A DNA stretch of 64,000 bases, from positions 32,001 to 96,000 of the IMG/VR virus record IMGVR_UViG_3300032282_005553. The stretch is one strand, 5' to 3'. The position numbers were made by a program, and so were the translations under genes. Under the pieces are notes generated by a model that was not told where the DNA came from, searched no databases, and was given only the letters and a program-made list of their open reading frames with translations. This DNA is from a virus. Below, one piece after another: positions 1-64,000 of the stretch. How positions within the stretch are numbered: the stretch's first letter is position 1; each line of letters begins with the position of its first letter.

Positions 1-3000
1 CAATATATAGCTGGAATATCAGGTAATATTTATAAGCCCACCAGAGGGTTATCTATTAGTGGAGTGAAAGTAACACAAGTTATAGACAAGGATAATTTCG
101 TTGTTTCGAGCCTCTCATACGAAGGAGTTCACGAACAGAGCGGAACAGTATTCATATCTTATGGAAACCTAATTTCGGATCCTAGTCAGCAAATTACATT
201 AAGTGGTACGATAAATCAAGACTCTAATGTAATCAATAATCTATCTTATTTATCTGGTAATGTATTTATAAATGATTTATCTAATATTAAATCTAGTATA
301 TTACCAAATATGCTTCTAAGAATTTTTAATGAGAATGTTGTTGGGACTCTTGATTCTTATCCGGTAAGAATTGTCTCCACAGGATATAATAATGGAAACT
401 TTCAATTAATTATTGATAATTTGTATACTGGTATTACTACAAATACCTCATTTGGTCTATATGATTATCCAATTTTTGCATTGGAAAGCAGTCAAAAAGC
501 ATTCTTTAATTCTGAACAGTTTAATACAGAAAACGCTTTTACTAATTTTACTCTGAATAGTAGTGGTATTAGATTTGATATTTTTGGATACGATAATCAA
601 ACAAAACCAACTGGCAGATACGATATAACAGTAACTCCAGTAATTAATTATATAGATGAAACTAGCAAAACAAATTCAGGCACCATGTACTTGCATCACA
701 AAAGATCTTATGATTGCTCGTACAAAAGAGAAAAGGCTATATTTGCTCCATATGATGTAAGCTATGTACATAATAAGTCAGATAATGGATTGAGTAATAT
801 TAATTTTGCTGCTAATTCTGAGATAGATTTTTTAATTAATTATGATCCTTATGTACAATTCCTAGCTGCTACCAATTCTTTTAGTGGAATTTTAACCAGT
901 GGATCAAACTTAATAATAAATTGCTATCCTACACAGGAATTTAATATTGTAACTGGCTTATTATTGCATGTGAATACTTCTAATTTTTACTATAGTGGCA
1001 TTGTTAATGATGTTAATGGAACAACACTAACAATGAATAACACATTCTCATTATGCTCTGGATCAACCGGGGTACTTGTTATTTACAGCGGCCAGATCCC
1101 ACCCTCTGCGAAATATACTAAATTATTCACAATATTGAATGGCTCTGGATATGTAGCACAAAGAGAGTTTTTAAGTCCAGATACTGGAATATATTTTACT
1201 GGAAATGCAAAAGTTTATTCTAATTACGGTTATGCTACTATCACTTCTCACACATTACTACCGTCTAAGACCAAAGAATATCCAGCAAATATAGCAGACG
1301 ATGAATTTGTATACATAGATTTTAAAACTAATAATACTGGATTAATTCCAATAGATAATACATATATTACTACGGGTTGCTCACCAAATACGTTCAAGAT
1401 AATTAGTAATCATCTTATGCCAGATAGTGGAATAGCGTGTACTGGATTCTCTTATGCTACTCTCGATAAAGATCATGGCTATTTAGCGCCTAACTCTAAT
1501 AGCATGTCTAATGTGCAACAACAGATTCCATTATTTTTTGATATCTATCCCACATATAGTGCAAAATCTGAATTATACACTTCATATTATCATAATAATA
1601 ATATCAATCGGAAGCCCAAAGATAACATACTATCAATTATTGGAGTAACAGGACATCAGATATTGGTAAATGATAATAGATATCAACTATTAAAAGAAAT
1701 AAATAGATCACCACTATATAATGATTATACCAAGTCATACTTCAATAAATACTATATTAACAATAAATATTATTTATATATTGATGCCTCTAAGAGATAT
1801 CTTGAGCCTAATGATAAAGTAATAATTAATAAAGCATTCAATATAGAAAATGGTTTTATAAATCCAAAAAATATTGATAATATGAAATTTAAGGTTGCTG
1901 ATTTTATAGATAATCAATATGTACTACAATTAATAGAAAATAATGATGAATTAATTTCTGGTGTTATTGATGACACATTGATCGGCAATAGTGGATATAT
2001 ATCATATCTAGGTTTTCAAGATGGATATGTAACTAGTCCCACAAATGGTTTTTATTTCCATTCATACGGAGATGGCTCAGAATCATGGAGAAGAGACGAT
2101 AGAGGAATATACATAAATCCACCTTTGACAGGATTTTTTAATATTTATAGTAGTCCAAAATTATGTAATAGTGGAACTCTTTGTATACATATTAGTGGTA
2201 TTAGTGATATATCTTATATTCCAGTAAATAAACAATTATTTTTTGACTTTATCGACACTGATCCTGTTTTGACAGGACTATATACAGTATATGATAAATT
2301 ATCAAACGATTTATTAACTATCAATATTCCATACGACTCTAGATATGTTAATAACAGCGGACTTGTTTATTTAATAGACGCATTAACTAATATTAAAACT
2401 GATAAAAATCTTAATATTAATAATGTATTTTTTCAATCATATATTTATGATGATATATTAGGCAACAAAAATTTATCATCTTTTAATTACTATAATAACA
2501 GATGGAAGCATGGCATTTTCTTAGATAATAGTGGGCTAGTCAGTCCTACTGGATATTTAAACACAACTATAGATGTTAGTCACGATGGATTACCCATAAT
2601 ATCAAAGACCAATGCTAATATTATTGTTATGAATCCTTTTGATATGTCATTCGACATATCTTATAGTGGTATTAATACCTCTAATTATGAGGATCTTGTT
2701 CCGGTATTAGGACAGTTGCCTTCTTTGACTACGGAAACTAATAGTTTGATATATTTTATGGTTAGCATAAAGGGAGGTGCTGGTAAATGGTCCAATACTA
2801 TTAATCAGTGTGCTCCTCTTGTTAATATTCTTGGATTAAAAGACTATAGTATAGTAAATAAAGAATTTGATGAAGCTAATCAAGAATGGAAAATTAAGAT
2901 ACAAGCATATGCGCCAAATGGTGTCGTAAATGCAAAAAATTTAAAATTTATTGTGTCGGATGAAAGCGATAGGCAGATCAAAGATATTATCTTATCAACC

Positions 3001-6000
3001 TCTGTTCCTTTTACAATTTCTAACATAGAACAGACAGAATATGCACAACAATTTTCTACAGTTCCGTGGAAAATATTTTGTGATGTTTATGGAGGTAATC
3101 CACCATACTATATTACTCTTCCCGGAGTAGATGTTTCTGATTATGATGTTTATCCCTTGAGTAATCCTGCTCCGTATAGTGATTTACCAGACCATTACAC
3201 GTACCTTATTAAGGGAACGGGATGGTATTCAACAACAGGAATAAATACGCAAAATATTGTAGTATCAGATTCAAGCTATAAAAATATTACTGGCATAGCT
3301 AGTTTCATGATAACAGACTATGATAAAACGTTTATTGTTAATCCAAGAATGTACAAGACTAATTTAGTAATTAATAAAAATAGTCCTGGAAATAATTATA
3401 TCACATTCCTCATACCTTGCAGAAATTCTCCTCCTCCAGGAACCACAAAAGTACAATTTACAAATACTCAAAATTTAACACTCAATAATATTGTATCTTC
3501 ATATTATTATAGTCTAGACGCATATAGATACTCTATAAAGGTTGATGTTGGCAATAGCACAGAAACAAATCTATACAACATTGGCATAACTGGCTCTATA
3601 ATTCAACCAATATTAAGAGAAGGTTTAAATGAAAATTTTGTGTTTAGTACCGGAGTATCTATAAATGTTTACCAGCCCGTAGCTGTTGATACATATAAGC
3701 TTGTTCAACCTGTACCATATGATATTGACTCTGTTTGGGCTTTAACTTTGGATATAGTAAATGGAGCATATTATAATTCTTCTGTATCTGGTAGACAGTT
3801 AAGGGCTTATCTTGGAAATACTCCTAATAATGGAAGATACGACAGCAATCCATTACAATATAAACTCGGATATTCATATGTAACTAATGAGGCGAGTCCT
3901 AGACACAGAGTTTCGTTTACTGGATTGTCTGATACTTTTAGTGTTAACAATACTACTACAGGAATACATGATTTGTACTATTATGTAGAAGATTTTACAA
4001 GCTATGCCACAGGAGTAATTAAAATACTAATGAATGGCGGAGTAGATCTGATCAATCTGCACGACAAAAAATATGCAACACCAAATAATGGATTTGATAT
4101 TAATTTTGACATAGAAGGTTTAACATACGGACCAGGAGAAAATTACTCTGCTCCTAGTATCATTAATAATGATTCATTAAAAAATGATCCTTTGATATCT
4201 TTTAATAGTAACTATGCTAAATATGATCCTCATATTAAAATTTGGGAATATTTTTATAATGGCTCACCTATACCTGACAAATGGAACTCGGAACTCTTGA
4301 TCTATAATGATATTCTGGACGTAAGAGTAAAAGGATTGTCAAATGATAAAATTTATGTTGCTGGCAAATTTGATACTGTAGAGACTGACAATGTAATAAT
4401 TGTAGAGAGACCATTCGGAATAAAAAGTGTATCACCAGCATCTATTGACGATAATCAAAAGACAGAAGGAGAAGCATGGGAGATAACAGTTGTTACTACG
4501 GGTGGACTAGAAGACCCATTTTATCCTCCATTAATTAAGCTAAGTAGTACGCCGCTAAATACTTGTACAGGGTATAATCCTGCGGACGCGCAAAATTCAC
4601 AAGAGTGTGTTGTTCCTCCATCCTGGAATGCAGCTTCTAAAGAATGGACTTTTAAATTTAACGGACCAAAATTATGCTTGATAGGAACATATAATGTAGA
4701 TATTGAAGCCAAGGATGTGATAGTCGGATCTATAAATAATGGACCTAAACAAATACTTCAGGTCAAAGGAACAGCATCTAGTGGAGCACCAATTTTTTAC
4801 AAAAGTGGAGAAGCACATCCTCCTCCGGAGTTAGACGATATCAAAAACAAAAACTTATTTCCTAACTGTTCTCCATTCTCGGAGTCTGCCGAATATCGCA
4901 GCAAGTCAAGAGAGGTATGTCCACAACCAACTGGCATAAGCGGAGTTATAGCATGGGGAGACTTACCCGCTGGTATACAGTTCAGTAATTCTAGAATTAA
5001 TTCTACAGCATATGTAGCTCCATATAATGATCTTACGCCAGGTATTATTTATTTTAATGGTACTCCAACAGAATTTGCCGATGGTGGCAAATATCCTTAT
5101 AAATTTTATGTTAATGCTGTTGATGCTGTTGGAAGATCAGGATCTCCTAAACTAATAGAATTTAACGACGCTAGTAAGCCAATAGAAATATCTCCTACAG
5201 ATTTAACTATATATTTTGATAAACCAGGATACCAATATACTCCCGAACTTGGCACAGAGATCATAGATGACGACAGTCAAAGGGTTCACAGACCACCAGC
5301 AGCAGAATTTTCTATGAAATGCTTGAGTAAGTTACCTCATAACAAGTGTGTTTATTCTAGTGGATCATACTCTAATGTTGTTATCCAAGATGGTATATTC
5401 TTTGGTATGGACATTACATCGCCACAAATATCAAAAATATTACAGAATAATAAAGTATATGTTACTTTTACGGGCATATTGAATAATGATCAAGGACAAC
5501 CAGCGTCGTTATTAAATGGATCATATACTGTTGATAGTATAAATCCAGCAAATGCTAGTATTAGAATTACTGGAATAAACAATAAAATGTACTTATTAAA
5601 TCTTACAGATCCAACTGGTGGAATAAATATAGTCAATATTACAGATAATAGAAAAAATAAAAGTTTATCAGATGTAATGAATGATTATTTTATTAATGAG
5701 TCGCAGCCCCTAACGACACAATTTAGTTTACCAGATGGAAGTACATCAGATGTAACAGGAATTATGGGCGATGGTAAACTTGGAACTATCGGACAAGATA
5801 CTCAAACGTATGGTATTTACGGAAGAATAAAGCCAATCGCATATACAACAAGTACAGGATACCCAGACAATACCAATGCAATTTTTGATAATGTAAACTT
5901 CCATATTATTCCAGGTCAAGAAAAATTTACTGAGCCATATGTTGTACAATTTAACAATTGCTATGAAACAGGATATCTAAGAGTTAGTGGAGTAATAATA

Positions 6001-7629
6001 CCAAAATTTTATATAGATATTACAGATCCTCCTCCGGGAACAGAGGGATCAAATCCAAGATATTTTACACAACCTAGTGATGATATCGGAACAGTTACAA
6101 GATCATCGTATGGAGATGACATAGCCTATAGAGGATCTGCTCAATCTAGCATAAATGCTAGAACTGTTCCAATAACCTATGTTGTAAAAGATCAAATTAA
6201 TAATCTTATTAAGATCAATGGAAGTTTGTCTGACGAAAGTATAGGACTGTATAATAAAACAATAACTATGTCAGAAAATGATAACGCATCTGTTTATTCA
6301 TTTTATGTAGAATATATCAACAACACTGTATTTCCAACATATAAACAAAATGTTATTCCGTCTGCTAGTGGCATAGCATATTGGATACATTCCAAAGATG
6401 GGGAATTTCCACCAGTATATCCAGTAGATAATTTTCAATTAATAATACCAACAGGACAGATATATAATAAGCAATTCACATTTATTGGAGGAAGATCAGA
6501 CGGGTCACCAAACTATTACAGCACTAATCTGCCTAGAGTCACAGGCTACATAGAACAAAAAAGGTTTAATACTTATTCTGGAACATACCATCAAGATCAA
6601 AATAGCTCGTCACTAAGACTATTATTTAGTGATCCTCCGAATTTAGAACTAAACGACGCAATCTATGTAGAATTTTTAACATCACAAAATCAGGTAAACT
6701 TTCTTCCTTCTGGTAGTGGTGTAATGATATCTTCTGTTTCGTCATCTCTATATACCATTAGCGACTTTATGACTAATAGTACAGTAGAAAAAAATGGTAC
6801 ATTTATTGCTAGAGACCTATATCAAATTTATGCTGATCCGACAGACAGCGACAATCTTAATATTAGATATAATAGTACAATTGATCCTCAAATATTCTCA
6901 ATAGGCACTGGCATAGATCTCATTGATAGCAGAGATAAGAGTAGATCATTATTAGGGAATATATTCAATATAGACTCATCTGTTGATATACCCAATACTG
7001 TAAATATTTCTGCTTTATCAGAATCCCCAGATCGTATTGCTACTATCTATAACGTATCTAGTGACTATTATTCAAATCTATTAGGAAGTAATTACACAGG
7101 TCTTTGCGATTTGAGAACAACAGTGTTTTATGAAAATCTTGCATTTACACGAAAGGTTAACGACTCTGCTAGTAATATAGGCACCACAACATATACTTTA
7201 ACAGGAATATTAAATAATCCATTTAATACATATACTTATAGAGTTATAACTTGCGATAATCTCTATTGGTCAAATATAGAAAACCGTAAAGTATACGGTA
7301 AAGATTTTGACTTGATCGTTACTGCTCCATTAACTATTATTCCAGAATCTAGTGGCATTATTGATTCAAATCCTAACATTAATGGTGGAATAGTTTGGAA
7401 TTTTTCATTCTCTGTAACCGGCGGATATATTCCGCGAGCTAATGACTTTTTAGAAATAGAGATTGATGATATGATTCATACATTCAATAGATCTGATACT
7501 GTTTATGAATCCGGGTTATATTCAATACTAACAACCAGACCGGGCATAAGTTGGACAGGTAGTACTTTTAATCTTAAAGTGTACGATAGCGTTAGTGTTG
7601 CTTCTGGTACTTTTGATATACCGAGCTAA
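1..7629 (+). CDS. Giant virion structural protein with Ig-like/beta-sandwich repeats (5'-truncated by window edge, >2540 aa)
   Basis: Frame is open from base 1 (QYIAGISG...) so the GTG at 64 is probably not the real start. Beta-rich N/S/T/G/Y composition; Ig-like (He_PIG-type) signatures such as GGNPPYYITL and GDLPAGIQFS...FNGTPT...VNAVDAVG; lies in a structural gene cluster. Confidence 0.6.
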   Translation, partial: QYIAGISGNIYKPTRGLSISGVKVTQVIDKDNFVVSSLSYEGVHEQSGTVFISYGNLISDPSQQITLSGTINQDSNVINNLSYLSGNVFINDLSNIKSSILPNMLLRIFNENVVGTLDSYPVRIVSTGYNNGNFQLIIDNLYTGITTNTSFGLYDYPIFALESSQKAFFNSEQFNTENAFTNFTLNSSGIRFDIFGYDNQTKPTGRYDITVTPVINYIDETSKTNSGTMYLHHKRSYDCSYKREKAIFAPYDVSYVHNKSDNGLSNINFAANSEIDFLINYDPYVQFLAATNSFSGILTSGSNLIINCYPTQEFNIVTGLLLHVNTSNFYYSGIVNDVNGTTLTMNNTFSLCSGSTGVLVIYSGQIPPSAKYTKLFTILNGSGYVAQREFLSPDTGIYFTGNAKVYSNYGYATITSHTLLPSKTKEYPANIADDEFVYIDFKTNNTGLIPIDNTYITTGCSPNTFKIISNHLMPDSGIACTGFSYATLDKDHGYLAPNSNSMSNVQQQIPLFFDIYPTYSAKSELYTSYYHNNNINRKPKDNILSIIGVTGHQILVNDNRYQLLKEINRSPLYNDYTKSYFNKYYINNKYYLYIDASKRYLEPNDKVIINKAFNIENGFINPKNIDNMKFKVADFIDNQYVLQLIENNDELISGVIDDTLIGNSGYISYLGFQDGYVTSPTNGFYFHSYGDGSESWRRDDRGIYINPPLTGFFNIYSSPKLCNSGTLCIHISGISDISYIPVNKQLFFDFIDTDPVLTGLYTVYDKLSNDLLTINIPYDSRYVNNSGLVYLIDALTNIKTDKNLNINNVFFQSYIYDDILGNKNLSSFNYYNNRWKHGIFLDNSGLVSPTGYLNTTIDVSHDGLPIISKTNANIIVMNPFDMSFDISYSGINTSNYEDLVPVLGQLPSLTTETNSLIYFMVSIKGGAGKWSNTINQCAPLVNILGLKDYSIVNKEFDEANQEWKIKIQAYAPNGVVNAKNLKFIVSDESDRQIKDIILSTSVPFTISNIEQTEYAQQFSTVPWKIFCDVYGGNPPYYITLPGVDVSDYDVYPLSNPAPYSDLPDHYTYLIKGTGWYSTTGINTQNIVVSDSSYKNITGIASFMITDYDKTFIVNPRMYKTNLVINKNSPGNNYITFLIPCRNSPPPGTTKVQFTNTQNLTLNNIVSSYYYSLDAYRYSIKVDVGNSTETNLYNIGITGSIIQPILREGLNENFVFSTGVSINVYQPVAVDTYKLVQPVPYDIDSVWALTLDIVNGAYYNSSVSGRQLRAYLGNTPNNGRYDSNPLQYKLGYSYVTNEASPRHRVSFTGLSDTFSVNNTTTGIHDLYYYVEDFTSYATGVIKILMNGGVDLINLHDKKYATPNNGFDINFDIEGLTYGPGENYSAPSIINNDSLKNDPLISFNSNYAKYDPHIKIWEYFYNGSPIPDKWNSELLIYNDILDVRVKGLSNDKIYVAGKFDTVETDNVIIVERPFGIKSVSPASIDDNQKTEGEAWEITVVTTGGLEDPFYPPLIKLSSTPLNTCTGYNPADAQNSQECVVPPSWNAASKEWTFKFNGPKLCLIGTYNVDIEAKDVIVGSINNGPKQILQVKGTASSGAPIFYKSGEAHPPPELDDIKNKNLFPNCSPFSESAEYRSKSREVCPQPTGISGVIAWGDLPAGIQFSNSRINSTAYVAPYNDLTPGIIYFNGTPTEFADGGKYPYKFYVNAVDAVGRSGSPKLIEFNDASKPIEISPTDLTIYFDKPGYQYTPELGTEIIDDDSQRVHRPPAAEFSMKCLSKLPHNKCVYSSGSYSNVVIQDGIFFGMDITSPQISKILQNNKVYVTFTGILNNDQGQPASLLNGSYTVDSINPANASIRITGINNKMYLLNLTDPTGGINIVNITDNRKNKSLSDVMNDYFINESQPLTTQFSLPDGSTSDVTGIMGDGKLGTIGQDTQTYGIYGRIKPIAYTTSTGYPDNTNAIFDNVNFHIIPGQEKFTEPYVVQFNNCYETGYLRVSGVIIPKFYIDITDPPPGTEGSNPRYFTQPSDDIGTVTRSSYGDDIAYRGSAQSSINARTVPITYVVKDQINNLIKINGSLSDESIGLYNKTITMSENDNASVYSFYVEYINNTVFPTYKQNVIPSASGIAYWIHSKDGEFPPVYPVDNFQLIIPTGQIYNKQFTFIGGRSDGSPNYYSTNLPRVTGYIEQKRFNTYSGTYHQDQNSSSLRLLFSDPPNLELNDAIYVEFLTSQNQVNFLPSGSGVMISSVSSSLYTISDFMTNSTVEKNGTFIARDLYQIYADPTDSDNLNIRYNSTIDPQIFSIGTGIDLIDSRDKSRSLLGNIFNIDSSVDIPNTVNISALSESPDRIATIYNVSSDYYSNLLGSNYTGLCDLRTTVFYENLAFTRKVNDSASNIGTTTYTLTGILNNPFNTYTYRVITCDNLYWSNIENRKVYGKDFDLIVTAPLTIIPESSGIIDSNPNINGGIVWNFSFSVTGGYIPRANDFLEIEIDDMIHTFNRSDTVYESGLYSILTTRPGISWTGSTFNLKVYDSVSVASGTFDIPS

Positions 7630-7640
7630 GGAACAATATC

Positions 7641-8789
7641 ATGGCTGACTTAATAATTAATACTCCTCCACAAAATATTTTAGTGATTAATGAATCAGTA
7701 GATGGTAGCAATAGTAGTGGTGTTATTAGTACTAATTTGCGTATAGATAATAATCTTGGTAATTATATTTCAATTATAACAGTTGATAGAGGTTTACCGG
7801 GATTACCCGGACCACCAGGCCCACCCGGACCACCTGGAACTGGTGAAAAAGGAGAAGTGGGACTAACCGGACCATCAGGATTACCCGGCAGTGGAATAAA
7901 TAAACTAACTATCAATGGTATCGAACTTACTGATATATCATCTTCTTTATCTTTGAATCCTTCTGGAACTATTCAAATAGCAAATGTCGGTAATTCCATT
8001 ACTATTGGTTCTCCGATTATCGATTACGCCCCTTCTGTTCATAATCACAATACAAATAATATTATCGGTTTAAAAGAACATATTCAAGATAATATTGGTG
8101 ATTCTATAAGTGGCTTATTAAAAAATGGTTCTAACATATCTTTAATTTATTATGATGATTTAAATACATTAACTATTAGTGTAACTGGATTGGTTATTAA
8201 TAAAGATGTTCAAGCATATAGTAGTGGTCTTACAAATATTGCATCCTTGAATATACAAGCTAATGATCTGATTTATGCAACAGGTAATAACAGATATAGT
8301 ACTACAAAAATAACCAATGTTGGTAGAGAAATTATCAGTAAAAACACTGTGGCACAACAACGAGATAGCTTAGAACTAACAAGCATGGCCACCAGTGACC
8401 CCGCAACTTTCCCAACGTTGTCTGGGAATAATGTCTTTACTGGGTCTTTTCAGTCGTTTTCTGATGGGTCATTAAGCCGATTTTCTGCATCAAATAAAGC
8501 CATAACTGCTGACTATTATACTATTTTACAAAGCGATAATGGTAAGGTGTTGGTCTTTGACTATAATAGTGTAGTTACTTGTACTGTGCCGAATAATATC
8601 AGTATTGGCTTTAATTGCTTGGTTGTTCAAATAGGAGATGGACAAGTTATTTTGCAGGGAGACCATTTGTCCAATAGGCTGGGTCATACAAAATTAGTTG
8701 GTAAATATTCTTTGGCTACTTTATTAAAGCCTATAGACGGAACCGTAATATTAAGTGGCGATACAACAAATAGAAGTAGCAGTTCATAA
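7641..8789 (+). CDS. Collagen-repeat tail fibre/decoration protein
   Basis: RBS-like AAGGA upstream; Gly-X-Y run; HxH fibre motif (VHNHNTNNIIGL); KDVQAY...LTNIASL motif typical of phage fibre shafts; short C-terminal beta domain. Confidence 0.75.
   Translation: MADLIINTPPQNILVINESVDGSNSSGVISTNLRIDNNLGNYISIITVDRGLPGLPGPPGPPGPPGTGEKGEVGLTGPSGLPGSGINKLTINGIELTDISSSLSLNPSGTIQIANVGNSITIGSPIIDYAPSVHNHNTNNIIGLKEHIQDNIGDSISGLLKNGSNISLIYYDDLNTLTISVTGLVINKDVQAYSSGLTNIASLNIQANDLIYATGNNRYSTTKITNVGREIISKNTVAQQRDSLELTSMATSDPATFPTLSGNNVFTGSFQSFSDGSLSRFSASNKAITADYYTILQSDNGKVLVFDYNSVVTCTVPNNISIGFNCLVVQIGDGQVILQGDHLSNRLGHTKLVGKYSLATLLKPIDGTVILSGDTTNRSSSS
7791..7895 (+). repeat. Collagen-like Gly-X-Y repeat (GLP GLP GPP GPP GPP GT GEK GEV GLT GPS GLP GSG)
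   Basis: Read directly from the translation; locally GC-rich DNA. Confidence 0.9.
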
Positions 8790-8800
8790 TAGGAATAAAA

Positions 8801-9133
8801 ATGATTTTACCACCATTATACGGAGCATCCACAAAAAGCGACGATAATTCATGGGAAGCCCTAAGACTTTCTCAATTATCAACAGATGCAATAAAGTATA
8901 CATCTCCAAATCCTCTATTAAAAATTACAGAGATGAATTTTGATATTTTCAAGTATATCAATCCAACAGATACCAGAATTTTCAACACACAGTTCAACCT
9001 TGACTGCATAAAATATAAACAACCAGAATTTATTATTGAGTGCAGCAACATAGCAATTGATGTATTAAAACAAAAATCACCAGAAACAACTCTTTCATTA
9101 TCAAATTTTTCTATTGATATATTAAGGTATTAA
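8801..9133 (+). CDS. Hypothetical protein (110 aa), probably virion-associated; short internal (F/L)x(F/I/L)Dx(I/L)K(Y) repeats
   Basis: AGGA RBS, tight packing in operon; repeated pattern STDAIKY / NFDIFKY / NLDCIKY / AIDVLKQ / SIDILRY. Confidence 0.65.
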   Translation: MILPPLYGASTKSDDNSWEALRLSQLSTDAIKYTSPNPLLKITEMNFDIFKYINPTDTRIFNTQFNLDCIKYKQPEFIIECSNIAIDVLKQKSPETTLSLSNFSIDILRY

Positions 9134-9135
9134 TT

Positions 9136-10593
9136 ATGGCACTATTATTTTTTGAAGGATTTAATGTCAGAAATACTGACAATACTCCGTATCTCGATCC
9201 TAGATACTGGACAGTCGAAGAAGAAACTCCGGCGATAATGTATTACCCGCAGGATGATTATGTTACAACATATTCTGATAATAATGCTATATTATATGGT
9301 ACTTATCGAAGTTTAGTCATATCAGGATACAGACTAGATACGATACCCGCTCAATATCCAGTACCAATACAGCTAAGTGGAGTATCTGGTTTAGATAGTG
9401 ATCAAATCTATATTTCTTTTAGAGTTGCTAATCTTGGTCACAGTCACACATATGGACTATCATATCCATATACAACTAAATTTTTAACATTATGTAGTGG
9501 TAATAAAGAATTGCTATCTTTTGATGTTGTGAAAACTACGGGATTAAGTATTCAGGGCGGAACATGGACTCCTTCTAATCAAGGTTTGGGTATTTCTGTT
9601 AAGCAAACTGGGTCCAATAATAGTATGACCCAAATAGGATTATTTGATTTTAGAGTACAAGGATTACAAAAATATACTATTACTAACTTTAGCTCTGCTC
9701 CTAATGATTTTATGCCAACAATGATAGAGTATTATTATGTAACTAACCAAGGATATGAGTCACACAATAAAAGATTTTTACATATAGAATTATTTGTTAA
9801 TACTGCAGAACAAAAAGTAAGAATGAAAATTGATGGATTCGATGTGCTAAATAGAGCCACAAGAGCACCATATGGACCAACCGCTTCTGGATCTAAACCG
9901 TTTGGATCATTTAATAATATTAAATTTTACCATAAAGGAATAATAGGAACAGCATATACAAATGGTCAAATAGATTATGGTAACCTAGTAATAGATGATC
10001 TCGCTATTTGCAACAATAGTGGAGAAACACCAAATACATGGATGGGACCAAATACAAGAATTATTCATTTAAATTCAATTGCTGTTGCTGATAACTCCAA
10101 TATAGGGTTGGCTAATTGGGAAGGAAATATTGGATCAAATGCTTCAAGACTTGATACTAATGATGGTGACACTAGTTATATATCATCTCAGACTTCTGGA
10201 CAGATCTACTCTCAGAGAATGAAATTTACACAAGATAGTAGTGCTGGTATTACAGATTATTTTGGACCATCAGACAATATAGGAGGGTTGCGCATTTTTA
10301 ATTCTGTTAGAAAAACATTCTTAGATTCTGATTTTATCAATGTGTATTCATCCGGAGAGGGACTTGGGTACTCCCAAAATGGAACATTGGATGGTTCGGA
10401 TTCGGAAAAGTATTATGAGATAGGAGATAGATACCAAATTGATCATACAAATTATTTTATTAGAAATTCTTTTGTTCTTAGAAATCCAATAACAAACTTA
10501 CCATGGGATACTGGAGTATTTTTTACACAACTAGAGGGACAAAGTGCTGGAATCGTTAAAACATCTGGATACTTTGGAGTTAAAAAATTATGA
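9136..10593 (+). CDS. Putative virion protein with concanavalin A/LamG-like beta-sandwich (possible receptor-binding)
   Basis: MALLFFEGF start, HIELFVN...VRMKIDG and VIDDLAI motifs resemble ConA-like lectin folds in phage tail proteins; context. Confidence 0.55.
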   Translation: MALLFFEGFNVRNTDNTPYLDPRYWTVEEETPAIMYYPQDDYVTTYSDNNAILYGTYRSLVISGYRLDTIPAQYPVPIQLSGVSGLDSDQIYISFRVANLGHSHTYGLSYPYTTKFLTLCSGNKELLSFDVVKTTGLSIQGGTWTPSNQGLGISVKQTGSNNSMTQIGLFDFRVQGLQKYTITNFSSAPNDFMPTMIEYYYVTNQGYESHNKRFLHIELFVNTAEQKVRMKIDGFDVLNRATRAPYGPTASGSKPFGSFNNIKFYHKGIIGTAYTNGQIDYGNLVIDDLAICNNSGETPNTWMGPNTRIIHLNSIAVADNSNIGLANWEGNIGSNASRLDTNDGDTSYISSQTSGQIYSQRMKFTQDSSAGITDYFGPSDNIGGLRIFNSVRKTFLDSDFINVYSSGEGLGYSQNGTLDGSDSEKYYEIGDRYQIDHTNYFIRNSFVLRNPITNLPWDTGVFFTQLEGQSAGIVKTSGYFGVKKL

Positions 10594-12422
10594 TAGAAAG
10601 AATCCGTATCCGAAGAGATTCTGCTGCAAATTGGGTAACATACAATCCTATACTAGCTACTGGTGAAGCTGGATACGAAACTACTACAAATAGACTTAAA
10701 ATAGGAAACGGGATTTCTACATGGTCAGCATTACCATACTTGGCAGGAGGCAGCGCAACAGTATTAAAATTTGGAAATGGTGGAGTTGATGATGCTTACA
10801 TTTGGTATTCGTCAGATAGACTCAACCTTATAGGTTCGGGTGGAACATCAATATACTTTGATCAATCAGCAAACAAAATTGTATTTTCTAGTCTTACCGG
10901 AGTTTCTACCACTCAATCGAGCGTCACTGGTGCGCTCGGATATACCCCGCAGCCTTCTGGTAATTATTCGGTCTCAGGTCATCAGCATAACATTTCTGAT
11001 ATTGTTAATTTACAGAATATTCTGGACAGCAAACAAACAACAGGTACATATGCTAACCTAACACATCAGCATCAAATAGTAGACATCAGTGGCCTACCTA
11101 ATGCTCTGAACAGCAAACAACCTAGTGGAAACTATTCTGTTTCTGGACATAATCATCCTTTATATATTTCTGATGGAATAAATAGAGTACTAACCTATAG
11201 TACCTCGGAAGAATTAAAAATAAGAGGTAGCGGCAATACCCAAGTATTATTTAACGATTCTACTAATACAATCACTATCGCTAGTGCTGGAGGCTCGGCT
11301 GGATCATTGGATCCGAACACGGTTGTTCTAACTACCGGAAATCAAAATATTAGTGGCACAAAAACTTTTGTTAATACTGGTATTTTTGAATCTGGATTAA
11401 TATCACTAAGAAATACAGCATTACAGATACAAAATACTTCAATTCCAACAACTCATTTTATTATTTTTACTGGTGACCCATCGGTCTCGCCAAAACAAAT
11501 CTATACTAGAACACCGACTCAGATCAAAACAGATTTAGATTTATCTAATCTAACTAATCATACACAAATCAAAAAAACTGATCAGACAACCATAGTGGGT
11601 AATATCCCGTTCTGGAATAGTATTAGTGGTGATCTGTTAGGCTCTGGATATGGAGTATCTTCTAATTTAATAAGTAATTCCGGAACAGGCTATTTGGTTA
11701 GAGCAGATACTGCTGTTTCTTATTTTGCATGGTCCGGGAGAAATATTTTTGCTGGTAGCGGATTATCTGGCGGAGGCGCACTGAATAACGATATAACAAT
11801 TAATATTGGAAAAGGAGATGGAATATCTGTTAATAATGATGTGATCTCTGTTGATAATACTGTGGTTCGCACAACCGGGGATCAAATTATAGATGGAATC
11901 AAAACATTTTCTACGGGTATCTTTTCTACAATTAGTGGCTCATTAGTCATATACAATACCGGAAATTTTATAGACGGACTATATATAAATAGTATCCCAG
12001 TTAGTTTATCTGGTCATGGACATTATATTAATGAAATTTCTGGACATCCAGTTACCGGTATAGGTGTTGCAAATTATATTGCAAAATGGATTGATGAGTC
12101 TGGAATCACTACAGGAATAATGTATGAATATAATAATCAGATAGGTATTAATATACAGCAGCCTTCGGGAGACTTCCATGTATCCGGTACTGCTATAGCT
12201 AATACCGGAATATTTTCTCAAATTATATTAACAAATGGGTCTCCATTTGATATTAATAAATATCCAGAAATTATTTTTAACAACGGAATCAAATTGATGG
12301 TTTTAGAAGATAAAATAAAGTTTGATGGTTTTGACCTATATAATGAACTATTAACTATTAATAAAAGTGGAATAAGTACACCAAATATTGACAATAGCCA
12401 AATTCATGGTGGATATTTCTAA
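10590..12422 (+). CDS. Tail fibre protein with Mtd_N/hyaluronidase-type N-terminal domain
   Basis: N-terminus RIRIRRDSAANWVTYNPILATGEAGYETTTNRLKIGNGISTWSALPY matches the major-tropism-determinant N-terminal pattern; four HxH repeats (GHQH, THQH, GHNH, GHGH); VRTTGxQxIxGxKTF fibre repeats; ATGA overlap with upstream stop. Confidence 0.8.
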   Translation: MIERIRIRRDSAANWVTYNPILATGEAGYETTTNRLKIGNGISTWSALPYLAGGSATVLKFGNGGVDDAYIWYSSDRLNLIGSGGTSIYFDQSANKIVFSSLTGVSTTQSSVTGALGYTPQPSGNYSVSGHQHNISDIVNLQNILDSKQTTGTYANLTHQHQIVDISGLPNALNSKQPSGNYSVSGHNHPLYISDGINRVLTYSTSEELKIRGSGNTQVLFNDSTNTITIASAGGSAGSLDPNTVVLTTGNQNISGTKTFVNTGIFESGLISLRNTALQIQNTSIPTTHFIIFTGDPSVSPKQIYTRTPTQIKTDLDLSNLTNHTQIKKTDQTTIVGNIPFWNSISGDLLGSGYGVSSNLISNSGTGYLVRADTAVSYFAWSGRNIFAGSGLSGGGALNNDITINIGKGDGISVNNDVISVDNTVVRTTGDQIIDGIKTFSTGIFSTISGSLVIYNTGNFIDGLYINSIPVSLSGHGHYINEISGHPVTGIGVANYIAKWIDESGITTGIMYEYNNQIGINIQQPSGDFHVSGTAIANTGIFSQIILTNGSPFDINKYPEIIFNNGIKLMVLEDKIKFDGFDLYNELLTINKSGISTPNIDNSQIHGGYF

Positions 12423-12467
12423 TAGTGTATTACTGTATATCACAAGACAACTATCTTAGGAGATAAA

Positions 12468-15400
12468 ATGAGCAATCAAATTCGCATTAAAAGACGTCTA
12501 AAAGGAAGTACAGAAACATCGCTACCTGATCTACTAACTGGAGAATTGGCTTATGACGAAGTTAAGGGCAAACTATATATAGGAGAAAGTGATGGATCAC
12601 TGGTTAATGCTAAAGAAATAGGTGGATCTGGATGGTTGCTTCCTCAGATTACTGGAATAACAAATAATATATATGTTCCTAAAAATGGAGACGGAGCGAA
12701 TGGAACATGGAATATTAGTGTAACAGGTAATGCTGGGTTTGTTACTAATGGAGTTTATACAACTGGAAATCAAAGTATAAGCGGCATTAAAACATTTTCT
12801 TCTGGACTTTTGGTTACTACTACAGGAATCTCCAATGGAGAAGGTTTTGATTTTGTAGGATCAAGTGGTAATGGCATTTATGTTCCTAGTGGAACAATAA
12901 GAACCAAGGACCTTTATGTTGATGGTTGGCTAACTGTTGGTACAAAATTAGATATTCTTTCTGCTGCAGAAATATTGTCTCGTGGTCCCATAGTATATAA
13001 AGCAGACAAATATATTTTTGAAAGTGGTATTGGTATATTTACTAATGGGTTATATGTTGGTCCAACAGGATCACCAACTGGTGTTTCACTAAGTGGACAT
13101 AAACACGACTATACAGACATAAGCAACTTTTGCACTGGCGTGGCCTCTTGCGTTAATACTTCTCTGAATGCCGGTAGTGGATTGGTTCTAAATTATTTAG
13201 AAGCCTCTGGTATATATTTAGATATTGGGCAAGGAGACGGTATCGTTGTATCTGATAATTATATTTCAGTAGATTCCACAATTGTTAGAACAAGTGGCGC
13301 TCAAAATATAAGTGGAGTTAAAACATTTTATAATGGTCCATTAACTGACCTTACTATCAAAACAAATACTAGTGGAACAGGTAATTTAGTATTTATGGAT
13401 GGAACTCATTATGGTTATTTTGGATGGGATGGCACCAATCATAGTTTGATTTTTGATAGTTCTATATCAAGTGGAAGTTTGGATATTAGAAAAACTCTTA
13501 AATATAAGGTTCCATCTACTGGGACAGTCGCAACAAGCATACCTGTATTTACTGGAGGAAATCCATCAGTTGTATCAGAAACTATAACATCCAGAAGCGT
13601 TAGTGATTTCAAATCAGACTTGAGTTTGAATAACGTATCAAATAATAATCAAATGATAGCATATGCTGGTAGAACATCTGGTTATGTTCCAACATGGAGT
13701 GGCACAGATGGTACAACACTTAACAGCGGTTATGCTGTAACGTCTAATCTTACTAATGATACTACGGCAGCCTATCTTGTTACTGCTAGCGGAGCAAAAT
13801 CTTATGTTGATGCTCAAGTAGGCGGAGCAACCTCTATAGTTAGAACAACTGGTAGCCAAAATATCAGCGGAGTTAAGACATTTTTTGATACTCCTACTTT
13901 TAATACTGGTATTTTATCATCTGGCACAAACACCCTACAGGTAGCATCAACGTCGTTAACTGCTACTCAATTTGTTGTATTTACTGAAGATCCATCTGCT
14001 TCTTCAAAAGCTATTTATACCAGAACTCCTTCTCAGGTTAGGAGCGACATAGGATTAGGAAACGTTACTAATCATGTTCAGATGAAACAATCTTCTGATA
14101 CCACGGTCGTCGGATATGTTCCAACTTGGAATAGTACAAGCGGAGATATACTTGGTAGCGGATATATGGTAACATCTAATCTTACCAATGATAATACAAG
14201 TATTTATCTTGTTACGGCAAGTGGAGCTAAGTCTTACGTTGATGCTCAAGTAGGAGGAGCGACCTCTATAGTCAGAACAACAGGAACTCAAGCTATCGGC
14301 GGAGTAAAAGTTTTTCAAAATATTGTAATTACAGGGAATGGAGGGAGTGCGAGTTCTCTTGTTTTTGATGATAATTTTACAACTGCGAGTGTAGATTCCC
14401 TATTTAATCCTCGTTTAGGAATAAGCACATATTTAGCTGCAGATAATACTCCTGCACCTAATACTGAATTAATAATAGGATATAATCCTAACGGATATAG
14501 TGAAACAACTAATACTAGACTATTTGCTGGCCAAAATGAAGTTGGAGCATTAAGTTTTGAGACTGCTAATGGAAAGGTTAGTAGATTAGTATTTGATATA
14601 CGAGCACCGTCTGCTAGCGCAAAAACAACTCTTAGAACTAAATCAAGTGCGGGAGATATTATAATAGATCTTCCCAACACCTCTGGAACATTAGCGCTAT
14701 TAGCAAATATAAATACCTCTCAAATTACTGGGACTTTACCAGTTAATAAGGGTGGTACAAATATAACTTCTTATAGTAATGGTCAGTTATTAATTGGTAG
14801 TGGAACAAGTCTTGCTGCTAATACTCTTACTCAAGGAGATGGTACTACCATTACTAATGGTTCTGGCACTATCGGTATTGCCGTTAATAATACCGTAGTT
14901 AGAACAACAGGAAATCAAGATATTGTTGGCGCAAAACAATTTTATGAATCATCAAATAGTCAAGTTATATTTGGTACAGCTGATGATAAAATTAGAGTTA
15001 AAGCTCCCAATACAGATAATCAAACATATTATTTTGTTGGGCTTGACGGAGGCGGTTCTCCGCCTAGTTCTAACTCGGCAGATAGATCTTTAGTTTCACG
15101 ATCAGCGTCTCAAGTTAAAACTGATCTTAGTTTGAACAATGTTACTAATCATGTTCAGATGAAACAATCTTCTGATACCACGGTCGTCGGATATGTTCCA
15201 ACTTGGAATAGTACAAGCGGAGAGCTATTAGCTTCTGGATATGCTGTGTCCACAAATTTATCAACAAATAGCGGATCATCGTATATTCCTAGAGCTGATG
15301 CTTTAGTTTCTTATGTCAATTCTGCTATTAATAATGGTATAGCAACTAATGACGCTATGATTTTCAAAACAACATTAGATTGTTCAGCTAATCCTAATTA

Positions 15401-16709
15401 TCCGGCTGCAGATAGAGGTTGGGTATATAAAATTAGTGTTGCTGGTAAGATTGGTGGAGCTTCTGGACCAGTAGTAGAAGTTAATGATACAATAATTTGC
15501 GGAAATGATAGTACGCCTTCTGGTGATCATGCTACTGTTGGTAGTAATTGGCATATTTTACAAACTAATATTGTTGACTCTAGTATTCTTGTTACTGGTC
15601 CATCTACTGCCACTAGCGGAAACATAGCCTTGTTTAATGGAACTACAGGCAAAGCAATTACTGGAAGTATTATATTTCAAAGTGGAAACAATATTGGAAT
15701 TGGCAATAATTCAGCAAATGGATATGATGGATCATTATCTGTTGGTACTGGTAATTTTACTACAGTTCTTACCGTAGGAACAACAGGAGTAAGCTTAAGT
15801 GGACATACTCATACTGTCTCGAATATTAGTGATTTTGGAAGAGGAGTGAGTGGACTCATTGTTGGATCTGGAAATTATCTAACAAGATTTAACGCTTCAA
15901 ATTCTGGAATTACAAATAGCATAATTTATCAAAGCGGAGATAATATAGGTATTGGTACAGAAAATCCTGATCAATGCCTAACTGTTAATGGGACTTTCAG
16001 ATCAAGTGAGATTTTAACAAAAAGTCTTACTATTAGCGATTTATATGGGGCTAATCCTAGTTTAGACATTGATGTCTATAGCACAAATAATCATAGATTA
16101 TTAATTGATCATAGTAATGGAGTGATAAATTTATATGATACACTGGGTCTGATCGGACCTAATAACTCAGTTTATATAGGACCAAATGCTGGATCAAAGA
16201 TTCCAGCATCAAAACTTGATGTTAGTGGGATTATTACGGCGACTAGCGGAAACAGTAATCAGTGGAATATGGCATATGGCTGGGGTAACCATGCTTCCGG
16301 TGGATATGCTCAAAACTCATCTGTGGTAAAAACAACAGGAAATCAGACTACAAGTGGTATTAAAACATTTATAGATGTACCAGTATTTAGTGGTGGTATT
16401 AGTATAACATCCGCTAGTACGCCAACAGTATCCTGGATAGCGTGTTTTGATGGGGCGGATCCGACAGGTACTGCGGTACCTATACAAAGAATAAGTGTTG
16501 CTGATTTTAAAAACGATATTGGATTAGTATCTAGTAATATAACAACTCCTAGTGGAAATAGTCTCAGTCATCTGAATCTATTAACAGACTCTTTTGCCGA
16601 TAATGGAGCTGGCTCGGCCTGTCAAATTTTACAAAAAAATGCTTCAAATACTGCTTATGAATTTACTAGCAGCTTATGTAATATAACTATAGATTGTGGA
16701 ACATTTTAA
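12468..16709 (+). CDS. Long tail fibre protein with internal repeats
   Basis: AGGAG RBS; N-terminal IRIKRR...GELAY...KLYIG (Mtd_N-like); six V(R/K/Y)T(T/S)GxQxxxGxKxF repeats; HxH motifs; C-terminal IDCGTF. Confidence 0.8.
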   Translation: MSNQIRIKRRLKGSTETSLPDLLTGELAYDEVKGKLYIGESDGSLVNAKEIGGSGWLLPQITGITNNIYVPKNGDGANGTWNISVTGNAGFVTNGVYTTGNQSISGIKTFSSGLLVTTTGISNGEGFDFVGSSGNGIYVPSGTIRTKDLYVDGWLTVGTKLDILSAAEILSRGPIVYKADKYIFESGIGIFTNGLYVGPTGSPTGVSLSGHKHDYTDISNFCTGVASCVNTSLNAGSGLVLNYLEASGIYLDIGQGDGIVVSDNYISVDSTIVRTSGAQNISGVKTFYNGPLTDLTIKTNTSGTGNLVFMDGTHYGYFGWDGTNHSLIFDSSISSGSLDIRKTLKYKVPSTGTVATSIPVFTGGNPSVVSETITSRSVSDFKSDLSLNNVSNNNQMIAYAGRTSGYVPTWSGTDGTTLNSGYAVTSNLTNDTTAAYLVTASGAKSYVDAQVGGATSIVRTTGSQNISGVKTFFDTPTFNTGILSSGTNTLQVASTSLTATQFVVFTEDPSASSKAIYTRTPSQVRSDIGLGNVTNHVQMKQSSDTTVVGYVPTWNSTSGDILGSGYMVTSNLTNDNTSIYLVTASGAKSYVDAQVGGATSIVRTTGTQAIGGVKVFQNIVITGNGGSASSLVFDDNFTTASVDSLFNPRLGISTYLAADNTPAPNTELIIGYNPNGYSETTNTRLFAGQNEVGALSFETANGKVSRLVFDIRAPSASAKTTLRTKSSAGDIIIDLPNTSGTLALLANINTSQITGTLPVNKGGTNITSYSNGQLLIGSGTSLAANTLTQGDGTTITNGSGTIGIAVNNTVVRTTGNQDIVGAKQFYESSNSQVIFGTADDKIRVKAPNTDNQTYYFVGLDGGGSPPSSNSADRSLVSRSASQVKTDLSLNNVTNHVQMKQSSDTTVVGYVPTWNSTSGELLASGYAVSTNLSTNSGSSYIPRADALVSYVNSAINNGIATNDAMIFKTTLDCSANPNYPAADRGWVYKISVAGKIGGASGPVVEVNDTIICGNDSTPSGDHATVGSNWHILQTNIVDSSILVTGPSTATSGNIALFNGTTGKAITGSIIFQSGNNIGIGNNSANGYDGSLSVGTGNFTTVLTVGTTGVSLSGHTHTVSNISDFGRGVSGLIVGSGNYLTRFNASNSGITNSIIYQSGDNIGIGTENPDQCLTVNGTFRSSEILTKSLTISDLYGANPSLDIDVYSTNNHRLLIDHSNGVINLYDTLGLIGPNNSVYIGPNAGSKIPASKLDVSGIITATSGNSNQWNMAYGWGNHASGGYAQNSSVVKTTGNQTTSGIKTFIDVPVFSGGISITSASTPTVSWIACFDGADPTGTAVPIQRISVADFKNDIGLVSSNITTPSGNSLSHLNLLTDSFADNGAGSACQILQKNASNTAYEFTSSLCNITIDCGTF
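14064..14146 (+). repeat. 83-bp perfect direct repeat, copy 1 (copy 2 at 15141-15223)
   Basis: gttactaatcatgttcagatgaaacaatcttctgataccacggtcgtcggatatgttccaacttggaatagtacaagcggaga occurs identically twice in the fibre gene. Confidence 0.9.
15141..15223 (+). repeat. 83-bp perfect direct repeat, copy 2 (copy 1 at 14064-14146)
   Basis: Base-by-base comparison by eye. Confidence 0.9.
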
Positions 16710-17248
16710 TGACTAATCCATTTAGCACACTAATGACCGATCCGTCACTTAAAACTACATTTAATAATGCTATAGATTCATTATTAGAACAAAACTCATT
16801 ATCATTACCATGTAAATTAATATATGCAAATACCAATCCAATGACTTGCAATAATTGTTTATTTGATCATATCTCCAATCGATCCCTAAATCAGTACAAC
16901 GGAACAGGTCCGGTACCATTTCCCGATATGAGCATATGTCCAGTATGTAATGGAGAAGGTTTTAGTATTGATAACAAGGAAGAAATAATTTACCTTGGCG
17001 TAATATTTAATAGTAAATATTGGTTTAACTGGAATTCTAGAAGCATGGATACCGTAAGAATTCCAGACGGTAGTGTTCAAACCATATGCAAATCAGAACT
17101 ATTGCCAAAAATACGTTCGGCAGATAAAATTCAAATAGACATTACTCAAGAAAGATATGGCTCATATTTTTATACAAGAGCTAATGATCCAGAATTAGCT
17201 GGATTTGGAGACACAAGATACATTTTTACCACATGGTTTAGAGTATGA
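16709..17248 (+). CDS. Putative head-closure/neck protein with Zn-finger insert
   Basis: Start reassigned to the ATG overlapping the upstream stop (TAATG at 16707-16711); CNNC...CPVCNGEG motif; first of three small genes before the tube gene, as in head-tail joining modules. Confidence 0.55.
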   Translation: MTNPFSTLMTDPSLKTTFNNAIDSLLEQNSLSLPCKLIYANTNPMTCNNCLFDHISNRSLNQYNGTGPVPFPDMSICPVCNGEGFSIDNKEEIIYLGVIFNSKYWFNWNSRSMDTVRIPDGSVQTICKSELLPKIRSADKIQIDITQERYGSYFYTRANDPELAGFGDTRYIFTTWFRV

Positions 17249-17889
17249 ATTTATCAGTAAAACTACTAGAGTCTGATTCTGTGATCAGAACAAAAATTCT
17301 TGACGCAATAAAATCTGTAATGGATGATGCGATGAGGAAAGCTTTATACAGAATTAAGCCAAGACTACAGGACGAGGTTAGACAAGCACTAATGAGTGAA
17401 CCAGAATATCTATCACTAGTATCTGGACAATTAAAGTCTGAACTTGGTATTCCTACAAAAGATAAAATTGACAATATTATTAGTTTATGGACATCCAATG
17501 TTTCTATGAATTACACTGGGATATCCACCAATGCTAGGGGCTTATCTGGATCATTAAGACTTGAAATGATTAGATCATCTTTTGATGACGTTTTAAAAGA
17601 CGACAGCTCCGTTGTTGTTGACGGAGTATCTGGTGTTGTTATTCCATGGCTCGAATGGCTATTATTATATGGAGGAAAAATAATTATTAGAAATTATAGA
17701 GTTGTATTTGGTCCGTACAGCACATCTCGCACAGGTATGGCTATCATGGTAGAATCTCCCGGAGACAATTGGAGAGTTCCACCAGAGTTTGCAGGAACAA
17801 TATCCAATAATTGGGTAACTAGAGCATTGGATAAAATTAATAATCAAATTACAACTATTCTACAAGATGAACTGGAGAGATCACTATGA
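17245..17889 (+). CDS. Putative neck/tail-completion protein
   Basis: Size, position, N- and C-terminal helices and IPWLEWLL...NNWVTRAL motif fit the neck (HK97 gp10-like) slot; inferred from synteny. Confidence 0.5.
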   Translation: MNLSVKLLESDSVIRTKILDAIKSVMDDAMRKALYRIKPRLQDEVRQALMSEPEYLSLVSGQLKSELGIPTKDKIDNIISLWTSNVSMNYTGISTNARGLSGSLRLEMIRSSFDDVLKDDSSVVVDGVSGVVIPWLEWLLLYGGKIIIRNYRVVFGPYSTSRTGMAIMVESPGDNWRVPPEFAGTISNNWVTRALDKINNQITTILQDELERSL

Positions 17890-18845
17890 GTTGTCCAGTA
17901 TATACTAAATTTAATAATGTTGATAGTTTAGGCAATAAATTAGTATTAGAACAAATTGAAGATAATTTAAAAAGTTTTTTAGATTGGGGATTACTTAATA
18001 TAGGCGGATTTGTAAATGTAAACATACCAACAACAGGAATAGCGGCCAATTTCGTACATCAGCTCAAACAATCTAATGATCCTGGTTTTGCAAATGGTAA
18101 AGTGTGGCAAACAACTAGAAAAGATTGGGTATGGGAGACTGGAGTAGAGTATAATAATTATAGTCCTAATATAATATCTGGAATTTACATCAATAATATA
18201 TTTTCTCCAGCGCCAACAGGAAGCGGCTCGTACGGGTATTATATAGATTACCCTAATGGTAGGGTAGTATTTAATAATGCGTTCTCTAATGCTAATATGT
18301 CGATGTCCTATAGCTATAGATGGTGTCAGGTGCATAAATCTAGTTCTTCTCCTTGGTGGGTCGAATTACAAGGAGACTTAACATCTCCTAATCCACAATT
18401 TGCTCAAAAAGATAAGGGAAACTTTAATATTCCGGCTAAACACAGAATACAAATGCCATGCATTGTTATAGAACCCACATCAAGAAGTGAACTTATACCA
18501 TGGCAATTAGGTGCTACTAATTTTATGGTTAATCAAGATTTTCTGTTACATATTTTTACAGAAAGAGCACACGATAAAAATAAATTGGTCGATATTATAA
18601 GATTGCAAAAAGAAAAAACCATTATATTGTATGATTCCACAAAATTGATTTCTAGTGGAATTTATGGCATAAATGCTAATGGCTCTAAGAATATTAATGG
18701 CAAAATTTATCCAGATATAGTGTCTGATACTAATTTTATATGGAAAAGATGCTTTTTTAAAGATACGGCTGTAATGGATATGGAAACAGCAAATAACACA
18801 TTATTTTGGTGTACAATTAGATTAACGACCGAAACACTACTTTAA
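17886..18845 (+). CDS. Putative tail terminator/tail completion protein
   Basis: Immediately upstream of the tube gene; MPCIVIE...DFLLHIF pattern resembles tail-terminator folds; IDYPNGRVVF beta-hairpin common in virion proteins. Confidence 0.5.
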   Translation: MSCPVYTKFNNVDSLGNKLVLEQIEDNLKSFLDWGLLNIGGFVNVNIPTTGIAANFVHQLKQSNDPGFANGKVWQTTRKDWVWETGVEYNNYSPNIISGIYINNIFSPAPTGSGSYGYYIDYPNGRVVFNNAFSNANMSMSYSYRWCQVHKSSSSPWWVELQGDLTSPNPQFAQKDKGNFNIPAKHRIQMPCIVIEPTSRSELIPWQLGATNFMVNQDFLLHIFTERAHDKNKLVDIIRLQKEKTIILYDSTKLISSGIYGINANGSKNINGKIYPDIVSDTNFIWKRCFFKDTAVMDMETANNTLFWCTIRLTTETLL

Positions 18846-18873
18846 TTCAAAAACACAATCAGTGGAGATTACC

Positions 18874-19845
18874 ATGGCAAGCAATCGTGTATTTTATGCT
18901 GTTCAATCAGTCGGCCTAGCAGATCCAGTTGAAAAAACAAGTCCTGAAACAATAGCTTCAGAAAGCTACGACATTATGCAGGGTGTTCAGAGTGTTGGTC
19001 TAAATACTAATTTTAATCTTGAGCCTGTTTATCAATTAGGTCAACTAGAACTATATGATAACTATGAAGAAGTTCCAGAAGTTGAAATTACTCTTAATAA
19101 AGTACTAGATGGCGAAACAACACTATATCAAAAATGTATGGGAGAGGGTAAACTAGTAGAACTTGCCAATAAAATTACTGCTTTCCAGCTTAATATATAC
19201 GAAGATACTAACTCAAAAGCATCAGGAACAGGTGCTGCTGTCACTTGCAATCCTGCATATTTGAGTTCTGTAACTTATACATTCCCAACAGAAGGTAACT
19301 CCACAGAAGAAGTTACTCTTGTTAGTAATGATAAGGTCTGGGCAGTTGCTACCAGTAATAATGCTCCATCAGTAGAAACTACAAGTGGTATTGTTCGTCG
19401 TCAATTAGTTAAGATCACCGGAGTTGATGCTTCAACTATTCCTTCCGGAGAGGGTGGAGGACTTCCTGATGATAGTAGTATTACAAATATCACAATCAGT
19501 ATGAACCTTGGTCGTGAACAGATTCGTACTCTTGGAAGAAGAACTCCTTCTTATCGCTACATTAATTTCCCCGTAGAAATTACAACAGAATTTCAAGTTG
19601 TTGCCCTTAAAGATGGAGATCAAGTTGGTGTAACAAACACCAATGCTGTTTGCTCAAATCCAAAAGCTCTTACAAATAAATCTATTAAGATTGTATTATG
19701 TGATGGTATGACTATTGATCTTGGAAGTAAGAATAAATTAAGAAGCGTTAACTATACCGGAGGTGATACCGGTGGTGGAAATGCTACTATGAGCTACAGT
19801 TATGTAACATATAATGACTTTGATTTTACTGGTCCTAGTTCTTGA
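18874..19845 (+). CDS. Putative major tail (tube) protein
   Basis: GGAG RBS then ATG at 18874 (better than GTG 18862); duplicated tube-like pattern (GVQSVGLNTNFNLEPVYQLG / ITNITISMNLGREQIRTLG); followed by a terminator; between neck genes and chaperones/TMP. Confidence 0.7.
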   Translation: MASNRVFYAVQSVGLADPVEKTSPETIASESYDIMQGVQSVGLNTNFNLEPVYQLGQLELYDNYEEVPEVEITLNKVLDGETTLYQKCMGEGKLVELANKITAFQLNIYEDTNSKASGTGAAVTCNPAYLSSVTYTFPTEGNSTEEVTLVSNDKVWAVATSNNAPSVETTSGIVRRQLVKITGVDASTIPSGEGGGLPDDSSITNITISMNLGREQIRTLGRRTPSYRYINFPVEITTEFQVVALKDGDQVGVTNTNAVCSNPKALTNKSIKIVLCDGMTIDLGSKNKLRSVNYTGGDTGGGNATMSYSYVTYNDFDFTGPSS

Positions 19846-19883
19846 TAATATAAGCTAAGATTTATCAAGATTGATAATTATAG

Positions 19884-19924
19884 TAAGGGCGCTACTTGAC
19901 AAAGGTGGCGCCCTTATTATTTAT
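19884..19924 (+). terminator. Rho-independent terminator after tail tube gene
   Basis: Inverted repeat taagggcgctac / gtggcgccctta followed by ttattttat. Confidence 0.75.
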
Positions 19925-19965
19925 ATGTAGGATTATAAAAAATTATAACTTTAAAAGGATAAAAA

Positions 19966-20085
19966 ATGGATGAATTATTTGTGATGATAGGAAAGCTTTA
20001 TTATGATCTCGTTAGATCGCAGGCTGTTATTGATAGTTTAAAGAAACAATTAGAAGATGCTAATAAGTCTAACGACTACAATTAA
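19966..20085 (+). CDS. Small hypothetical protein (39 aa, MDELFVMIGKLYYDLVRSQAVIDSLKKQLEDANKSNDYN), below ORF-track cutoff
   Basis: AAGGA RBS upstream of ATG 19966, TAA at 20083-20085, fills the intergenic gap, amphipathic/coiled-coil pattern. Confidence 0.7.
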   Translation: MDELFVMIGKLYYDLVRSQAVIDSLKKQLEDANKSNDYN

Positions 20086-20090
20086 AGAAT

Positions 20091-21137
20091 GTGCTAACAA
20101 ATAAAGCCGTAGAATCATTAATTCATAGAATATTGTCTGGAAGATTAATTTTTGAATATTTTGATAGAACTTTTGAACTTAAAAAGCCATCATTAGATCT
20201 AAAAATTAAAGCAGATTTGATCTACCAACAATCTTATGAATCTAATTTATATGATAATTTTTGGTTAATAGAAGACATACCAAATCTTGCTATAGATATT
20301 GGCATACTAGATATTTCTTATAGAGATATTATAAAAAAAATAGAAAAAAAAATAGATATCCAAAAAATGGATCTATATAAAGAATTTTCTAATCAAAATC
20401 AAAAGAAAAAAAATAAAACAAAAATTGCACAGAGTAAACGAAATTTAAATGAAGAATATAATAAATTGCATTATTTAGACTATTTATCATTAGAACATTA
20501 TTGTGATAAAATTAAAAATGAATTTCTTATATCTAATACATTGTATTATTTTGATACCGGAGACCTGGTTTTTTATCCAGGATCTATAGACTACAATATG
20601 TTCAATTCTTTAATAGTAAAAATATCTGAACATATTATTACAATAGAAAACTATAAACAAATTGCCAGACATGAATATTGGAAAAATTTATGGAGTAATA
20701 ATAAATTTAATATTATATCTGAAGGAGTAAATGAATGGTCTGATGAACAAAAAACACTTTTTAATATTGCTGCTATGTATGATAGAATAGCTGAACATCC
20801 AGAGTGTCCGTCGCAAGAAATTATTGAGGACGATGATGCGCTTGATGGCTGGATGATTTTCCAAAAAGAAAAAAATAACAAAGAAAAACGTCAAAAGGGT
20901 GTAGATAATATGTTGTCAGACAAGATTAGGAATTCGTCTGAGATATTTTTGGTTCCCAGCAATAAAGAGGAAATATCTGAAATTCAGGATCTCAACTCTT
21001 TTGAATCAAGACAGAGGTCAGTTCAAAAATTTGATTATATAGCAGCTAACAAAGATAAAAATATTGAGGAAATACAATTGCCGGACGTAAAAGCAAAAAT
21101 ACAACAAGAATTATTAGATAAAGGAAGGAAAAAATAA
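20091..21137 (+). CDS. Hypothetical protein, putative tail assembly chaperone
   Basis: Helical, charged; between tube and TMP genes; YDRIAEHPECP...DDDALDGW motif. Confidence 0.55.
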   Translation: MLTNKAVESLIHRILSGRLIFEYFDRTFELKKPSLDLKIKADLIYQQSYESNLYDNFWLIEDIPNLAIDIGILDISYRDIIKKIEKKIDIQKMDLYKEFSNQNQKKKNKTKIAQSKRNLNEEYNKLHYLDYLSLEHYCDKIKNEFLISNTLYYFDTGDLVFYPGSIDYNMFNSLIVKISEHIITIENYKQIARHEYWKNLWSNNKFNIISEGVNEWSDEQKTLFNIAAMYDRIAEHPECPSQEIIEDDDALDGWMIFQKEKNNKEKRQKGVDNMLSDKIRNSSEIFLVPSNKEEISEIQDLNSFESRQRSVQKFDYIAANKDKNIEEIQLPDVKAKIQQELLDKGRKK

Positions 21138-21139
21138 AC

Positions 21140-21445
21140 ATGTATTATGACCCAGAAAGACTAAGATTCTATGTAGAAAAAAGAATACAAACCACCATGA
21201 TAGGCGCACTAGCTAGAATAGAAAATACATTTGGACACCTTTGGGGACAAGATAAAGAAGGTGAACTTACTCGCGAAGAAGAAGAGTTTGCTGACGCATG
21301 GGATTTTTTGAGAAACGATATATTGAATTATGGAAACAAACAAATAAGACAAGTAAAGGAAGATTTTTATAAGTATGGTGGACTTTTCAAAAATACGTAT
21401 AATTATACTTTTAAAGTAAGAAAGGATGATAGTAATGAAAATTGA
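21140..21445 (+). CDS. Hypothetical protein (101 aa)
   Basis: AAGGAAGG RBS; tight operon packing. Confidence 0.7.
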   Translation: MYYDPERLRFYVEKRIQTTMIGALARIENTFGHLWGQDKEGELTREEEEFADAWDFLRNDILNYGNKQIRQVKEDFYKYGGLFKNTYNYTFKVRKDDSNEN

Positions 21446-22313
21446 AACATTTAAAGTTAAAAAGGATGACAAGGAAATTGAATTAGCAGTAAGGTCACCA
21501 TCTCTAGAAGATCAAAGAGAGGCCCAAAAGATTTACAATCAGGCATTTACAGATGCTATAAAATCTAAATCTGTTGTTAGGGCAAAACTCGATGATTTAC
21601 TAGAAGATCAGGGGCTATGGAATCAAGAAAAGCAGGCTAAGTTCACCGAACTACAACAGCAAATCCTTGATGGAGAAAAAAGATTAGCTAAGGGCGGCTT
21701 CTCACTTAAAGAGGCCAAAAATCTTGCTATAGAAATGAAAAGAACCAGAGAAGAAATTAGAGAATTAATTAGTGTTAGAACAAGTTTGGACAATCATAGT
21801 GCAGAAGGTCAAGCTGATAATGCTAAGTTTAATTATTTAGTATCTTCTTGTGTGGTGTATAAAGAGAATAATCAGAAATATTTCAAGAATCTAGAAGATT
21901 ATATGAATAAGTCTGATGATCCTGCTGCTCTATTAGGGGCGCAAAAGTTGGCTAATATGATTTACGGATTGGATAACAACTTTGAAAAGAACTTGCCAGA
22001 AAACAAGTTTTTACAGAGATATAAATTTGTTGATGAAAAACTAAGACTCATTAATAAAGACGGTAAATTGGTCGATATCGATGGTCGATTAATTGATGAA
22101 AATGGTCGATTTATTAATGAAAAAGGAGAATTTGTCGATAAAAACGGAAATAGGGTAGATAAAGATGGAGAATATATTGTTGATTCTCAACCATTCCTTG
22201 ATGACGATGGCAGGCCCATCCTATTAGAAAATGAAACCAACAATCAACCAGTGCAAGAAACCAAGGTCGTTGAATCAGCAGAATCAGTCGAAAATAAGAC
22301 AGATTCTAACTGA
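21435..22313 (+). CDS. Putative tail assembly chaperone with C-terminal (D/N)xxGx(L/F)(I/V) hairpin repeats
   Basis: AAGGA RBS favours ATG 21435; directly upstream of TMP; tandem INKDGKLV/DIDGRLI/DENGRFI/NEKGEFV/DKNGNRV/DKDGEYI repeats. Confidence 0.55.
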   Translation: MKIETFKVKKDDKEIELAVRSPSLEDQREAQKIYNQAFTDAIKSKSVVRAKLDDLLEDQGLWNQEKQAKFTELQQQILDGEKRLAKGGFSLKEAKNLAIEMKRTREEIRELISVRTSLDNHSAEGQADNAKFNYLVSSCVVYKENNQKYFKNLEDYMNKSDDPAALLGAQKLANMIYGLDNNFEKNLPENKFLQRYKFVDEKLRLINKDGKLVDIDGRLIDENGRFINEKGEFVDKNGNRVDKDGEYIVDSQPFLDDDGRPILLENETNNQPVQETKVVESAESVENKTDSN

Positions 22314-22350
22314 TAATTGTGTTAATACTTATTTGATTTTTGCAAACACT

Positions 22351-22389
22351 CAGCACCACATTGATACTCTCAGTGTGGTGTTGTTTTTT
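22351..22389 (+). terminator. Rho-independent terminator-like hairpin between chaperone and TMP genes
   Basis: 14-bp stem cagcaccacattga / tcagtgtggtgttg (two G-U pairs), 5-nt loop, followed by a T run. Confidence 0.7.
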
Positions 22390-22411
22390 GTATCATAAGG
22401 AATTATAAAAA

Positions 22412-25400
22412 ATGGCTAAAGGATTTAATTTAACAGCAGAAATTAATCTAAGAGGACCAGCGAACATTCGTACGGTCGTTGCCGATATACGTCGTCAATT
22501 AGGTACTGTTTCAGCGAACGTTAATGTAAAAGTGAATCCTGCATCATCCAGAAATATAGCTGGATTAAATCAAGCATTAACTAATCTTAATAATACTCTT
22601 TCTCAGACGAATGTATTGGCAACCCAAGTTACGGCATCGCTAAATGCTTTGGCAACCGCTGGCGGAACAGCATCTACATCTCTTGGAGGACTCCCAAGAT
22701 CGATGGGCTCGGCAACAGCATCTCTTAATAGATTTAATGCTAGTGCAGCGAATACAGGAAATGCTCTTAGAGTTTCTCGAACAGAATTCGAGGAATTCGG
22801 ACGTCAAGCTGCTCTAGCAGTAAGAAGATTTGCTGCATTTTCTACTGTTACTAGCGTTGTATTCAAGGTAACGAACGCTATTAGTTCAGCATATACAGAG
22901 TTCGTTGCTTTTGATAAAGAATTAGTCAGAGTGGCACAGGTTACTGATTCATCACTATCTAGTTTATCTGGATTAGAAAGAAGCATCACAAATTTATCAA
23001 CATCGCTTGGTGTATCGTCACAAGACTTAATTAAAGTTAGTAGCACATTAGCTCAGGCAGGATTGTCTGCCAAAGACACAGAAAAATCATTGAAAGCTTT
23101 AGCATTAAGTGCTTTGGCTCCATCATTCGAGGGACTAAATGATACGGTCGAAGGTAGTATTGCTCTTATGAGACAGTTCGGTATACAGGCTGGCGATCTT
23201 GAAAAATCTTTGGGTTCTATCAACGCAGTATCTGCTAGGTTTGCTGTAGAGGCCGGAGATATTATTGCTGCCATTCAGCGCACTGGTGGTGTGTTTGCTG
23301 CTGCGTCTAGAGGAGTTAGCGAAGGTAAAGATGCCTTAAATGAATTTATCGCAGTATTTACTAGTATTCGTGCCACAACTCGTGAAAGTGCAGAGACAAT
23401 TGCTACAGGCTTAAGAACAATTTTTACAAGAATACAAAGATCTAGCACAATAGAAGCACTAAAAGAATACGGAGTCAATCTTACAGATATTGAAGGTAAG
23501 TTTGTTGGAGCATATAAAGCTGTAGAACTACTTAGTGGTGGACTTGGTAAACTAGACCCAAGAGATCTTAAATTCAGTAAGATCATAGAAGAACTTGGTG
23601 GATTTAGACAGATTGGTAAAGTTATCCCTTTGATTCAAGAGTTCGCAACCGCACAACAAGCGTTGGCTGTCGCACAAAAGGGTCAGGGATCTTTAAGTAC
23701 AGACGCCGCTACTGCACAACAGGCATTAGCTATCAAGATATCAAAGGTAAGAGAAGAATTTATCGCATTAATTAGGTCTGTATCAAAAAGTGATAGTTTT
23801 CAAAATTTTATCAATTTGAGTCTTGATTTAGCAAGTTCACTCATAAAGCTTTCTGATTCTGCAAAAGTTTTACTACCAGCATTAACTGCCATTGCAGCAA
23901 TTAGGGGTGCTAGTTTTATAACGCAATTTTCTAGAGGATTTGCTGGTGGTATAAGAACTCAACGCAATAACAATGGTGGTCCGATAAGAGGTTTCGCTAC
24001 AGGGGGCTTGGTACCTGGGCGCGGTGATACAGATACATATCCCGCTATGTTAACTCCTGGTGAGTTTGTTATACGTAAAAAAGCGGTAGATAAAATAGGT
24101 GTTACTAATTTACATAGAATTAACAGGGCATCTGGAGGATATATTCCAAAAGTAAAATCAGAAAGCTCTGAACCAAAACAATATTTTGATGGAGCAAGAT
24201 CACAAAGAACAGTACAAAAAACTAAAAATAGTGGAAGATATATCGCCCCCAAAGTTAGCATACCAGAAAGAGCACACATAGGTGGTGATCTTTATATAGA
24301 TCAATCCTTTTTAGTCAGATATCTAGAGAGATACTCTGCATCAAAACTAAAAAGATCTATAGGAGAATTTTCTGGTACAAAACCAGGCATGGCAGTAGGC
24401 GTTATTGGTGGAATGAGTAAAACAGAATATGATAAATTTATCAAAGAAAAATTAAATCTGTCAGTTAAAAAAAGAATACGTCTGAATTTCCCAAGAACAT
24501 TTAATCAGGCATTAAGAGCAACAGACCCAGGTCTAGTATTAAAGAACGATCTTGTAGACATCGTATCATCTGCTCCAGACTTGACCGATCCTTTAGGCGG
24601 CTTGTCTTCATCAGAAATCAATAAAATTAAACAAAATAGTATACGAAAAATAAGATCATTAAAAGCATTACCAGCATCATCTTATCGTAAAAACTTAGGC
24701 TGGAGATCTGACACACCAGACAGTCTCAAAAATGCCCCAGCATTTGATAGCGATTATCAGCTCAATCCTTTGGCTCAAATAATAGAATCTAGTGTCAATC
24801 AGACAACCAAACAGAAACTACAAAACAATATAGATTTATTATTCAGATCATCAAAAAAAGACGCAAAATATATCTCTAGCAAAACAGGCCAAGAAAGAAC
24901 AAGAACTCAATCAAGAGAATCTGCTAGATTATCTACTATAATGAAAAAATATAGCAATGATCCTAGAAATGTGCAAAGAAGAGAAGAGTCATATTATGAC
25001 AGAGGATTAGAAAACGCAATATCTTCTTTACCAGAAAAAAGAAGTCGTAAAAAATCACAAACTACTTCCAACTACCCAAAAGATCGTATACCATTTTATA
25101 TGTTAAATGCTGGTGGTTCAGTACAAAGATTTGCTGATGGTGGAGTTACCACTAGAAATGTGGGTTATATAGACAGTGATGCGCTAAATGATCCAGCAAA
25201 TAAAGCTTTAGTAGATGAGCAAATAGAAAAACTTAAAAAACAAGGAATCAAAATAGAAGGTGGATACAGAGGCTATAAACAATATCTATCGGACCTTGCT
25301 GCAAAAGCTCGTCAAGAAAAACAAATTGGAAGATTAACATCTATCGTAGGGTTACCCGGAGCCGGTAAGAGCACCATGATGATGGGTAGTTCTCAGGCTG

Positions 25401-28400
25401 ACAATGCCACAATGAGAAAAACTACCAGATTCCCCATATTGACACCTGAAGATATAACAAGATCATCCTCAGTAATAGACGTTACAGCAAGTGTAAATCC
25501 TAAAAAAATAGATGCTTCTCTACAAGCATCAGATAGAATAGTATCATTGTCTTCATCAACTAAAGAAGAACAACAAGAATTACGCAGAAGACGAAAATTA
25601 AGAAATAGACAAATAGAGTCCGGAACCTCAACAACCGGTTTTGGTCGCAGAGCAGGAACAACGGATTCCGCCCCAGTAGATAGTGGATATATTGAAGCTA
25701 TTTTACAATCAGAAATTAAAGACCCCAAGAAGATAAGAACACTTGGAGTGACACCAAAAGGATTTAGAACAAAAAGAGGAGATGATATACCAGAAATATT
25801 AAAGGAAAAAATTAATCTATATTATGGTAATTTTGGACCAACAACAGCAGGCCACGTTGCTGCTCAACAACAAGGAATGCAAGAATCCGCTAAAAGAGGT
25901 ATTTCAAAATCAATTGTGGCTGTTGGGATAGATACTCCAGTTAAATCTGGAGATGAGCACTCTACAAGATCAGCATTATTGAGCCAAAAAGAAAGAATTG
26001 CTTTAGCTAAAAAAGCATTCCCAGAGTCGTCTATAACCGCAGCGACAAAAGAAACCTTTGGTTTCGGATTACCATCTCTCTATGAAATAGAAAAGAGTGG
26101 AACAGACAGAAGAAGATTTGTTAAGCCATTGGGTGGTAGCACAGCCACAGTAGGAGACGAAAAAGGATCAAGTTCTTTACAAAAATATTTAGATGCTGGA
26201 TTCGATCCTAAAGATATATTAACTCTTGAAAGATTGGGTGGTATTAGTGGTACTAAAGTTAGAGAGGCTCTATTAAAGGGTGACACCAAAACCCTAAAAA
26301 AATTAACAAGTCCAGCAGTATTCGATATTCTTAGTAGAAATTCTGAAGTTTTTCAAAGAAGATCTAGTATTTTACCAAAAATTATGGAGCGTATAGGAAC
26401 TAGAGCAACTTCATCACTAGGAGCAATAGAGGCCGAACTTGCAAAATATCCAGGTAGACTAACTCCCAAGATCAAAGCTGAACACCCAGAATACGAAGAG
26501 ATAGTAGATAATCTTAGAAAACAAAGAGATAAAATAAAAGCAAAAGCTGAATCCCGTTCGGGATCGACAATGAGAAGATTATCTAGAATGTTTCCATCAG
26601 CATACGGTATTGATATTGGAGATACTCAAAAGTTTATGGCTGGAGAAGCAGTAAAAGCTAGGGTCGGCAGGAAAAAAGCAGAAAGACTACATGATACTGA
26701 CATTGGCGAGGCTAGAACAAAGACCGCTAGCGAAATTATTTCAGAATTGACCATCTCCAGTGCTCAACAAGTATTAACGGAAGCTGGTGGAGCTAGAGTT
26801 AATGCGAATACATTACTTAGAAAATCAAAACTTAATCCAGATGAGCTTAGACTAAAAGACAGTATTTTATCTGCATATGTCACTAAAGTTAATGCTAAAG
26901 CTAAAGAGGCAAGAGAAAGAGACTTAGGAGCAACAACATCCGCACAACAAGCTAAGACTTTATTTGGTGTCATAGGAATGTTTGGAAATGGTTTTCCGGC
27001 TGAAAATATAACTTTGGAAGATGGACTTAAAAAACCCACTACTGTTAGAGTATTTGGCGCTGTTTTAGATAAGAATAAAGCTGAAAAAGATGCTAGATTA
27101 GAACAAAGAAAGAATAGATTAAGCGCTATAAATACTAAAAGAACTATAAAAGGTAAATCGAGACTGTCAGACTCAAGAGCACAAGATATTGAAAATGCTC
27201 CCATGGCATCTGCTCTCAGCAAAGAGTATTTACAAGAAGATTTATCTGGAATTACAAAAAGGACGGGTATCACACCACAAATGACTCCTGCTCTTAAAAA
27301 ATCTTTAGCTGATAGTCAAGGATCTAAATTTCAAAATGATGTTACTGCAACCTTAATTAAAACTCCAGAAGGTAAGGAAATATCCGATTCTATGATGAGA
27401 GATAATCAGCAAAGAAGCATAGACTTTCCATATGGGATTGGTATGTCTATGGCCAAGAATTGGTTTAATAATGCTTTATTAGCGAATATACCAGTTGATG
27501 CCAAAAGAACACTAACAGGACCAAGAGGAAAATTACTTAGTAATATCACTAATTATTTAAAAACTAAAGGATTTGCTATAGGTGGACACATACCAGAAAA
27601 TAATGAAGATTCGGTTCCAGCACTATTGACACCCGGAGAATTTGTGATCAATAAAAAAGCAGCCCAAAGAATAGGTGCTGCTAAATTACATCAGTTAAAC
27701 AGAGCAGATAGAATAAAGGGTTTCAATAAGGGTGGTGCTGTTGGACCACAAAGATTTTTCCTAGGAGGAGGAGCATCTGCCAGACCAGGAGATAGTGCTA
27801 ATATAAATAATTTAATGGTTCCTGCTAGTTCTATCAATCAATTGAGACTAATAGTAGATGCTCTTGAAGAACTAGGAGTTAGTGCTTCAAAATCAGCAGA
27901 TCTACTTAAAAAAGGAGGAAGAGCTAGTATACAAGCAGCACATGCCGCATATGAAGCTGATATAGTAAGACTACGTATTGCTGGTGCTCCCATACAAACA
28001 GTAATTAATGCTGAAACACAATTAGCAAATATGAGGCAGCAAGCAACGAGACAAGTTGCAGCACAAAGACAACTTTCTGGAGTTGGTGGATCAAAACTAC
28101 AAAGAATAGATACGGCAGCCCAAAACAATATTCAGAGAATGGTCCAGAGAGCTCAAAATGCTGGAGTAAATCTTGATGAAAATCAAATGCGTCGCATTGA
28201 AGATTTAGGATATAGAAGAGCTGCTACGAGAGCGAGAATATCTCCAACACAAATGGCAGGATTAAATGGTAATGATTTACGTCAATTTATTAACAGTGCC
28301 ATGGGTGATCCTAAAACTTTTCAGCAAATGAATAAAACTTTTGAGACACAGAGAAAACAAGAAATATTAAGACAAATAAATATTGAAAGAGGAGTTACTA

Positions 28401-31400
28401 ACGATAAAAAAGAAATAGCAAATAGATCCAAAGAAGCCAGAATGCTCGCGAAGGAAGAATCTGATGCTCGTAGACAGATACTAAACCAAACTAGAGGATC
28501 GTCCGGTCCGGGCTCTGCTAGATCGCAAAGATTTAATCAGGCAATGTTTGGAGCTAGTTTTGTTTTACCAATGGTAGGTCAAATGATGGGTGGAGATCCA
28601 TCAAATGCAGGATCATCTGCTCAAGCTGGTCAGATCGCCGGTGCTCAAGGGGCCGTAAACATGGCTAGTACAGGAGCTATGGTGACGAGCATGGCCGCCA
28701 CAGGACCAATTGGAATAGCGCTAGGTGCTGCTGCTACGGCCGTTGCGACTTTTGGACAAGCCACTATGGATGCCCATAATGCAGTAATTGATTTTGAGAA
28801 ACAATTAGTTGCTAAAAAAGTAGAACATGCAATAGCTGATATCAATAAAATGTTTGAAAAATTAGCTAAAGATCTTAGTAATGTAGATATTCAAAATTCT
28901 ATAACCAAAAAATTAAACGAAGCCACCTCAATCTTAATTGATAATATGGAGTTCCAAAGAAGAACTGCTAAAATTTATTGGACAAATATCATTGATATGA
29001 TGGCAAATAATAATAATGCATCTAATGAAAGAAGTAGGATATTAGAAAAACATGGTACAGGGGCGTATCTGAATTCTACAGCGTTTGGACAAAATCCGGT
29101 TGGAATGACGCTTAATGCAATAGCTTTTGGTATACCTGATGCTATATACAAAGCATTTAATGGCAAAAGCATGTTTGCTGGATCAGAAGAGAAAGCGAAT
29201 CAAAATAGATACGAATATACCAAAATGATGATACCTGACCAGGCTAGAGAATCAGCTAGAGGGTTCGCTGACCTTGCCGATACTGCTACAAGATTAATAG
29301 AAGAAAAAATTAGATCAGGAATGAATGTTGATGATATCATTAATAATCCAGACTTTGAAAAATATGGAAGAAATTTGGCATTGGCTAATTCTTCGGTACA
29401 AGAACAAATTTTGACTCTTAGAAATAGTATTCTTGTTGCTGATGATGAGAAAAAAGCTAGAGAAGAATCAATTATCAAAACATATGCTGAAGAGGAAGCA
29501 AGAAGAAGAGCTTCTATTGTAGCAAGAGAAATCGAGATAAGAGAAGCTAAAAAAAGTAGCGCTAAAATGTCCAGATCTCTAGAAAGAATGTTCCAAAATA
29601 TGGAGCAAGCAATAAATAGAACAAATTTCGGACTGCAACGAATGGCTGATGAGTTGGATCTTGTAACATCTTCATTAACTGGACAGGCCAAGGCCGGAGA
29701 GGGAGTACTAAAAAGCATCAATGTACTACAAAATCCAAGAGCATACTCCTCAAGAGACTTCTCTGAAGCAAGTAATCAAGCGGCATCATTTTTTGGCGAT
29801 AATTCTGGATTAATGAATGGATTATTAACTTTAGGTAATGATATCGAAACAACAATTATGGGTACTATTAGTAGGACCCTATCGGAAAATGAAGGAGACA
29901 ATCAAGAAAAAATTTCTGTTGCTATTGAAAGGGCTGTAAAAACTAAATTAGCTGATCTTGCTTTGCCAGAAGACGTTTCTGCTAAATTAGCTAGAGAAGT
30001 AAAAAGAGCTCTTGATCAATTAAGAAAAGAAGGTGATCAGAAGATAGATTTTAGTCAACTAGAAGAACGCTTACAAGATATCAGTAAAGTTTTTGATAGT
30101 GCAAAAAGAGCACAAGAAATAGCCATAAAAGCTCTGGAAAACTGGAATAGTGCTCTTAATGCCTATGCAGAGAGTATGAATAGAATTGTCGAACTACAGA
30201 TCTCTTATCAAGCTAGAGCTAGAAAATCTACCGAACTACAAACGAATGCACAACTAGAACTTGCTAAAGTGCTCGGTAGAGATGTTTCTGTATCAGATAT
30301 TAAAGAAAAAAGAGACTCACAAATTCGTCAACAGACCGGTGGTTTAACATCTCCAGATAGTATAGCAAAAAACTTTGCTAACCTAGAAGAAAAACGCAGA
30401 CAACAAGAAGCCGCTATTGATGTAGCAAGAAATCAAGGAGCAAGAGGAGCCGAAGATTTCCAAAAGATGCAAAATAATTTGGCTAAGACCAATGTTGCTT
30501 TAAGAGAAAATTATGATGCTCTTAAAAATCTTGCTGAAAATTCTGATGTCGCTGCTGCTGCTCTCAATAAAGTACAAGAAGCTCAACAAAAACAACAAGG
30601 AAAAGTTAGTTTTATAGAAAAACTTGTGACCAGTACTCCAGACGAATACAACGCATTAAACAGAGCTGTTATTAGATTACAACGAAATATGAATGGCCAA
30701 ATGAATTCAATCAATAACAGTGTTGGTGCTCAAAAAGCATATGCAGAAGCTTTGAATGAAGGAGCTAGTGCTGCAGAAGCCATGAGAGCAGCTCAAGCGG
30801 CATTTGCTAATGAAAGAAAAGATACACTATCAGCATTAAATGATTTGTTACCATTCCTTGGCAATGGACAACAAGCTAATCAAATAAGAGCAAATACATT
30901 ACAATCTATGCTAAAAGAGAGTGGACTCGGCGTCTCTCCTCTGATGCAACAAATTTTAGATTCTTTAAGGAACCCTGAGCTTGATCCAGAAACACAAAAA
31001 GCAATTCAACTATATGAAGATGCTAATCAATTACAAATAGCAGCAAATAATTCTTTAGTAAAAATAGAACAAGCATTAGCTGATGCCACAGCAGATAAAG
31101 CAGCAAAAGCTATAGCATCTGCTTTAGAAAAAACAATATTGACTTTTAAAACAGCAGAACAACAAGATATTAATAATGGAGTTGCTCAAGGTAGAGCATT
31201 TGGTGGTATTATCTATGCTTCAGAAGGAATGTTTACTCCCAGAGGTACAGATACTGTCCCCGCTATGTTAACGCCGGGAGAATTTGTAGTTAATAAAGCA
31301 GCAACAGCTAAAAATTTAGGATTATTACAAAATATTAATAATAATCATTATAGCACTGGTGGAAAAGTTAATTATTATGCAGCCGGGGGTTATGTTAGCA

Positions 31401-34400
31401 GCATACAAAAAGAAAATAAAAGAACTGAAGAAAACTTTAAAGAAACACAGGATAAATTTTTAGATTTAGATGATCCAGGACTAAGAGAAGTACTATCAGG
31501 CTCTGAGGGATCAAAGATTTATCAAATTCCTGGAAGATTCATTAAGGTAAAAGAGGATGCTCTAGCCCAAACTCCTGATCGTAATGCGTATAATGCCGGG
31601 GCTATGCCAAGATGGGATCTGAGTAAGATTTTTGACGCTCATCAGGATGGAAATATTGTTCCGGGTTATTCTATGGGTATGCAGATGAAGCGTACTTCAA
31701 CATTTCTTTATGGCAATATAGATTGGCCATTAATATATCCAATACCTGGAGTAACAAATACAGAACCAGTAGAAATTGGTAATGGTTCTTTTATTGGAGG
31801 CTTGACTGAAGATAAAAGAATATCGCTTGCTACTAAGCCATATGTTGTATCTGATGAAAAAAAATATTTAGAACAACTTCAAAGACTAAAAATTACACCT
31901 GAATTTATAAAAAAGAAATTTGCATGGATCTCTAATGCTGCTCATCCAGTAAGACAGGCAATAGATGGAGATATATTAGATTATCCCACTGATGTGACTC
32001 CACAAAGAAATGAACCCAGAGGAATAGTGCCATACCAAGCAATAAGAAGCAGTATGCTCTATTCGACTGATGCAGGCACAGAATTGAATGCCCAGAATAA
32101 GATTTATGCAAGAATATACCACAATCCTGAGAAAAAAATGAATCGTGCAGTCGGCGCTGGGGCAACAAATATGCCGACATTCGAAACCGGTGGACCATTT
32201 GAACCAACGCACGATGGATATTTTAACATGGAAGCAAGAACTTTCGATATAGATAAAAAGAAAGTTATCCCATCTGCTGATGCTCAAAAAATTGGTAAGT
32301 ATAATCAAGATCTGTATCAAATTTTAGTAAAAACATACAAAGCCCTAGTTCCTGGGGCCGGTCAACCACGACTATCAGATCTACCTCTATCTGACAGCGG
32401 TGGTAAAATTGGTGTTTTTGATAGTTTTCAAAAACAACTAGCTAATTTATATAATGGAATAACTCCTTATGAGAATTTTATTGGAGAAGCTTTAGATATT
32501 CTAGATATCGATGAAAGCGCTAAGGCTAAAAACTTTACCGTAATTTCAGCTGAAGCTGCTACACAACAGATGGTCCAGGATTATATTGAGAAACAAGTAA
32601 AGAATAAAGGTGGTAAACAGCCATTTTCTGGTGGAAATCCCATATCTATAGGAATAGCAGGAGCGCCACCCGGACTTGACTGGGTTACAGAAGATCTTTT
32701 TGACATAAAAGAACTTGCCACAGGCAACACAAAAGAATTCCCTGTCCTTATAAATATTTTACCTTCTGAAATATCAGAAGAATTTGAAAAACGAGCAGCA
32801 GAAGCGACAAAAGGCTCAAGTCCTATCAAAACATCTTTATTTAACCACGATGGTGAATTATCTTTAGATTTGGCTGGTGGCAAAAAAGCAAAATTTCCAT
32901 ATTTTTCCACATACACCAAATATACTGGCCCACTTTGGGACACTGCTACTAATACATATTCTGATAAAAATAATATTAAAGATTTCTTTTTAGCTAATCC
33001 ATTAGATGGAAATACTCCAGCAAATATTTTTAAAGGATTAGATATTAGTAATAATAGATTATTTGATAAAACAAAACCAATAGATTTTGATGATCGCGGA
33101 AATGTATCACTATCATACGACCAAGCTAAACTAACAGAATTGATCGATCTATACAGAGTAGATAAAGATAAAAGAGAAGCAGACAAGATAGATGCAGCAT
33201 CAATGGCACTAAAAGCAGCATCAATAAGATTCAAATTGAATAAAGATGTTGGTCCATTAGGAGCTTTAATCAAAGCAGATGCTAAGGTTGGAGATAATGA
33301 TATTTTTTCAGGATTTACCGACCAGGCCGATAAATCCATGTCGATTGGAGATTTTCTAATAGAAGCTGCTCAAAAATATGCTGAACAAACAACAGAAGAA
33401 GCTAAAACAGCTACCGGTGAAGTTGCAGATTCTAAATTTAATAAAGAAGGATTTGCAGATCAAAAAAAGCCATTTCTTGATACATTAAAAGGATTAACGC
33501 TTGGTTCATTACGAATTTTTGGTAGAAGACCATTACCAGGATTTCCACGAGCTTGGTTTTATGCTTTAGGTGGTGGCAGGGCATACTCTTTATTAAAAAA
33601 TAATAGAATGACCCTACCAATCGGTAAAAATATAGCAACTTATTTAACTGGTATGCTAGCCATGAATTCTGGACCCGGAGCACAAGCTAGCACATTAGCT
33701 TCTATGTCAACAAATTTGAGAGCTTTTAATTATTTCGAAGATTTACGTACTTTAATTCAGGGAGCATTTTTAACCTATCAACAATTATCTCAATCTGATA
33801 CTAGTAGTATTGTTCAATTGCTTAAAAATTCTAGAGATGCTTTTGGTAATCTTGATTTGTCAACAGATGCTGTAGAAGATATATTCAGAAGCCTAGGAGC
33901 CACGCAATCTTTTAATGCTGCTGGCTCTCAGGCTTTGGGAGGAGATTATCAGAGAAATCTTGCTAATCAGCTCGCAGGATCAAAAATAAGAGTTGTAAAA
34001 CAAAGTGGAAAAATAGAAGATGTCGATGCTGCTAATATACCATACAAAAATTATACTGATCTTATGGCATTGGCACTTAATCCTTACAATGAATATACAT
34101 CTAAAGATATTAGAAGTGGAATATTTGATAAATTAACGCAAGATATATCAACGGCTACCAATCAATATGGTGGTCCGATGTTTTCTCAAAAGACAAGAGC
34201 ATTTTTACTAAATAATCTATCTACATTAAAAGATTGGTATGCTGGAAATGGTAATTGGCTAGGACAAGATTATTTATTTGATAAAGTTGCAAATCCTGAC
34301 TCCAAAGACAGAGGAGACAAATTCAAGCAAAATCTTGCCATTGGAAATAATCTATGGTCAGAGGCTAATATTGCCCATCGCAATTTAGGTGCGGCAGTTA

Positions 34401-37400
34401 AGTTTGGTGGAGATTTGCCACACGAAGAGTGGTTTAATAAAAGAATAGAAGCAGGAAATTTTGCTACCGGCGGTATGGTTTATGCTCAAGATGGATCTCT
34501 TATAAACTTTACTCCACGCGGCACAGACACTGTTCCGGCAATGTTGACTCCTGGAGAATTCGTTGTCAATAGAGCAGCAACCGCCAAGAATCTACCTCTC
34601 TTAAAACAAATAAATGGCAATAGAGGCTATAGCAGAGGAGGGGTTGTTAATTACCTACAAGATGGTGGCCAAGCCGAAGGCGCACCAGAATTTGATCTTG
34701 CAACTACCACCGAATATAGACCAGAAAATAGTTTTGGAAATAGAAGTATTTCAACTTTATCTAGAATACAATATGAGTCTAGATATGGTGTTCCCGGAGT
34801 CAGAGATAATGTAAAAATGATCTCTGAAGAAATATATAAAACACTCAGAGACAGATCGGCACAGGAATCAACACTAAGACAAGCTGGTACTCCAATTTTT
34901 TATGATGATAATAGTACAAGATCTAAAAGACAACAAGCAAACAAATTAAAATTAAATAAAAAAGAATATACAGAATTGTCTATTGCTGAAACCGAAAGAA
35001 GAATACCGCTATTTCAAAGACAAACAGAAGAATATTATCCAAATGGAACAAACTTTGATCATAGTGTTTTTGATAGAAAGATGCTAGATTTCCAAGGTTT
35101 GCCAACTATTAACTATTTAAATGCAGATATTAGATCACATGGTCAAAAAATTGCAGCAATGAAAGATGCTGTTGGAGCCAAGGAAAATGGATTCCCTGAT
35201 TTATTAGCCAAATATTTATTAGGAATGAAAGATTACGAAAGCACCTGGGCTAGTGTTGGACTAAGCTTTGCTCTAGATCTACAGAATATAATGCCAACCC
35301 TTAGTGGAGGTGCTAGTCAGGCTCTTATAGGAAAAGGTTTATCGTGGTTAGGCAAAAATACAGGACTTAAAAAGGCTATAACAATAGCTATGCAGAAAGG
35401 TAAATCAGCATTAAGTTCACTAGATAAAATTGCATTTAGACAAGTTGAAAAAGGAATAGATGAAATTCCTATTAAAGATTTGGGATTAGCAGATTTACCA
35501 GACTCTAAAACAGCACAATCGCTGTCTCCTAGTCCCACAAAGATACCCAGAGGAGGAGAAAGAATATCATTTGATGACAAAGCACTACAAATGTTTTTCC
35601 GTTCTGTTCCGACTAATGTTAAGGATTTTAAAAAGTCTTTCTGGCAAACAGTTTCTTCAAAAGGTATTTTTCAACAAGTTTCCGATTTTACCAGATTTAT
35701 TGGACTACCAGACAACGAAGCATTGCTTGGTGTTCCAGCTGCTATAGATATCAAACATCTTGAACCTGGCATCAGAGGTAGATTTGATTCTAATCTCGCC
35801 AGATTGAGTACTCAAGGGGTATCCGGAGCAGCATCAACAGGAAGAGGACTCGCTTCTGTACAACCATATGCAGAAGTAAATACTTTGTATCATGAGTTAG
35901 CTCATCAATTTTTAAATGGAATCAGAACACATCATCCTAAAGCATGGGAATTCTATCAGGAACGTGTTCAAGATATGTTTACTGATCACAGAAGTTGGAA
36001 TAATCTTGCAAATGCTTTTGATGCTATTGGAGGAAGCTATAGAAGTGAAGATGTTTTATATGGTGCTAGTTATAAGCTAAGAGATTTACAAAAAATATTA
36101 GATCAACATCCTGGAGACAAAGATCTAATAAGATTAGTTAGTAGAGCTACAAAACATAAAGATGCCGGTAGAGCTAGTTGGGCGAGCATAGATGAAGAAG
36201 TAACAGATGTATTGAGATCCAAGAGAGGATCACAGTACCTTGAGACTATGCAAAATAATGGATTAGAAGAATTCTTAACAGTAGTTGTTCAGAACGCTGG
36301 ACGACTTGACAAACAGATGAGACAAGCACTGGACACAACATTAGAAGCCATATTTCATAACTCTGGCATAGCAAGAGACAGAGGATTATTTGATAATTTT
36401 TATGCTGAACTTGATAAACCAACAATTTTCCAAAGAATAAAAACCGCAATATCTGCTAGGCTTAGTAGGCCAAAAGCAGCAACAAGGGTTCCAAAACCAC
36501 CAAGACCTCAAAAGCCAAAAACTAAAAATACTCCGGATAACGATATGATCGCTGGTCGTATTGGTCCAAAAAAATCTAAAACAAAATCAAAAAATAAAAA
36601 GGAGAAAAGAAGATGGCCGTGGATTATTCCTATTCCTATTTTTGGTTTGGGTGCGGCCGGGGTCTACGAGGCTACTAAGCAACCTTCTGCCCCTCTTTTA
36701 GAAGAAGGAGAGGGATTGGGCGGAGAATTTATTGGCGGAGGTGAAGGCGGCGGAATGATGCCAGAGATTACCTCTCCTAATCCAGCAAGAGAAGGCGCTA
36801 TGGGTGCTGCCGCGACACAACCAGGAGCAAACGGTGGACAAAATGGTGTTGGTCCTTCATTTCCGAATGAAGCCAGAAATAATGCTCAAGCAGCAGCACA
36901 AGAAGAAAAAGCTAGAAAATCCGGATGGAAAAAATCTAAAAAAGAAAAACCTTCGTCGTCACCTTTACCCGAATCTTCTGATTTTCCTGAAGCTATTCCT
37001 TTTTCTCCTTTAGAAGATACCAATGAAGAAACATCCTCTAATTTATTGAATAGACCGGGCGAGCCACTTAGAAGAGCTAAAGGAGGCATAGTTTATGCAT
37101 CAAATGGCTCATTGATTAATTTTCAACCAAGAGGCACAGATACTGTTCCGGCGATGCTAACGCCAGGAGAGTTTGTAGTTAATAAAGCAGCAACACAAAA
37201 GAATTTGCCAGCATTACAAGAAATTAATAGCAATACATATATGGCAGATGGTGGACTGTTAGGAAGACCAAAGGTCGTACAAGGGGTTACTCTAAATCCA
37301 AGAGATAAACTAACGCCAAGATTTAATAATATAGACTCTGCTATTAGTACTAGTAATAAAAACTTAAATACAGTATTACAGAATGAAAACTCACAAAATA

Positions 37401-40400
37401 ATAAATTAAATGAATTGCTTATAGATAGTAAAAATAACAAAAAGGTATTATCTCAAATTAATACCAAAACAGACTTTACTAATTCAAAAGTTAATGATAT
37501 AGCTAGAAACACCGGATCTTTAACAGATACGATCAATGCTTTTTGGCAAATGCTTTCCGGTCCCGGTCCTAGCGTGGAGATGCCTCCTAGGGTAATAAAT
37601 CGCAGCACGGGCGGCATAATATATGCTAGCGAAGGAACTCTTGTTCCTTATTCTCCAAAGGGAACAGATACAGTTCCTGCTATGTTAACTCCGGGAGAGT
37701 TTGTAGTAAATAGAGCTGCTACTAGCAAGAACTTGAGCCTATTAAAGAATATTAATAATGGATATAGTCAAGGTGGGATAATATATGCTGATGATGGAAT
37801 AAAAGTTCCAGGAACAGGAGACTTTACAACAACAGTAAGCGGAGCATCAACAAATAATATACAATCAAGTCAAACATTATCTGACAAAGAAATTGAATTA
37901 GAAAGACTCAGACAGTCCTTTGAACAAGCAAGAGCTAGATTCGAAAGAGAAAAAGAACAAAGAGATAGAATACAATATTCTCTCGCTTTAGTTAATGAAG
38001 GATTATCTAAATACAAAAATCAGAGAGGTGCTGCCTTAGATAGATTATTAGGCATAAGTAATCCATCGAACATATTAAATGATGAAAAAAGCTCGCTACA
38101 AAGAAAATTAACTTTTAATTTACTTGGTGTTGATAATGACGTCGGAGCATGGATTGCTAGAGCAGAACTTTTAAGTAAACAGCTTGCTGAAACTGGTGTT
38201 GGAATAACAGGAGCAACAGTTGCCGGATCGGCCGGTGCCGTAGCAGGCGGCGGAGTTGCTAGTCCAGTGACATCAGCAACATTGGGAACAGCGGGATATA
38301 TAGTTTCTGTAAGTGCATATAAAGATTTTCTAGGCGAACAATATAAGGAAAGAATGGATCTTTTACGACAAGCATTTCCTGGTCAATCTACGGTGACAGA
38401 TTTGGCCCCTGCTGTTATGGGAGTTTCTTCATTAGCCAAAAATGCTTATACTAACCTTGGGGCTATAGGTATAAAACAAGCCGGAAAAGAGATATCTTCG
38501 GAAGTTGCTGGAGACGCTATTGGTACAATATCAGCAGCTTTTGCAACTGGCGAACCCATCAGCTATAGTGCTCAAGATGCTATTTTGGCTTCATTAGGCA
38601 TTAAGCTTAGCGGACCGAGCAGATCAATTAGTACCACTAGATCCAGAGCATCAGAACAGCCGACAGCATCTTCTACAAAATTGTCACAACAGCCACCTCC
38701 GCTACCGAGTACTTTAGGATCCATTTTTGCTTCATATAAAAAAGCAATATCTAATAAAATAGATATGTTATTTAATAGATCTCCCGTAGCAGTACATGAT
38801 CAAGCACTTAAATATTTCAAAGAAAGAGGAGCAGTAAATTTTGATGAGATTAGAGAACACTTACGAGGAGAAGTTAAATCATCCAAAGGAGTTGCCGTTA
38901 GTGTCGGAATGATAGCTAAAATGCTCGGAGTAGAACCTAAATATCTTATAGCAGAAGATATGAGAGCGGTTAGAAAAACTATCGAAGGTGCCAGTGGATA
39001 TTATAGTGATTTTACTAGTCGTGATGCTATTAAAGTTGATGAGAACACCGGACTTGTTGCTGGAACTTTTAGTAGGGAACCGGGCGATATTGATCCGGGC
39101 GCAATATTAGCATTAAATAATGATAATAAAGTAAATAATAGTATTGTTTGGCATGAGATCATGCACTCCATGCTTACTAGAATGGGTAAAAATGGATATG
39201 GAAGATTTATCAAATTAATGCAAGATAATCAAAAATCTGTTTTGGGATATATAACTGAACGACCAGATCTATTTCGTAGTTATGGTATAACAGATATTGC
39301 AGATGGAGCACATTATGTAGGAAGAGCTCTTCAAGATATGCCACAATGGTCCTTTTTAAAGAGCGCAGCAGAGATGGCAAGTGATGATGATATTAAATAT
39401 GCCATAGCTCAAAAACAAGCTTACTTACAAAAATTAAGTACTGAAGATCCCGGTAGATTGTCTTCTCCTGATATATTTAATGATATAGTTCCAGGAACAA
39501 TGTTGAGAGTTTCACATATTACAGGCATGGAATCTGCAGAAAATCACTATGGTGGTATCAAAAATGCAATTAAATATGTTGAAGCAGTAATCAAAAGCGG
39601 TCGAGGTGTCGATCCAGCATTCCTTGCACATGCAGGGGATCATAATGCTAAAATCATGGATATATTGAGTGATCTTAATATTATTGAAGAAAGATCTGCT
39701 TTCGATTGGACGAAAGAATATGGGTATGAAGAATTTGCGACTCAACTTTTACAAAATTTTGATAGATTGGATCCAAAAGGACTGTCTTTCTTAAGTGATA
39801 TTATCTCTTCAGTATACGATGATAATAGAATCGCTGCTCTTAGGGATCCAAAAATTGTTTATGCTCAACTACAAAAAGTATTCAAGGGTTCTGGTTCAAA
39901 TATAGAGAAAGAACAATATAATGGATTAGAAACTCCTGCTTTATCTAGTGGAGGAATAATAAAATCTTTATACGCCAGTACTGGTAAATTGATTTCATAC
40001 AAGCCAATAGGTACAGATACTGTGCCAGCAATGTTGACTCCTGGCGAGTTTGTTGTTAATGCACAGGCTACAGCTAAAAATCTACCATTATTAAAATCTA
40101 TCAATGAAGGTAATTACAAGAGCAGTGGAGGAGTAGTATATCTTGACAATGGCGGAGTCGCCGACGAAAAAGATCTTGCTGCCGCTAATGGAAGAAATGG
40201 TTTCGAAAGAAAAATGGCAGTTGGAGCAAAACAGAGAAATAAACTCCAAAAAATTGCTGCAAAACCTGATGATACTGGTACTTTATGGGTATTTCTCAAT
40301 CCATCTCCTATGGTGATAGATAAAGAATTAGTTGCTTCAGGATTTACTGCTCTGAGCTTGTTGAAAAAAGATCTTACCTATACTGATGTTAATGAACCAT

Positions 40401-42010
40401 TAACAACACTTGATCTGGGAGCAACAATATATAGTAAAAGAGCTAGCTCACAGACAAAGGCATTGAAACATGTTAATGATAGATTAAATATCAAAGATAA
40501 AAAAGATCCCAAGAGAATTAAAAAAGCTATTACAGCAGGTGAGGCTTTGGATAGAGCTAGGAGAGAATACCAGAAACAAACAATAGGTAATAAAGTTATC
40601 TCTGAACTAGCTTATCAAATGAATATTATGCCCAAAGAATTTGAAATTTTAAATGATCAAGCCTATGAAAACCCTGACGATGTTAATAAGCATATACAAT
40701 CTATAGCGGAAGAAATTATCTTATGGAAGGATAATGATGCTAGAAAAAATAGAAATGGAATGAAAGTAGCACAAGAGTATGGTAAATATATTAATAGAAA
40801 TAGCGATATCAATGTTAAAAATAAAAACGCTTTGCAAGCCATAGCTTTGATGATGAGTGATAAAGATTTAGTTGTTCATGATATACGAGCACTTAATAAA
40901 AAATATCCTGTTTTTAAAGACACGGATCCGATAGAAATATTAAAAACTCAAACAAATGCTCAAAAAGACGAAAGAGAAAAACTAGAAGAAATTATTGATG
41001 GTCTTAAGAACTATGCTGCTGATGCTTATGTCAGCGATATTATTAATAGTCCTGAATTCCAATCTGGTGCTGGTATTTTATCTAGCGACGCATTTGCGGG
41101 CGTCACAGTTTCTAATTTTAGCGGAGGCAATTTTTCAGATCATGTTGTTACCACAAAACCAATAGTAAAAGCTGCTCAATTTAATAAAGGTGGTGTGGTT
41201 TACGCTGATGATGGTATGCTCATACCTTATCAGCCAAAGGGAACAGACACCGTCCCCGCAATGCTAACTCCAGGCGAGTTTGTAATAAATAGAGCTGCTA
41301 CACAACGTAATTTACCACTACTTAAAGCTATAAATAGTAACACATACGCTAATGGCGGAGTAGTATATGCTACTAAAGGACTAAATCCTCGTCAACAAGA
41401 ATATTATGATGCTAGACAAGCAAGAAAAGAAGAATACGAAAGAATGCAAGCAGAAAGACGAAGAGCATACGAGAACAAAAATAACGTAAATAGATTTAGA
41501 GATTCTCAAGGAAATCTTTTGAATCAGCAAACACGAAGAAATGTATTAATGGGCAGCAATCAGCAACAAAATATTGGTCAATCACGAAATAATACAAATA
41601 ATGTTGATCAGAACATGGGCCAATTTAGTAATAATTTACAAACTATTAATCAACTACTACAAACTTTTGGTAACAGCATCAACACATTTAATACTGTTAT
41701 ATCGCAGATAAATAGACAAATTACCGGTTCGGCTGAGCCAAGGGGTGTATCTAATAATAAAGGCACAGCGCCAAATCTGGACGGCATGGGCGGATTTGTT
41801 GCTAAATTTGATGAATTTATTAACCAACTAAAGGGTCTAAACTTGCCACCAGTAATTAATTTACAAGTTGCGCCAATTACATTGAATATAACCGGAGGAG
41901 AAGCACTTGCAAAAGCACTAGAAGGACCAATGAGTAATCAAATCAAGTCAGAAATAGCGGCAGCATTCCAAAGACTAAACGACGCTACAGAAGGCGCCAT
42001 TCAAGTTTAA
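22412..42010 (+). CDS. Giant tape measure protein (6532 aa), polyvalent, with eight repeated modules and enzymatic cargo domains
   Basis: AAGGA RBS; N-terminal TP901-family TMP core (FDKELVRVAQV...LAQAGL...ESAETIATGLRTIFTRI...GGFRQIGKVIPLI); canonical position after tube and chaperone genes; internal GLPGAGKS, TAGH/ISGTKVR, HELAH and HEIMH motifs. Confidence 0.9.
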   Translation: MAKGFNLTAEINLRGPANIRTVVADIRRQLGTVSANVNVKVNPASSRNIAGLNQALTNLNNTLSQTNVLATQVTASLNALATAGGTASTSLGGLPRSMGSATASLNRFNASAANTGNALRVSRTEFEEFGRQAALAVRRFAAFSTVTSVVFKVTNAISSAYTEFVAFDKELVRVAQVTDSSLSSLSGLERSITNLSTSLGVSSQDLIKVSSTLAQAGLSAKDTEKSLKALALSALAPSFEGLNDTVEGSIALMRQFGIQAGDLEKSLGSINAVSARFAVEAGDIIAAIQRTGGVFAAASRGVSEGKDALNEFIAVFTSIRATTRESAETIATGLRTIFTRIQRSSTIEALKEYGVNLTDIEGKFVGAYKAVELLSGGLGKLDPRDLKFSKIIEELGGFRQIGKVIPLIQEFATAQQALAVAQKGQGSLSTDAATAQQALAIKISKVREEFIALIRSVSKSDSFQNFINLSLDLASSLIKLSDSAKVLLPALTAIAAIRGASFITQFSRGFAGGIRTQRNNNGGPIRGFATGGLVPGRGDTDTYPAMLTPGEFVIRKKAVDKIGVTNLHRINRASGGYIPKVKSESSEPKQYFDGARSQRTVQKTKNSGRYIAPKVSIPERAHIGGDLYIDQSFLVRYLERYSASKLKRSIGEFSGTKPGMAVGVIGGMSKTEYDKFIKEKLNLSVKKRIRLNFPRTFNQALRATDPGLVLKNDLVDIVSSAPDLTDPLGGLSSSEINKIKQNSIRKIRSLKALPASSYRKNLGWRSDTPDSLKNAPAFDSDYQLNPLAQIIESSVNQTTKQKLQNNIDLLFRSSKKDAKYISSKTGQERTRTQSRESARLSTIMKKYSNDPRNVQRREESYYDRGLENAISSLPEKRSRKKSQTTSNYPKDRIPFYMLNAGGSVQRFADGGVTTRNVGYIDSDALNDPANKALVDEQIEKLKKQGIKIEGGYRGYKQYLSDLAAKARQEKQIGRLTSIVGLPGAGKSTMMMGSSQADNATMRKTTRFPILTPEDITRSSSVIDVTASVNPKKIDASLQASDRIVSLSSSTKEEQQELRRRRKLRNRQIESGTSTTGFGRRAGTTDSAPVDSGYIEAILQSEIKDPKKIRTLGVTPKGFRTKRGDDIPEILKEKINLYYGNFGPTTAGHVAAQQQGMQESAKRGISKSIVAVGIDTPVKSGDEHSTRSALLSQKERIALAKKAFPESSITAATKETFGFGLPSLYEIEKSGTDRRRFVKPLGGSTATVGDEKGSSSLQKYLDAGFDPKDILTLERLGGISGTKVREALLKGDTKTLKKLTSPAVFDILSRNSEVFQRRSSILPKIMERIGTRATSSLGAIEAELAKYPGRLTPKIKAEHPEYEEIVDNLRKQRDKIKAKAESRSGSTMRRLSRMFPSAYGIDIGDTQKFMAGEAVKARVGRKKAERLHDTDIGEARTKTASEIISELTISSAQQVLTEAGGARVNANTLLRKSKLNPDELRLKDSILSAYVTKVNAKAKEARERDLGATTSAQQAKTLFGVIGMFGNGFPAENITLEDGLKKPTTVRVFGAVLDKNKAEKDARLEQRKNRLSAINTKRTIKGKSRLSDSRAQDIENAPMASALSKEYLQEDLSGITKRTGITPQMTPALKKSLADSQGSKFQNDVTATLIKTPEGKEISDSMMRDNQQRSIDFPYGIGMSMAKNWFNNALLANIPVDAKRTLTGPRGKLLSNITNYLKTKGFAIGGHIPENNEDSVPALLTPGEFVINKKAAQRIGAAKLHQLNRADRIKGFNKGGAVGPQRFFLGGGASARPGDSANINNLMVPASSINQLRLIVDALEELGVSASKSADLLKKGGRASIQAAHAAYEADIVRLRIAGAPIQTVINAETQLANMRQQATRQVAAQRQLSGVGGSKLQRIDTAAQNNIQRMVQRAQNAGVNLDENQMRRIEDLGYRRAATRARISPTQMAGLNGNDLRQFINSAMGDPKTFQQMNKTFETQRKQEILRQINIERGVTNDKKEIANRSKEARMLAKEESDARRQILNQTRGSSGPGSARSQRFNQAMFGASFVLPMVGQMMGGDPSNAGSSAQAGQIAGAQGAVNMASTGAMVTSMAATGPIGIALGAAATAVATFGQATMDAHNAVIDFEKQLVAKKVEHAIADINKMFEKLAKDLSNVDIQNSITKKLNEATSILIDNMEFQRRTAKIYWTNIIDMMANNNNASNERSRILEKHGTGAYLNSTAFGQNPVGMTLNAIAFGIPDAIYKAFNGKSMFAGSEEKANQNRYEYTKMMIPDQARESARGFADLADTATRLIEEKIRSGMNVDDIINNPDFEKYGRNLALANSSVQEQILTLRNSILVADDEKKAREESIIKTYAEEEARRRASIVAREIEIREAKKSSAKMSRSLERMFQNMEQAINRTNFGLQRMADELDLVTSSLTGQAKAGEGVLKSINVLQNPRAYSSRDFSEASNQAASFFGDNSGLMNGLLTLGNDIETTIMGTISRTLSENEGDNQEKISVAIERAVKTKLADLALPEDVSAKLAREVKRALDQLRKEGDQKIDFSQLEERLQDISKVFDSAKRAQEIAIKALENWNSALNAYAESMNRIVELQISYQARARKSTELQTNAQLELAKVLGRDVSVSDIKEKRDSQIRQQTGGLTSPDSIAKNFANLEEKRRQQEAAIDVARNQGARGAEDFQKMQNNLAKTNVALRENYDALKNLAENSDVAAAALNKVQEAQQKQQGKVSFIEKLVTSTPDEYNALNRAVIRLQRNMNGQMNSINNSVGAQKAYAEALNEGASAAEAMRAAQAAFANERKDTLSALNDLLPFLGNGQQANQIRANTLQSMLKESGLGVSPLMQQILDSLRNPELDPETQKAIQLYEDANQLQIAANNSLVKIEQALADATADKAAKAIASALEKTILTFKTAEQQDINNGVAQGRAFGGIIYASEGMFTPRGTDTVPAMLTPGEFVVNKAATAKNLGLLQNINNNHYSTGGKVNYYAAGGYVSSIQKENKRTEENFKETQDKFLDLDDPGLREVLSGSEGSKIYQIPGRFIKVKEDALAQTPDRNAYNAGAMPRWDLSKIFDAHQDGNIVPGYSMGMQMKRTSTFLYGNIDWPLIYPIPGVTNTEPVEIGNGSFIGGLTEDKRISLATKPYVVSDEKKYLEQLQRLKITPEFIKKKFAWISNAAHPVRQAIDGDILDYPTDVTPQRNEPRGIVPYQAIRSSMLYSTDAGTELNAQNKIYARIYHNPEKKMNRAVGAGATNMPTFETGGPFEPTHDGYFNMEARTFDIDKKKVIPSADAQKIGKYNQDLYQILVKTYKALVPGAGQPRLSDLPLSDSGGKIGVFDSFQKQLANLYNGITPYENFIGEALDILDIDESAKAKNFTVISAEAATQQMVQDYIEKQVKNKGGKQPFSGGNPISIGIAGAPPGLDWVTEDLFDIKELATGNTKEFPVLINILPSEISEEFEKRAAEATKGSSPIKTSLFNHDGELSLDLAGGKKAKFPYFSTYTKYTGPLWDTATNTYSDKNNIKDFFLANPLDGNTPANIFKGLDISNNRLFDKTKPIDFDDRGNVSLSYDQAKLTELIDLYRVDKDKREADKIDAASMALKAASIRFKLNKDVGPLGALIKADAKVGDNDIFSGFTDQADKSMSIGDFLIEAAQKYAEQTTEEAKTATGEVADSKFNKEGFADQKKPFLDTLKGLTLGSLRIFGRRPLPGFPRAWFYALGGGRAYSLLKNNRMTLPIGKNIATYLTGMLAMNSGPGAQASTLASMSTNLRAFNYFEDLRTLIQGAFLTYQQLSQSDTSSIVQLLKNSRDAFGNLDLSTDAVEDIFRSLGATQSFNAAGSQALGGDYQRNLANQLAGSKIRVVKQSGKIEDVDAANIPYKNYTDLMALALNPYNEYTSKDIRSGIFDKLTQDISTATNQYGGPMFSQKTRAFLLNNLSTLKDWYAGNGNWLGQDYLFDKVANPDSKDRGDKFKQNLAIGNNLWSEANIAHRNLGAAVKFGGDLPHEEWFNKRIEAGNFATGGMVYAQDGSLINFTPRGTDTVPAMLTPGEFVVNRAATAKNLPLLKQINGNRGYSRGGVVNYLQDGGQAEGAPEFDLATTTEYRPENSFGNRSISTLSRIQYESRYGVPGVRDNVKMISEEIYKTLRDRSAQESTLRQAGTPIFYDDNSTRSKRQQANKLKLNKKEYTELSIAETERRIPLFQRQTEEYYPNGTNFDHSVFDRKMLDFQGLPTINYLNADIRSHGQKIAAMKDAVGAKENGFPDLLAKYLLGMKDYESTWASVGLSFALDLQNIMPTLSGGASQALIGKGLSWLGKNTGLKKAITIAMQKGKSALSSLDKIAFRQVEKGIDEIPIKDLGLADLPDSKTAQSLSPSPTKIPRGGERISFDDKALQMFFRSVPTNVKDFKKSFWQTVSSKGIFQQVSDFTRFIGLPDNEALLGVPAAIDIKHLEPGIRGRFDSNLARLSTQGVSGAASTGRGLASVQPYAEVNTLYHELAHQFLNGIRTHHPKAWEFYQERVQDMFTDHRSWNNLANAFDAIGGSYRSEDVLYGASYKLRDLQKILDQHPGDKDLIRLVSRATKHKDAGRASWASIDEEVTDVLRSKRGSQYLETMQNNGLEEFLTVVVQNAGRLDKQMRQALDTTLEAIFHNSGIARDRGLFDNFYAELDKPTIFQRIKTAISARLSRPKAATRVPKPPRPQKPKTKNTPDNDMIAGRIGPKKSKTKSKNKKEKRRWPWIIPIPIFGLGAAGVYEATKQPSAPLLEEGEGLGGEFIGGGEGGGMMPEITSPNPAREGAMGAAATQPGANGGQNGVGPSFPNEARNNAQAAAQEEKARKSGWKKSKKEKPSSSPLPESSDFPEAIPFSPLEDTNEETSSNLLNRPGEPLRRAKGGIVYASNGSLINFQPRGTDTVPAMLTPGEFVVNKAATQKNLPALQEINSNTYMADGGLLGRPKVVQGVTLNPRDKLTPRFNNIDSAISTSNKNLNTVLQNENSQNNKLNELLIDSKNNKKVLSQINTKTDFTNSKVNDIARNTGSLTDTINAFWQMLSGPGPSVEMPPRVINRSTGGIIYASEGTLVPYSPKGTDTVPAMLTPGEFVVNRAATSKNLSLLKNINNGYSQGGIIYADDGIKVPGTGDFTTTVSGASTNNIQSSQTLSDKEIELERLRQSFEQARARFEREKEQRDRIQYSLALVNEGLSKYKNQRGAALDRLLGISNPSNILNDEKSSLQRKLTFNLLGVDNDVGAWIARAELLSKQLAETGVGITGATVAGSAGAVAGGGVASPVTSATLGTAGYIVSVSAYKDFLGEQYKERMDLLRQAFPGQSTVTDLAPAVMGVSSLAKNAYTNLGAIGIKQAGKEISSEVAGDAIGTISAAFATGEPISYSAQDAILASLGIKLSGPSRSISTTRSRASEQPTASSTKLSQQPPPLPSTLGSIFASYKKAISNKIDMLFNRSPVAVHDQALKYFKERGAVNFDEIREHLRGEVKSSKGVAVSVGMIAKMLGVEPKYLIAEDMRAVRKTIEGASGYYSDFTSRDAIKVDENTGLVAGTFSREPGDIDPGAILALNNDNKVNNSIVWHEIMHSMLTRMGKNGYGRFIKLMQDNQKSVLGYITERPDLFRSYGITDIADGAHYVGRALQDMPQWSFLKSAAEMASDDDIKYAIAQKQAYLQKLSTEDPGRLSSPDIFNDIVPGTMLRVSHITGMESAENHYGGIKNAIKYVEAVIKSGRGVDPAFLAHAGDHNAKIMDILSDLNIIEERSAFDWTKEYGYEEFATQLLQNFDRLDPKGLSFLSDIISSVYDDNRIAALRDPKIVYAQLQKVFKGSGSNIEKEQYNGLETPALSSGGIIKSLYASTGKLISYKPIGTDTVPAMLTPGEFVVNAQATAKNLPLLKSINEGNYKSSGGVVYLDNGGVADEKDLAAANGRNGFERKMAVGAKQRNKLQKIAAKPDDTGTLWVFLNPSPMVIDKELVASGFTALSLLKKDLTYTDVNEPLTTLDLGATIYSKRASSQTKALKHVNDRLNIKDKKDPKRIKKAITAGEALDRARREYQKQTIGNKVISELAYQMNIMPKEFEILNDQAYENPDDVNKHIQSIAEEIILWKDNDARKNRNGMKVAQEYGKYINRNSDINVKNKNALQAIALMMSDKDLVVHDIRALNKKYPVFKDTDPIEILKTQTNAQKDEREKLEEIIDGLKNYAADAYVSDIINSPEFQSGAGILSSDAFAGVTVSNFSGGNFSDHVVTTKPIVKAAQFNKGGVVYADDGMLIPYQPKGTDTVPAMLTPGEFVINRAATQRNLPLLKAINSNTYANGGVVYATKGLNPRQQEYYDARQARKEEYERMQAERRRAYENKNNVNRFRDSQGNLLNQQTRRNVLMGSNQQQNIGQSRNNTNNVDQNMGQFSNNLQTINQLLQTFGNSINTFNTVISQINRQITGSAEPRGVSNNKGTAPNLDGMGGFVAKFDEFINQLKGLNLPPVINLQVAPITLNITGGEALAKALEGPMSNQIKSEIAAAFQRLNDATEGAIQV
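23993..41380 (+). repeat. Eight dispersed copies of a xxxGG...D(T/S)(V/Y)PA(M/L)LTPGEFV...xxxGG module: 23993-24139, 27572-27769, 31193-31390, 34460-34669, 37073-37255, 37601-37798, 39941-40156, 41180-41380
   Basis: Counted directly in the translation; GTDTVPAMLTPGEFV is invariant in copies 3-8 while codons differ at synonymous sites. Confidence 0.95.
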
Positions 42011-42024
42011 AAAGGTTATAAATT

Positions 42025-45000
42025 ATGTCTCAAAATATTATCGATGACTCATTAATACTAGCCACAGGTACCGTATTTGACCACTTAATTTCCGTTAGTG
42101 GTGGAATAACTACTGTATTGAATAATAACAATAGAGATATTGATTTTCAAATAAAAAGCACAGGAACTAGCTCTTCATTATACTATGATGCTTCAACAGG
42201 TCGTTTAGGAGTTGGAATTACTGGCGCCCCAGACGCTATGCTTCATGTTAGAGCCCCATGTGCTCAAGATGGTTTAATTTTAGAAAGTATTACCAATTGT
42301 CCAACGGGCGTTCAATTATTATTATTGCATAATAAAGGTATTTCTCCAACTGGTGGTGATTATCCTGCTGTTATTAATTTAGCAGGAAGGAATACCGGCG
42401 CAACTGTAACAAAGTATGCTCAAATTAAATCAAAAATTTTAGATTCAGAATCTTTAAAAACTAGCGGAGAACTTATATTCTCTGTTGATGATAAAGGCTC
42501 TCTTGAAGAAGTATTTGCTGTTAATTTATCAAAATTAGTTTTGGGAGGACTAAATAATAATCCTTCTGGGTCAGCAAACTATACTGTTATAGGTCAATCT
42601 AATTATAGTAGTGGAATATCTTATCTATTAATAGGCAATAATAATTCTGGATTACGATTAGATGATTCATTTTTGTTAGGTGACAATAATATTTATCGTG
42701 GCCCACAAATTTTTTCTTTATCTAATGACAGTAGTATAACTGGCACAAGATTATTTGTTGCCGGACTAGATAATACTGTTGTTGGAAATAGTGGTTTCAT
42801 TTGCGGAATAGATGGTCAAGTTAATGGATCATACAATTTAGTATTATTGGATAATAGCTCTATTAATTCTAATGGAATGGTTGGTATAGTAAGAAATGGT
42901 GCAGTACTCGGCAACTCTGGTATAATATTAGGATCTGATACTATTAGTAGTGGTAATCTCAATATTAATTTTGGTAATAATAATGTTTTGTATGGTAGTA
43001 GAGTAACTGCTATCGGTTCAAATATATCGTCTGAAGGTAGTCTTAATACTATATTTGGCAATTTAGTTTTAGTGAGCGGAAACAGCATTATTTCTATAGG
43101 GTCTAGTCAAAGCATCAATGGAATAACAAATGGTATATTGATTGGAAATAATATTGATTTGTCTAATACGTCTAATCTTTTATATTTAGGTTTTAATAAT
43201 CATACAGATGAAAGTTTGAACAATAGTATTGTTCTTGGTGGAAACAATATCTTAGATGCTGGAGCACTATCAGATATAATCTTAGTTGGACAAAATAATA
43301 AAACACAAGATATGGTAAATTCTGTACTTGTTGGAAACAATAATTTAGCTAGTGGTGATTTAAAAAATAATATTATTTTAGGTAGTGGAAATGCACTAAG
43401 AAATAATAGTTATAATAATATATGCCTAGGATTATTAACTAATCAAACGGGAGTTTATGTAGATTCAGACGGAGGCATTGATGGAACCCCCAGATCAATA
43501 TCTAGTAATAATATAAATTCTGTAATCGTTGGAGTACATAATCAATCATATCTAAATTTATCTAATGCTATAATTGGAAATAAAAATATTACATCTGGTT
43601 TGTATATTAATAATTTGGGATCATTTAATGACATAAGAAATACAAGTAAGGCGTATGTTCTCGGTAATTCAAATTCTGTTGAAGGAAATAATCTTTGTGT
43701 AATTGGATCAAATTCTTTAGTGATAGGAAATGATTCTATTGTTATTAGTAACAAAAATAATTCTAATATTTATGGTAGTGGAATTATATCTATTGGAAAT
43801 AACCCTTATGTAAGTAGTGGAAATGTTATAGTTGGATATGATAATACTGCTGGTATATCAGGATTGATTTATGGAATAAACAATACTCAGGGTGTTGGTG
43901 GAGATTTCTTTACATTTACTAGCGGGTCTAATACAATAACGCTTTATACAACATCGGCCCCTTACCAACTCAATGATCGCCTTTTATTACATATCAAAAA
44001 TCCTATTTCTAAAAATGGAATATTAGTATCTACTGTAACTGCTGATCCTACCATAAATAGAAATAACGGAACAACTACCATAACATTAAGTGATATTCCA
44101 GAATGGTCTAATAGATATTTATCAGTAAATAATAGTTTTGATGAAAATAATACCCCGTCAACGATTGGCAGTGGTATTATCATGCTATATTCTAGGGGTA
44201 CAAATCAGATATATTATGGCTCTAATAATATGATTCTTGGCAATAATAATAGTGTTGCTCTGAATAATAGTATTGTTGTCGGTAATAACAGCACCTCTTC
44301 CGGTATTAATAATGTTATTATTGGTAATAATATTACTGGTTTAACAAATAATACATTGAGCATTGGTACATCAAATTCTAATAAGGTAGTTATATCTGAT
44401 TCTAGTGTAATTTTTAACACAGGAACAGCTCAGCAATCAATCGTTGTTAGAGCTACAGATGGTACAATAACTCAATATAGTGACTTATCCAATAAAAGAT
44501 TAGGCATTAATACATCATCTCCAAGATCAGATCTTGATGTTAGTGGAGTAATAACATCACAACAATTAAGAATGGGACTATCTGCCGGAAGTGGGTATGT
44601 ATTAACTTCAGATATTGATGGATTTGGTTCATGGACATTGCCGGTTAGGATATCTGGAGCATCAAGTGGATTACTATTCAATTATCCAAATTCTAACAAT
44701 AAGTTAGCTATTAGCAGCACAGATATTTCATTGAATATTCAAAAAGATTTCGGTAATGCTGATACGCACTCTGTAGATTTTTATGGTAATTTTGCTATAC
44801 ATAAAACTGGTATTATTCTTAACACAAATAAAGGAAGCTCCATAACTGCTGCTAAATTTATTGTTTGGGGATCTGGTGGACCAGAATGGTCTGCTCCAAC
44901 TATTGAAATAGATCCAAACAATAATAATTTGGTTAAAATGTATAATTTATCTTCTGTTAGTGGCAAATTAAATCAATTGAATGTTGATACATATGTTATG

Positions 45001-46368
45001 TTTCCATCATCAACAACGGGTACAATTCTTTCTATTAGTGGAGACAATAGAACATTAATTGGAAAAACTTTTGACCCTCATTCAATACTATACTCTGATA
45101 TAAACAGTAGGGCTACTGGAACTAAAAACTTTAGATGGTTTGATGATGATAGAGTATTAGCCTTGGGTGGATCAGGTATTATAAATGATAATTTAAATCC
45201 AGCAAGATATGGCATAGTTCTTAGTACAAACAATACGCAAAGTACCATATTTAATAATTTTGGATTAGGAACAGATTTCTCTATTATCAAATCAGGTGAA
45301 AATGCAGTTAATGCTGGTAGTGGTTTCCACATGTTGTCAAAAAACGGCAAAGTTGGAATTAATACAACAATAAATAAATTAAATGATATATATGAGATCC
45401 CTGGCGCTTCGTTGTGTGTAGGTGGTAAAACAGTAACGGATACACTTAGAGTTACTGCATTTAGTCAAGTAGGAGACTATTTGAGAGTATCTAGTAATGG
45501 CGAAGTAGTTGCTAGTGGCGCTACTTTCGACTCAACATTTGTTGGAACACATCCGATAGATGTTGTTTCGTATGCTGGAAATTCTGATATTGAATTTAGT
45601 TTATCAAAAACAGACAACGACGGCGTTGCAGAACTTGATTCCTCCGATATAGGTCGCACAGTTGCCTTTAATGGTGTGGATTGGGCGATAGCTAGTGGAT
45701 TAAATATATATGATGTAAGTAATAAAAGAGGTATGTTAGTAGGTTATGATGGATCATTATTTAATTCAGCTGGATTAACAACTAATACAATAGGCGCTCA
45801 ATCGCATTATGTCAATGTTTTTGCTGGTGGTGGATTTAATTCTTTGGGAGCATACTCTTCTAGTAATAATGCTAACACCACTAGAGGAACATCTCAGTTT
45901 GCTCAATATTTCTTGAGAACGAGAACTAGTGGAAATGTCGTAAGGCCATTATTAATGAATTTTAATACTCTCTCTGACGGCACTATTTCGAAAACAGTTA
46001 ATAATACTATAGTTTTTCCTGATAATGCCTATGGAGTATGGACATATACAGCATATATAAATGTTATGTGGAGTGGTAACGCCACAATGGGTGGCGCTGG
46101 ATATGTAATCAATGGTTCAGTTGGTAAATTTTCTTTGAATACTAATAACCTTGTTGATCTTGGATATACTGTAGATAGTTGGACATCCAACTCACAAGTT
46201 ACACATAATATAAAACCGGAAGTTAAGCAGGATATAGGTGGTAGTAAGCAGACATTGGAATTTACTGCTTCAGGTAATCCAATGTATATCATGTTATGGT
46301 CAGCAACAGTCAATATTAATCAAACACATTGGCCAATTGGTTCAGCATTTACTTCTACAATATTATGA
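42025..46368 (+). CDS. Tail fibre/spike protein with beta-solenoid (YadA-head/beta-helix-like) repeats
   Basis: Long run of (I/V/L)(I/L)GxxN repeats (about 42540-44400); GRLGVG...AMLHV, RLGINTSSPRSDLDVSG and GKVGINT fibre motifs; directly after TMP. Confidence 0.7.
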   Translation: MSQNIIDDSLILATGTVFDHLISVSGGITTVLNNNNRDIDFQIKSTGTSSSLYYDASTGRLGVGITGAPDAMLHVRAPCAQDGLILESITNCPTGVQLLLLHNKGISPTGGDYPAVINLAGRNTGATVTKYAQIKSKILDSESLKTSGELIFSVDDKGSLEEVFAVNLSKLVLGGLNNNPSGSANYTVIGQSNYSSGISYLLIGNNNSGLRLDDSFLLGDNNIYRGPQIFSLSNDSSITGTRLFVAGLDNTVVGNSGFICGIDGQVNGSYNLVLLDNSSINSNGMVGIVRNGAVLGNSGIILGSDTISSGNLNINFGNNNVLYGSRVTAIGSNISSEGSLNTIFGNLVLVSGNSIISIGSSQSINGITNGILIGNNIDLSNTSNLLYLGFNNHTDESLNNSIVLGGNNILDAGALSDIILVGQNNKTQDMVNSVLVGNNNLASGDLKNNIILGSGNALRNNSYNNICLGLLTNQTGVYVDSDGGIDGTPRSISSNNINSVIVGVHNQSYLNLSNAIIGNKNITSGLYINNLGSFNDIRNTSKAYVLGNSNSVEGNNLCVIGSNSLVIGNDSIVISNKNNSNIYGSGIISIGNNPYVSSGNVIVGYDNTAGISGLIYGINNTQGVGGDFFTFTSGSNTITLYTTSAPYQLNDRLLLHIKNPISKNGILVSTVTADPTINRNNGTTTITLSDIPEWSNRYLSVNNSFDENNTPSTIGSGIIMLYSRGTNQIYYGSNNMILGNNNSVALNNSIVVGNNSTSSGINNVIIGNNITGLTNNTLSIGTSNSNKVVISDSSVIFNTGTAQQSIVVRATDGTITQYSDLSNKRLGINTSSPRSDLDVSGVITSQQLRMGLSAGSGYVLTSDIDGFGSWTLPVRISGASSGLLFNYPNSNNKLAISSTDISLNIQKDFGNADTHSVDFYGNFAIHKTGIILNTNKGSSITAAKFIVWGSGGPEWSAPTIEIDPNNNNLVKMYNLSSVSGKLNQLNVDTYVMFPSSTTGTILSISGDNRTLIGKTFDPHSILYSDINSRATGTKNFRWFDDDRVLALGGSGIINDNLNPARYGIVLSTNNTQSTIFNNFGLGTDFSIIKSGENAVNAGSGFHMLSKNGKVGINTTINKLNDIYEIPGASLCVGGKTVTDTLRVTAFSQVGDYLRVSSNGEVVASGATFDSTFVGTHPIDVVSYAGNSDIEFSLSKTDNDGVAELDSSDIGRTVAFNGVDWAIASGLNIYDVSNKRGMLVGYDGSLFNSAGLTTNTIGAQSHYVNVFAGGGFNSLGAYSSSNNANTTRGTSQFAQYFLRTRTSGNVVRPLLMNFNTLSDGTISKTVNNTIVFPDNAYGVWTYTAYINVMWSGNATMGGAGYVINGSVGKFSLNTNNLVDLGYTVDSWTSNSQVTHNIKPEVKQDIGGSKQTLEFTASGNPMYIMLWSATVNINQTHWPIGSAFTSTIL

Positions 46369-46418
46369 CATAAAAAAGGATAGATTATTTAATTTTATCA
46401 AAGGAAAAAGGATAATAT

Positions 46419-48038
46419 ATGGCAACTGGCGTCTTTATGACATATGGATCATTCAAATTTAGTCCATCAGACGGATATCCTATACCGCAAGTGTCTCTTT
46501 CTAAAGAATTTGACAGAGATCAAGCTGGAAGAATTATTGGTGGACGAACTATTGTATCGCTAGAAGGAGTAATATATAATAATATTCATGATCTAGATTT
46601 TCAAGGTTTTTTAACAAGAGAAAAAGACTTAAGAGAGGCATTTAGTAAAGACACATTTATAAAATTTGGTTGCGGTACGAATGAAAATACTCCAAGCTAT
46701 AGTGGTAATGCTAAAGTTAATAGATTATCAATTGATAAAACAGAAAATCGTTGGGTATCAACAATAGGATATAATGCAGACCTAATAGTAGAAGATGTCC
46801 CAACAATTTCTCAAGAATGTACATCAACCGGAATATATAATATAACAAGTTGTCAAGATGAATGGAACATGGAAATTATAGATGAATATAGCTATGTAAA
46901 TTCTCCGGTTGGTGCAAATGTTCTCAGAGAAGCCCTTAATTTTCCATTAGGCTCAAAATATCCAATATATCGTATCAGTAGAACCATAGGAGCTGTTGGT
47001 AAATTCATTCCAACAGGAAACAATCTTGGAATTAGTGCGATAGCTGGCGCTAAAAAATGGGTAACATGCAGATTAAGTACAGCTCCAGAATCGTCTCTTA
47101 CAGGAATGCTTAGCGGGATAGTTCTGTATAATTTTGTAAGATCGGTTGCAGTAGATGACCCAGGCGGTTCTTATAGACTAACAGATAATTGGATAGGAGT
47201 TCCAACGGGATACTCTACTTCTGGACTATATATTGAATCTTTTAATATTGATAGTTCATTAGATAGTAGTTATCTTAGAACAGTTACTATAAATGGAACA
47301 ATAAAAGGACTAGAGCCATTTGATAGTGGAAAAATTTATGATAAATCTATAATAGGTACTGGTCTAAAAGGAAGTATATCCCCAATGGCACAACTAGTAA
47401 GGAGCGACAGTGCAACTAGTAGATTTGATCAAGCATTAAGTGGTTATAATAGTATAAAAAATAGTATGTTTATGAGAGTACAATCTTTTGTAGAAAAACA
47501 GAATAATCCTAGTGGAATATTTAGAAGATTCTTTGGAAGAGATGAAAATACAGTTAATCCTTTACCCCTAAGTGTAACAGAAGGATTTAATCCAACCGAA
47601 GGTTCCGTAACCTATAGTTGGATCTATAATAATAGACCATTGAACTTAATTTCAGGATCTATTTCTGAAACACTAACAATTAATGATAGTTTTCCAACAC
47701 AGGTTGTTGCTGAACTTTTCGTATTGGGCAGGAGATTGGGGCCGGTCATGCAAAGTTTAGGCACTTATACAACAGCATCTAGAGATGTTACATTTGATGT
47801 TGTTATGCCAAGACCCACAGGATTGGCCGGTATCAAATTTCCTAAAACAGCATATATACAAATTACGGGACTAGTAGAAAGTATGAATCCGATGTTCTTA
47901 TTAGGATCAAGTGTTTGCAAATCATTTGTTAAAAATAATACAGAGAATTGGAGTGTAACAGACGGTAGATTTACTAAACAGAAAACTTGGGTATGGCAGC
48001 ATTGTTATCAAGATATAACACAAAATTCAAACATATAA
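46419..48038 (+). CDS. Putative distal tail/hub protein
   Basis: Beta-rich tube-like repeats (RTIVSLEG, RISRTIGAVG, RTVTINGTIKG); post-TMP position. Confidence 0.45.
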   Translation: MATGVFMTYGSFKFSPSDGYPIPQVSLSKEFDRDQAGRIIGGRTIVSLEGVIYNNIHDLDFQGFLTREKDLREAFSKDTFIKFGCGTNENTPSYSGNAKVNRLSIDKTENRWVSTIGYNADLIVEDVPTISQECTSTGIYNITSCQDEWNMEIIDEYSYVNSPVGANVLREALNFPLGSKYPIYRISRTIGAVGKFIPTGNNLGISAIAGAKKWVTCRLSTAPESSLTGMLSGIVLYNFVRSVAVDDPGGSYRLTDNWIGVPTGYSTSGLYIESFNIDSSLDSSYLRTVTINGTIKGLEPFDSGKIYDKSIIGTGLKGSISPMAQLVRSDSATSRFDQALSGYNSIKNSMFMRVQSFVEKQNNPSGIFRRFFGRDENTVNPLPLSVTEGFNPTEGSVTYSWIYNNRPLNLISGSISETLTINDSFPTQVVAELFVLGRRLGPVMQSLGTYTTASRDVTFDVVMPRPTGLAGIKFPKTAYIQITGLVESMNPMFLLGSSVCKSFVKNNTENWSVTDGRFTKQKTWVWQHCYQDITQNSNI

Positions 48039-48055
48039 ATTAATAGGAGTTTATT

Positions 48056-51000
48056 TTGAGTTATTGTAATTTGCCAGAAAGATTAATTGGACCATATAAT
48101 CAAACACTATTTTTAGGATGTAGCGTATCCAATTTTACATGTAATCTTGCATGGGGCGCAGAACAAAGCACATTACAGGTTAATTTAGTAGAGGATAATT
48201 GTTATCATCCACAGTCTATCTTTTATGGCTCTATGGATTTACAATTGGATAGCATAACACAACAGCCAGAAAACGCAAATAGTACAGCATTTACAAAAAA
48301 TGGAGATGTTTTTAATACAAATGATCCTGCTAAAACCGTACATAAAACCATAGCTTTTAGTGAAAAAGATAAAGAGAATGCTAGAGATCAGGAAAATGCA
48401 ACTCTATCCTATGATAATAAAGACTATGGTAAGGTTGTATATGATATAAATGGAAATAGGGGCTACTGGACAGAGCCAGATCCTTACTTTATCGGAGCCC
48501 CAGGCAATAAATTTAATAGTAACGGCTATGATATATTAGGTGTGCCAGTAAGATTCAAATTTAATGATTTTAGTTTCGGAGGAATAGTTTCTTCATGGAA
48601 ACAAGCAGGATCTCAAGGAGGATTAAGAAGTTTCGATGTAGAAATTAAAAGTTTTGCGAGCTTATTAAATGGGGTTCAATTAATTATAGGAGGTTACGGT
48701 GGAGGAATTTGTGGTATTGTTCCGAATACCAGCAATAATCCAACAGGGAAAAATATAGCGATGCCCATGCCTTATGGTGTTGATTTTTATGAAAATTCTC
48801 CACCAGTTTTTTCTTTTTTTGATTATACCGCAGATATTGCTCAAGGAAATATTCCTAATGTTATAAATATATATGGACATTTAACATATCTTGGATATAA
48901 AAATAAAGTATATGGTGGAGCAGGATTGAACCAAGAAGGGATGAGATCGCAGGATATATACGACAGCTTAGAAGCTTTGTTGGGTCTTAATAGTCATAAT
49001 AATATCGATCATATTTCTCCATTCTCACCATACGGCGCTATTATATCGAGATCTATAAGAAATAATTCTACGTCTAGTGAAGTGGATCCTTTTTCAGAAA
49101 CTTATAATAATCTTAATTTAACTCATATGGGAATATGTCCAAATTCTATAGCTATAGACGGACATCGTAGATCAAGATTGAAACTTGATCTTTCAGAAGT
49201 ACCAAGACCACCTAGATGGTTGAGAACACAAGGAGAAGTTATAAGTTTAATGCAGTTCATTTCTGATATTTGTGATGGATCTGGATTTGATTTTTTTGTT
49301 GATTTTGTTCCACCTGATTCTCAGCAGATAGCTCATAATATATCTGGAATTATAAAAATTAGAACCGTATCCAGACGTCAACAACCTAAAAAAGATCAGA
49401 TACAAGCCTTAATTAATTATCTAGTAACTAATAATGGAGTAACGTCTTATAATAAAGGAAAAGAATTTACAGATGTTAATACTAGATCAATGTATATTGG
49501 AGGAAAACAAAAAAGATTACTACAATGTAGAACAGAAAGATTTGCTTTTACTCAAAATACTTTAATATGGGATCCATGGGTCGGACAGCTTGGAGTATTT
49601 ATAGACTATAATCCAATAGGGGGTGGCACAAATGCTACTGCTGGAACAAGTGTTGCTTCGAGCATAGCTTACGGAACTAATCTTGTTAGACAACCAAATT
49701 TATTATCTACCAGAAGGTACTCTTTTAAGAGCTCTGGTGGCGCTGCTGTGGCTAGCGATTCTTATGGGTTCAATGACTCACAGGTATTCGGACAGACTAC
49801 AAATTTTTCAAGAGGAAACTATACTGATACGGCTACTCTTGGGGGAGGTCTAGGTTTTGAAAAATTTGAGTATATCTCAAAGGTATTGACGGGCTCAGAA
49901 GCAGCAGCTTCTACACGAAATTTACCAATTTATACCGACGCTATCTGCCCATATTTTGGAGTAGGGTCAAATGGATTAGTGAGACCGGTTTATTTTGATA
50001 AGAATATGGGACAAATGCAAATTATCTTTCAAATGTCCGATTTAGATGGACTAATATCTTATCCTCTTTCTAGTATACAGGGACCATATCCAGACAAACT
50101 TAGTATATTTGCAGCGCCAGTTTTCTTGGTATTGGAAAACGAAATAAGAGCAGCTGGCGGAGGATTTATGCAATGGATCACATACTGTTTCAGTAACATT
50201 TTTTCAACGGATATTTCTGAGATACTATATAAGGCTTTTAAAAATCATTTAGGTTTGGGAGGAAAACCAGCTAAAAATTTATGGCTTGCTGGTATGGATG
50301 GGATATTAAAATCTATGGGCAGACAAACTATAGGAATAGATAATAGAGTATTAGATTCTATCAACCTGTCGTCTGTGGCTCCATATTTTAGAGAATTACA
50401 TGCTGACTTAGAGAAAGTTCATGGTTTTTTTCAGGGTATTGCTAGCGAATATTATGGTAAAAAATATATGATACGAATGCCTGAATTAGCATGGTATCAA
50501 GATATTTCAGTAGCGACAGATAATAATAATAATGCTATTGTACTAGGTAATGATGAGAGTGGTAATCCGATTTATGCATTAGAAGGGACAAATACTGTTT
50601 TTACCAATTATTCTGTCTCATCGGATGGTGCTTGGGAAGAGCCCGGAAATATGATAGATGATACAATAGCAGTAGGAGGAATAAAAGCTTCATTTTTTAC
50701 AGATGAAACCGGAAAAATTGGACCAATCGTCGGATATAATGCTTCTATGGAAAAAGATACTGGAAGACTATGGGCTAGACAACAATTTTTAAGTCAAGCT
50801 ATAAGATATAGACCATATGCGGGTGCTCCATATACCGTGTTTGACTGGAGCCATGTAATGAAATTAAACTACGAAGACCCATTGCTTCAAGATAATACTC
50901 ATTGGTATATCCCGCTTAGCTATCAGATAGAAGAATCTATGATTTTGCCATATAATCATCCAGAAGTTAATGTGCCCATGGCTCATAATATGGGTATGTA

Positions 51001-52219
51001 TAGACAACCAGTGCCTTTTGATAAAAGATATAAAATGTATGCAAAAGGAACAACAGAGAGCGATCTTGTATTTCTAGCACCTAATTCTGCACAACCCAGA
51101 GCTATAGTTAGTGTCCCATCTCCGGTTTTGGTGGGAGTCGGCAGAAACGGGACAGATGATGAATTAAATGCGGTGATGGTACAAGATGCTCTGGCAAGAT
51201 TAAGATTTGGAGCTAGTGTGCCACTAGTAGTGCAGGGACTACTTACGCTTGGATCAACTCTTGGTGGAACAGGATTTGCTGCGGGATCTACTACAATTTG
51301 GGGAGGATTGGGATTGAATCCTGCTTATGAAGATGCTGCTCAAAGAAGTATGATACTGGTTGTTGTTCCGGTTGGAGAAAATACCAGAGATCCACAAAAA
51401 GGATTCAGTCCAAAATACGGATATACAAGCTACTTTTTGGGAAAAGAGGCTGGAGTAGGAGGATTTGGGGGTGTATCTTTATTGGACTATATGATTCGAG
51501 ATTTAGAATTTACTCATATGATGAGTTTTGGATACGAAAATGAAATTAAAAATTCTAATTATAGAGCACCTGTAAAATTTGACGCACAAAGAAATAGGAT
51601 GGGTGTTTCAAGCGAAGATGCTTATGAGCCGAATACTATTTTACCAAGAGCAGCATTTCCATTATTCTGTGCAATTCCACTCGAAATGAATGATGCTGTT
51701 TATGGTCCATGGATTAATCATCCAGGATTAATTAAAGACAATATTTTTCCAGATAGCAATAATTCATTATTAGATGTAGAAAATCTTGTAGGAGGAGTAA
51801 AAGTAATCGTTGATCCATCCTTGACCCCATGGAATTATGGAGGAATGGGTCCGCTTGATGATGCTGTGATGAGTAAAATTGCAGACGATGTAAATTATCA
51901 ACAGGTTCTAGAGAATGGTAGTGTACAAATACCTGGTTTTGCAAACTTTAATTTGGGTGATGCTATACAATTTTATGGTAGTCAATTTAATGGTCCGGTA
52001 TTAACTAGTATTAATGTTCAGATAGGTGAGAATGGGGTATCTTCTACATATAATTTTAGAACATATATTCGTAAAATTGGATTTTTTAACAAAGAAAATG
52101 CCGATAGAGTTAAAGCACTCAATCAGGAATCGCTCAAGAGAAACAGAGAAATTAATAATAAATTATTAAAATTGGCATCTAGGATGGGGATCTCTCCCGG
52201 ATCATTTAGGATTATATAA
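48056..52219 (+). CDS. Putative tail tip/baseplate hub (Tal-like) protein
   Basis: AGGAG RBS with TTG start; FLGCSV...STLQVNLVED N-terminus, LMQFISDICDGSGFDFFV and C-terminal LTSINVQIGENGVSSTYNF resemble hub-protein architecture; synteny. Confidence 0.55.
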   Translation: MSYCNLPERLIGPYNQTLFLGCSVSNFTCNLAWGAEQSTLQVNLVEDNCYHPQSIFYGSMDLQLDSITQQPENANSTAFTKNGDVFNTNDPAKTVHKTIAFSEKDKENARDQENATLSYDNKDYGKVVYDINGNRGYWTEPDPYFIGAPGNKFNSNGYDILGVPVRFKFNDFSFGGIVSSWKQAGSQGGLRSFDVEIKSFASLLNGVQLIIGGYGGGICGIVPNTSNNPTGKNIAMPMPYGVDFYENSPPVFSFFDYTADIAQGNIPNVINIYGHLTYLGYKNKVYGGAGLNQEGMRSQDIYDSLEALLGLNSHNNIDHISPFSPYGAIISRSIRNNSTSSEVDPFSETYNNLNLTHMGICPNSIAIDGHRRSRLKLDLSEVPRPPRWLRTQGEVISLMQFISDICDGSGFDFFVDFVPPDSQQIAHNISGIIKIRTVSRRQQPKKDQIQALINYLVTNNGVTSYNKGKEFTDVNTRSMYIGGKQKRLLQCRTERFAFTQNTLIWDPWVGQLGVFIDYNPIGGGTNATAGTSVASSIAYGTNLVRQPNLLSTRRYSFKSSGGAAVASDSYGFNDSQVFGQTTNFSRGNYTDTATLGGGLGFEKFEYISKVLTGSEAAASTRNLPIYTDAICPYFGVGSNGLVRPVYFDKNMGQMQIIFQMSDLDGLISYPLSSIQGPYPDKLSIFAAPVFLVLENEIRAAGGGFMQWITYCFSNIFSTDISEILYKAFKNHLGLGGKPAKNLWLAGMDGILKSMGRQTIGIDNRVLDSINLSSVAPYFRELHADLEKVHGFFQGIASEYYGKKYMIRMPELAWYQDISVATDNNNNAIVLGNDESGNPIYALEGTNTVFTNYSVSSDGAWEEPGNMIDDTIAVGGIKASFFTDETGKIGPIVGYNASMEKDTGRLWARQQFLSQAIRYRPYAGAPYTVFDWSHVMKLNYEDPLLQDNTHWYIPLSYQIEESMILPYNHPEVNVPMAHNMGMYRQPVPFDKRYKMYAKGTTESDLVFLAPNSAQPRAIVSVPSPVLVGVGRNGTDDELNAVMVQDALARLRFGASVPLVVQGLLTLGSTLGGTGFAAGSTTIWGGLGLNPAYEDAAQRSMILVVVPVGENTRDPQKGFSPKYGYTSYFLGKEAGVGGFGGVSLLDYMIRDLEFTHMMSFGYENEIKNSNYRAPVKFDAQRNRMGVSSEDAYEPNTILPRAAFPLFCAIPLEMNDAVYGPWINHPGLIKDNIFPDSNNSLLDVENLVGGVKVIVDPSLTPWNYGGMGPLDDAVMSKIADDVNYQQVLENGSVQIPGFANFNLGDAIQFYGSQFNGPVLTSINVQIGENGVSSTYNFRTYIRKIGFFNKENADRVKALNQESLKRNREINNKLLKLASRMGISPGSFRII

Positions 52220-52242
52220 ATATATATTAAGAAAGATGAATT

Positions 52243-53889
52243 ATGGGAACTCAAAATCGTTATAATTTTTTACCAAATGTTTTAGTTGGAATGAATTTTC
52301 AAAATTTTAGGAATTATGGAACACAACTACAGAGCGTCTTAGATTTTTCTCCTGCGTGGTGCGAAAGACCATATTCTTTACAGCCTAATATTAAATATGA
52401 TGTTTCAAATTATCCTAGAATGCAGTCATCTGTATTTTTAGAAACAAATAATATGCTAAAACGAGAGACTATGGATAGGTTTCAGCTGAAATCTATGATG
52501 AGTCTAGATGGATTATTCTCTCCGATATCTTTTTATCCAACTCCATACACAACAACATTTAGTATTACAAAGTATACAACAGAAAATTGTCCATTTTGTT
52601 ATGGTACAAAAATATATAATTATGTTGTCTATCCAGATAATATTGTTACTAATCTCAGAACGACTAATGCTACGTCTCTATCGAATAGTAGACAAGAAAA
52701 AACTATACCGTGTCCATTCTGCGAAACACAGTCTGTAAAAAATGATAAAGTATATAAAAGTTCTTCACCAGCCGAAGTTACTCCACCTTATATTATTGCA
52801 AGTGGAGATGATCTAAAAATAATATCAAAATTACCAGCTACAGGACTAAGCGGTAATCCTGTCATAAATTATACCACTTTAAATCCTATAGTATTATCTA
52901 TTGGTGAATTTAGTAATTTTCAAAATAAACAAATTAAAGATAGTACAGGACATTGTATCGATCTTGTTTCTAATGGAAGTGCTATTCCATACGGATTTGA
53001 TGATCTAAGACCTGGTAACTCTATTAGTATTGGAAAATCTTATATTGATTATGATCTTAATTTAAAAGAGTATGCTGATGCTGCTCGCGCTGCCGGAGTT
53101 AATATTCCTCCAGTGCCAGATCAAATACAATCTAATACCAGATTTTTTGGATTAAGAGGACCAGTAATGCTTCATGCTTGGGGATATGATTTAGAAGGAT
53201 ATCCGGTACCAAATTCTTCTGGCGAACCACTAATACGCAATGGTGCTATTACTAGGGATGCTCAAAATAATATTATTGGCAAAAATCAAAAACAAAAATC
53301 TGATGGAACTTGGACAAAACCATATAAAGAAAATACATTTTACAATGGCTGGGCTCAACAACCAGGAACGTGGCCCGTTGGGCCGATAGATTTTAGATGG
53401 GATGAAGGTGCTGGATTATGGACTGTTGGATCCAACTATAAAGATTTACATATTGTTATTGAAGAAGATATGGTTGGCACAAATCCTGTTAGAGGTCAAA
53501 TAATAGACAGTGCTTTTGATAATTCTCCACTACCAGATGATCTCAGAAGATTGGTTTTTGTAAAAGATAGTATAGGCATTTACTCTGCTCCAAGAGGTGC
53601 GGCTGTTTATTGTAAATATAATTCTAATAATGGTTTTTATGAACCAATAGGACACAGACCTTTCACAACATCTGGCACCATAACATCATCTAATACAGTA
53701 GACATATATAAGATATATACAAAACCAAATAATCCAAATATAAGACTTTCCGAAGATCCAAAACTAGAAGTATATAATACAACATTTAAAAATCCATTAA
53801 AATTTGATGTATCAATTAACGATGTAGCTTTATTCAATTTTATTGATGGTGCTTGGGTTGTGTACGCATATAATGCTGGAGCCTGCTAA
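52243..53889 (+). CDS. Putative tail tip protein with two CPFC motifs
   Basis: CPFC...CPFC metal-binding pair; GLRGPVMLHAWGYDLEGYPVP and WPVGPIDFRWD motifs; context. Confidence 0.45.
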   Translation: MGTQNRYNFLPNVLVGMNFQNFRNYGTQLQSVLDFSPAWCERPYSLQPNIKYDVSNYPRMQSSVFLETNNMLKRETMDRFQLKSMMSLDGLFSPISFYPTPYTTTFSITKYTTENCPFCYGTKIYNYVVYPDNIVTNLRTTNATSLSNSRQEKTIPCPFCETQSVKNDKVYKSSSPAEVTPPYIIASGDDLKIISKLPATGLSGNPVINYTTLNPIVLSIGEFSNFQNKQIKDSTGHCIDLVSNGSAIPYGFDDLRPGNSISIGKSYIDYDLNLKEYADAARAAGVNIPPVPDQIQSNTRFFGLRGPVMLHAWGYDLEGYPVPNSSGEPLIRNGAITRDAQNNIIGKNQKQKSDGTWTKPYKENTFYNGWAQQPGTWPVGPIDFRWDEGAGLWTVGSNYKDLHIVIEEDMVGTNPVRGQIIDSAFDNSPLPDDLRRLVFVKDSIGIYSAPRGAAVYCKYNSNNGFYEPIGHRPFTTSGTITSSNTVDIYKIYTKPNNPNIRLSEDPKLEVYNTTFKNPLKFDVSINDVALFNFIDGAWVVYAYNAGAC

Positions 53890-56800
53890 TGGGATGCTCA
53901 TGTAGTATATATAAAAAATCTTTATTTTTAGATGCAAAAATAGAAACTTTTAATATAGAAACTTCGTGGCTAAAGAATCTTATCCCATCATTTGAGGCAA
54001 GAACCAGTGGATTATGGTTGCCTATAATTATTAAACCAAATAATTCTAATATAGAATATACAGATATTTTTACGCGAGCAGAATCTGAACAAGGATTATT
54101 TGATCCTTGTAATTGTAGCATATCTGAGAATACGGTAGACGATCCGGAAAATGACCAAACATATTGTTCATATTGTTCAACAGATATTAATAATTCTTAT
54201 TCTATTGGTACATGGAAACTAACTGATAAACTGAGTGGGAAAAACGTTAGTGTTGGTGCGGCTACTTGCTGTGATGGAGCATGTGATGTTAGAATTTCTA
54301 AAGATGATTATCTAGCCAAGTTGCCATCCATGAATTCTAGTTATCTCAAACAACCATATGACCTTAAATACAAAAAACAATTTCCAGCATGTTCAAATCT
54401 GGGATTGGGTAAAGAAAAATTTGCCTATTCTACATCATACGATTCATTTAAAGCTGAGGGACCAGAAATTGTTATAGATTGGAAAATAAAAGAAAGATTG
54501 TCTGAAATACCACCAAATGATATAGACTCATATCACAAAGATATAGACACCCATGAAAAATCATATAAGAGATCGCTGATAACAAGTAAAACATGCGGTA
54601 ATTTTATTTTGACAAAATTGAGTTCGGAGTCAGGAAACAATCCGTATTATCCATTATTTAGTGGTATTATTGGAGATATACAAACAACCGGCAATTACTC
54701 TAAACTCTTACCATCTGTTAAAAATTTTACAAAACCGTACGGGTTCAAAAACCAAGATCACTATAATATTTTTGTAAAAACAGAAAAAGTGGGTTCTCAT
54801 TGGAAATGGAATTATAGCTCCGGTGTGTTATGCTGGTATAGATATTTTGATGTTGATGCGACTGTAGATGATAGGCTAATTAGAGGTGTTGACCTGTATA
54901 TATCAGATGGCGATGTTTTTTATGCCACAAACGATGGACCAGAAAATAGCTCATCGTCGTATAATGAAAATAATCCATCAAATAATGAAATACATCAATG
55001 TCCGTCAGGATTAAAATTAGTTAAAAATTCTAGAGTAACAGGAATACTCCCTAATAATTCTGAATTCTTGTATATATCAGAAAATATTTATGGTAAATTT
55101 TATAGTATCCTTAATAAAATAGAAGATCTTGAGGTATCATTAGATATTGATAATTCAAGCAAATTAAAACCTCTGAAAAAATTGGAGCTAGCTGCACTAT
55201 TGGCAACTGGACCAAATTATCACGAAGTAACCGTCGATCTGTTAAAAACTGTACAAGACATAGATGACGCCACTAAAGATTATGAAAGAGATCCATTCAA
55301 ACAGATAATAAGCTTCAATAAGGCGATGTTGTCAAAACCACAGTATAAGTTAAATAAACTAAATATTGTAAAAACATCTGAAGATTTAGTAAATACTTTA
55401 GCTAATAAATACGGTGCTTATATATGGTTCCCGCCAAATACAGAAAAAAAGCTAGAATTATTGAAGTCATGTCAACCTCATGCCTATTTAGATCTGGATT
55501 TTGAACCAGTCGTTAAAGATAGTGATACTCGTTTTACAACAGAGTGCAAATCAAAACCACCAGAATGTGGAGAAACAGTTGTTTCGAAAACTTTCGCCTA
55601 TAACCAAGAAATAAAAGTTGGTAATTTTGTTTTTAAAACAGATGTAGATAAGCGATACAAGAGCTATGCATGTACGAGTGGTAATTTTACTATAGATAAA
55701 ACAGCAAATATTATTAGTGCTTATTTTAATAATAACTTAATTAAGGAAAGCTATTACGGTAGTGGATGTACTAGATTTTATCAAAAATATTTAAGAGTAC
55801 CATCATATGACCTAGCCTATAAAAAACTAGGAGACTCATTGTGTGAGGATAACGAACTTTGTGATAGTAGACTATCAAAAATATACAATAAGCCATCAGG
55901 AGAATTCGAAGATAAGTCTGTAATTTTAGACAGAAGATATCCAGCAAATTATTGTAACTCAAATGTTGATAGAATTAGTTTCAATAAACAAGGTGGCTTA
56001 TATTATGATAGTAATATTTTTGGATCAGATAATGTAGTCTTTGTTTCAACATATGGTTCTGAGAACGGTAATTACTCTGTGTCTTTTAAAACAAAAGACG
56101 TTGGTATTAAGTTATATAATTTAGAAATTTGTAAATTACGCGATGAAAAGAATGCTGGATGTAAAACATTTCCGCTCAACCAAGCCTGCAAATGTTTTCC
56201 ACTAAGTTATGTTGACGGATATAGATATAATTGCAATGGTACGCTAACTTTCACCAATAGTTTTAACATACTCTATACTCCAAATTTATCAACACAAAGT
56301 AGTCCTGTTATTAAAAGCTATGGAGGATTTTCTATTCAAGAAGTAGATCAAATACTGGGCTTAGGAAATAGAATACAAAACCATCCTTCACCAAATACTG
56401 ATCTATCAAAAGTAAATAGAATTATTGATCCATTGCATCCGTACGAATGTCAAGAAACTATCACAGTAAATTTTCCAAATTATATTTATACAAAATGGGG
56501 GATAACATTACCGACCCAATACAATACATCACACGCAGATATATGGATGAAAATCAATGAAACCGTTGATTTATTCAAGCCAATCAATACTTTTTTGGAC
56601 GAAGAAGATGAGTTAGTTTCTGAGCCAAATAAAAATTATCGTAGATTTACTACTAAAGTAGATATCAATAAAAGTACAATATATGGCAGTCAACAAAATA
56701 TCTTATTCTCAAAAGATACTACGCCAAGTTTTGTTAATATAGAATTTACAAATCCATTTTTATATTCATTATTGTCTCAAATATCAAGCGATATTAATAA

Positions 56801-59800
56801 AAACAAAATTCTATATACCCCATTGCCCTGCTCGTTGGATGTAAATAGGAATCAGACTCAGGATCCATTTGATTCATATTTAATAAAATCAATATCAATT
56901 ATTTTTCAAAGATTACCTAGAAAGCAATTTTTAGCATATAAATTTAAACCATTAAATTCTATCGGAACATTAAACAAAACTTTCTTCCATCCAAACAGTG
57001 GATTAGTATCAGATTTTGCAGACAACAAGACTTCGCTACTATTTAATAGTGGCATATGTACTTTTGATTTCGATTATGAAAGACAACTATTTAACAATGG
57101 TTCTACCAGGTATTCAGACAGTGGCATAATATATAGTGGTGTCATAACTACACAAGTTAAAAGAATACTGAATTCAGTTGATAATTTATTAAATCATAAA
57201 AAATTACGTTTATATATAAAATATAATAATGTTTGGTACGAATACACAAATCCACATATTTTTGGATATTATAATCAAATAAACAACACAGTTTATCCAT
57301 CCTATCCTATGTTTTTTGAGTACTCCAAAGAAGAGAAATATAAAACACAACTTAACATATCTGTACCAGTCAATAGCAGAGTATCAGATGTGACTACTCT
57401 GGTAACAACTGAACCATCAATTTTGATCCCGGCTTCGGCAAAAAAGAACATTGAATTCAAATATGTCTATAACGCATTTAACCATCAGCCAAAAATTGAA
57501 TCAAGTAATAATCAAAATATACCACTATTAAATAGTATAATTTCTGTATTGCCCAATAATAATTATCCAGTATTTGATGAAACTTTTGCAATAGACAAGA
57601 ACTCAAACAATAAAATTATTATACCTGGTACAAGAGCGTATTTTTTAATAGAGGAAGAAGACAAAGCAGAAAAAATATTGACTACTATTCAAAATATGTC
57701 AGAAACTGATCAAGAAAAAATCCATAAAAACACATTTGTCATAGATGTAAATAAAACTAGATTCAGATATAAAGGAGAAGACTCAAAAACTGACGAAAAA
57801 TCTTATGAAAAAGTTCCCCCAAGAGACTACAGAGATAATAATTTTTCTGAAGAATACATCAAATATAGTAAAACAAATAAGGCCGGATATGTAGCTAATA
57901 CTAATGTTCCTACAAAACTGACTGAAATTATCTTATTATCATTTAATAATCCATATCTATTATATAGATATAAAGTTAAAAGTAAAAAAATTATTGCTCC
58001 AAAAGGAGATAAATATGGTAATGATATCTCAATATTCGCAACATTAAAATCAAATGAATACTTAAAAACATTTACCGTTTTAGAATTGGATGGAGTCTGC
58101 GAGGAATGTGAAATACCTCTTAAGGAAGGATATGTAAAGCTTGTCGATCCCGATGGTTCAACTGCAACACCGGAATCAATTATACTATTCCAAGACTTAA
58201 AGAACTTGGTTAAGTCTGAAAATGATTCGTTTCTGAGTAATAGATTTATTCAAACCAAATGGGGAGATGTATTAAGATATGACGAAAATGTATTCCAGGA
58301 TTTAAATAATTCATTAACGGTATCGAATACAATCAAGAATTTATATCCATCTTCTTTGTATGATAATATATTTCATAATATTTCTATTAATAATACTAAC
58401 ACTGGAAACTTTAACGCTTTTATAGTAAGTAGGGGGACAGGAGACGGTTCATCGGTGAGTGGAGCATTGAATCACTCTGGATTAGTATACTATAATATGC
58501 ATCAAATATATAATATTGGATTAAATAAATATTTAGAAAATATTGTTAGTAATTATCAAAATTATCTTCCTTTTCTTGATATTAATTTTTTCAATTCTAA
58601 TTATATTAGATCTCAGTCTTGGTTTAATAATATTACGAATAACTACGAAAATAATCTTGTGAGTGCTGGAGAAATATATATCAGTGGAATAAGAGAGTAC
58701 GTGCAAACAAAAGAACTTAAAAATAATCCAGAATCAGGATCAACATTTTTCATATCTATAGATAAAAATCAATACCTACAGCCGGTATTATTCAATAATA
58801 ATTTTTATTACGATAGTTTAAGAGTTGATGACGTATATTATCGTTTAGCGTCATTATCTAAAGAAGAGGCTTATAATAACAGTGGTTGTAGATCTATTTT
58901 TAAACCTAGTATCTCTTTTGGCGCAACCACATTTCCTCATTTTTTTAATACGTCGGCATTTTGTATTAGTCCAATCACTGGTCATTATTTTGAAAATATT
59001 CCAATTTATTGTGATATGGATAAAATTGGAAAATGTGCAAATGAACAGTGCGGATTAAAAACAGTGGGATGGACAAAGCTAAGAGCAGGATATAATCATT
59101 ACGAGTATCCATTTATTACTGCCAAAGTTCTGGAATCTTCCAGTAATGTAGAGTATGCTCTATCAGTTGACGAAGGACTGTATAATGTAATCGGTAATGA
59201 TAGTATGCCATATATACAGCGTTTTGAAATAGAACCAAAATCAAATCTGTTTCCGGATACAACTCTTGATAAAAACAATACATGTATAAAAGGAAATGAT
59301 GCTCGTCCACCACGACCACAGAACTATATAGATCATGAATATCAAAATAAATTAAAAAACTATATTTTATCTGAAGATAATAAAGGAGATCTTGTAAAAA
59401 ATACTGATATATTGGCTAACGAGATGCTATTTAGAACTATTTATGGAGCCAAACAGCAAATAGAATATGATACGATTAAGAAGAAAACAGTCAAAGAAGC
59501 TATACAATATAAAACTGAAAAATCTATATCTTATCTTTTACAGTATGCCGAACCAAAAACAACACCAGATCTGATTTATAAATTAATACCATATGATTAT
59601 TCTACTCAAAGTGATACATCAAAAAGAAAAATACAAGGAACCATATCTATAGACGGAGTTTTAAAGATAGGTAAAAATGTATCAGTAAAAATTGGAAATG
59701 CTACGTTATCAGTATCTGTACAAAAAATAGAAGGTAAAATTTATGCGATAGGATCTTTGAATGGAATTACTGCTAGCGGAATGATCCATGATGAAGATAA

Positions 59801-62021
59801 TATTCAGTACGGTTTAGTTCCTTGGTCTACTAGATCATCGCCCGGAAACACAGAGAACACAAGATATAGAAAACTACAAAGATGTGATATACCAGATACA
59901 TATAGTTGGTCTAAAAGCAAACATTTTACAACAATGAAATATTCAGATGGAATTAAAACTGTAGATGTTGTTGCCGAGTATTTAAAATGCATGACTAAGC
60001 TGGTACAAGAAAAAACATGTGTAGATAGAATAGATTGGGGTGGAAATCCTCCAGATGGGTCTGTGCTATCTGGTGGAATTGTAGACTGCGTGGGTAGTCC
60101 ACCATGTGTAGGATGTTACAGTAGAGGGTATGCTCCAGGACCTGGTCAATATGTGGTATTTGGACAAGTAGAAGCAGACCCTAGAACCTCTGTACTTTCC
60201 GGTGGTTCTACGACACCACCAGTGAGCACACAACCATCAAATTTAGGGGTTAATGGAGGAGCAGCCAGAGAAGGTAGTTTAGAAATTTTTAATTCTATGT
60301 CTCCTAACTGTACGGTTATAACGACCAGAAGTTCCAAAGTTTCAGTCGGCGGATTGGGTAGGGGTAGTTTTGGTAACGGATCTATTTTTGGAGACTGTCC
60401 CGTTAGACAAAATGCATCCATAAGCACAAGCCCATGTCAATTGGGTGGGGATTTTGATAGTGTGCTTGGTGGTTTGGCTGTTATGAATCTATTTGGTCAC
60501 AGAAACTGCACTACTGCTCCCTCTCCATGCAAAGGGGCTTGCACTCCATTGGATTTTGAAGACAAATATGGAAAAGTTAATACTCCTGCAAGATATGCTA
60601 CTGGTCCAGATGGTTCAAGGTATCCGATTTGTGAATGCGCTAACTATAATTATGGGTATTGTGGTATACCTGATACGACCTGTAGTTGTCCAGAATATTA
60701 CCGTGGATTTCCAAAAATATTTGAATATGATTTTGAATATTGCAACTATAATTTCACTAAAATGAGAGGCAATATATGGAAACATGAGGACGGAGAACCT
60801 CCTGTATGGGGTGGTACACTTTTAGATATAGAATGCAAACAGGCAGACTTAGACTATGGTAACGCTACCGGAGAAGCCACGGAAGAATGCTATTGGGTAG
60901 AATGTTTATCTCCCTCAGAAAGCAAGGATATCTATGAAGCTATAACAACTAATCCAAATCCATATAAGCCATTATGTCCTACAAATTTATGTAGTATTAG
61001 TTATGATAATAATACTATTACATTAAGTTTACCAGGATCAACTACTTGTTTTAATAATAATATAAGAACAAAATGTCCTGAAATAACAATCACGCTACCT
61101 GATTCAACATTCACTTTTACGGACACTATTACTAGTGAATGTACTGAATGTAGCGTTGAAAAAAATGCAATTAAAACACCAACATCTCAAAATCCGAAAT
61201 GGGATATTATTACAGAAACTAGAACAGCTATTTTAAATTGGACATTGCCTATAGAAGGAGATAAAAATATTGACGCTATGGGCGGAGGTGGAGCCGTTTA
61301 TGTGGACAAAGACATATGTGGAGACACTGGGCCTTGTTGCTGTGATAATTGCTATAGGGGAACAGGAGGAATGATACAGTGTGGTCGATCCGCTCCGGAT
61401 AGTTGGGTTTGGTGGCATGGTTTGGCATGTAATCTAAATGGTTCTCCAGACCCCCAGTTCGCCCCATGCAAAAAAAGAGAAGGACAGGTTGGTATGAAAA
61501 ATTTACGATCAGGCATAGGCTTTTATACTGGATCAGATAATGGTAAAGTTAAAGCTAGAGTAATACAAGATTGGAAAAATCAAGTTGCTGCAATATATAA
61601 AACTTACGCGCCATGCTTTAATCATAAAGATGGCAGCATAAATGTGGAAGATTTAGTAGAGGGCGTGGTTCCTGGCTCTTGTTCTGATTTACAGTTTGCT
61701 GTAGCTAGTTATCCAATGGTGGCATGGAGAAAAACACTAGATGGAGGAGAACAATCTCAAGGAACTTATGGTGTTCATTATGCATACTTTACATATCAAT
61801 ACAGAAGACCGCGTACTATACAGGATGTATTATTAGGAGAAGAAATTAGTAATAAATGTAGTACAGCAATTCCGATACTACCTACAGATGGTTATAATAT
61901 AACAGAAAAATATGAAATAAAAAATTGTGATACTATACCAAATTGTTATGATACTAAGCCGGATGTATGCGACAAGGAACATTATTGCTGTAGAACAGGG
62001 CAAAATAGAAGGGATATTTAA
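53889..62021 (+). CDS. Very large Cys-rich virion-associated protein (2710 aa), function unknown
   Basis: Uninterrupted ORF with TAATG overlap; Cys clusters at the N-terminus (MGCSCS, CNC, CC) and dense in the last ~700 aa. Confidence 0.6.
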   Translation: MGCSCSIYKKSLFLDAKIETFNIETSWLKNLIPSFEARTSGLWLPIIIKPNNSNIEYTDIFTRAESEQGLFDPCNCSISENTVDDPENDQTYCSYCSTDINNSYSIGTWKLTDKLSGKNVSVGAATCCDGACDVRISKDDYLAKLPSMNSSYLKQPYDLKYKKQFPACSNLGLGKEKFAYSTSYDSFKAEGPEIVIDWKIKERLSEIPPNDIDSYHKDIDTHEKSYKRSLITSKTCGNFILTKLSSESGNNPYYPLFSGIIGDIQTTGNYSKLLPSVKNFTKPYGFKNQDHYNIFVKTEKVGSHWKWNYSSGVLCWYRYFDVDATVDDRLIRGVDLYISDGDVFYATNDGPENSSSSYNENNPSNNEIHQCPSGLKLVKNSRVTGILPNNSEFLYISENIYGKFYSILNKIEDLEVSLDIDNSSKLKPLKKLELAALLATGPNYHEVTVDLLKTVQDIDDATKDYERDPFKQIISFNKAMLSKPQYKLNKLNIVKTSEDLVNTLANKYGAYIWFPPNTEKKLELLKSCQPHAYLDLDFEPVVKDSDTRFTTECKSKPPECGETVVSKTFAYNQEIKVGNFVFKTDVDKRYKSYACTSGNFTIDKTANIISAYFNNNLIKESYYGSGCTRFYQKYLRVPSYDLAYKKLGDSLCEDNELCDSRLSKIYNKPSGEFEDKSVILDRRYPANYCNSNVDRISFNKQGGLYYDSNIFGSDNVVFVSTYGSENGNYSVSFKTKDVGIKLYNLEICKLRDEKNAGCKTFPLNQACKCFPLSYVDGYRYNCNGTLTFTNSFNILYTPNLSTQSSPVIKSYGGFSIQEVDQILGLGNRIQNHPSPNTDLSKVNRIIDPLHPYECQETITVNFPNYIYTKWGITLPTQYNTSHADIWMKINETVDLFKPINTFLDEEDELVSEPNKNYRRFTTKVDINKSTIYGSQQNILFSKDTTPSFVNIEFTNPFLYSLLSQISSDINKNKILYTPLPCSLDVNRNQTQDPFDSYLIKSISIIFQRLPRKQFLAYKFKPLNSIGTLNKTFFHPNSGLVSDFADNKTSLLFNSGICTFDFDYERQLFNNGSTRYSDSGIIYSGVITTQVKRILNSVDNLLNHKKLRLYIKYNNVWYEYTNPHIFGYYNQINNTVYPSYPMFFEYSKEEKYKTQLNISVPVNSRVSDVTTLVTTEPSILIPASAKKNIEFKYVYNAFNHQPKIESSNNQNIPLLNSIISVLPNNNYPVFDETFAIDKNSNNKIIIPGTRAYFLIEEEDKAEKILTTIQNMSETDQEKIHKNTFVIDVNKTRFRYKGEDSKTDEKSYEKVPPRDYRDNNFSEEYIKYSKTNKAGYVANTNVPTKLTEIILLSFNNPYLLYRYKVKSKKIIAPKGDKYGNDISIFATLKSNEYLKTFTVLELDGVCEECEIPLKEGYVKLVDPDGSTATPESIILFQDLKNLVKSENDSFLSNRFIQTKWGDVLRYDENVFQDLNNSLTVSNTIKNLYPSSLYDNIFHNISINNTNTGNFNAFIVSRGTGDGSSVSGALNHSGLVYYNMHQIYNIGLNKYLENIVSNYQNYLPFLDINFFNSNYIRSQSWFNNITNNYENNLVSAGEIYISGIREYVQTKELKNNPESGSTFFISIDKNQYLQPVLFNNNFYYDSLRVDDVYYRLASLSKEEAYNNSGCRSIFKPSISFGATTFPHFFNTSAFCISPITGHYFENIPIYCDMDKIGKCANEQCGLKTVGWTKLRAGYNHYEYPFITAKVLESSSNVEYALSVDEGLYNVIGNDSMPYIQRFEIEPKSNLFPDTTLDKNNTCIKGNDARPPRPQNYIDHEYQNKLKNYILSEDNKGDLVKNTDILANEMLFRTIYGAKQQIEYDTIKKKTVKEAIQYKTEKSISYLLQYAEPKTTPDLIYKLIPYDYSTQSDTSKRKIQGTISIDGVLKIGKNVSVKIGNATLSVSVQKIEGKIYAIGSLNGITASGMIHDEDNIQYGLVPWSTRSSPGNTENTRYRKLQRCDIPDTYSWSKSKHFTTMKYSDGIKTVDVVAEYLKCMTKLVQEKTCVDRIDWGGNPPDGSVLSGGIVDCVGSPPCVGCYSRGYAPGPGQYVVFGQVEADPRTSVLSGGSTTPPVSTQPSNLGVNGGAAREGSLEIFNSMSPNCTVITTRSSKVSVGGLGRGSFGNGSIFGDCPVRQNASISTSPCQLGGDFDSVLGGLAVMNLFGHRNCTTAPSPCKGACTPLDFEDKYGKVNTPARYATGPDGSRYPICECANYNYGYCGIPDTTCSCPEYYRGFPKIFEYDFEYCNYNFTKMRGNIWKHEDGEPPVWGGTLLDIECKQADLDYGNATGEATEECYWVECLSPSESKDIYEAITTNPNPYKPLCPTNLCSISYDNNTITLSLPGSTTCFNNNIRTKCPEITITLPDSTFTFTDTITSECTECSVEKNAIKTPTSQNPKWDIITETRTAILNWTLPIEGDKNIDAMGGGGAVYVDKDICGDTGPCCCDNCYRGTGGMIQCGRSAPDSWVWWHGLACNLNGSPDPQFAPCKKREGQVGMKNLRSGIGFYTGSDNGKVKARVIQDWKNQVAAIYKTYAPCFNHKDGSINVEDLVEGVVPGSCSDLQFAVASYPMVAWRKTLDGGEQSQGTYGVHYAYFTYQYRRPRTIQDVLLGEEISNKCSTAIPILPTDGYNITEKYEIKNCDTIPNCYDTKPDVCDKEHYCCRTGQNRRDI

Positions 62022-62023
62022 TT

Positions 62024-62494
62024 ATGAATAATAGTCCATATTGTGATCTAATAGATACAAATACTGTATTCAATAATAAAAAAGTTTATAGGTGCTCATA
62101 TTGTGGAATTCAAATTGGATTAGATAATATTGATACAAAAATGATTTGTTTTAAAAAAATGCAAGATTATTCATTGTATGTCAGACAAATTGTTCGACCA
62201 AATCAAGATGCAACAGTATCAGAATTGAAGCCCGGAGAAATTGCACAGGATTTGGTACTTAACAATCTATTGGAAAAACAAACAATAGAACAAGAAAACC
62301 AAAATAATCCATCAAATTTATGCACAGATAATGAGATAGAGAGCAGATTATCTATTTGCAGAACATGTGAATTCTATCAAGATGATACATGTTCATTATG
62401 CGGATGTCATATAGTTAGAGAAGCAAATCATATGAACAAGTTGGCGCATAAAGATCAAGCGTGTCCAGCAGGAAAATGGGGTCCAATCTACTGA
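62024..62494 (+). CDS. Small Cys-rich protein, DUF6171-like C-terminal domain
   Basis: RLSICRTC...CSLCGC...K...CPAGKW pattern plus N-terminal CSYCG. Confidence 0.65.
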   Translation: MNNSPYCDLIDTNTVFNNKKVYRCSYCGIQIGLDNIDTKMICFKKMQDYSLYVRQIVRPNQDATVSELKPGEIAQDLVLNNLLEKQTIEQENQNNPSNLCTDNEIESRLSICRTCEFYQDDTCSLCGCHIVREANHMNKLAHKDQACPAGKWGPIY

Positions 62495-63528
62495 TTTCTT
62501 TTATAATCAAACTGAAATACATTTACGATACCATTTTGTGGACTTATTTGTATTTGTTTGTCTGTAACTTTATCATCAACCCTTATTCTTATTCTTACTG
62601 TTGTGCTATTAATTTGACACCATTGTCTATAATGATGTACATAAACTATATAGTGTGCATCTGGTGCTCTTCCAGGTGGCCAGAAAATGTTTTCTACTGG
62701 CCTATGTGTAGTTGGCATAGCGTTCATATCTATGTCTAACATACCCATATTAGGTCCTGCTCTATTTTGAAAATTTATTGTGGCCAATGCCCCAAAATCT
62801 GTTGTCATACATACTCCAACATCTATATCATTTAAATCATCCCAAGCAATTGATATTTGTATATCTCCTGTTTTTGCACCAGCCATCGCCAATCTTTTTT
62901 CAAATTCATCACCACCTTTTCCTGCTCCACGCCCAATACCACTACTATTTCCGGTAAACTTACCTGTCTTCCCTCTCGATGGAGGAGGAGGGGCCGGTTC
63001 TCTATCTAGACCAAGTCCTTTGATCACATCGTTCAAATTATTGTCCTGATCCGATTCTGCAACACTATTTTTTGGTTGTGATGTTGTGGAATCTTCATTT
63101 TTGGATTCTTCATTTTCTTGTATAGACAAAGTTTCGTCAATCGAAGAAAGAGCATTTAAGTCTATTGGTTCCTCGGTCATTGGTTGAGCTATCGTATCGT
63201 CAACTAATTCGTTTATATCGGGTTCTAGAAGTTCTGGCTCATCAGATGCTACTTCTGTTTCTTCTGTTATTGGAGCATCGTCGATCATTTGTTCTGGAAC
63301 AAGAGAAACTTCCTCTATATTTAGAGCAATTTCTTCTGTGGCCTCAAATGACATAGTGATAGATATTGGCTTAACAGGACTTTCTGTCTTGATAAAGAGA
63401 ATAGCTAAAAATAACAAGAGTATTACATTGAAACAGAGGCTCTGTAATACGCCTGTTAGCCAAATATCTTCGCAGATTTTTATTTCTTCGTCAGTTAAGT
63501 ATTTGCTGAATCCTGATTTTTTTGCCAT
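62488..63528 (-). CDS. Membrane-anchored protein with acidic linker and C-terminal YfaP/DUF2135-like domain
   Basis: ATG at 63528 (MAKKSG...); single TM (SLCFNVILLLFLAILFI); long D/E/P-rich linker; Gly-rich stretch; ISIAWDDLNDIDV...LDIDMN...VENIFW...YIVYVHHY motif. Confidence 0.7.
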   Translation of the reverse strand: MAKKSGFSKYLTDEEIKICEDIWLTGVLQSLCFNVILLLFLAILFIKTESPVKPISITMSFEATEEIALNIEEVSLVPEQMIDDAPITEETEVASDEPELLEPDINELVDDTIAQPMTEEPIDLNALSSIDETLSIQENEESKNEDSTTSQPKNSVAESDQDNNLNDVIKGLGLDREPAPPPPSRGKTGKFTGNSSGIGRGAGKGGDEFEKRLAMAGAKTGDIQISIAWDDLNDIDVGVCMTTDFGALATINFQNRAGPNMGMLDIDMNAMPTTHRPVENIFWPPGRAPDAHYIVYVHHYRQWCQINSTTVRIRIRVDDKVTDKQIQISPQNGIVNVFQFDYKRNQ

Positions 63529-63830
63529 TTGTGCCAACCATTATTAGGTAACCAATTATTGTTGTCATCTTTTCTTTTGGGGAAAAGAGTACCACCCTTC
63601 TTATGCTGTCCGAATGCTAAAATTGCTCCACAGTCATTGCAACGCAATTCATAATAGTCATTGCCGTCTACATTCCTGACGATATATCGAATATTATTTT
63701 TTCCACAAAGTCCGCATTTTTCTTCTCCAAAAATTTCTTGAATTAAAGCTAATTCTTTAAAAATTTCTTTTTGCCCGGATCCTTCTAATTCAAATTCTAG
63801 CTTACTATTTGGTTTGTATATTAGTTTCAT
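63495..63830 (-). CDS. Zinc-ribbon hypothetical protein (111 aa)
   Basis: AAGGA RBS; CGLC...CNDCG motifs. Confidence 0.75.
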   Translation of the reverse strand: MKLIYKPNSKLEFELEGSGQKEIFKELALIQEIFGEEKCGLCGKNNIRYIVRNVDGNDYYELRCNDCGAILAFGQHKKGGTLFPKRKDDNNNWLPNNGWHKWQKNQDSANT

Positions 63831-63831
63831 A

Positions 63832-63999
63832 TCATTCCTTTCTCTGCCAGTTTGGTTGGTAGGTTAAAATATCTGATGGTATACTAGTGATGTCTTGTTG
63901 ATGTTTTGATAATTCTTTGATTATAAGTACGGCATTATCATGTGAAATTTTATCAACATTTGTTGCATCTATTCCTAGTTGAGACACAAGAGACAAAAC
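63832..63999 (-). CDS. 3' end of a hypothetical protein (truncated by window edge)
   Basis: Open frame VLSLVSQLGIDATNVDKISHDNAVLIIKELSKHQQDITSIPSDILTYQPNWQRKE ending in TGA 1 nt before the next ATG. Confidence 0.6.
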   Translation of the reverse strand, partial: VLSLVSQLGIDATNVDKISHDNAVLIIKELSKHQQDITSIPSDILTYQPNWQRKE

Positions 64000-64000
64000 A

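Follow-up and report, generated by a model that had tools for sequence, protein, structure and literature searches.

Tape measure proteins of known phages and their cargo

Tape measure proteins are generally ejected at infection ahead of the phage DNA. In phage lambda, the tape measure protein gpH is cut in a glycine-rich region near its C-terminus, giving rise to gpH* and gpHC, the latter of which remains at the tail tip; the available part of the source describes the cut site as unmapped and the catalyst as unknown, and residues ~690-817 of gpH, which comprise the module dealt with below, as unresolved in structures (PMC12617516). In phage T5, pb2 is cut after R1127 during morphogenesis, yielding pb2* and pb2C. 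According to the accessible portion of the report, pb2C is a muralytic piece with a metallopeptidase motif; it is retained in the tail, and its expulsion into the periplasm has been proposed (PMC10038345). For gp46 of phage JBD30, a hook at residues 1022-1066, following a Gly/Ala-rich stretch, was predicted by the authors of that study, whose suggestions of a cut at residue 1066 and of an anchoring role are speculation based on this prediction.

A second type of tape measure is characterized by a fusion to an N-terminal two-barrel RNA polymerase with a DxDxD motif; besides P23-45, the phages P74-26, G20c and TSP4 belong to this group. The 5,002-aa gp96 of P23-45 combines the tape measure of an extraordinarily long tail, which the whole of gp96 is said to define, with a virion RNA polymerase, active in the host as soon as it has been ejected, and additionally features a metallopeptidase and membrane segments; the accessible text describes neither repeated joints nor cassette arrays (PMC10770324). 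In the case of the mycobacteriophage TM4, the tape measure contains a peptidoglycan-hydrolase motif. Hence, a tape measure with enzyme cargo is not new in principle, T5 pb2 and P23-45 gp96 being the precedents.

Another vehicle for protein cargo is constituted by the polyvalent proteins, which are typically anchored by a MuF or another head-associated domain. These long arrays of swappable enzyme domains are thought to be injected together with the DNA (Iyer et al. 2017, PMC5512222), and ADP-ribosyltransferases are listed among their domains in the available part of PMC7824862. Polyvalent proteins are not tape measures and differ in the joint as well as in the vehicle; the expressions "tape measure", "tape-measure" and "tail length" occur nowhere in the text of PMC5512222.

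The present analysis concerns a stretch of 64,000 nucleotides from an IMG/VR virus record, hereafter the window, which encodes a 6,532-aa protein that is, judged from its sequence, the tape measure of a large uncultured phage. With a probability of roughly 0.6, this protein is a composite tape measure in which cassettes, jointed by a repeated module, would be carried in the tail lumen and expelled ahead of the DNA.

A giant tape measure gene in an uncultured phage

Positions 22412..42010 on the + strand of the window form a single open frame with an ATG start. Its N-terminal region is matched by PF10145 (PhageMin_Tail; residues 191-395, E 2e-23, 83.8 bits versus a cut-off of 33.2) and by TIGR01760 (tape_meas_TP901; residues 154-447, E 1e-24, 87.3 bits versus a cut-off of 28.8), which bears out the initial annotation of a 6532-aa ORF with a TP901-type N-terminus. 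Tape-measure PHROG families match the protein as well, and the GenBank phage records that match the repeated module do so within annotated tape-measure genes in 126 out of 126 cases. The gene occupies 19.6 kb, corresponding to ~14% of the 137-kb genome, and its giant content must thus pay for itself. Upstream of it, ORFs at 7641-16709 match tail-fibre PHROGs, and the six ORFs immediately 5' and the five large ORFs 3' of the gene are without any match. A sheath gene was looked for in the phage and none was detected, which makes a non-contractile tail probable; the host may belong to the Bacteroidota. Compared by description only, the protein resembles P23-45 gp96 as a giant tape measure with folded enzyme cargo, the TP901-type domain being located at the N-terminus where gp96 carries its polymerase.

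Given that the contig is metagenome-derived and the gene contains repeats, one might suspect a chimeric assembly across the repeats or separate genes mistaken for one. Such an artefact can practically be set aside in view of 19.6 kb without a stop codon and of 19 independent records with open frames of 3,960-7,737 aa, in which the parts follow the same order, as well as of P0016, a partial relative collinear from block B3 (see below) to the C-terminus at 39-85% identity. In addition, the DNA copies of the module are 63-75% identical, and the repeats are therefore too diverged to mis-join.

A further property of the whole chain is its avoidance of cysteine, which is found at none of the 6,532 positions, as compared to 508 of 37,771 residues (1.34%) in the other ORFs of the phage. 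The tape measures of 28 relatives contain four cysteines altogether, those of 149 database representatives 35 among 615,465 residues, and lambda gpH, T5 pb2, JBD30 gp46 and the Kikimora tape measure are equally devoid of it. As the absence of cysteine is thereby common to ordinary tape measures, it supports a tape-measure-like handling of the whole chain and not the presence of cargo as such.

A near-C-terminal tape measure element in eight copies

A module of ~78 aa occurs eight times in the protein, as the initial annotation had claimed. It follows the pattern FxxGG-hhYA...GTDTVPAMLTPGEFVVN...L..IN...GG-hVY, with exact LTPGEFV at residues 547, 1739, 2953, 4045, 4916, 5092, 5875 and 6285. According to HMM extents and alignment, the copies, all on the + strand, comprise R1 (23960..24193, aa 517-594), R2, the most divergent one (27542..27748, aa 1711-1779), R3 (31190..31417, aa 2927-3002), R4 (34457..34696, aa 4016-4095), R5 (37070..37309, aa 4887-4966), R6 (37598..37831, aa 5063-5140), R7 (39944..40183, aa 5845-5924) and R8 (41177..41413, aa 6256-6334). 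The peptide is far better kept than the DNA: 17 columns are invariant among the eight copies of the window, and across 108 copies 8 columns are still invariant and 11 more nearly so.

By sequence comparison, the module is a conserved near-C-terminal element of ordinary tape measures, in which it occurs as a single copy, while eight copies are present here. PHROG tape-measure profiles are matched by the module near their C-terminal ends, and R8 alone holds the site of the single module in ordinary tape measures. The cultured phages of the GenBank set have one module, at most two. Among the family members, the first module begins at residue 480-700 in 125/130, and the last one lies <=450 aa from the C-terminus in 125/130. 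No description of multi-module tape measures was found in a search of openly accessible article texts.

The comparison with lambda links the module to a maturation event. The module matches gpH at residues ~750-790 (E 0.0056 in the PDB sequence set; conditional E 2.3e-7 for gpH alone), and by eye the full FATGG...GGYV element extends over residues ~727-785, directly after a Gly/Ala-rich stretch. Homology of the module to the part of gpH adjoining its maturation cut is thus supported at the sequence level. In both proteins, a module follows a Gly/Ala-rich hydrophobic stretch, R1 being the corresponding copy here, and cysteine is absent; unlike the window protein, gpH has 853 aa, one module and no enzyme domains. 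A weak match (E 6.6e-4) at residues 1015-1067 of JBD30 gp46 coincides with the predicted hook, though this protein of 1,158 aa likewise has a single module. Two weak module-like stretches are present in the 1,699-aa gp16 of Douge (964-1027 and 1412-1460; E 0.068 for the protein); TM4 and Douge represent small motifs in ordinary-length tape measures, not arrays of large cassettes. In T5 pb2, the module is undetectable (HMM score -2.7), and thus the sole tape measure with a mapped cut is one without a detectable module. Structure prediction of the lone module (pLDDT 59.5) yielded only one confident helix and no fold, and hence provides no structural tie to cutting.

Conserved backbone and exchangeable blocks

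The modules divide the protein into nine blocks, B0 to B8, of 516, 1116, 1147, 1013, 791, 96, 704, 331 and 198 aa, which is close to the earlier estimates of 527, ~1140, ~1140, ~1020, ~800, ~115, ~710, ~340 and ~210 aa. Three blocks on the + strand constitute a backbone. B0 (22412..23959, aa 1-516) is the TP901-type N-terminal domain defined by PF10145 and TIGR01760; it ends with a hydrophobic stretch at aa 486-504 and is kept in 28/28 relatives at 56-65% identity and in 122/149 representatives by BLAST. B2 (27749..31189, aa 1780-2926), recognized by BLAST and composition, is a conserved, helix-rich core, part of which is hydrophobic and Gly/Ala-rich. It is matched by BLAST in 25/28 relatives and 110/149 representatives and stands between two modules in the relatives inspected, whereas the B2b profile detects it in 28/28 and 140/149, matches that may be partly compositional. 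B2 is a candidate ruler and channel segment. The helical nature ascribed to B0 and B2 is here a judgement from their composition (helix-forming residues 0.41-0.59, few Pro/Gly). B8 (41414..42010, aa 6335-6532 plus stop), assigned by profile and composition, consists of a Q/N-rich stretch followed by a conserved C-terminal part of ~80 aa. Its Q+N fraction of 0.26, as opposed to 0.11 in the whole protein, confirms the Q/N-rich C-terminus noticed previously. The B8 profile is found in 21/28 relatives and 109/149 representatives (8/28 and 45/149 by BLAST). Because the tape measures of lambda, T5, JBD30 and Douge seat their last ~30-40 residues in the hub, B8 is by analogy a candidate for the tip-docking end.

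Together, the 28 IMG/VR relatives, with 2-9 modules, and the 149 database representatives cover 2-12 modules and 935-7,872 aa. A search with the module profile retrieved 16,109 proteins at E<=1e-3. At E<=1e-30 there were 877 matches, counted as clusters at 50% identity, and the best 150 of these have 3-12 copies each. Comparison of the relatives showed conservation of the N-terminal domain, of B2, of the modules and of the C-terminus, with other blocks coming, going or moving, which is the result that the initial annotation had proposed to look for in related phages. Moreover, homology breaks at the modules: internal HSP ends fall <=30 aa from a module in 352/466 cases and internal HSP starts in 127/337, compared to 16.8% expected for each. 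The assumption of a tape-measure gene made up of blocks delimited by a repeated module thereby holds, and the architecture of a conserved backbone with patchy blocks breaking at modules is family-wide.

From the clustering of homology breakpoints at modules and the changing position of cassettes, it could be argued that the repeats act mainly as recombination linkers at the DNA level, serving cassette exchange and without any role at the protein level. This is very improbable considering that the peptide is strongly kept, with its 17 invariant columns, despite a DNA identity of 63-75%, and that it is likewise retained, in one copy per protein, by tape measures without cassettes (lambda, JBD30, Gordonia, Brevundimonas and others).

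A different question is whether the blocks simply add length. As a plain ruler, the entire chain would measure a tail of roughly 1 micron, with the non-helical blocks as ruler or filler, and length differences among relatives would simply be differences in tail length. Tail length indeed scales with tape-measure length, as in JBD30 with its 180-nm tail and 1,158 aa (~0.155 nm per residue), and the tail of P74-26 is nearly 1 micron long according to the available source. The giant tape measure of P23-45, with its folded enzyme, accompanies a very long tail, a precedent by which large non-helical parts need not lie outside the ruler. In addition, length and module number are only moderately correlated (r 0.55). 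On the other hand, the composition of roughly half the protein is not that of a helix, and there are two-fold differences in length between it and the nearest relatives by N-terminal domain, whose tape measures, at 65-73% identity in this domain, have only 2,614-4,351 aa. Across the family, lengths range from 2,289 to 7,872 aa, yet B0, B2 and the C-terminus are constant, and filler does not explain the conserved catalytic signatures described in the following section. A plain ruler thus appears unlikely, and being also compatible with delivery it is a partial rival only.

Enzyme signatures in the variable blocks

The variable blocks, all on the + strand, differ widely in their distribution. 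B1 (24194..27541, aa 595-1710) has partial BLAST matches in 11/28 relatives and 37/149 representatives and contains a unit composed of a P-loop NTPase and a HIGH-class nucleotidyltransferase (25109..26614, aa ~900-1401), identified by a Walker A motif at aa 980 and by profiles and found in 9/28 relatives and 27/149 representatives. The HIGH superfamily (cytidylyltransferase-like) is marked by the signatures (H/T)xGH and ISxTxxR. Both are present in the alignment of this unit (A2), in which G141 and K142, T301-x-G303-H304 and I434-S435-x-T437-x-x-R440 are invariant in 10/10 sequences. PDB profile matches of the nucleotidyltransferase include MJ0951 (E 1e-5), NMN adenylyltransferase (E 0.0056) and PPATs. 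In Pfam, HIGH_NTase1_ass (PF16581) is matched by 6/10 and CTP_transf_like (PF01467) by 2/10 of the A2 members, the window copy staying below the curated cut-offs (25.4 versus 26.7 bits and 16.6 versus 21, respectively). Of the three sub-domains originally proposed for B1, this one unit, lying between flanks at 595-880 and 1420-1710, is confirmed.

B3 (31418..34456, aa 3003-4015), delineated by BLAST and profile, is without assignment. Its part 3340-4011 is common to a subset of relatives, always immediately after B2 and a module, the block being present in 7/28 relatives and in 29/149 representatives by BLAST or 27/149 by profile; its alignment (A5) has no match in Pfam or PDB, and the protein atlas gave nothing for the block. 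B5 (37310..37597, aa 4967-5062), a putative coiled coil in the initial annotation and likewise without assignment, is a short Asn/Gln-rich spacer (Q+N 0.22) occurring only in this phage, with 0/28 relatives and 0/149 representatives by BLAST and profile. The rare B7 (40184..41176, aa 5925-6255), also without assignment, is detected by profile in 2/28 relatives and 3/149 representatives and by BLAST in 1/28 and 1/149.

Two blocks carry HExxH domains. B4 (34697..37069, aa 4096-4886), defined by BLAST, composition and profile and present by BLAST in 4/28 relatives and 16/149 representatives, comprises the first domain (35816..36382, aa 4469-4657; profile match, HELAH at 4494), followed by a basic, Pro/Gly-rich tail. 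B6 (37832..39943, aa 5141-5844), with BLAST matches in 1/28 relatives and 1/149 representatives, contains the second one (39119..39823, aa 5570-5804; HEIMH at 5581), which is matched by the profile of the first. BLASTP of B4 against B6 gave E 0.002 across the EEFxT region; on this sequence basis, the domains are distant paralogues. In an alignment of 16 such domains, H, E, H, Y and EEFxT are invariant, both window copies agreeing, and the HExxH motif is kept in 24/24 homologous domains. The invariant Glu of EEFxT is a candidate third metal ligand. The domain occurs in 5/28 relatives and 18/149 representatives, and its position varies widely from protein to protein.

HExxH serves zincin metallopeptidases in zinc binding and catalysis; in the zincin fold, the active-site helix is packed on a beta-sheet. 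The AlphaFold2 model of the first HExxH domain (pLDDT 83.9) is all-alpha and matches no known peptidase fold: Foldseek returned nothing at E<=0.001, and the best VIA hits (Z 6.5) were generic helical bundles. With no more than 35 residues ahead of HExxH included in the model, an N-terminal sheet may be cut off. Among curated peptidases, only a SprT-like match of 16.5 bits was obtained, as against a Pfam cut-off of 25.6, and there is no PDB sequence match. Of the "peptidase" label given to these blocks, the invariant HExxH and the conserved EEFxT therefore stand, and no peptidase family or fold is matched. A role of the embedded HExxH domains as a general module-processing enzyme was considered and is ruled out because so few relatives and representatives possess one.

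A further enzyme is encoded within the 7,737-aa tape-measure frame of a relative, G010, in which an ADP-ribosyltransferase domain reaches 29 bits versus a cut-off of 23.4. Sequence similarity supports the view that the P-loop/HIGH unit and the ADP-ribosyltransferase of this relative carry signatures of enzymes acting on cytoplasmic substrates. Beyond these, most cargo is unrecognisable: only 5 Pfam families at E<=0.001 were obtained from 44,797 aa of variable sequence, which comprised 79 segments from 19 relatives. With regard to the enzyme arrays of polyvalent proteins, two kinds of signature are found here, plus the ADP-ribosyltransferase in a relative, and most blocks are without a family match. 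The MuF family is absent from the Pfam matches at E<=0.1 across the whole 6,532-aa protein; of the initial proposal of a MuF/polyvalent-protein analogue, an analogy is what is left.

Proposed delivery and processing of the cassettes

Architecture, module homology, mosaic breakpoints, enzyme signatures and cysteine avoidance are established by the data presented above. In the proposed composite tape measure, the TP901-type N-terminal domain, the helix-rich core of ~1,150 aa and the tip-docking C-terminus would constitute the canonical parts, between which lineage-variable cassettes are inserted, each terminating in one copy of the ~78-aa module. By comparison with lambda, T5, JBD30 and Douge, the whole cysteine-free chain would be loaded as an oligomer into the tail lumen with its C-terminus anchored in the tip, and at infection it would be expelled, preceding the DNA. 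The conserved helical and hydrophobic parts may then form a trans-envelope conduit, while the cassettes (the P-loop/HIGH unit and the two HExxH domains here, the ADP-ribosyltransferase in a relative) might serve as ready enzymes, active in the envelope or the cytoplasm. Since the conserved backbone is interspersed with exchangeable, enzyme-bearing blocks fenced by joints, it is probable, as far as sequence can tell, that the host receives ready-made proteins through the tail. Loading, ejection, cutting and the question of which parts set tail length are steps that we infer.

The modules would thus serve as joints between cassettes. Because lambda gpH is cut beside a homologous element and T5 pb2 is cut as well, it is tentatively favoured, with odds somewhat below even, that the modules mark maturation cuts which free the cassettes. 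T5 pb2 corresponds to a one-cassette version of this model, with one cargo of 92 residues as opposed to seven blocks here, the largest of 1,147 aa. Of the initial idea of a ruler followed by a string of effectors freed at the repeats, the module-delimited blocks, the enzyme signatures and the homology to the gpH cut region are supported.

Alternatively, the joints might stay uncut, in which case the modules would be docking hooks for register, hub or tube and the tape measure would remain one chain. The homologous stretch of JBD30 gp46 was predicted by its authors to be a baseplate-anchoring hook, in T5, pb2* is anchored in the opened hub by its new C-terminus according to the accessible part of PMC10038345, and a monomeric module without a confident fold is as expected of an element that folds on a partner. 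Furthermore, the polymerase of P23-45 is proposed to work while fused to the tape measure, and no cleavage of gp96 is reported in the available text of PMC10770324, which contains "cleav" a single time and "proteoly" nowhere. These arguments are opposed by eight hooks per chain that lack an obvious partner stoichiometry, by the cutting of the lambda and T5 tape measures near the corresponding region in the accessible reports, and by inter-module blocks as short as 56-200 aa (55/497 are under 200 aa), which would be odd as pure spacers. Uncut joints are hence a genuine possibility, which we would nevertheless consider the wrong one rather than the right one.

A more far-reaching version of the composite tape measure, which has to be regarded as speculative, comprises a tail-lumen delivery of changeable effectors by this widespread group of uncultured phages, in which the gpH-type element would have been multiplied into an exchange joint where either a cut or a handover at the hub takes place. 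Equally speculative, as part of the same version, separate pre-made enzymes would be fired ahead of the DNA, including the nucleotide-handling kinase/nucleotidyltransferase, ADP-ribosyltransferases and metallohydrolases.

Implications for phage biology

Known tape measures carry one enzyme in single cases, namely T5 pb2C, the P23-45 RNA polymerase and the TM4 motif. Here, the tape-measure vehicle carries up to seven blocks across a whole group of uncultured phages, and cassettes are gained, lost and moved at a repeated joint. If the blocks are delivered, this would constitute a second, tail-based injection route for protein arrays beside the head-based polyvalent proteins, as well as a rich source of uncharacterized phage enzymes acting early in infection, given that most blocks match no family. 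In lambda, the cut site and the catalyst have eluded identification since 1974. The eight-copy protein would provide a sensitive substrate for finding the role of the element, and work on the effector-delivery reading, if that reading is true, would reveal its function in lambda as well.

The tape measure gene and its genomic setting

The tape measure gene is read as one frame from window position 22412 to 42010 on the plus strand, starting with ATG and encoding 6,532 aa, the longest product of the window, and takes up about 14% of the genome as represented by the source, an IMG/VR virus record of 136,889 bp that is estimated to be 92% complete and of which the window covers bases 32001-96000. 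Its N-terminal part matches the profiles TIGR01760 tape_meas_TP901 (aa 154-447, E 1e-24) and, in Pfam, PF10145 PhageMin_Tail (aa 191-395, E 2e-23), and the protein also matches several PHROG tape-measure families. No match to the whole gene was found by megablast among GenBank phages, while the sole match among 185,579 species genomes was RFVO01000110.1, a 4,830-bp contig of a Chitinophagia MAG with 57% identity to the N-terminal domain; this single contig hints, weakly, at hosts among the Bacteroidota. Searches of the 92%-complete genome for the sheath families PF04984 and PF17482 gave no match, which suggests, without proving it, that the tail is non-contractile.

None of the six ORFs directly upstream and the five large ORFs downstream was named by PHROGs or Pfam. 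The 1,447-aa ORF that immediately follows the tape measure (42025-46368, plus strand) shows a sub-threshold match to the beta-roll ice-binding repeat PF21300 (E 0.0016) and could, by its position, represent a distal tail or hub protein. Another giant ORF at positions 1-7629 (plus strand) extends upstream of the window, has a full length of 3,440 aa in the phage record (G000:C1:29307-39629) and precedes tail-fibre-like genes.

Eight copies of one module divide the protein

The exact string LTPGEFV occurs eight times in the tape measure. With an HMM made from these repeats, eight modules (R1 to R8, each 69-80 aa long) were mapped to aa 517-594, 1711-1779, 2927-3002, 4016-4095, 4887-4966, 5063-5140, 5845-5924 and 6256-6334, which leave nine blocks, B0 to B8, of 516, 1116, 1147, 1013, 791, 96, 704, 331 and 198 aa; the block sizes estimated in the initial annotation were close to these values. 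The consensus of the module is xxGG-IIYAxxGxLIxxxPxGTDTVPAMLTPGEFVVNkaATxKNLpLLkxINxxxYxxGGxVY, with seventeen columns invariant across the eight copies. As DNA the copies are only 63-75% identical to each other; therefore, the repeat is maintained as protein and cannot have misled the assembler. An assembly artefact was rejected on the grounds of this divergence and of the module-bearing frames of 3,960-7,737 aa in the 19 records of relatives that were searched whole.

Prediction of the isolated module by AlphaFold2 from a 108-sequence alignment yielded one confident helix at an overall pLDDT of 59.5, which would be compatible with, but does not prove, folding of the module upon a partner or within an oligomer. 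A prediction of a three-copy complex, run without controls, scored 0.01 against a mark of 0.42 and speaks neither for nor against binding.

A family of giant tape measures

The N-terminal 529 aa retrieved 50 related IMG/VR loci at 55-70% identity, among them 28 full or near-full tape measures of 2,328-7,733 aa with 2-9 modules. Searched against 1.84 billion representative proteins, the module profile matched 16,109 at E<=1e-3; 4,754 of these reached E<=1e-10 and 877 reached E<=1e-30, and the best 150 of the 16,109 carry 3-12 copies in 935-7,872 aa. The 149 representatives used below are top matches of this search with the module itself and thus form a biased sample, selected for many copies. 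Pooling of both sets gave 130 proteins that start with the conserved N-terminus, 2,289-7,872 aa long (median 4,368). In 125 of them the first module starts at residue 480-700, and the last module likewise ends no more than 450 aa from the C-terminus in 125/130, with inter-module blocks spanning anything from 56 to 3,662 aa.

Constant and variable blocks

Each block was compared by BLASTP with the 28 relatives and the 149 representatives. B0 was recovered in 28/28 relatives and 122/149 representatives and B2 in 25/28 and 110/149, followed by B8 with 8/28 and 45/149, a number that rises to 21/28 and 109/149 with an iterated profile. The iterated profile of the subsegment B2b matched 28/28 relatives and 140/149 representatives, which may be partly compositional, given that the B2b and B6a profiles may catch composition and also match helical parts of other blocks. 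Of the remaining blocks, B1 was found, partially, in 11/28 relatives and in 37/149 representatives, B3 in 7/28 and 29/149, B4 in 4/28 and 16/149, B6 and B7 each in 1/28 and 1/149, and B5 in none of either set. A block cluster obtained by single linkage (c0), which merges helical blocks, was not used as evidence.

Tape measures of the relatives with the most similar N-terminal domain (65-73% identity) reach no more than 2,614-4,351 aa, and little is shared with them apart from the modules, B0, the C-terminus and a portion of B2. In the relatives inspected, a module stands on either side of B2, and the shared portion of B3 reaches the next module. When the protein was aligned with 177 others, 352 of 466 internal HSP ends and 127 of 337 internal HSP starts fell within 30 aa of a module, against an expectation of 16.8% in each case (HSPs of at least 200 aa, ends counted only where more than 15 aa from a protein terminus). 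The initial annotation had read the protein as a ruler joined to effector domains, a view at odds with fixed, collinear content in homologous tape measures; content is found to vary, with the repeats as its boundaries, and therefore this comparison fails to refute that view.

If the whole chain instead acted as a plain ruler, it would set a tail of about 1 micron, calculated with the ratio of 0.155 nm per residue from phage JBD30 (180 nm tail, 1,158 aa). At the same ratio, the 1,663 aa of B0 and B2 would by themselves correspond to about 250 nm. We regard a ruler function of the entire chain as unlikely; it is partly compatible with delivery.

Contents of the blocks

B1 harbors, at aa ~900-1401, a unit with a Walker A motif at residue 980 followed by the two defining signatures of HIGH-class nucleotidyltransferases, both of them invariant in a 10-sequence alignment. 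Profile matches of this alignment in the PDB comprise MJ0951 (E 1e-5), NMN adenylyltransferase (E 0.0056) and phosphopantetheine adenylyltransferases. Pfam detects HIGH_NTase1_ass in 6/10 members of the unit and CTP_transf_like in 2/10, the window's own copy falling below both curated cut-offs. These weak but consistent matches point to a putative P-loop plus HIGH-class nucleotidyltransferase.

B4 and B6 each contain one domain of ~200 aa with an invariant HExxH, an invariant Tyr and an EEFxT motif, and a profile built from one of the two retrieves the other. The domain is confidently modeled (pLDDT 83.9) as all-alpha, and the model resembles no known peptidase: Foldseek against the PDB returned nothing at E<=0.001, the wide VIA-align search peaked at Z 6.5, with generic helical bundles, the PDB sequence profile search yielded nothing significant, and no free-standing homologues emerged in the 220-700 aa class searched. 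The domains are hence designated putative metallohydrolases and no further. Their position varies from ~100 to ~6,600 in different proteins. General self-processing of the chain by these embedded domains was rejected: they occur in 5/28 relatives and 18/149 representatives, whereas the modules are universal. The region after the first HExxH domain (window 36410-37069, aa ~4660-4886) begins with a strongly basic run rich in Lys and Pro and continues through a short hydrophobic segment into a stretch rich in Gly and Pro, with Pro plus Gly at 0.21-0.28 per 100 aa, and is unique to this phage (0/28 relatives, 0/149 representatives).

For B3 there was no usable protein atlas match, no PDB match with a single sequence or profile, and no Pfam match on 8 members; single-sequence PDB searches of B4, B6 and B7 were likewise without match, and B5 and B7 gave no matches. 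Among 79 variable segments from 19 relatives (44,797 aa), a Pfam scan recognized no more than five families at E<=0.001. One of these is an ADP-ribosyltransferase of the exoenzyme type (PF03496), which scores 29 bits with the cut-off at 23.4; its domain lies on the minus strand at G010:C1:152891-153472, between the first and second modules of the 7,737-aa tape-measure frame of G010, a complete 229-kb relative.

Absence of cysteine

The 6,532 aa of the tape measure include no cysteine, compared with 508 cysteines in 37,771 residues (1.34%) in the other ORFs of the phage of at least 100 aa. Only 4 cysteines occur in the 28 relatives altogether and 35 in the 615,465 residues of the 149 representatives; lambda gpH, T5 pb2, JBD30 gp46 and the tape measure of Brevundimonas phage Kikimora are cysteine-free as well. 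This avoidance covers the canonical parts and all cassettes, enzymes included, from which we infer that all of the chain is handled like a tape measure, being kept in a narrow lumen and then sent through the envelope. Farther downstream, a 2,710-aa ORF (53889-62021, plus strand) without Pfam or PHROG match contains 80 cysteines (2.95%), about twice the phage average.

The module in other tape measures

In PHROG tape-measure profiles the module lies near the C-terminal end, for instance at 648-744 of 810 or 759-821 of 900. One module copy, searched by tblastn against 50,697 GenBank phage records, matched 148 places in 126 records, and all matches listed fall under annotated tape-measure genes. 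Most records have one such place and some Gordonia phages two; more than two copies were found in no cultured phage of this set. In Kikimora, the tape measure of which has 2,340 aa, about 280 aa separate the copy from the C-terminus. A search of the eight-copy profile through the chain sequences of the entire PDB matched lambda gpH at aa 751-790 (E 0.0056), then, more weakly, gp16 of mycobacteriophage Douge in two stretches (protein E 0.068), and the unrelated 1wcu_A (E 0.46). Searched against gpH alone, the 108-copy HMM gives a conditional E of 2.3e-7. Read by eye, the full element from FATGG to GGYV spans ~727-785 of gpH and directly follows a Gly/Ala-rich hydrophobic stretch.

Cleavage of gpH is reported to occur within a glycine-rich region close to the C-terminus and to yield gpH* and the ~14-kDa gpHC, the exact cut site and the catalyst being stated there as unknown and residues ~690-817 as unresolved (PMC12617516). 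Only residues 818-849 are described as visible, docked on gpI in the tip (PMC12617516, PMC10721106). By analogy, the modules may be cutting sites, a tentative reading to which we assign a probability of about 0.4. Only slightly less probable, in our view, is that they act as uncut docking hooks. JBD30 gp46, searched as a single protein, shows a weak module match (1015-1067, E 6.6e-4) that coincides with the 'hook' of two helices and a beta-hairpin predicted by its authors at 1022-1066, and these authors speculate that, once gp46 has been cut at 1066, the hook holds it in the baseplate (PMC11445458).

T5 pb2 is reported to be cleaved after R1127 in morphogenesis, freeing an enzymatic piece that is retained in the tail and whose expulsion into the periplasm is proposed (PMC10038345). 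No module was detected in T5 pb2 by the HMM (score -2.7). Within three residues after the cut, at ~1121-1150, a Gly-Gly, two hydrophobics and a Tyr are found; this was dismissed as a module start, being a likeness by eye without statistical support.

Proposed function and implications

In other phages, tape measures are described as tube-filling oligomers with a hub-docked C-terminus that are ejected upon infection (PMC10721106, PMC10038345), and P23-45 gp96 as bearing an active virion RNA polymerase (PMC10770324). Because of these precedents, together with T5 pb2, we propose that the giant tape measure would be loaded into the tail and expelled whole, that B0, B2 and the C-terminus would perform the canonical jobs of a tape measure, and that the cassettes would be enzymes delivered to the host.

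Single enzymatic additions to tape measures are already known. The full-text literature searched yielded no description of large exchangeable cassettes arrayed between multiple copies of a gpH-type element, and tape measures are absent from the text of the polyvalent-protein paper (PMC5512222). Taken together, the architecture is striking and widespread, while cutting at the modules and delivery of the cassettes, both proposed by analogy, would be its two exciting steps.

Follow-up and report, generated by a model that had tools for sequence, protein, structure and literature searches.

A tape measure protein gene with eight copies of a short module

What does a short sequence element do when it recurs eight times within a single tape measure protein (TMP)? 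TMPs set the length of phage tails and a few of them, those of T5, mycobacteriophages and P23-45, carry enzymes; cleavage close to the C-terminus is known for two TMPs, those of lambda and T5. The window we analyzed is a 64,000-nucleotide stretch of DNA from an uncultured phage, in which the TMP gene occupies positions 22412..42010 (it is on the + strand, as are all of its parts described here). The reading frame is open for 6,532 codons, and its translation, taken from the ORF list, is a giant TMP of 6,532 aa. Two small overlapping ORFs lie immediately upstream of the gene and large ORFs lie downstream; no Pfam or PHROG name was obtained for the ORFs flanking it. The N-terminal region contains a TMP core (aa 154-447; 22871..23752) that was recognized by TIGR01760 (E=5.5e-26; 91.4 bits against a cut-off of 28.8) and, over aa 191-395, by PF10145 (E=2.1e-23; 83.7 bits against 33.2), and the protein is therefore of the TP901 type.

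The repeated module has the form GG...DTVPAMLTPGEFV...L..N...GG. A regular expression located the cores of all eight copies, at aa 544, 1736, 2950, 4042, 4913, 5089, 5872, and 6282, and core search combined with subtype clustering gave the order B-C-A-A-A-A-A-A. The original prediction had proposed these copies as a signal for processing or cargo loading. The span that it gave them is correct, with FATGG at 23993-24007 and YANGG at 41345-41359, as are all of the di-glycine motifs that it listed as bracketing the copies.

The modules divide the remainder of the protein into segments of different character. Module 1 (23945..24184) is of type B, has the lambda-like sequence GFATGG...DTDTYPAMLTPGEFVIRKKAVDKIGVTNLHRINRASGG, and is a homolog of residues 731-790 of lambda gpH. 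It is followed by a first cassette of 1,112 aa (24185..27520), common to about 24 of 149 related giant TMPs, which contains a Walker A motif, GLPGAGKST, at 25349-25375 and the sequence GNFGPTTAGH at 25826-25855; Pfam gave only a weak match to HIGH_NTase1_ass (E=5.3e-5), under the cut-off for that family. Module 2, of type C (...EDSVPALLTPGEFVINKKAAQRIGAAKLHQLNRADRIKGFNKGG; 27521..27760), precedes a second conserved backbone segment of 1,134 aa (27761..31162), which was defined from a BLAST coverage map. This segment has a hydrophobic Gly/Ala stretch and a long helical region, and its C-terminal half is common to 94-112 of the 149 relatives.

The six remaining modules are all of type A. Module 3 (31163..31402) is followed by a variable cassette of 1,012 aa (31403..34438) that, by BLAST, is present along most of its extent in 3-47 of the 149 relatives, a number that climbs to 72 beside module 4 (34439..34678). 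The next variable cassette (791 aa; 34679..37051) carries HELAH at 35891-35905 and gave a weak SprT-like match under the cut-off (E=0.007); its interior is present in 0-16 of the 149 relatives, with more at the module flanks. Module 5 (37052..37291) and module 6 (37580..37819; placed by core search) are separated by 96 aa, and beyond them lies a variable cassette of 703 aa (37820..39928) with HEIMH at 39152-39166, the interior of which is found in 0-20 of 149 relatives, again with more at the module flanks. Module 7 (39929..40168) and module 8 (41159..41398), the last copy, enclose a variable cassette of 330 aa (40169..41158) that along most of its extent is shared with 4-15 of 149 relatives by BLAST, and with up to 92 beside module 8. 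A PDB sequence search performed with two of the cassettes yielded one weak match to MJ0951 (E=0.0068) for one and nothing below E=0.43 for the other. Every Pfam and PDB match of the cassettes was under its cut-off, and the motifs present in them are two HExxH and one Walker A.

The C-terminal tail of 203 aa after module 8 (41399..42007) is, as judged by its position, the part expected in the tail tip. We also considered the C-terminal 133 aa as a homolog of the gpH C-terminus, a candidate that was dropped on a BLASTP E-value of 4.5.

Conservation of the module

The core GTDTVPAMLTPGEFV(V/I)N is exact in copies 3-8, as had been predicted, and deviates in copy 1 (DTDTYPAMLTPGEFVIR) and copy 2 (NEDSVPALLTPGEFVIN). 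The synonymous codon differences noted earlier were also found: among the six identical 15-aa cores an average of 8.1 of 15 third positions differ, the 45 nt coding for them have a mean identity of 81% (76-87%), and the DNA identity of whole copies is just 61-75% over 131-160 nt. Because the DNA and the third positions are so diverged, the copies are not recent duplicates, have not been gene-converted, and are unlikely to be assembly joins. When a profile of the eight copies was searched against the whole 136,889-bp virus record, it gave 8 matches with E-values from 1.8e-40 to 1.0e-20, all within the TMP ORF; the confinement of matches of this strength to a single ORF indicates that the eight copies did not arise by chance.

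Conservation was determined over 135 non-redundant module instances, which this window and a set of 76 related loci supplied. In 135/135 instances the A, L, G, E, and V of the extended core are unchanged, and eight further residues are kept in more than 90%; the D, the P, the Asn, and one Leu of the helix are among these eight. The upstream GG is kept in 114/135 and 104/135 instances, and the downstream GG in 124/135 and 120/135. The module core is far more conserved than its surroundings: the median best-match identity among relatives reaches only 29-43% in the upstream ORFs and 55% in the TMP core. The module is under purifying selection at the protein level. It has no Pfam or NCBIfam entry, and we found no published description of it, or of giant TMPs with repeated elements, in the literature searched, which likewise offered nothing of use on mass spectrometry of TMP processing or on the gpGT-gpH chaperone system.

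Organization of related giant TMPs

The module is carried by 14,662 protein clusters. The best 150 of these 14,662 are giant TMPs, the longest having 7,872 aa, in which 3-12 copies follow one another in the fixed order B-C-A...A; in this set the first module lies near residue 520 and the last ends a median of 146 aa before the C-terminus. By subtype clustering, performed with a strict anchor that kept 675 module instances and missed 37, type B comes after the TMP core, which is about 520 aa long, type C stands in front of the second backbone, and type A fences each cassette, with the last type A copy about 150 aa from the C-terminus. The original prediction was of a normally single-copy TMP element that had been multiplied in this phage. 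The multiplication is real, but it is old and family-wide, with the positional subtypes B-C-A...A, and is not private to this phage. Modules may also stand back-to-back without a cassette, 10 of 566 gaps being shorter than 25 aa. Modules 5 and 6 were considered as a conserved double-module unit, which was dropped as only 2 loci cover the pair. Natural gene splits at modules were likewise rejected: the single split example (L045; three ORFs in three frames) breaks away from the modules.

The limits of homology between relatives support a cassette-based organization of the protein. We obtained 331 BLAST matches of at least 250 aa to the 149 relatives, and 47.6% of their ends lie within 80 aa of a module core, compared to 19.7% of the protein length. 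On only 11 occasions does a long match span a module with over 150 aa to either side of it, and a module is present at every cassette boundary. Because homology between relatives breaks at the modules, we conclude that the modules fence exchangeable cassettes.

Relationship to the cut region of lambda gpH

A resemblance of copy 1 to lambda gpH had originally been proposed, and profile alignment confirms it. A set of 25 copy-1-type modules aligned to gpH 731-790 with an hhalign E-value of 5e-8 and a probability of 94.8%, the gpH segment being FATGG...GEFVFTKEATSRIGVGNL...YATGG. Copy 1 also matches phrog_24, gpH's own PHROG family, at the corresponding profile positions (E=5.7e-7); a match to phrog_4346 has E=2.2e-5, and the module alignments A1 and A2 match gpH at about 1e-5.

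According to the available part of a published account (PMC12617516; Tsui and Hendrix 1983 cited there), gpH is matured to gpH*, of about 78 kDa, and gpHC, the cut taking place once the tail is complete; both the site and the catalyst are stated there as unknown, and three copies of gpHC remain bound to gpI in the lambda tail tip. A mass of about 78 kDa, converted by mass table, corresponds to a cut around residues 710-735, which would coincide with the upstream GG of the module (736-737) or fall shortly ahead of it. A second GG of gpH is found at 781-782. The gpH segment had been assigned to the region removed in this maturation. It does lie within the cut-off gpHC, but gpHC is not simply removed, since it stays in the tip. 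In both proteins the TMP core ends in a hydrophobic region rich in glycine, after which come the element and then a C-terminal part, and in lambda the module stretch belongs to the cut-off fragment. The two differ in that lambda has one copy, 63 aa from the end, whereas the giant TMP has eight, distributed along 5,800 aa and interspersed with cassettes, and in that the invariant Asp and Asn have no counterpart at the aligned positions of gpH. In lambda the module falls outside the Pfam model, PF09718 covering gpH 627-701 only. In addition, lambda gpH is known to be cut, whereas a cut in the giant TMP is a prediction.

The only TMP with a mapped cut is T5 pb2, which is cleaved after R1127 into pb2* and pb2C (PMC10038345). 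Like the lambda protein it is cut near the C-terminus; the cut separates a hydrophobic stretch from the terminal piece that is kept in the tip, and by eye the post-cut sequence AEGGMMYPG...GEHGTEVV is similar to the GG-h-h-Y flank and GE-x-VV core of the module. As a homolog pb2 was rejected: hmmsearch with filters off gave nothing, and hhalign gave E=0.91, and E=0.44 at an unrelated place.

A junction that may be read and cut

The explanation that we tentatively favor is that the module is a junction element native to TMPs, that a partner common to all copies reads it, and that the cut falls in its glycine flank. This assessment takes in the versions in which the module cleaves itself or is cut by a Gly-Gly protease, the catalyst being left open. 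The module would consist of a nearly invariant extended peptide, D-T-V-P-A-M-L-T-P-G-E-F-V, followed by a short amphipathic helix (...L..L..IN), with flexible glycine-rich flanks of [F/R]-x-x-G-G upstream and [Y/F]-x-x-G-G downstream. Copy 1 would be the counterpart of gpH 731-790, at the start of gpHC. A single partner would read all copies, most likely the maturation activity that cuts lambda gpH in the adjoining glycine-rich stretch. Neighboring genes whose products are candidates for a partner are at 20091-21137, 21140-21445, 21426-22313, and 42025-46368. After the tube has been built around the ruler, a cut at each junction would yield TMP* and a train of separate pieces, which would occupy the tail lumen and exit before the DNA does. 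We infer a common reader because self-association alone would not keep differing copies mutually identical.

Two AlphaFold2 models of the module, one of them of module 4, have a mean pLDDT of 63.0 and 57.6, with a confident short helix and unstructured flanks. As modeled, this combination is what would be expected of a peptide bound by something else. Enrichment of HExxH motifs was found in the family, with 63 observed compared to 0.8 expected by composition and 3 in a reversed control. At least one HExxH is present in 49 of the best 150 of the 14,662 clusters; because the other 101 of these giant TMPs have none, the HExxH domains cannot be the general protease. The points that count for a cut junction are the gpH homology beside the cut region, the punctuation of cassettes, the six identical cores, the AlphaFold2 helix, and the HExxH enrichment. 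Counting against it, no candidate protease was found among the Prok-JAB, NlpC/P60, C39, and M23 families, the 101/150 giant TMPs are without HExxH, and internal junctions inside a closed tube would probably be beyond the reach of an outside protease. The conserved stretch of about 35 aa plus flanks is also far longer than ordinary protease sites. Further points against it are the subtypes B, C, and A, which suggest position-specific roles, the occurrence of back-to-back modules, the lack of significant module similarity in T5, and the working enzyme of P23-45 gp96, a TMP without the module.

It is quite possible, if not what we would expect, that the junctions are left uncleaved and serve as hinges or docking nodes in an intact chain. 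Through binding to the tail assembly chaperone or to the tube lumen, such a node could restart tube growth past each cassette; alternatively it could keep three or six chains in register while each cassette folds on its own. The ruler would in that case be the entire chain of 6,532 aa, for a tail of about a micrometre, or about 1.0-1.5 micrometres as calculated at 0.15-0.23 nm per residue. The helix with flexible flanks in both AlphaFold2 models is compatible with such a role, as are the positional subtypes, the back-to-back modules without cargo, and the failure to find a protease. Two phages with two-module TMPs also argue for it. The TMP of Nodularia phage vB_NpeS-2AV2 (3,404 aa) has its two modules mid-way and the tail measures 795 nm (PMC6293099), from which it appears that a module-bearing giant TMP accompanies a very long tail. 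In mycobacteriophage Douge the modules of gp16, a TMP of 1,699 aa, are at 953-1037 and 1411-1468 (E=3.6e-12), and TMP density runs through the whole tube, with only residues 1658-1699 resolved (PDB 8ZDO, PMC13033339). An uncleaved junction, however, leaves unexplained why the lambda element is placed exactly in the cut region. The neighboring genes at the chaperone and tube positions are 29-43% identical compared to a near-invariant core, unlike a co-evolving pair, and the enzyme-like cassettes would have to work tethered in one 700-kDa chain.

There are capsid proteins that, once assembled, cut themselves at Asn, and the module could similarly be an assembly-triggered autoproteolytic center formed by its invariant Asp, Glu, and Asn, an idea already present in part in the original prediction. 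Residues D44, E54, and N73 show little or no variation across the 135 instances, enzyme-like conservation would account for the identical cores, and the lambda cut follows tail completion with no catalyst known in the available part of the source (PMC12617516). We nevertheless consider self-cleavage improbable. Lambda, the only member known to be cut, is without the Asp and Asn at the aligned positions, and neither of the two AlphaFold2 models shows a folded domain, although these are models of monomers and a fold might arise only on assembly.

Gly-Gly-X processing of polyproteins of the ASFV type is carried out by a dedicated SUMO-protease-like cysteine protease. The conservation of GG on both flanks of the module could accordingly reflect sites for a Gly-Gly-specific protease, acting as at C39 leaders, on ASFV polyproteins, or in the manner of deubiquitinase-like JAB enzymes, but we hold this to be very improbable. 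The tail assembly protein gpK of lambda, which was missing from virions (PMC10721106), has an NlpC/P60 domain and a partial JAB, and as our positive control it gave NlpC/P60 at E=3.4e-13 and Prok-JAB at E=6e-5, just under the cut-off. In contrast, Prok-JAB, NlpC/P60, C39 (PF03412), and M23 had no match in this genome at E<=1, and a search of 48 related virus records, of which 16 have a completeness of 90% or more, gave no Prok-JAB in any (48/48). The sites are internal rather than N-terminal leaders, which also tells against the double-glycine reading proposed originally, and the glycines may merely give flexibility. That the modules are only shared sequence for cassette exchange, with no role in the protein, would fit the breaks in homology at the modules but is scarcely credible, as conservation at the protein level with third positions largely randomized and DNA identity of 61-75% is the opposite of what DNA-level recombination would preserve.

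Comparison with other protein-carrying systems

Actinophage TMPs carry inserted cell-wall enzymes. Piuri and Hatfull are said to have described, in 2006, the Mt3 motif in the TMP of TM4, and a deletion in TM4 reportedly shortens the tail. Mycobacteriophage TMPs of the Douge type differ from the giant TMPs in having one or two modules only, and cleavage of the TMP is not reported in the available part of the paper on Cluster O mycobacteriophages. Among other cultured phages, Brevundimonas phage Kikimora has one module, and Gordonia phages bear it too. Another giant TMP is gp96 of Thermus phage P23-45, a 5,002-aa TMP fused to the virion RNA polymerase. As described in the accessible portion of the source (PMC10770324), the tail of this phage is extremely long, and gp96 has an enzyme of proven activity along with metallopeptidase and membrane segments; it differs from the present TMP in that the enzyme is N-terminal and not fenced, and its packaging and any processing are stated there as unknown. 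With filters off, gp96 gave no match to the module at E<=10, and it is devoid of GE[FYLM]V motifs.

Polyvalent proteins (Iyer et al. 2017, PMC5512222) are giant multi-enzyme chains believed to accompany the DNA into the host. In the part of that study available to us, a zincin metallopeptidase is their commonest domain, at about 36%, with a predicted role in processing, and the HExxH enrichment in giant TMPs recalls these domains. They differ in traveling in heads or by conjugation, and no repeated junction element is described for them in that part; the term 'tape measure' has 0 occurrences in PMC5512222.

Implications for TMP maturation

These results describe a short element, absent from Pfam and NCBIfam, that is found in 14,662 protein clusters and sits in the cut region of lambda, and that separates interchangeable cassettes in a large class of giant TMPs, the longest of which, among the best 150 of the 14,662, has 7,872 aa. 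They thereby offer a handle on an old open question, the sequence that directs the cut from gpH to gpH*, which is approachable by ordinary mutagenesis of lambda. A broader form of the cut-junction reading, which we regard as somewhat doubtful, is that the module is the determinant of TMP maturation across tailed phages, with a cut in the glycine flank following tube assembly that would be self-catalyzed in the assembled oligomer or performed by an unrecognized activity; its repetition would then turn the TMP into a tail-lumen polyprotein from which separate enzymes enter the host before the DNA. If this is true, the sequence behind the lambda cut has been named. If the modules are instead left uncut, tails of about a micrometre on a 700-kDa ruler would be expected, which would itself be notable. 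The finding points to a natural plug-in architecture for the carriage of proteins in phage tails.

A Giant Tape Measure Protein and Its Genomic Surroundings

The window lies within an IMG/VR virus record of 136,889 bp, judged 92% complete, and carries at 22412..42010 (+ strand) one uninterrupted ORF of 6,532 codons encoding a giant tape measure protein (TMP). Residues 154–447 match the tape measure core (TIGR01760, E=5.5e-26), the N-terminus matches PF10145 (E=2.1e-23), and several tape-measure PHROGs also match the protein; these sequence matches identify the N-terminus as a genuine tape measure core. Directly 5′ of the gene, ORFs 21140-21445 (+, 101 aa) and 21426-22313 (+, 295 aa, +1 frame relative to the former) overlap by 20 nt, in the usual place of a tail assembly chaperone pair made via programmed frameshift. 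Among 76 related loci, 22 contain relatives of the first ORF and 27 contain relatives of the second; neither ORF received a name from Pfam or PHROG.

The ORFs around the TMP gene are large and nearly all without a name. Five very large plus-strand ORFs flank it: 1-7629 (2,542 aa, 5′ end open), 12468-16709 (1,413 aa), 42025-46368 (1,447 aa), 48056-52219 (1,387 aa), and 53889-62021 (2,710 aa). The 1,413-aa product has a single tail fiber PHROG match (E=7e-7), PHROG gave nothing for the other four at E<=0.001, and a Pfam scan of the three downstream gave no match above cut-off. ORF 62024-62494 (+, 156 aa) matches DUF6171 weakly (E=2.3e-5, narrowly under cut-off) and also matches phrog_13558 (function unknown).

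Eight Copies of a Conserved Module

The core motif of the module occurs in the giant TMP at residues 544, 1736, 2950, 4042, 4913, 5089, 5872, and 6282. Copies 3–8 have in common GTDTVPAMLTPGEFV(V/I)N, and copies 1 and 2 deviate at a few positions. The original prediction of eight copies, six of them with an identical core and synonymous codon differences, was borne out: the six identical cores show 76–87% DNA identity over 45 nt and differ at a mean of 8.1 of 15 third codon positions. DNA likeness among the copies is 61–75% over 131–160 nt. Because DNA and third positions are so diverged, the copies are old and maintained by protein-level selection. No long exact DNA repeats able to cause mis-assembly were found among them, and a profile of the eight copies matched the whole genome eight times, every time inside the giant TMP ORF. 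All of the di-glycine flanks predicted for the copies were found.

Aligning the non-redundant instances of the window together with those of 76 related IMG/VR loci, 135 in total, yielded the profile [R/K/F]-[A/S/N]-x-G-G-x-[V/I]-Y-..-G-..-P-x-G-T-D-T-V-P-A-M-L-T-P-G-E-F-V-[V/I]-N-[K/R]-x-A-..-L-..-L-x-x-I-N-...-[Y/F]-x-x-G-G-x-V-x-Y-x-x-x-G-G. Among these instances A48, L50, G53, E54, and V56 are invariant, and D44, V46, P47, T51, P52, L69, and N73 are conserved in more than 90%. The module is not represented by any model in Pfam or NCBIfam. AlphaFold2 modeling of module 4 with the 135-instance alignment gave a mean pLDDT of 63.0, confident at residues 50–70 only, with a helix at 59–73. A model spanning the end of the TMP core and copy 1, built with 25 copy-1-type sequences, gave a mean pLDDT of 57.6; it shows a long helix in the core and another in the module at 82–100, with the remainder below 50. 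As a monomer, the module is thus predicted to consist of a peptide and a helix flanked by flexible linkers, with no folded domain.

Fixed Module Order and Exchangeable Cassettes

At E<=0.001 the eight-copy profile matched 14,662 proteins among the 1.84 billion representatives searched, a number that falls to 4,277 at E<=1e-10 and to 795 at E<=1e-30. Of the 14,662, the best 150 are 935–7,872 aa long with 3–12 matched stretches each, and a re-scan found 3–9 copies per protein. Within the best 150, the first module starts at a median residue of 520 (quartiles 511 and 575), the last ends a median of 146 aa from the C-terminus (quartiles 131 and 167), and the median inter-module gap is 851 aa; of the 566 gaps, 10 are shorter than 25 aa. 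A pattern search of IMG/VR gave at least 595 matches, and 541 of the 595 among the matches listed were confirmed; in the 76 loci retained, stop-to-stop frames reach 5,674 aa and carry as many as 9 modules. In a relative of 194,787 bp (L045:3-11143), the TMP region consists of three ORFs in three frames (ending 7058; 7015-9432; 9518-11143) whose breaks do not coincide with modules; sequencing frameshifts, decay, or real splitting could be responsible.

When 675 anchored instances (37 instances missed) were clustered by their helix part, two big classes emerged, and dividing the lambda-like one by a single position resulted in three types: type B, like copy 1 (...GEFVIRK.AV..IG..NL), type C, like copy 2 (...GEFVINKKAAQ.IG..L..LNKADK.QGFNKGG), and type A, like copies 3–8. 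BCAA (31 proteins) and BCAAA (25) are the most frequent orders among the best 150; type B comes first in 82 and a near-B module in another 26, type C comes second in 71, and type A comes last in 136. The giant TMP of the window has the order BCAAAAAA. B-type and C-type modules directly adjoin each other, without an intervening cassette, in five related loci (L034:104-703, L036:5315-5914, L039:5096-5695, L014:791-1390, and L055:6227-6826), B preceding C in three and following it in two, and their cores are more diverged (e.g., DTVPMDLPEGSFVIRK).

BLAST comparison of the giant TMP with the other 149 of the best 150 separated shared from variable stretches. Module bins are matched in 124–149 of the 149, the core (aa 1–600) in 114–128, and a second backbone (aa 1800–2950) in 40–112. 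The cassette at aa 600–1650, which contains a Walker A and a nucleotidyltransferase-like motif, is matched in 4–29 (up to 44 beside module 2), and those at aa 3050–3950, 4150–4850, 5200–5800, and 5950–6200 in 3–47, 0–16, 0–20, and 4–15, respectively. For 331 matches of at least 250 aa, 47.6% of match ends are no farther than 80 aa from a module core, compared with 19.7% of the length, and long matches ran more than 150 aa past a module both ways only 11 times. Since match ends gather at modules and few matches run across, the modules are the places where relatives differ in content. The HExxH motif occurs 63 times in the best 150, compared with 0.8 expected from composition and 3 in a reversed control, in only 49 of the proteins.

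The Module in Cultured Phages and in Lambda gpH

By tblastn, module 4 matched 124 phage records, mostly of Gordonia, Brevundimonas, Nodularia, and Streptomyces phages; in each of the 40 records listed, either the match falls within a TMP gene or the record is unannotated. Copy 1 matched 132 phage records, including T4-like cyanophages. In the cyanomyophages Synechococcus phage S-SM2 (L090, SSM2_012) and S-SCSM1 (L091, gene 213), a copy-1-type module lies in a 766–950-aa virion protein directly after the baseplate hub genes gp26 and gp51, annotated 'lysozyme' in one and 'transmembrane protein' in the other; these are probably the TMPs of those myophages. Brevundimonas phage Kikimora has a single module (2005-2062 of 2,340 aa), and Nodularia phage vB_NpeS-2AV2 (L087, locus 8983-19197) has two (about 1011 and 1080 of its 3,404-aa TMP). 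The 795-nm tail of the latter (Table 1, PMC6293099) corresponds to 0.23 nm per residue, well over the 0.15 of an alpha-helix.

According to PMC10770324, gp96 of Thermus phage P23-45 is a 5,002-aa TMP with a proven virion RNA polymerase; unlike the giant TMP of the window, this giant enzyme-bearing TMP has no module in its 5,002 aa. In T5 pb2, the cut is mapped after R1127 (PMC10038345), and the sequence after it, AEGGMMYPG...GEHGTEVV, is module-like to the eye, with GEHGTEVV (C-terminal 100 aa) resembling the GE-x-VV core of the module. An InterPro match (IPR000834) in the pb2 record (L086) concerns GEHGTEVV, just past the mapped cut. We dropped pb2 as a homologue, as no profile test gave significant similarity. 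Polyvalent proteins are giant multi-enzyme proteins with zincin domains (PMC5512222), and that paper nowhere mentions tape measures.

The predicted likeness of copy 1 to a segment of the lambda TMP, gpH, was upheld by two independent matches. Twenty-five copy-1-type modules aligned with gpH 731-790 by hhalign (E=5e-8, probability 94.8%, 39% identity, 59 columns), and copy 1 matched phrog_24 at profile positions 925-982 (E=5.7e-7), gpH itself mapping to phrog_24 with residues 1-852 on 205-1055. Copy 1 also matched phrog_4346 at 480-535 (E=2.2e-5), and both PHROG match places equal gpH 721-786. The eight copies matched gpH 707-787 (hhalign E=1.2e-5) and the 135 instances matched gpH at E=1.1e-5. 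Top matches in a PDB sequence search were mycobacteriophage Douge gp16 (E=3.6e-12), with two modules at 953-1037 and 1411-1468, and lambda gpH (E=0.02 and 0.063).

The Pfam lambda C-terminal model extends over gpH 627-701 only. In PMC12617516, the cut-off C-terminal fragment gpHC is resolved at residues 818-849 only, in complex with gpI, residues ~690-817 have no resolved structure, and the site and catalyst of the gpH cut are given as unknown. A cumulative mass table places 78-80 kDa at residues 710-737, and the upstream GG of the gpH module is at 736-737, which puts the module inside gpHC, at or just after the cut.

Possible Function of the Module

Three facts point to one trans-acting reader that would recognize all module copies: paralogous cores are identical despite randomized third positions; the module core is far more conserved among relatives than the TMP core (median identity 55%) or neighbouring tail ORFs (29–43%); and the module is predicted to be a peptide with a helix. 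The reading we consider most likely, and put forward tentatively, is that the TMP may undergo a maturation cut at its modules. We prefer this reading because the lambda homologue lies at the cut region and a module stands at every cassette boundary. Candidate proteases of the Prok-JAB, NlpC/P60, C39, and M23 families had no match in the genome (the lambda gpK control was positive), nor did Prok-JAB in any of 48 related virus records. Counting against a cut, besides this lack of a protease match, are the absence of HExxH from 101 of the best 150, the length of the conserved stretch, the existence of positional subtypes, and the modules that stand back to back. The main rival, a real possibility that we rank second, is that the module stays uncleaved and serves as a hinge or docking node within a ruler of ~1 micrometre. 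A shared self-cleaving centre is disfavoured by lambda gpH, which lacks the invariant Asp and Asn of the giant-TMP modules.

Enzyme-bearing TMPs are already known in T5, mycobacteriophages, and P23-45, and TMP cleavage is already known in lambda and T5. The literature we searched holds no description of TMPs whose exchangeable cassettes are bounded by a junction module repeated in a set order.

Follow-up and report, generated by a model that had tools for sequence, protein, structure and literature searches.

The window analysed here, a stretch of 64,000 nucleotides of viral DNA, carries on its + strand a single open reading frame of 6532 amino acids (22412..42010) that encodes a giant tape measure protein (TMP). 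Its N-terminus matches the TP901-type family PhageMin_Tail (PF10145) over amino acids 191-395 with 83.9 bits (1.8e-23; cut-off 33.2 bits), is matched by 11 PHROG tape-measure families and, over amino acids 1-540, shows 24-28% identity in tblastn to annotated TMPs such as YomI of SPbeta. Within this frame a stop-free segment at 25145..26632 (+; TMP amino acids 912-1407, hereafter block residues 1-496) encodes a kinase-nucleotidyltransferase cassette. It is an optional cargo, placed between 'PAMLTPGEFV' repeat motifs in the head-proximal fifth of the protein: the first copy of the repeat (...DTYPAMLTPGEFVI...; 24028..24095, +) bounds the cargo block upstream and the second (27604..27671, +) bounds it downstream. 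This repeat family, D3, has 8 copies, and in relatives the cassette often directly adjoins a D3-type repeat, as in P0003 (module at 838-1319, repeat at 1319-1362) and P0042 (repeat at 521-581, module at 588-1067). Two HExxH cassettes lie in the same frame. The first-pass annotation had described the block as embedded in a TMP, and this is confirmed by the PF10145 and PHROG matches and by related viral loci: in 28 of 28 the block lies inside a single frame, open over 2718 to more than 5410 amino acids, and begins 599-1654 amino acids from the start of that frame (in three loci the left end is truncated).

The 496-residue block is one homology unit. Searching 1.84 billion representatives with phmmer retrieved 95 proteins at E ≤ 1e-3, 72 of them at E ≤ 1e-30, and most matches, including all the stronger full-length ones, align across approximately residues 2-492. 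Motif conservation was counted in 73 full-length relatives of 29-61% identity, and every one of them keeps Lys75, Asp103, Arg168, His237, Arg275, Arg284, Ser368, Arg373 and Arg406. An AlphaFold (AF2) model of the whole block (pLDDT 88.1) has two domains, and the pTM of 0.81 for both together suggests that the kinase-like and transferase domains hold a fixed mutual arrangement. The order originally proposed, in which a HIGH/ISxTxxR nucleotidyltransferase with the HUP fold comes after a P-loop kinase-like domain, agrees with the motifs, found where they had been placed (Walker A at 25349, GNFGPTTAGH at 25826-25855 and GG from 26237), and with the predicted folds, in which the Walker A loop lies within a P-loop kinase-type fold and the transferase domain is Rossmann-like of the HUP type (Z 14.0 to phosphopantetheine adenylyltransferase, PPAT). 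Apparently the cassette is an intact pair of ATP-using enzymes.

The N-terminal P-loop kinase-like domain (25145..25792, +; residues 1-216; AF2 pLDDT 93.5 when modelled alone) begins with a zeta-toxin-like extension. The Walker A loop GLPGAGKST (25349..25375, +; residues 69-77) conforms to GxxxxGK[ST] in 69 of the 73 relatives, its Lys75 being invariant. Asp103 (25451..25453, +), also invariant, follows strand 91-97, the element that comes next after the P-loop helix in the model; it is a candidate catalytic base of the kinase and would be the counterpart of the catalytic Asp of zeta toxin. An Arg/Gly-rich segment (25601..25663, +; residues 153-173, with Arg153, Gly167, Arg168 and Gly171-Thr173) would act as the kinase lid; Arg153 is present in 71/73 relatives and Arg168 in 73/73, and free-standing homologues retain the segment as 'AFGRS'. 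The top match of this domain in all four structure searches was gonococcal zeta-1 toxin: 6epg_B with the domain model (Z 7.1, rmsd 4.3, 162 residues aligned over 4-216), 6eph_B in a second comparison of that model (Z 7.9), and the toxin again with the full cassette model (Z 8.2) and in Foldseek (probability 0.98, E 5e-3). Adenylate and other nucleotide kinases came next (Z 5-6.4), the remaining top matches were all nucleotide or small-molecule kinases, and the nearest ESM Atlas clusters, counted as a lead only, were AAA_33/Zeta_toxin (scores 0.84-0.87). The domain model gave no structural match at Z ≥ 8 and no Foldseek match at E ≤ 1e-3; at E ≤ 0.01, each kinase family of Pfam or NCBIfam matched at most one of the 22 members, and Pfam Zeta_toxin matched 0/22. 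The closeness to gonococcal zeta-1 toxin is therefore borderline in these model comparisons, and the domain could be a generic P-loop NTPase instead of a kinase.

Taken at face value, the resemblance would make the kinase a host-poisoning or envelope-weakening enzyme after the models of zeta, PezT and ng-zeta-1, phosphorylating either a cell-wall precursor activated with UDP or, in the manner of AvrRxo1, NAD. On entry its product would block some host pathway, whether locally or cell-wide, and the transferase would make or recycle the nucleotide-sugar substrate. Zeta-1 toxin alone spans residues 4-216 including the N-terminal extension, pSM19035 zeta (1gvn_B, Z 5.5) and AvrRxo1 (4z8q, Z 5.2) are among the listed matches, and wall weakening is proposed, in the relevant sections of a survey, for zeta-like kinases of injected polyvalent proteins (PMC5512222). 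Against this, the domain-model Z values stay below 8 at sequence identities of 8-15%, the Pfam family goes unmatched, the invariant transferase domain would be left without a necessary role, and, unless the effect were mild, the phage itself would suffer if its host died on entry; we consider such a function quite improbable.

The HUP-fold (cytidylyltransferase-like) nucleotidyltransferase domain, recognized by structural and Foldseek matches, occupies 25793..26359 (+; residues 217-405). Its HIGH-type motif GNFGPTTAGH, a TxGH variant (25826..25855, +; residues 228-237; TTAGH at 25841), is found as [TH]x(1,2)GH in 68/73 relatives, with Gly228, Pro232 and Gly236 each in 72, Thr234 in 69 and His237 in all 73. 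The ISGTKVR motif (26243..26263, +; residues 367-373), preceded by the GG from 26237, is kept as S[GAS]TxxR in 72/73, Ser368 and Arg373 being invariant and Thr370 present in 72/73. A long C-terminal helical hairpin (26342..26605, +; residues 400-487; model helices 400-432 and 448-482) follows. The best structural matches were PPAT (4nah, Z 14.0, rmsd 2.9, 145 aligned, 19% identity), NMNAT (1f9a, Z 13.5), NadM (2qjo, Z 13.5) and NadD (4rpi, Z 13.3), with NadR chains at Z 11.3 (8x7f) and 10.2 (6gye). Of the 51 Foldseek matches in the pdb at E ≤ 1e-3, the first was NadM (2.3e-5), and PPAT filled seven of the ten best rows. At the sequence level PF01467 scored 17-18.5 bits, under its cut-off of 21; the best match, and the only solved relative significant by sequence, was MJ0951/UPF0348 (3gmi, E 6.1e-6 with the family profile, at the ISGTKVR motif), and PPAT chains were not significant (E 0.1-2). 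The transferase leans slightly to PPAT because of the TxGH variant and of sequence identities of 19-22% versus 12-16%.

The MJ0951 match is the starting point for an RNA-directed pair, in which a polynucleotide kinase of PNK/KTI12 type and a TmcAL/UPF0348-like HIGH enzyme would act on tRNA or RNA ends, possibly repairing tRNA cut by anticodon nucleases or modifying RNA. PF16581 (HIGH_NTase1_ass) matches 15/22 members at E ≤ 0.01, invariant arginines are numerous, the longest alignment is that of TmcAL (5y0r/5y0n, Z 10.6, 212-216 residues over 221-496), and polynucleotide kinases match the N-domain (4gp6, Z 5.3; Pnkp1 4xrp, Z 4.8; PNKP 3zvl, Z 4.7). Nonetheless, PF16581 falls under its curated cut-off (25.7 vs 26.7 bits) and covers only the ISGT region (profile positions 53-108 of 205), which is common to the whole superfamily; the TmcAL score lies below those of PPAT and NMNAT, its extra aligned length consisting of long helices, which match many things and make the hairpin alignment weak evidence; and the polynucleotide kinases rank under zeta toxin and adenylate kinases. 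An RNA substrate is thus extremely unlikely.

The first-pass annotation had suggested that the unit might rebuild NAD+ against NAD-depleting defences or else nucleotidylate a host target. Structure comparison with NadR, NadM, NadD and CoaD upheld the transferase half of the likeness, since that domain matches all four, and not the kinase half, the NadR kinase domain being absent among the best 50 N-domain matches listed. No specific support for NAD+ rebuilding emerges: the transferase fits PPAT, NMNAT, NadM and NadD equally, and zeta toxin, not the ribosylnicotinamide kinases, comes nearest to the kinase domain (human NRK1, Z 4.5, rank 48). The proposal would be a special case of the explanation favoured below, with a reversed-order NadR, or an enzyme like NARP3 Bas30_86, delivered ready-made, converting NR to NMN by the kinase and NMN to NAD+ by the transferase and so pre-empting NAD+-depleting defences. 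It draws on the presence of NMNAT, NadM, NadD and NadR among the best transferase matches, NadM heading the Foldseek results, on a sub-significant sequence match of Bas30_86 (9x6f) at the HIGH motif (E 0.057), and on a phage NadR-like kinase plus NMNAT described, in the portion of the work consulted here, as restoring NAD+ against Sir2-HerA (PMC13464706). However, PPAT fits at least equally and has the TxGH variant too, the domain order is opposite to that of NadR, and NARP3 requires PnuC and NARP2 requires Nampt, whereas neither PnuC (PF04973) nor Nampt (PF04095) gave a match at E ≤ 1 in the 92%-complete genome. In general, moreover, NAD+ depletion by defences is usually set off at a later stage of infection, at which free enzymes could be made. 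NAD+ rebuilding is in our view rather unlikely.

Distribution bears on whether the cassette serves the tail or the infection. Among the 120 nearest giant TMPs (the best 120 N-terminal relatives), 52 carry it and 68 do not, and it is missing from the four closest TMPs after the near-identical P0097, whose N-termini are 68-72% identical. The sub-domains flanking it are rarely conserved along with it (4/94 and 3/94); co-conservation is seen instead for the TMP N-terminus (67/94) and the repeat (63/94). Judged from these sequence patterns, the cassette is an accessory cargo and not a tail scaffold. Two free-standing homologues of 514-537 amino acids, P0095 and P0116, which are 50% identical to each other, span the whole unit and keep all its landmarks, beginning with 'YD.DN' at the N-terminus and ending with the C-terminal helices, and have a canonical HxGH; their sequences indicate a self-contained unit of about 490 amino acids that can exist autonomously. 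These observations weigh against the view that the block binds nucleotide only as a structural part of the TMP, be it spacer, plug or folding aid, and is inert in the host. Such a role would accord with the space problem that globular TMP domains meet in the tail lumen, and with the degenerate Walker A of some copies: in the sub-clade P0072/P0074/P0077/L028 its glycine is lost (GAAANRKS) and the transferase motifs are kept, hence the two activities are not always coupled. Yet catalytic residues are invariant in 73 diverged copies, the unit occurs free, outside any TMP, and the 68 close giant TMPs that lack it imply that it is not needed for tail assembly, so that a purely structural role seems very doubtful.

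The explanation that we favour, at somewhat better than even chances, is that of a kinase/adenylyltransferase which is injected and works in two steps on a single nucleotide-linked metabolite. An N-terminal zeta-toxin-like P-loop phosphotransferase would pack onto the C-terminal HIGH/ISxTxxR domain, a nucleotidyltransferase of PPAT/NMNAT class that most likely transfers adenylyl groups. The tape measure would leave the virion ahead of the DNA, and the cassette, which probably enters the host together with the DNA, would get into the cytoplasm, the one compartment that contains ATP, and refold there. Two consecutive ATP-dependent steps would then act on the same nucleotide-linked small molecule, one an adenylyl transfer giving a pyrophosphate-linked product and the other the phosphorylation of a hydroxyl on that molecule. 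The same logic holds in CoA synthase (PPAT, then dephospho-CoA kinase), NadR/NARP3, FAD synthetase, HldE and PAPS synthase, and zeta-type kinases have pyrophosphate-linked nucleotide sugars as substrates. The tail-tube lumen measures about 4 nm and should be too narrow for three TMP copies that each hold a folded domain of 55 kDa; therefore the cargo would have to travel unfolded, or by other handling. A metabolite pool may also not respond to so small a number of copies as one virion brings. Precedents for each half come from fusions of zeta-toxin-like kinases with MuF domains of virions, according to parts of the polyvalent-protein survey (PMC5512222), and from a putative cytidylyltransferase reported, in the relevant section of a proteomic study, in cyanophage virions (PMC3037559).

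Among known systems, the transferase finds its top structural match in PPAT (CoaD), whose motif has the TxGH form that the cassette shares together with ISxTxxR. CoA synthase likewise pairs a HUP transferase with a P-loop kinase working on the same molecule, and dephospho-CoA kinases match the N-domain (2if2, Z 5.7; 1jjv, Z 5.1; mouse CoA synthase 2f6r, Z 4.8). The cassette differs in its non-significant sequence match, in placing the kinase first, in a kinase nearer zeta toxin than CoaE, in the added helical hairpin of about 90 amino acids and in sitting in a virion protein. NadR and NARP3 Bas30_86 (NMNAT plus ribosylnicotinamide kinase; 9x6f/9x6h) also join a HUP adenylyltransferase and a P-loop kinase in one chain, in the reverse order and with a kinase to which that of the cassette is not matched. 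Bas30_86 is phage-encoded with a proven counter-defence role, as stated in the excerpted account (PMC13464706), and is a free cytoplasmic enzyme expressed post-infection, whereas the cassette is part of a virion protein. The zeta toxins (ng-zeta-1 6epg/6eph/6epi, pSM19035 zeta, AvrRxo1) share with the N-domain the P-loop kinase fold and the extension ahead of the Walker A strand (Z 7.1-7.9, 156-162 residues aligned over 4-216), and their substrates (UNAM and UNAM-4P in PDB titles) are typical nucleotidyltransferase products; unlike them, the N-domain is fused to a transferase and a TMP.

T4-GC190 of T4-like cyanophages is a HUP-type protein found virion-associated by proteomics; in the sections consulted (PMC3037559) no P-loop kinase partner such as that in the cassette is described for it. 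The 'cytidyltransferase' proteins of S-PM2, S-RIM2 and P-TIM68 are fold matches of the cassette in BFVD (E 3.5e-4 to 4.4e-3), a similarity no closer than that of the rest of the superfamily, and these are separate myovirus proteins outside the TMP. SPbeta YomI, a distant N-terminal relative, is a TMP annotated with a lytic transglycosylase. To our knowledge, TMP-borne enzymes are cell-wall hydrolases, ATP-independent and acting outside the cytoplasm. The published literature searched, as far as its accessible text goes, yielded no TMP that carries a pair of ATP-dependent metabolic enzymes. In the survey of polyvalent proteins by Iyer et al. 2017, neither 'tape measure' nor 'HUP' turned up in a term search of the available text, and the nucleotidyltransferases treated there are of Pol-beta type only, whereas that of the cassette is HUP (PMC5512222). 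Those proteins, which include MuF-fused zeta-toxin-like kinases, are nevertheless described in that text as large cassette-built virion proteins that are believed to pass into the host along with the DNA, and in this they resemble the TMP that carries the cassette (PMC5512222).

The stretch at window 25145-26632 is read as 496 uninterrupted codons and forms residues 912-1407 of a single 6532-aa open reading frame (22412-42010, + strand), in a linear viral record of IMG/VR of 136,889 bp, estimated to be 92% complete and with about 34% G+C; the window covers bases 32001-96000 of it. The ORF has the features of a phage tail tape measure protein (TMP) of the TP901 type: PF10145 lies near its N-terminus (aa 191-395, 83.9 bits against a cut-off of 33.2), the frame is very long and largely helical, and it is located in a tail gene block. 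PHROG tape-measure families match the TMP N-terminus (best E 6.1e-23), and annotated TMPs such as YomI of SPbeta were found by tblastn as distant matches of that region. Its neighbours in the window include tail-fibre-like and BppL_N baseplate proteins. Upstream of the TMP there are a 1413-aa ORF (12468-16709, +) with three BppL_N stretches (PF18338, 2.1e-22) and two tail-fibre-like ORFs (7641-8789 and 10590-12422); the location of receptor-binding genes upstream of the tape measure is an unusual order. Directly upstream of the TMP, two overlapping ORFs on the + strand, 21140-21445 (101 aa) and 21426-22313 (295 aa), are placed where the two chaperones of tail assembly would be expected, and neither of them has a family match. 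Eight copies of a '...DTVPAMLTPGEFV...' repeat motif are distributed along the TMP, and the cassette is placed between copy 1 (24028-24095) and copy 2 (27604-27671), the latter marking the downstream end of the cassette-bearing block. The first-pass annotation had named three motifs and had located them inside the TMP. All three are present, the Walker A GLPGAGKS at 25349-25372, the HIGH-type motif GNFGPTTAGH at 25826-25855 and GGISGTKVR from 26237 (ISGTKVR, 26243-26263), and the embedding holds as well, in one ORF with PF10145. The cassette in the giant tape measure is a real, conserved and optional two-enzyme unit.

The structure of the block (residues 1-496) was predicted with AlphaFold2 from the window's copy aligned with 21 translated viral loci (mean pLDDT 88.1, pTM 0.81). 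Residues 220-405 match PPAT (4nah) with a Z of 14.0 (rmsd 2.9, 145 residues aligned, 19% identity), an archaeal NMNAT (1f9a) and NadM (2qjo) with 13.5 each and NadD (4rpi) with 13.3; lower values were obtained with NadR (8x7f, 11.3), FAD synthetase (2x0k, 10.7) and HldC (5x9q, 10.0). Foldseek gave 51 matches of the block model at E<=1e-3, with NadM (2.3e-5) and PPAT at the top, and all those listed belong to the cytidylyltransferase-like/HUP superfamily. The HUP fold, on which the earlier reading had been made to depend, is therefore found in the predicted structure, and the hallmarks of the class accompany it: a Rossmann-like fold, (H/T)xGH after the first strand and ISxTxxR near the C-terminus of the domain. 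By the rule of the tool the Z values of PPAT, NMNAT, NadM and NadD count as a tie, so that the substrate cannot be read from the fold. Judged from its sequence, the domain is a divergent branch of the PF01467-like class; the cassette scores 17.0-18.5 bits, short of the PF01467 cut-off of 21 bits, and 4 of 22 members match the family at E<=0.01. No other PF01467-like stretch occurs in the virus genome. The sole significant solved relative by sequence is 3gmi, the uncharacterised MJ0951/UPF0348 (E 6.1e-6 with the family profile, at the ISGT motif). Of the 22 members, 15 match PF16581 at E<=0.01, none of them reaching its cut-off (25.7 vs 26.7 bits for the cassette, over profile positions 53-108 of 205 only). 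In structure, TmcAL (5y0r/5y0n) reaches Z 10.6 with 212-216 residues aligned over 221-496 and 3gmi reaches 9.1 with 202 aligned; long helices inflate the aligned length in both cases, and both values stay below those of PPAT and NMNAT. That the block is an RNA-directed enzyme pair is regarded as highly improbable.

The N-terminal domain (residues 1-216), modelled alone, has a pLDDT of 93.5. The zeta-1 toxin kinase of Neisseria gonorrhoeae was its best structural match in every search, with Z 8.2 for the full model and 7.1 (162 aligned, residues 4-216) and 7.9 for the domain model; values of 7.1-7.9 are 'middling' by the tool and may reflect only a common arrangement, all matches of the domain model being below 8. 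Adenylate, thymidylate, dephospho-CoA, polynucleotide, gluconate and pantothenate kinases follow with Z 4.5-6.4. Foldseek paired the domain with the same toxin with probability 0.98 and E 5e-3, and gave nothing at E<=1e-3 for the domain alone. None of the 22 members matched Zeta_toxin (PF06414) at E<=0.01, and the ESM Atlas neighbours with AAA_33 and Zeta_toxin had scores of 0.84-0.87, below the 0.9 lead threshold. With moderate confidence, the domain is predicted to be P-loop kinase-like, with the zeta toxins as its nearest relatives. A role of the cassette in zeta-like poisoning or weakening of the wall is considered quite improbable. A profile of the domain compared with PDB sequences retrieved UvrA through 20 residues of the Walker A only, and the match was rejected as motif-only. 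A DxD formed by block residues 10 and 12 (window 25172-25180), each conserved in 72 of 73 sequences, follows the first strand as 'GYIDSD' and is present in the free-standing homologues as 'YD.DN'; it may serve the kinase domain in binding a metal or the substrate.

The similarity of the cassette to its relatives is beyond chance. When the block was compared by phmmer with 1.84 billion representative proteins, 95 of them matched at E<=1e-3; of these, 88 remain at E<=1e-10 and 72 at E<=1e-30. Almost all are proteins of 1500-7279 aa that align over block residues ~2-492. Some shorter matches (P0070, P0073, P0074, P0091) begin mid-domain and were treated as probable fragments rather than stand-alone forms. 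Another, P0090 (327 aa), has a dNK-like start, then about 80 aa nearly identical to the P-loop core of the cassette and then a truncated chorismate-binding domain (PF00425, 3e-72), and was set aside as a probable assembly chimera. When 72 full-length segments were aligned with the window's copy (n=73), the Walker A GxxxxGK[ST] was intact in 69, [TH]x(1,2)GH was present in 68 and S[GAS]TxxR was kept in 72. Overall identity is ~30-60%, and eleven residues are invariant in all 73 sequences: K75, D103 (located just after strand 91-97 in the model, and a candidate counterpart of the catalytic Asp of the zeta toxins), R168, H237 (the final His of the HIGH-type motif), R275, R284, Y348, R363, S368, R373 and R406. 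A non-catalytic role of the block is given a low probability. In a small sub-clade composed of P0072, P0074, P0077 and the viral locus L028 (10001-11542) the Walker A is replaced by GAAANRKS or GAAGNRKT, with loss of the glycine, while both transferase motifs, PxTxGH and ISGTxxR, are kept. In these sequences the kinase half seems to be decaying and the transferase half to be retained, so the two activities could be uncoupled.

No match of the cassette was found by tblastn in 50,697 cultured phage records at E<=1e-3, PADLOC had nothing below E 0.01, and no NCBIfam family matched the window's cassette, any one family reaching at most 2 of 22 members. The only PHROGs match, a terminase row with E 0.0073, was judged spurious. 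The scan of viral contigs with the single sequence found none, and the alignment-based scan found 28 loci. In all 28 the cassette is inside one giant open frame (2718 to >5410 aa, many running off the locus), 599-1654 aa from the start of the frame (three loci are cut at the left end); PxTxGH is present in the 28 and the Walker A is intact in 27. In proteins of at least 3000 aa (n=111) the cassette starts at a median of 0.18 of the protein length.

Among the 94 other proteins found through the cassette, the TMP N-terminus matches 67 and the repeat motif 63, and the sub-domains directly before and after the cassette are matched in only 4 and 3, respectively. In several relatives the cassette directly adjoins the repeat motif; in P0025, P0027, P0039 and others a zincin-peptidase cassette is located directly before or after it. 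With flanks that are not co-conserved and neighbours that vary, the cassette behaves as a discrete, movable unit. The sub-domain that follows it in the window (aa 1408-1730), for which Pfam gave nothing, contains a 'SIDF...(about 20 aa)...VDAKR' stretch (27416-27511, TMP aa 1669-1700) that by eye resembles a PD-(D/E)xK nuclease signature. Two HExxH motifs, at window 35891 and 39152 (TMP aa 4494 and 5581), belong to separate cassettes, one of them with a weak SprT-like match (Pfam, E 0.0087); the peptidase cassette that adjoins the kinase-transferase unit in P0025, P0027 and P0039 is related to them. Precomputed EF-hand (PF13202, PF13405, PF00036) or SHD1 (PF03983) matches in some other giant TMPs of the family (such as P0125, P0177, P0148 and P0151) suggest that further kinds of putative cargo cassettes exist.

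The cassette is also optional. A search with TMP residues 1-600, limited to proteins of 3592-11431 aa, gave 481 proteins at E<=1e-10, and the best 120 were examined. The cassette profile is present in 52 of these 120; among the 100 that were new with respect to the cassette search, it is present in 32. Apart from the near-identical P0097, the next four closest N-terminal relatives (68-72% identity) are without it, and P0119 and P0120, two close TMPs without the cassette, have PF10145 as their only Pfam match. Bearers of the cassette are longer, with a median of 5890 vs 4774 aa. That the cassette is present in only some of the family speaks against a role in tail assembly and in favour of an accessory function directed to the host. 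The whole unit is found as well in P0095 (537 aa) and P0116 (514 aa), which are 50% identical over their full length. Retained in both are the 'YD.DN' strand at the N-terminus, the Walker A, a lid-like segment with 'AFGRS', HxGH in its canonical form, MSATRVR and the helices of the C-terminus. They may be gene-call fragments, although each of them begins with Met and the alignment runs from end to end. When viral and metagenome contigs were scanned with the alignment of these two proteins, no locus was found.

P-loop kinases are repeatedly found together with HUP adenylyltransferases, a design that performs two consecutive steps on one metabolite, as in NadR and NARP3 (NR to NMN to NAD+) and in CoA synthase (phosphopantetheine to dephospho-CoA to CoA), and the pairing is found again in FAD synthetase, HldE and PAPS synthase. 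Several of these two-step enzymes recur in the structural match lists of the cassette. The substrates of zeta-type kinases are pyrophosphate-linked nucleotide sugars (UNAM and UNAM-4P in PDB titles), that is, the type of product that such transferases make. Together with the recurrent design, this leads to a coupled reading towards which we lean: the tape measure would carry an active cassette into the cell ahead of the DNA, the cassette would refold in the host after its passage, and adenylyl transfer and phosphorylation would act together on one nucleotide-linked small molecule. Since both enzymes require ATP, the action is placed in the cytoplasm. Several points count against this reading. 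A folded domain of 55 kDa, in several copies, should not fit the tail lumen; the kinase assignment is borderline; the few enzyme copies of a virion may not move a metabolite pool; and the Walker A-degenerate sub-clade indicates that the activities are separable. A wider idea can be entertained only tentatively, namely that the giant TMPs of this uncultured phage lineage, which probably infects Bacteroidota, are modular vehicles for protein injection. The cassettes located between the repeated 'PAMLTPGEFV' joints would be exchangeable, and one of them, an ATP-dependent zeta-like kinase/adenylyltransferase pair that refolds after passage and works in the cytoplasm, would within seconds of entry alter or make a nucleotide-linked metabolite, which could be a cofactor or else an analogue that is toxic or acts as an immune signal. 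If so, it would be the first case of a pair of metabolic enzymes being delivered through the lumen of a phage tail.

Tape measures that carry cargo are already known, as are bifunctional kinase/adenylyltransferases. To our knowledge, the enzymes known in tape measure proteins are cell-wall hydrolases, which have no need of ATP. With an intact kinase/adenylyltransferase pair in a TMP, some part of the tape measure would have to enter the cytoplasm and refold there; phages would then deliver ready-made metabolic enzymes via the tail before any gene expression, and the list of 'pilot' proteins would be extended. A testable route would also be opened into the fate of the tape measure after ejection and into very early counter-defence. 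Within the HUP transferase and zeta-like kinase families the cassette forms a new and well-folded branch, with free-standing members that can be expressed and assayed. Within the literature and databases searched, neither this family nor its presence in a tape measure has been described: in source databases the relatives bear no other names than 'TP901 family phage tail tape measure protein' and 'hypothetical', and paper listings gave no TMP-borne kinase or nucleotidyltransferase. For one relative a Sphingobacteriia MAG is given as the origin. BFVD holds many uncharacterised phage cytidyltransferase-like proteins, and a putative cytidylyltransferase has been detected in the virions of cyanophages (PMC3037559). 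A survey of polyvalent proteins, in the main text of which the terms 'tape measure' and 'HUP' are absent, reported fusions of zeta-toxin-like kinases to MuF (PMC5512222).

The first-pass annotation had proposed that the unit might rebuild NAD+ against NAD-depleting defences. Its P-loop kinase-like domain and HUP transferase inside the TMP stand, but nothing specific points to NAD+, and such a function is considered unlikely. The proposal has a good published precedent in NARP3 of Enterobacteriaceae phages, in which a NadR-like enzyme and a PnuC-like transporter restore NAD+ against Sir2-HerA (PMC13464706). However, the kinase of the cassette does not appear to be RNK-like: human NRK1 (2p0e, Z 4.5, vs 7.1-7.9 for the zeta toxin) is the sole ribosylnicotinamide kinase among the top 50 matches of the N-domain, a list from which absence does not exclude other RNK families. 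PPAT fits the transferase domain at least as well, and the 136,889-bp record, estimated to be 92% complete, has no match to PnuC (PF04973, E<=1) or Nampt (PF04095). The finding as it stands does not add a fourth pathway of NAD+ reconstitution. The order of the domains differs as well. In NadR, and according to the reported residue numbers also in Bas30_86 of NARP3 (PMC13464706), the NMNAT comes first and the kinase follows, whereas in the cassette the P-loop domain (1-216) precedes the transferase (217-405).
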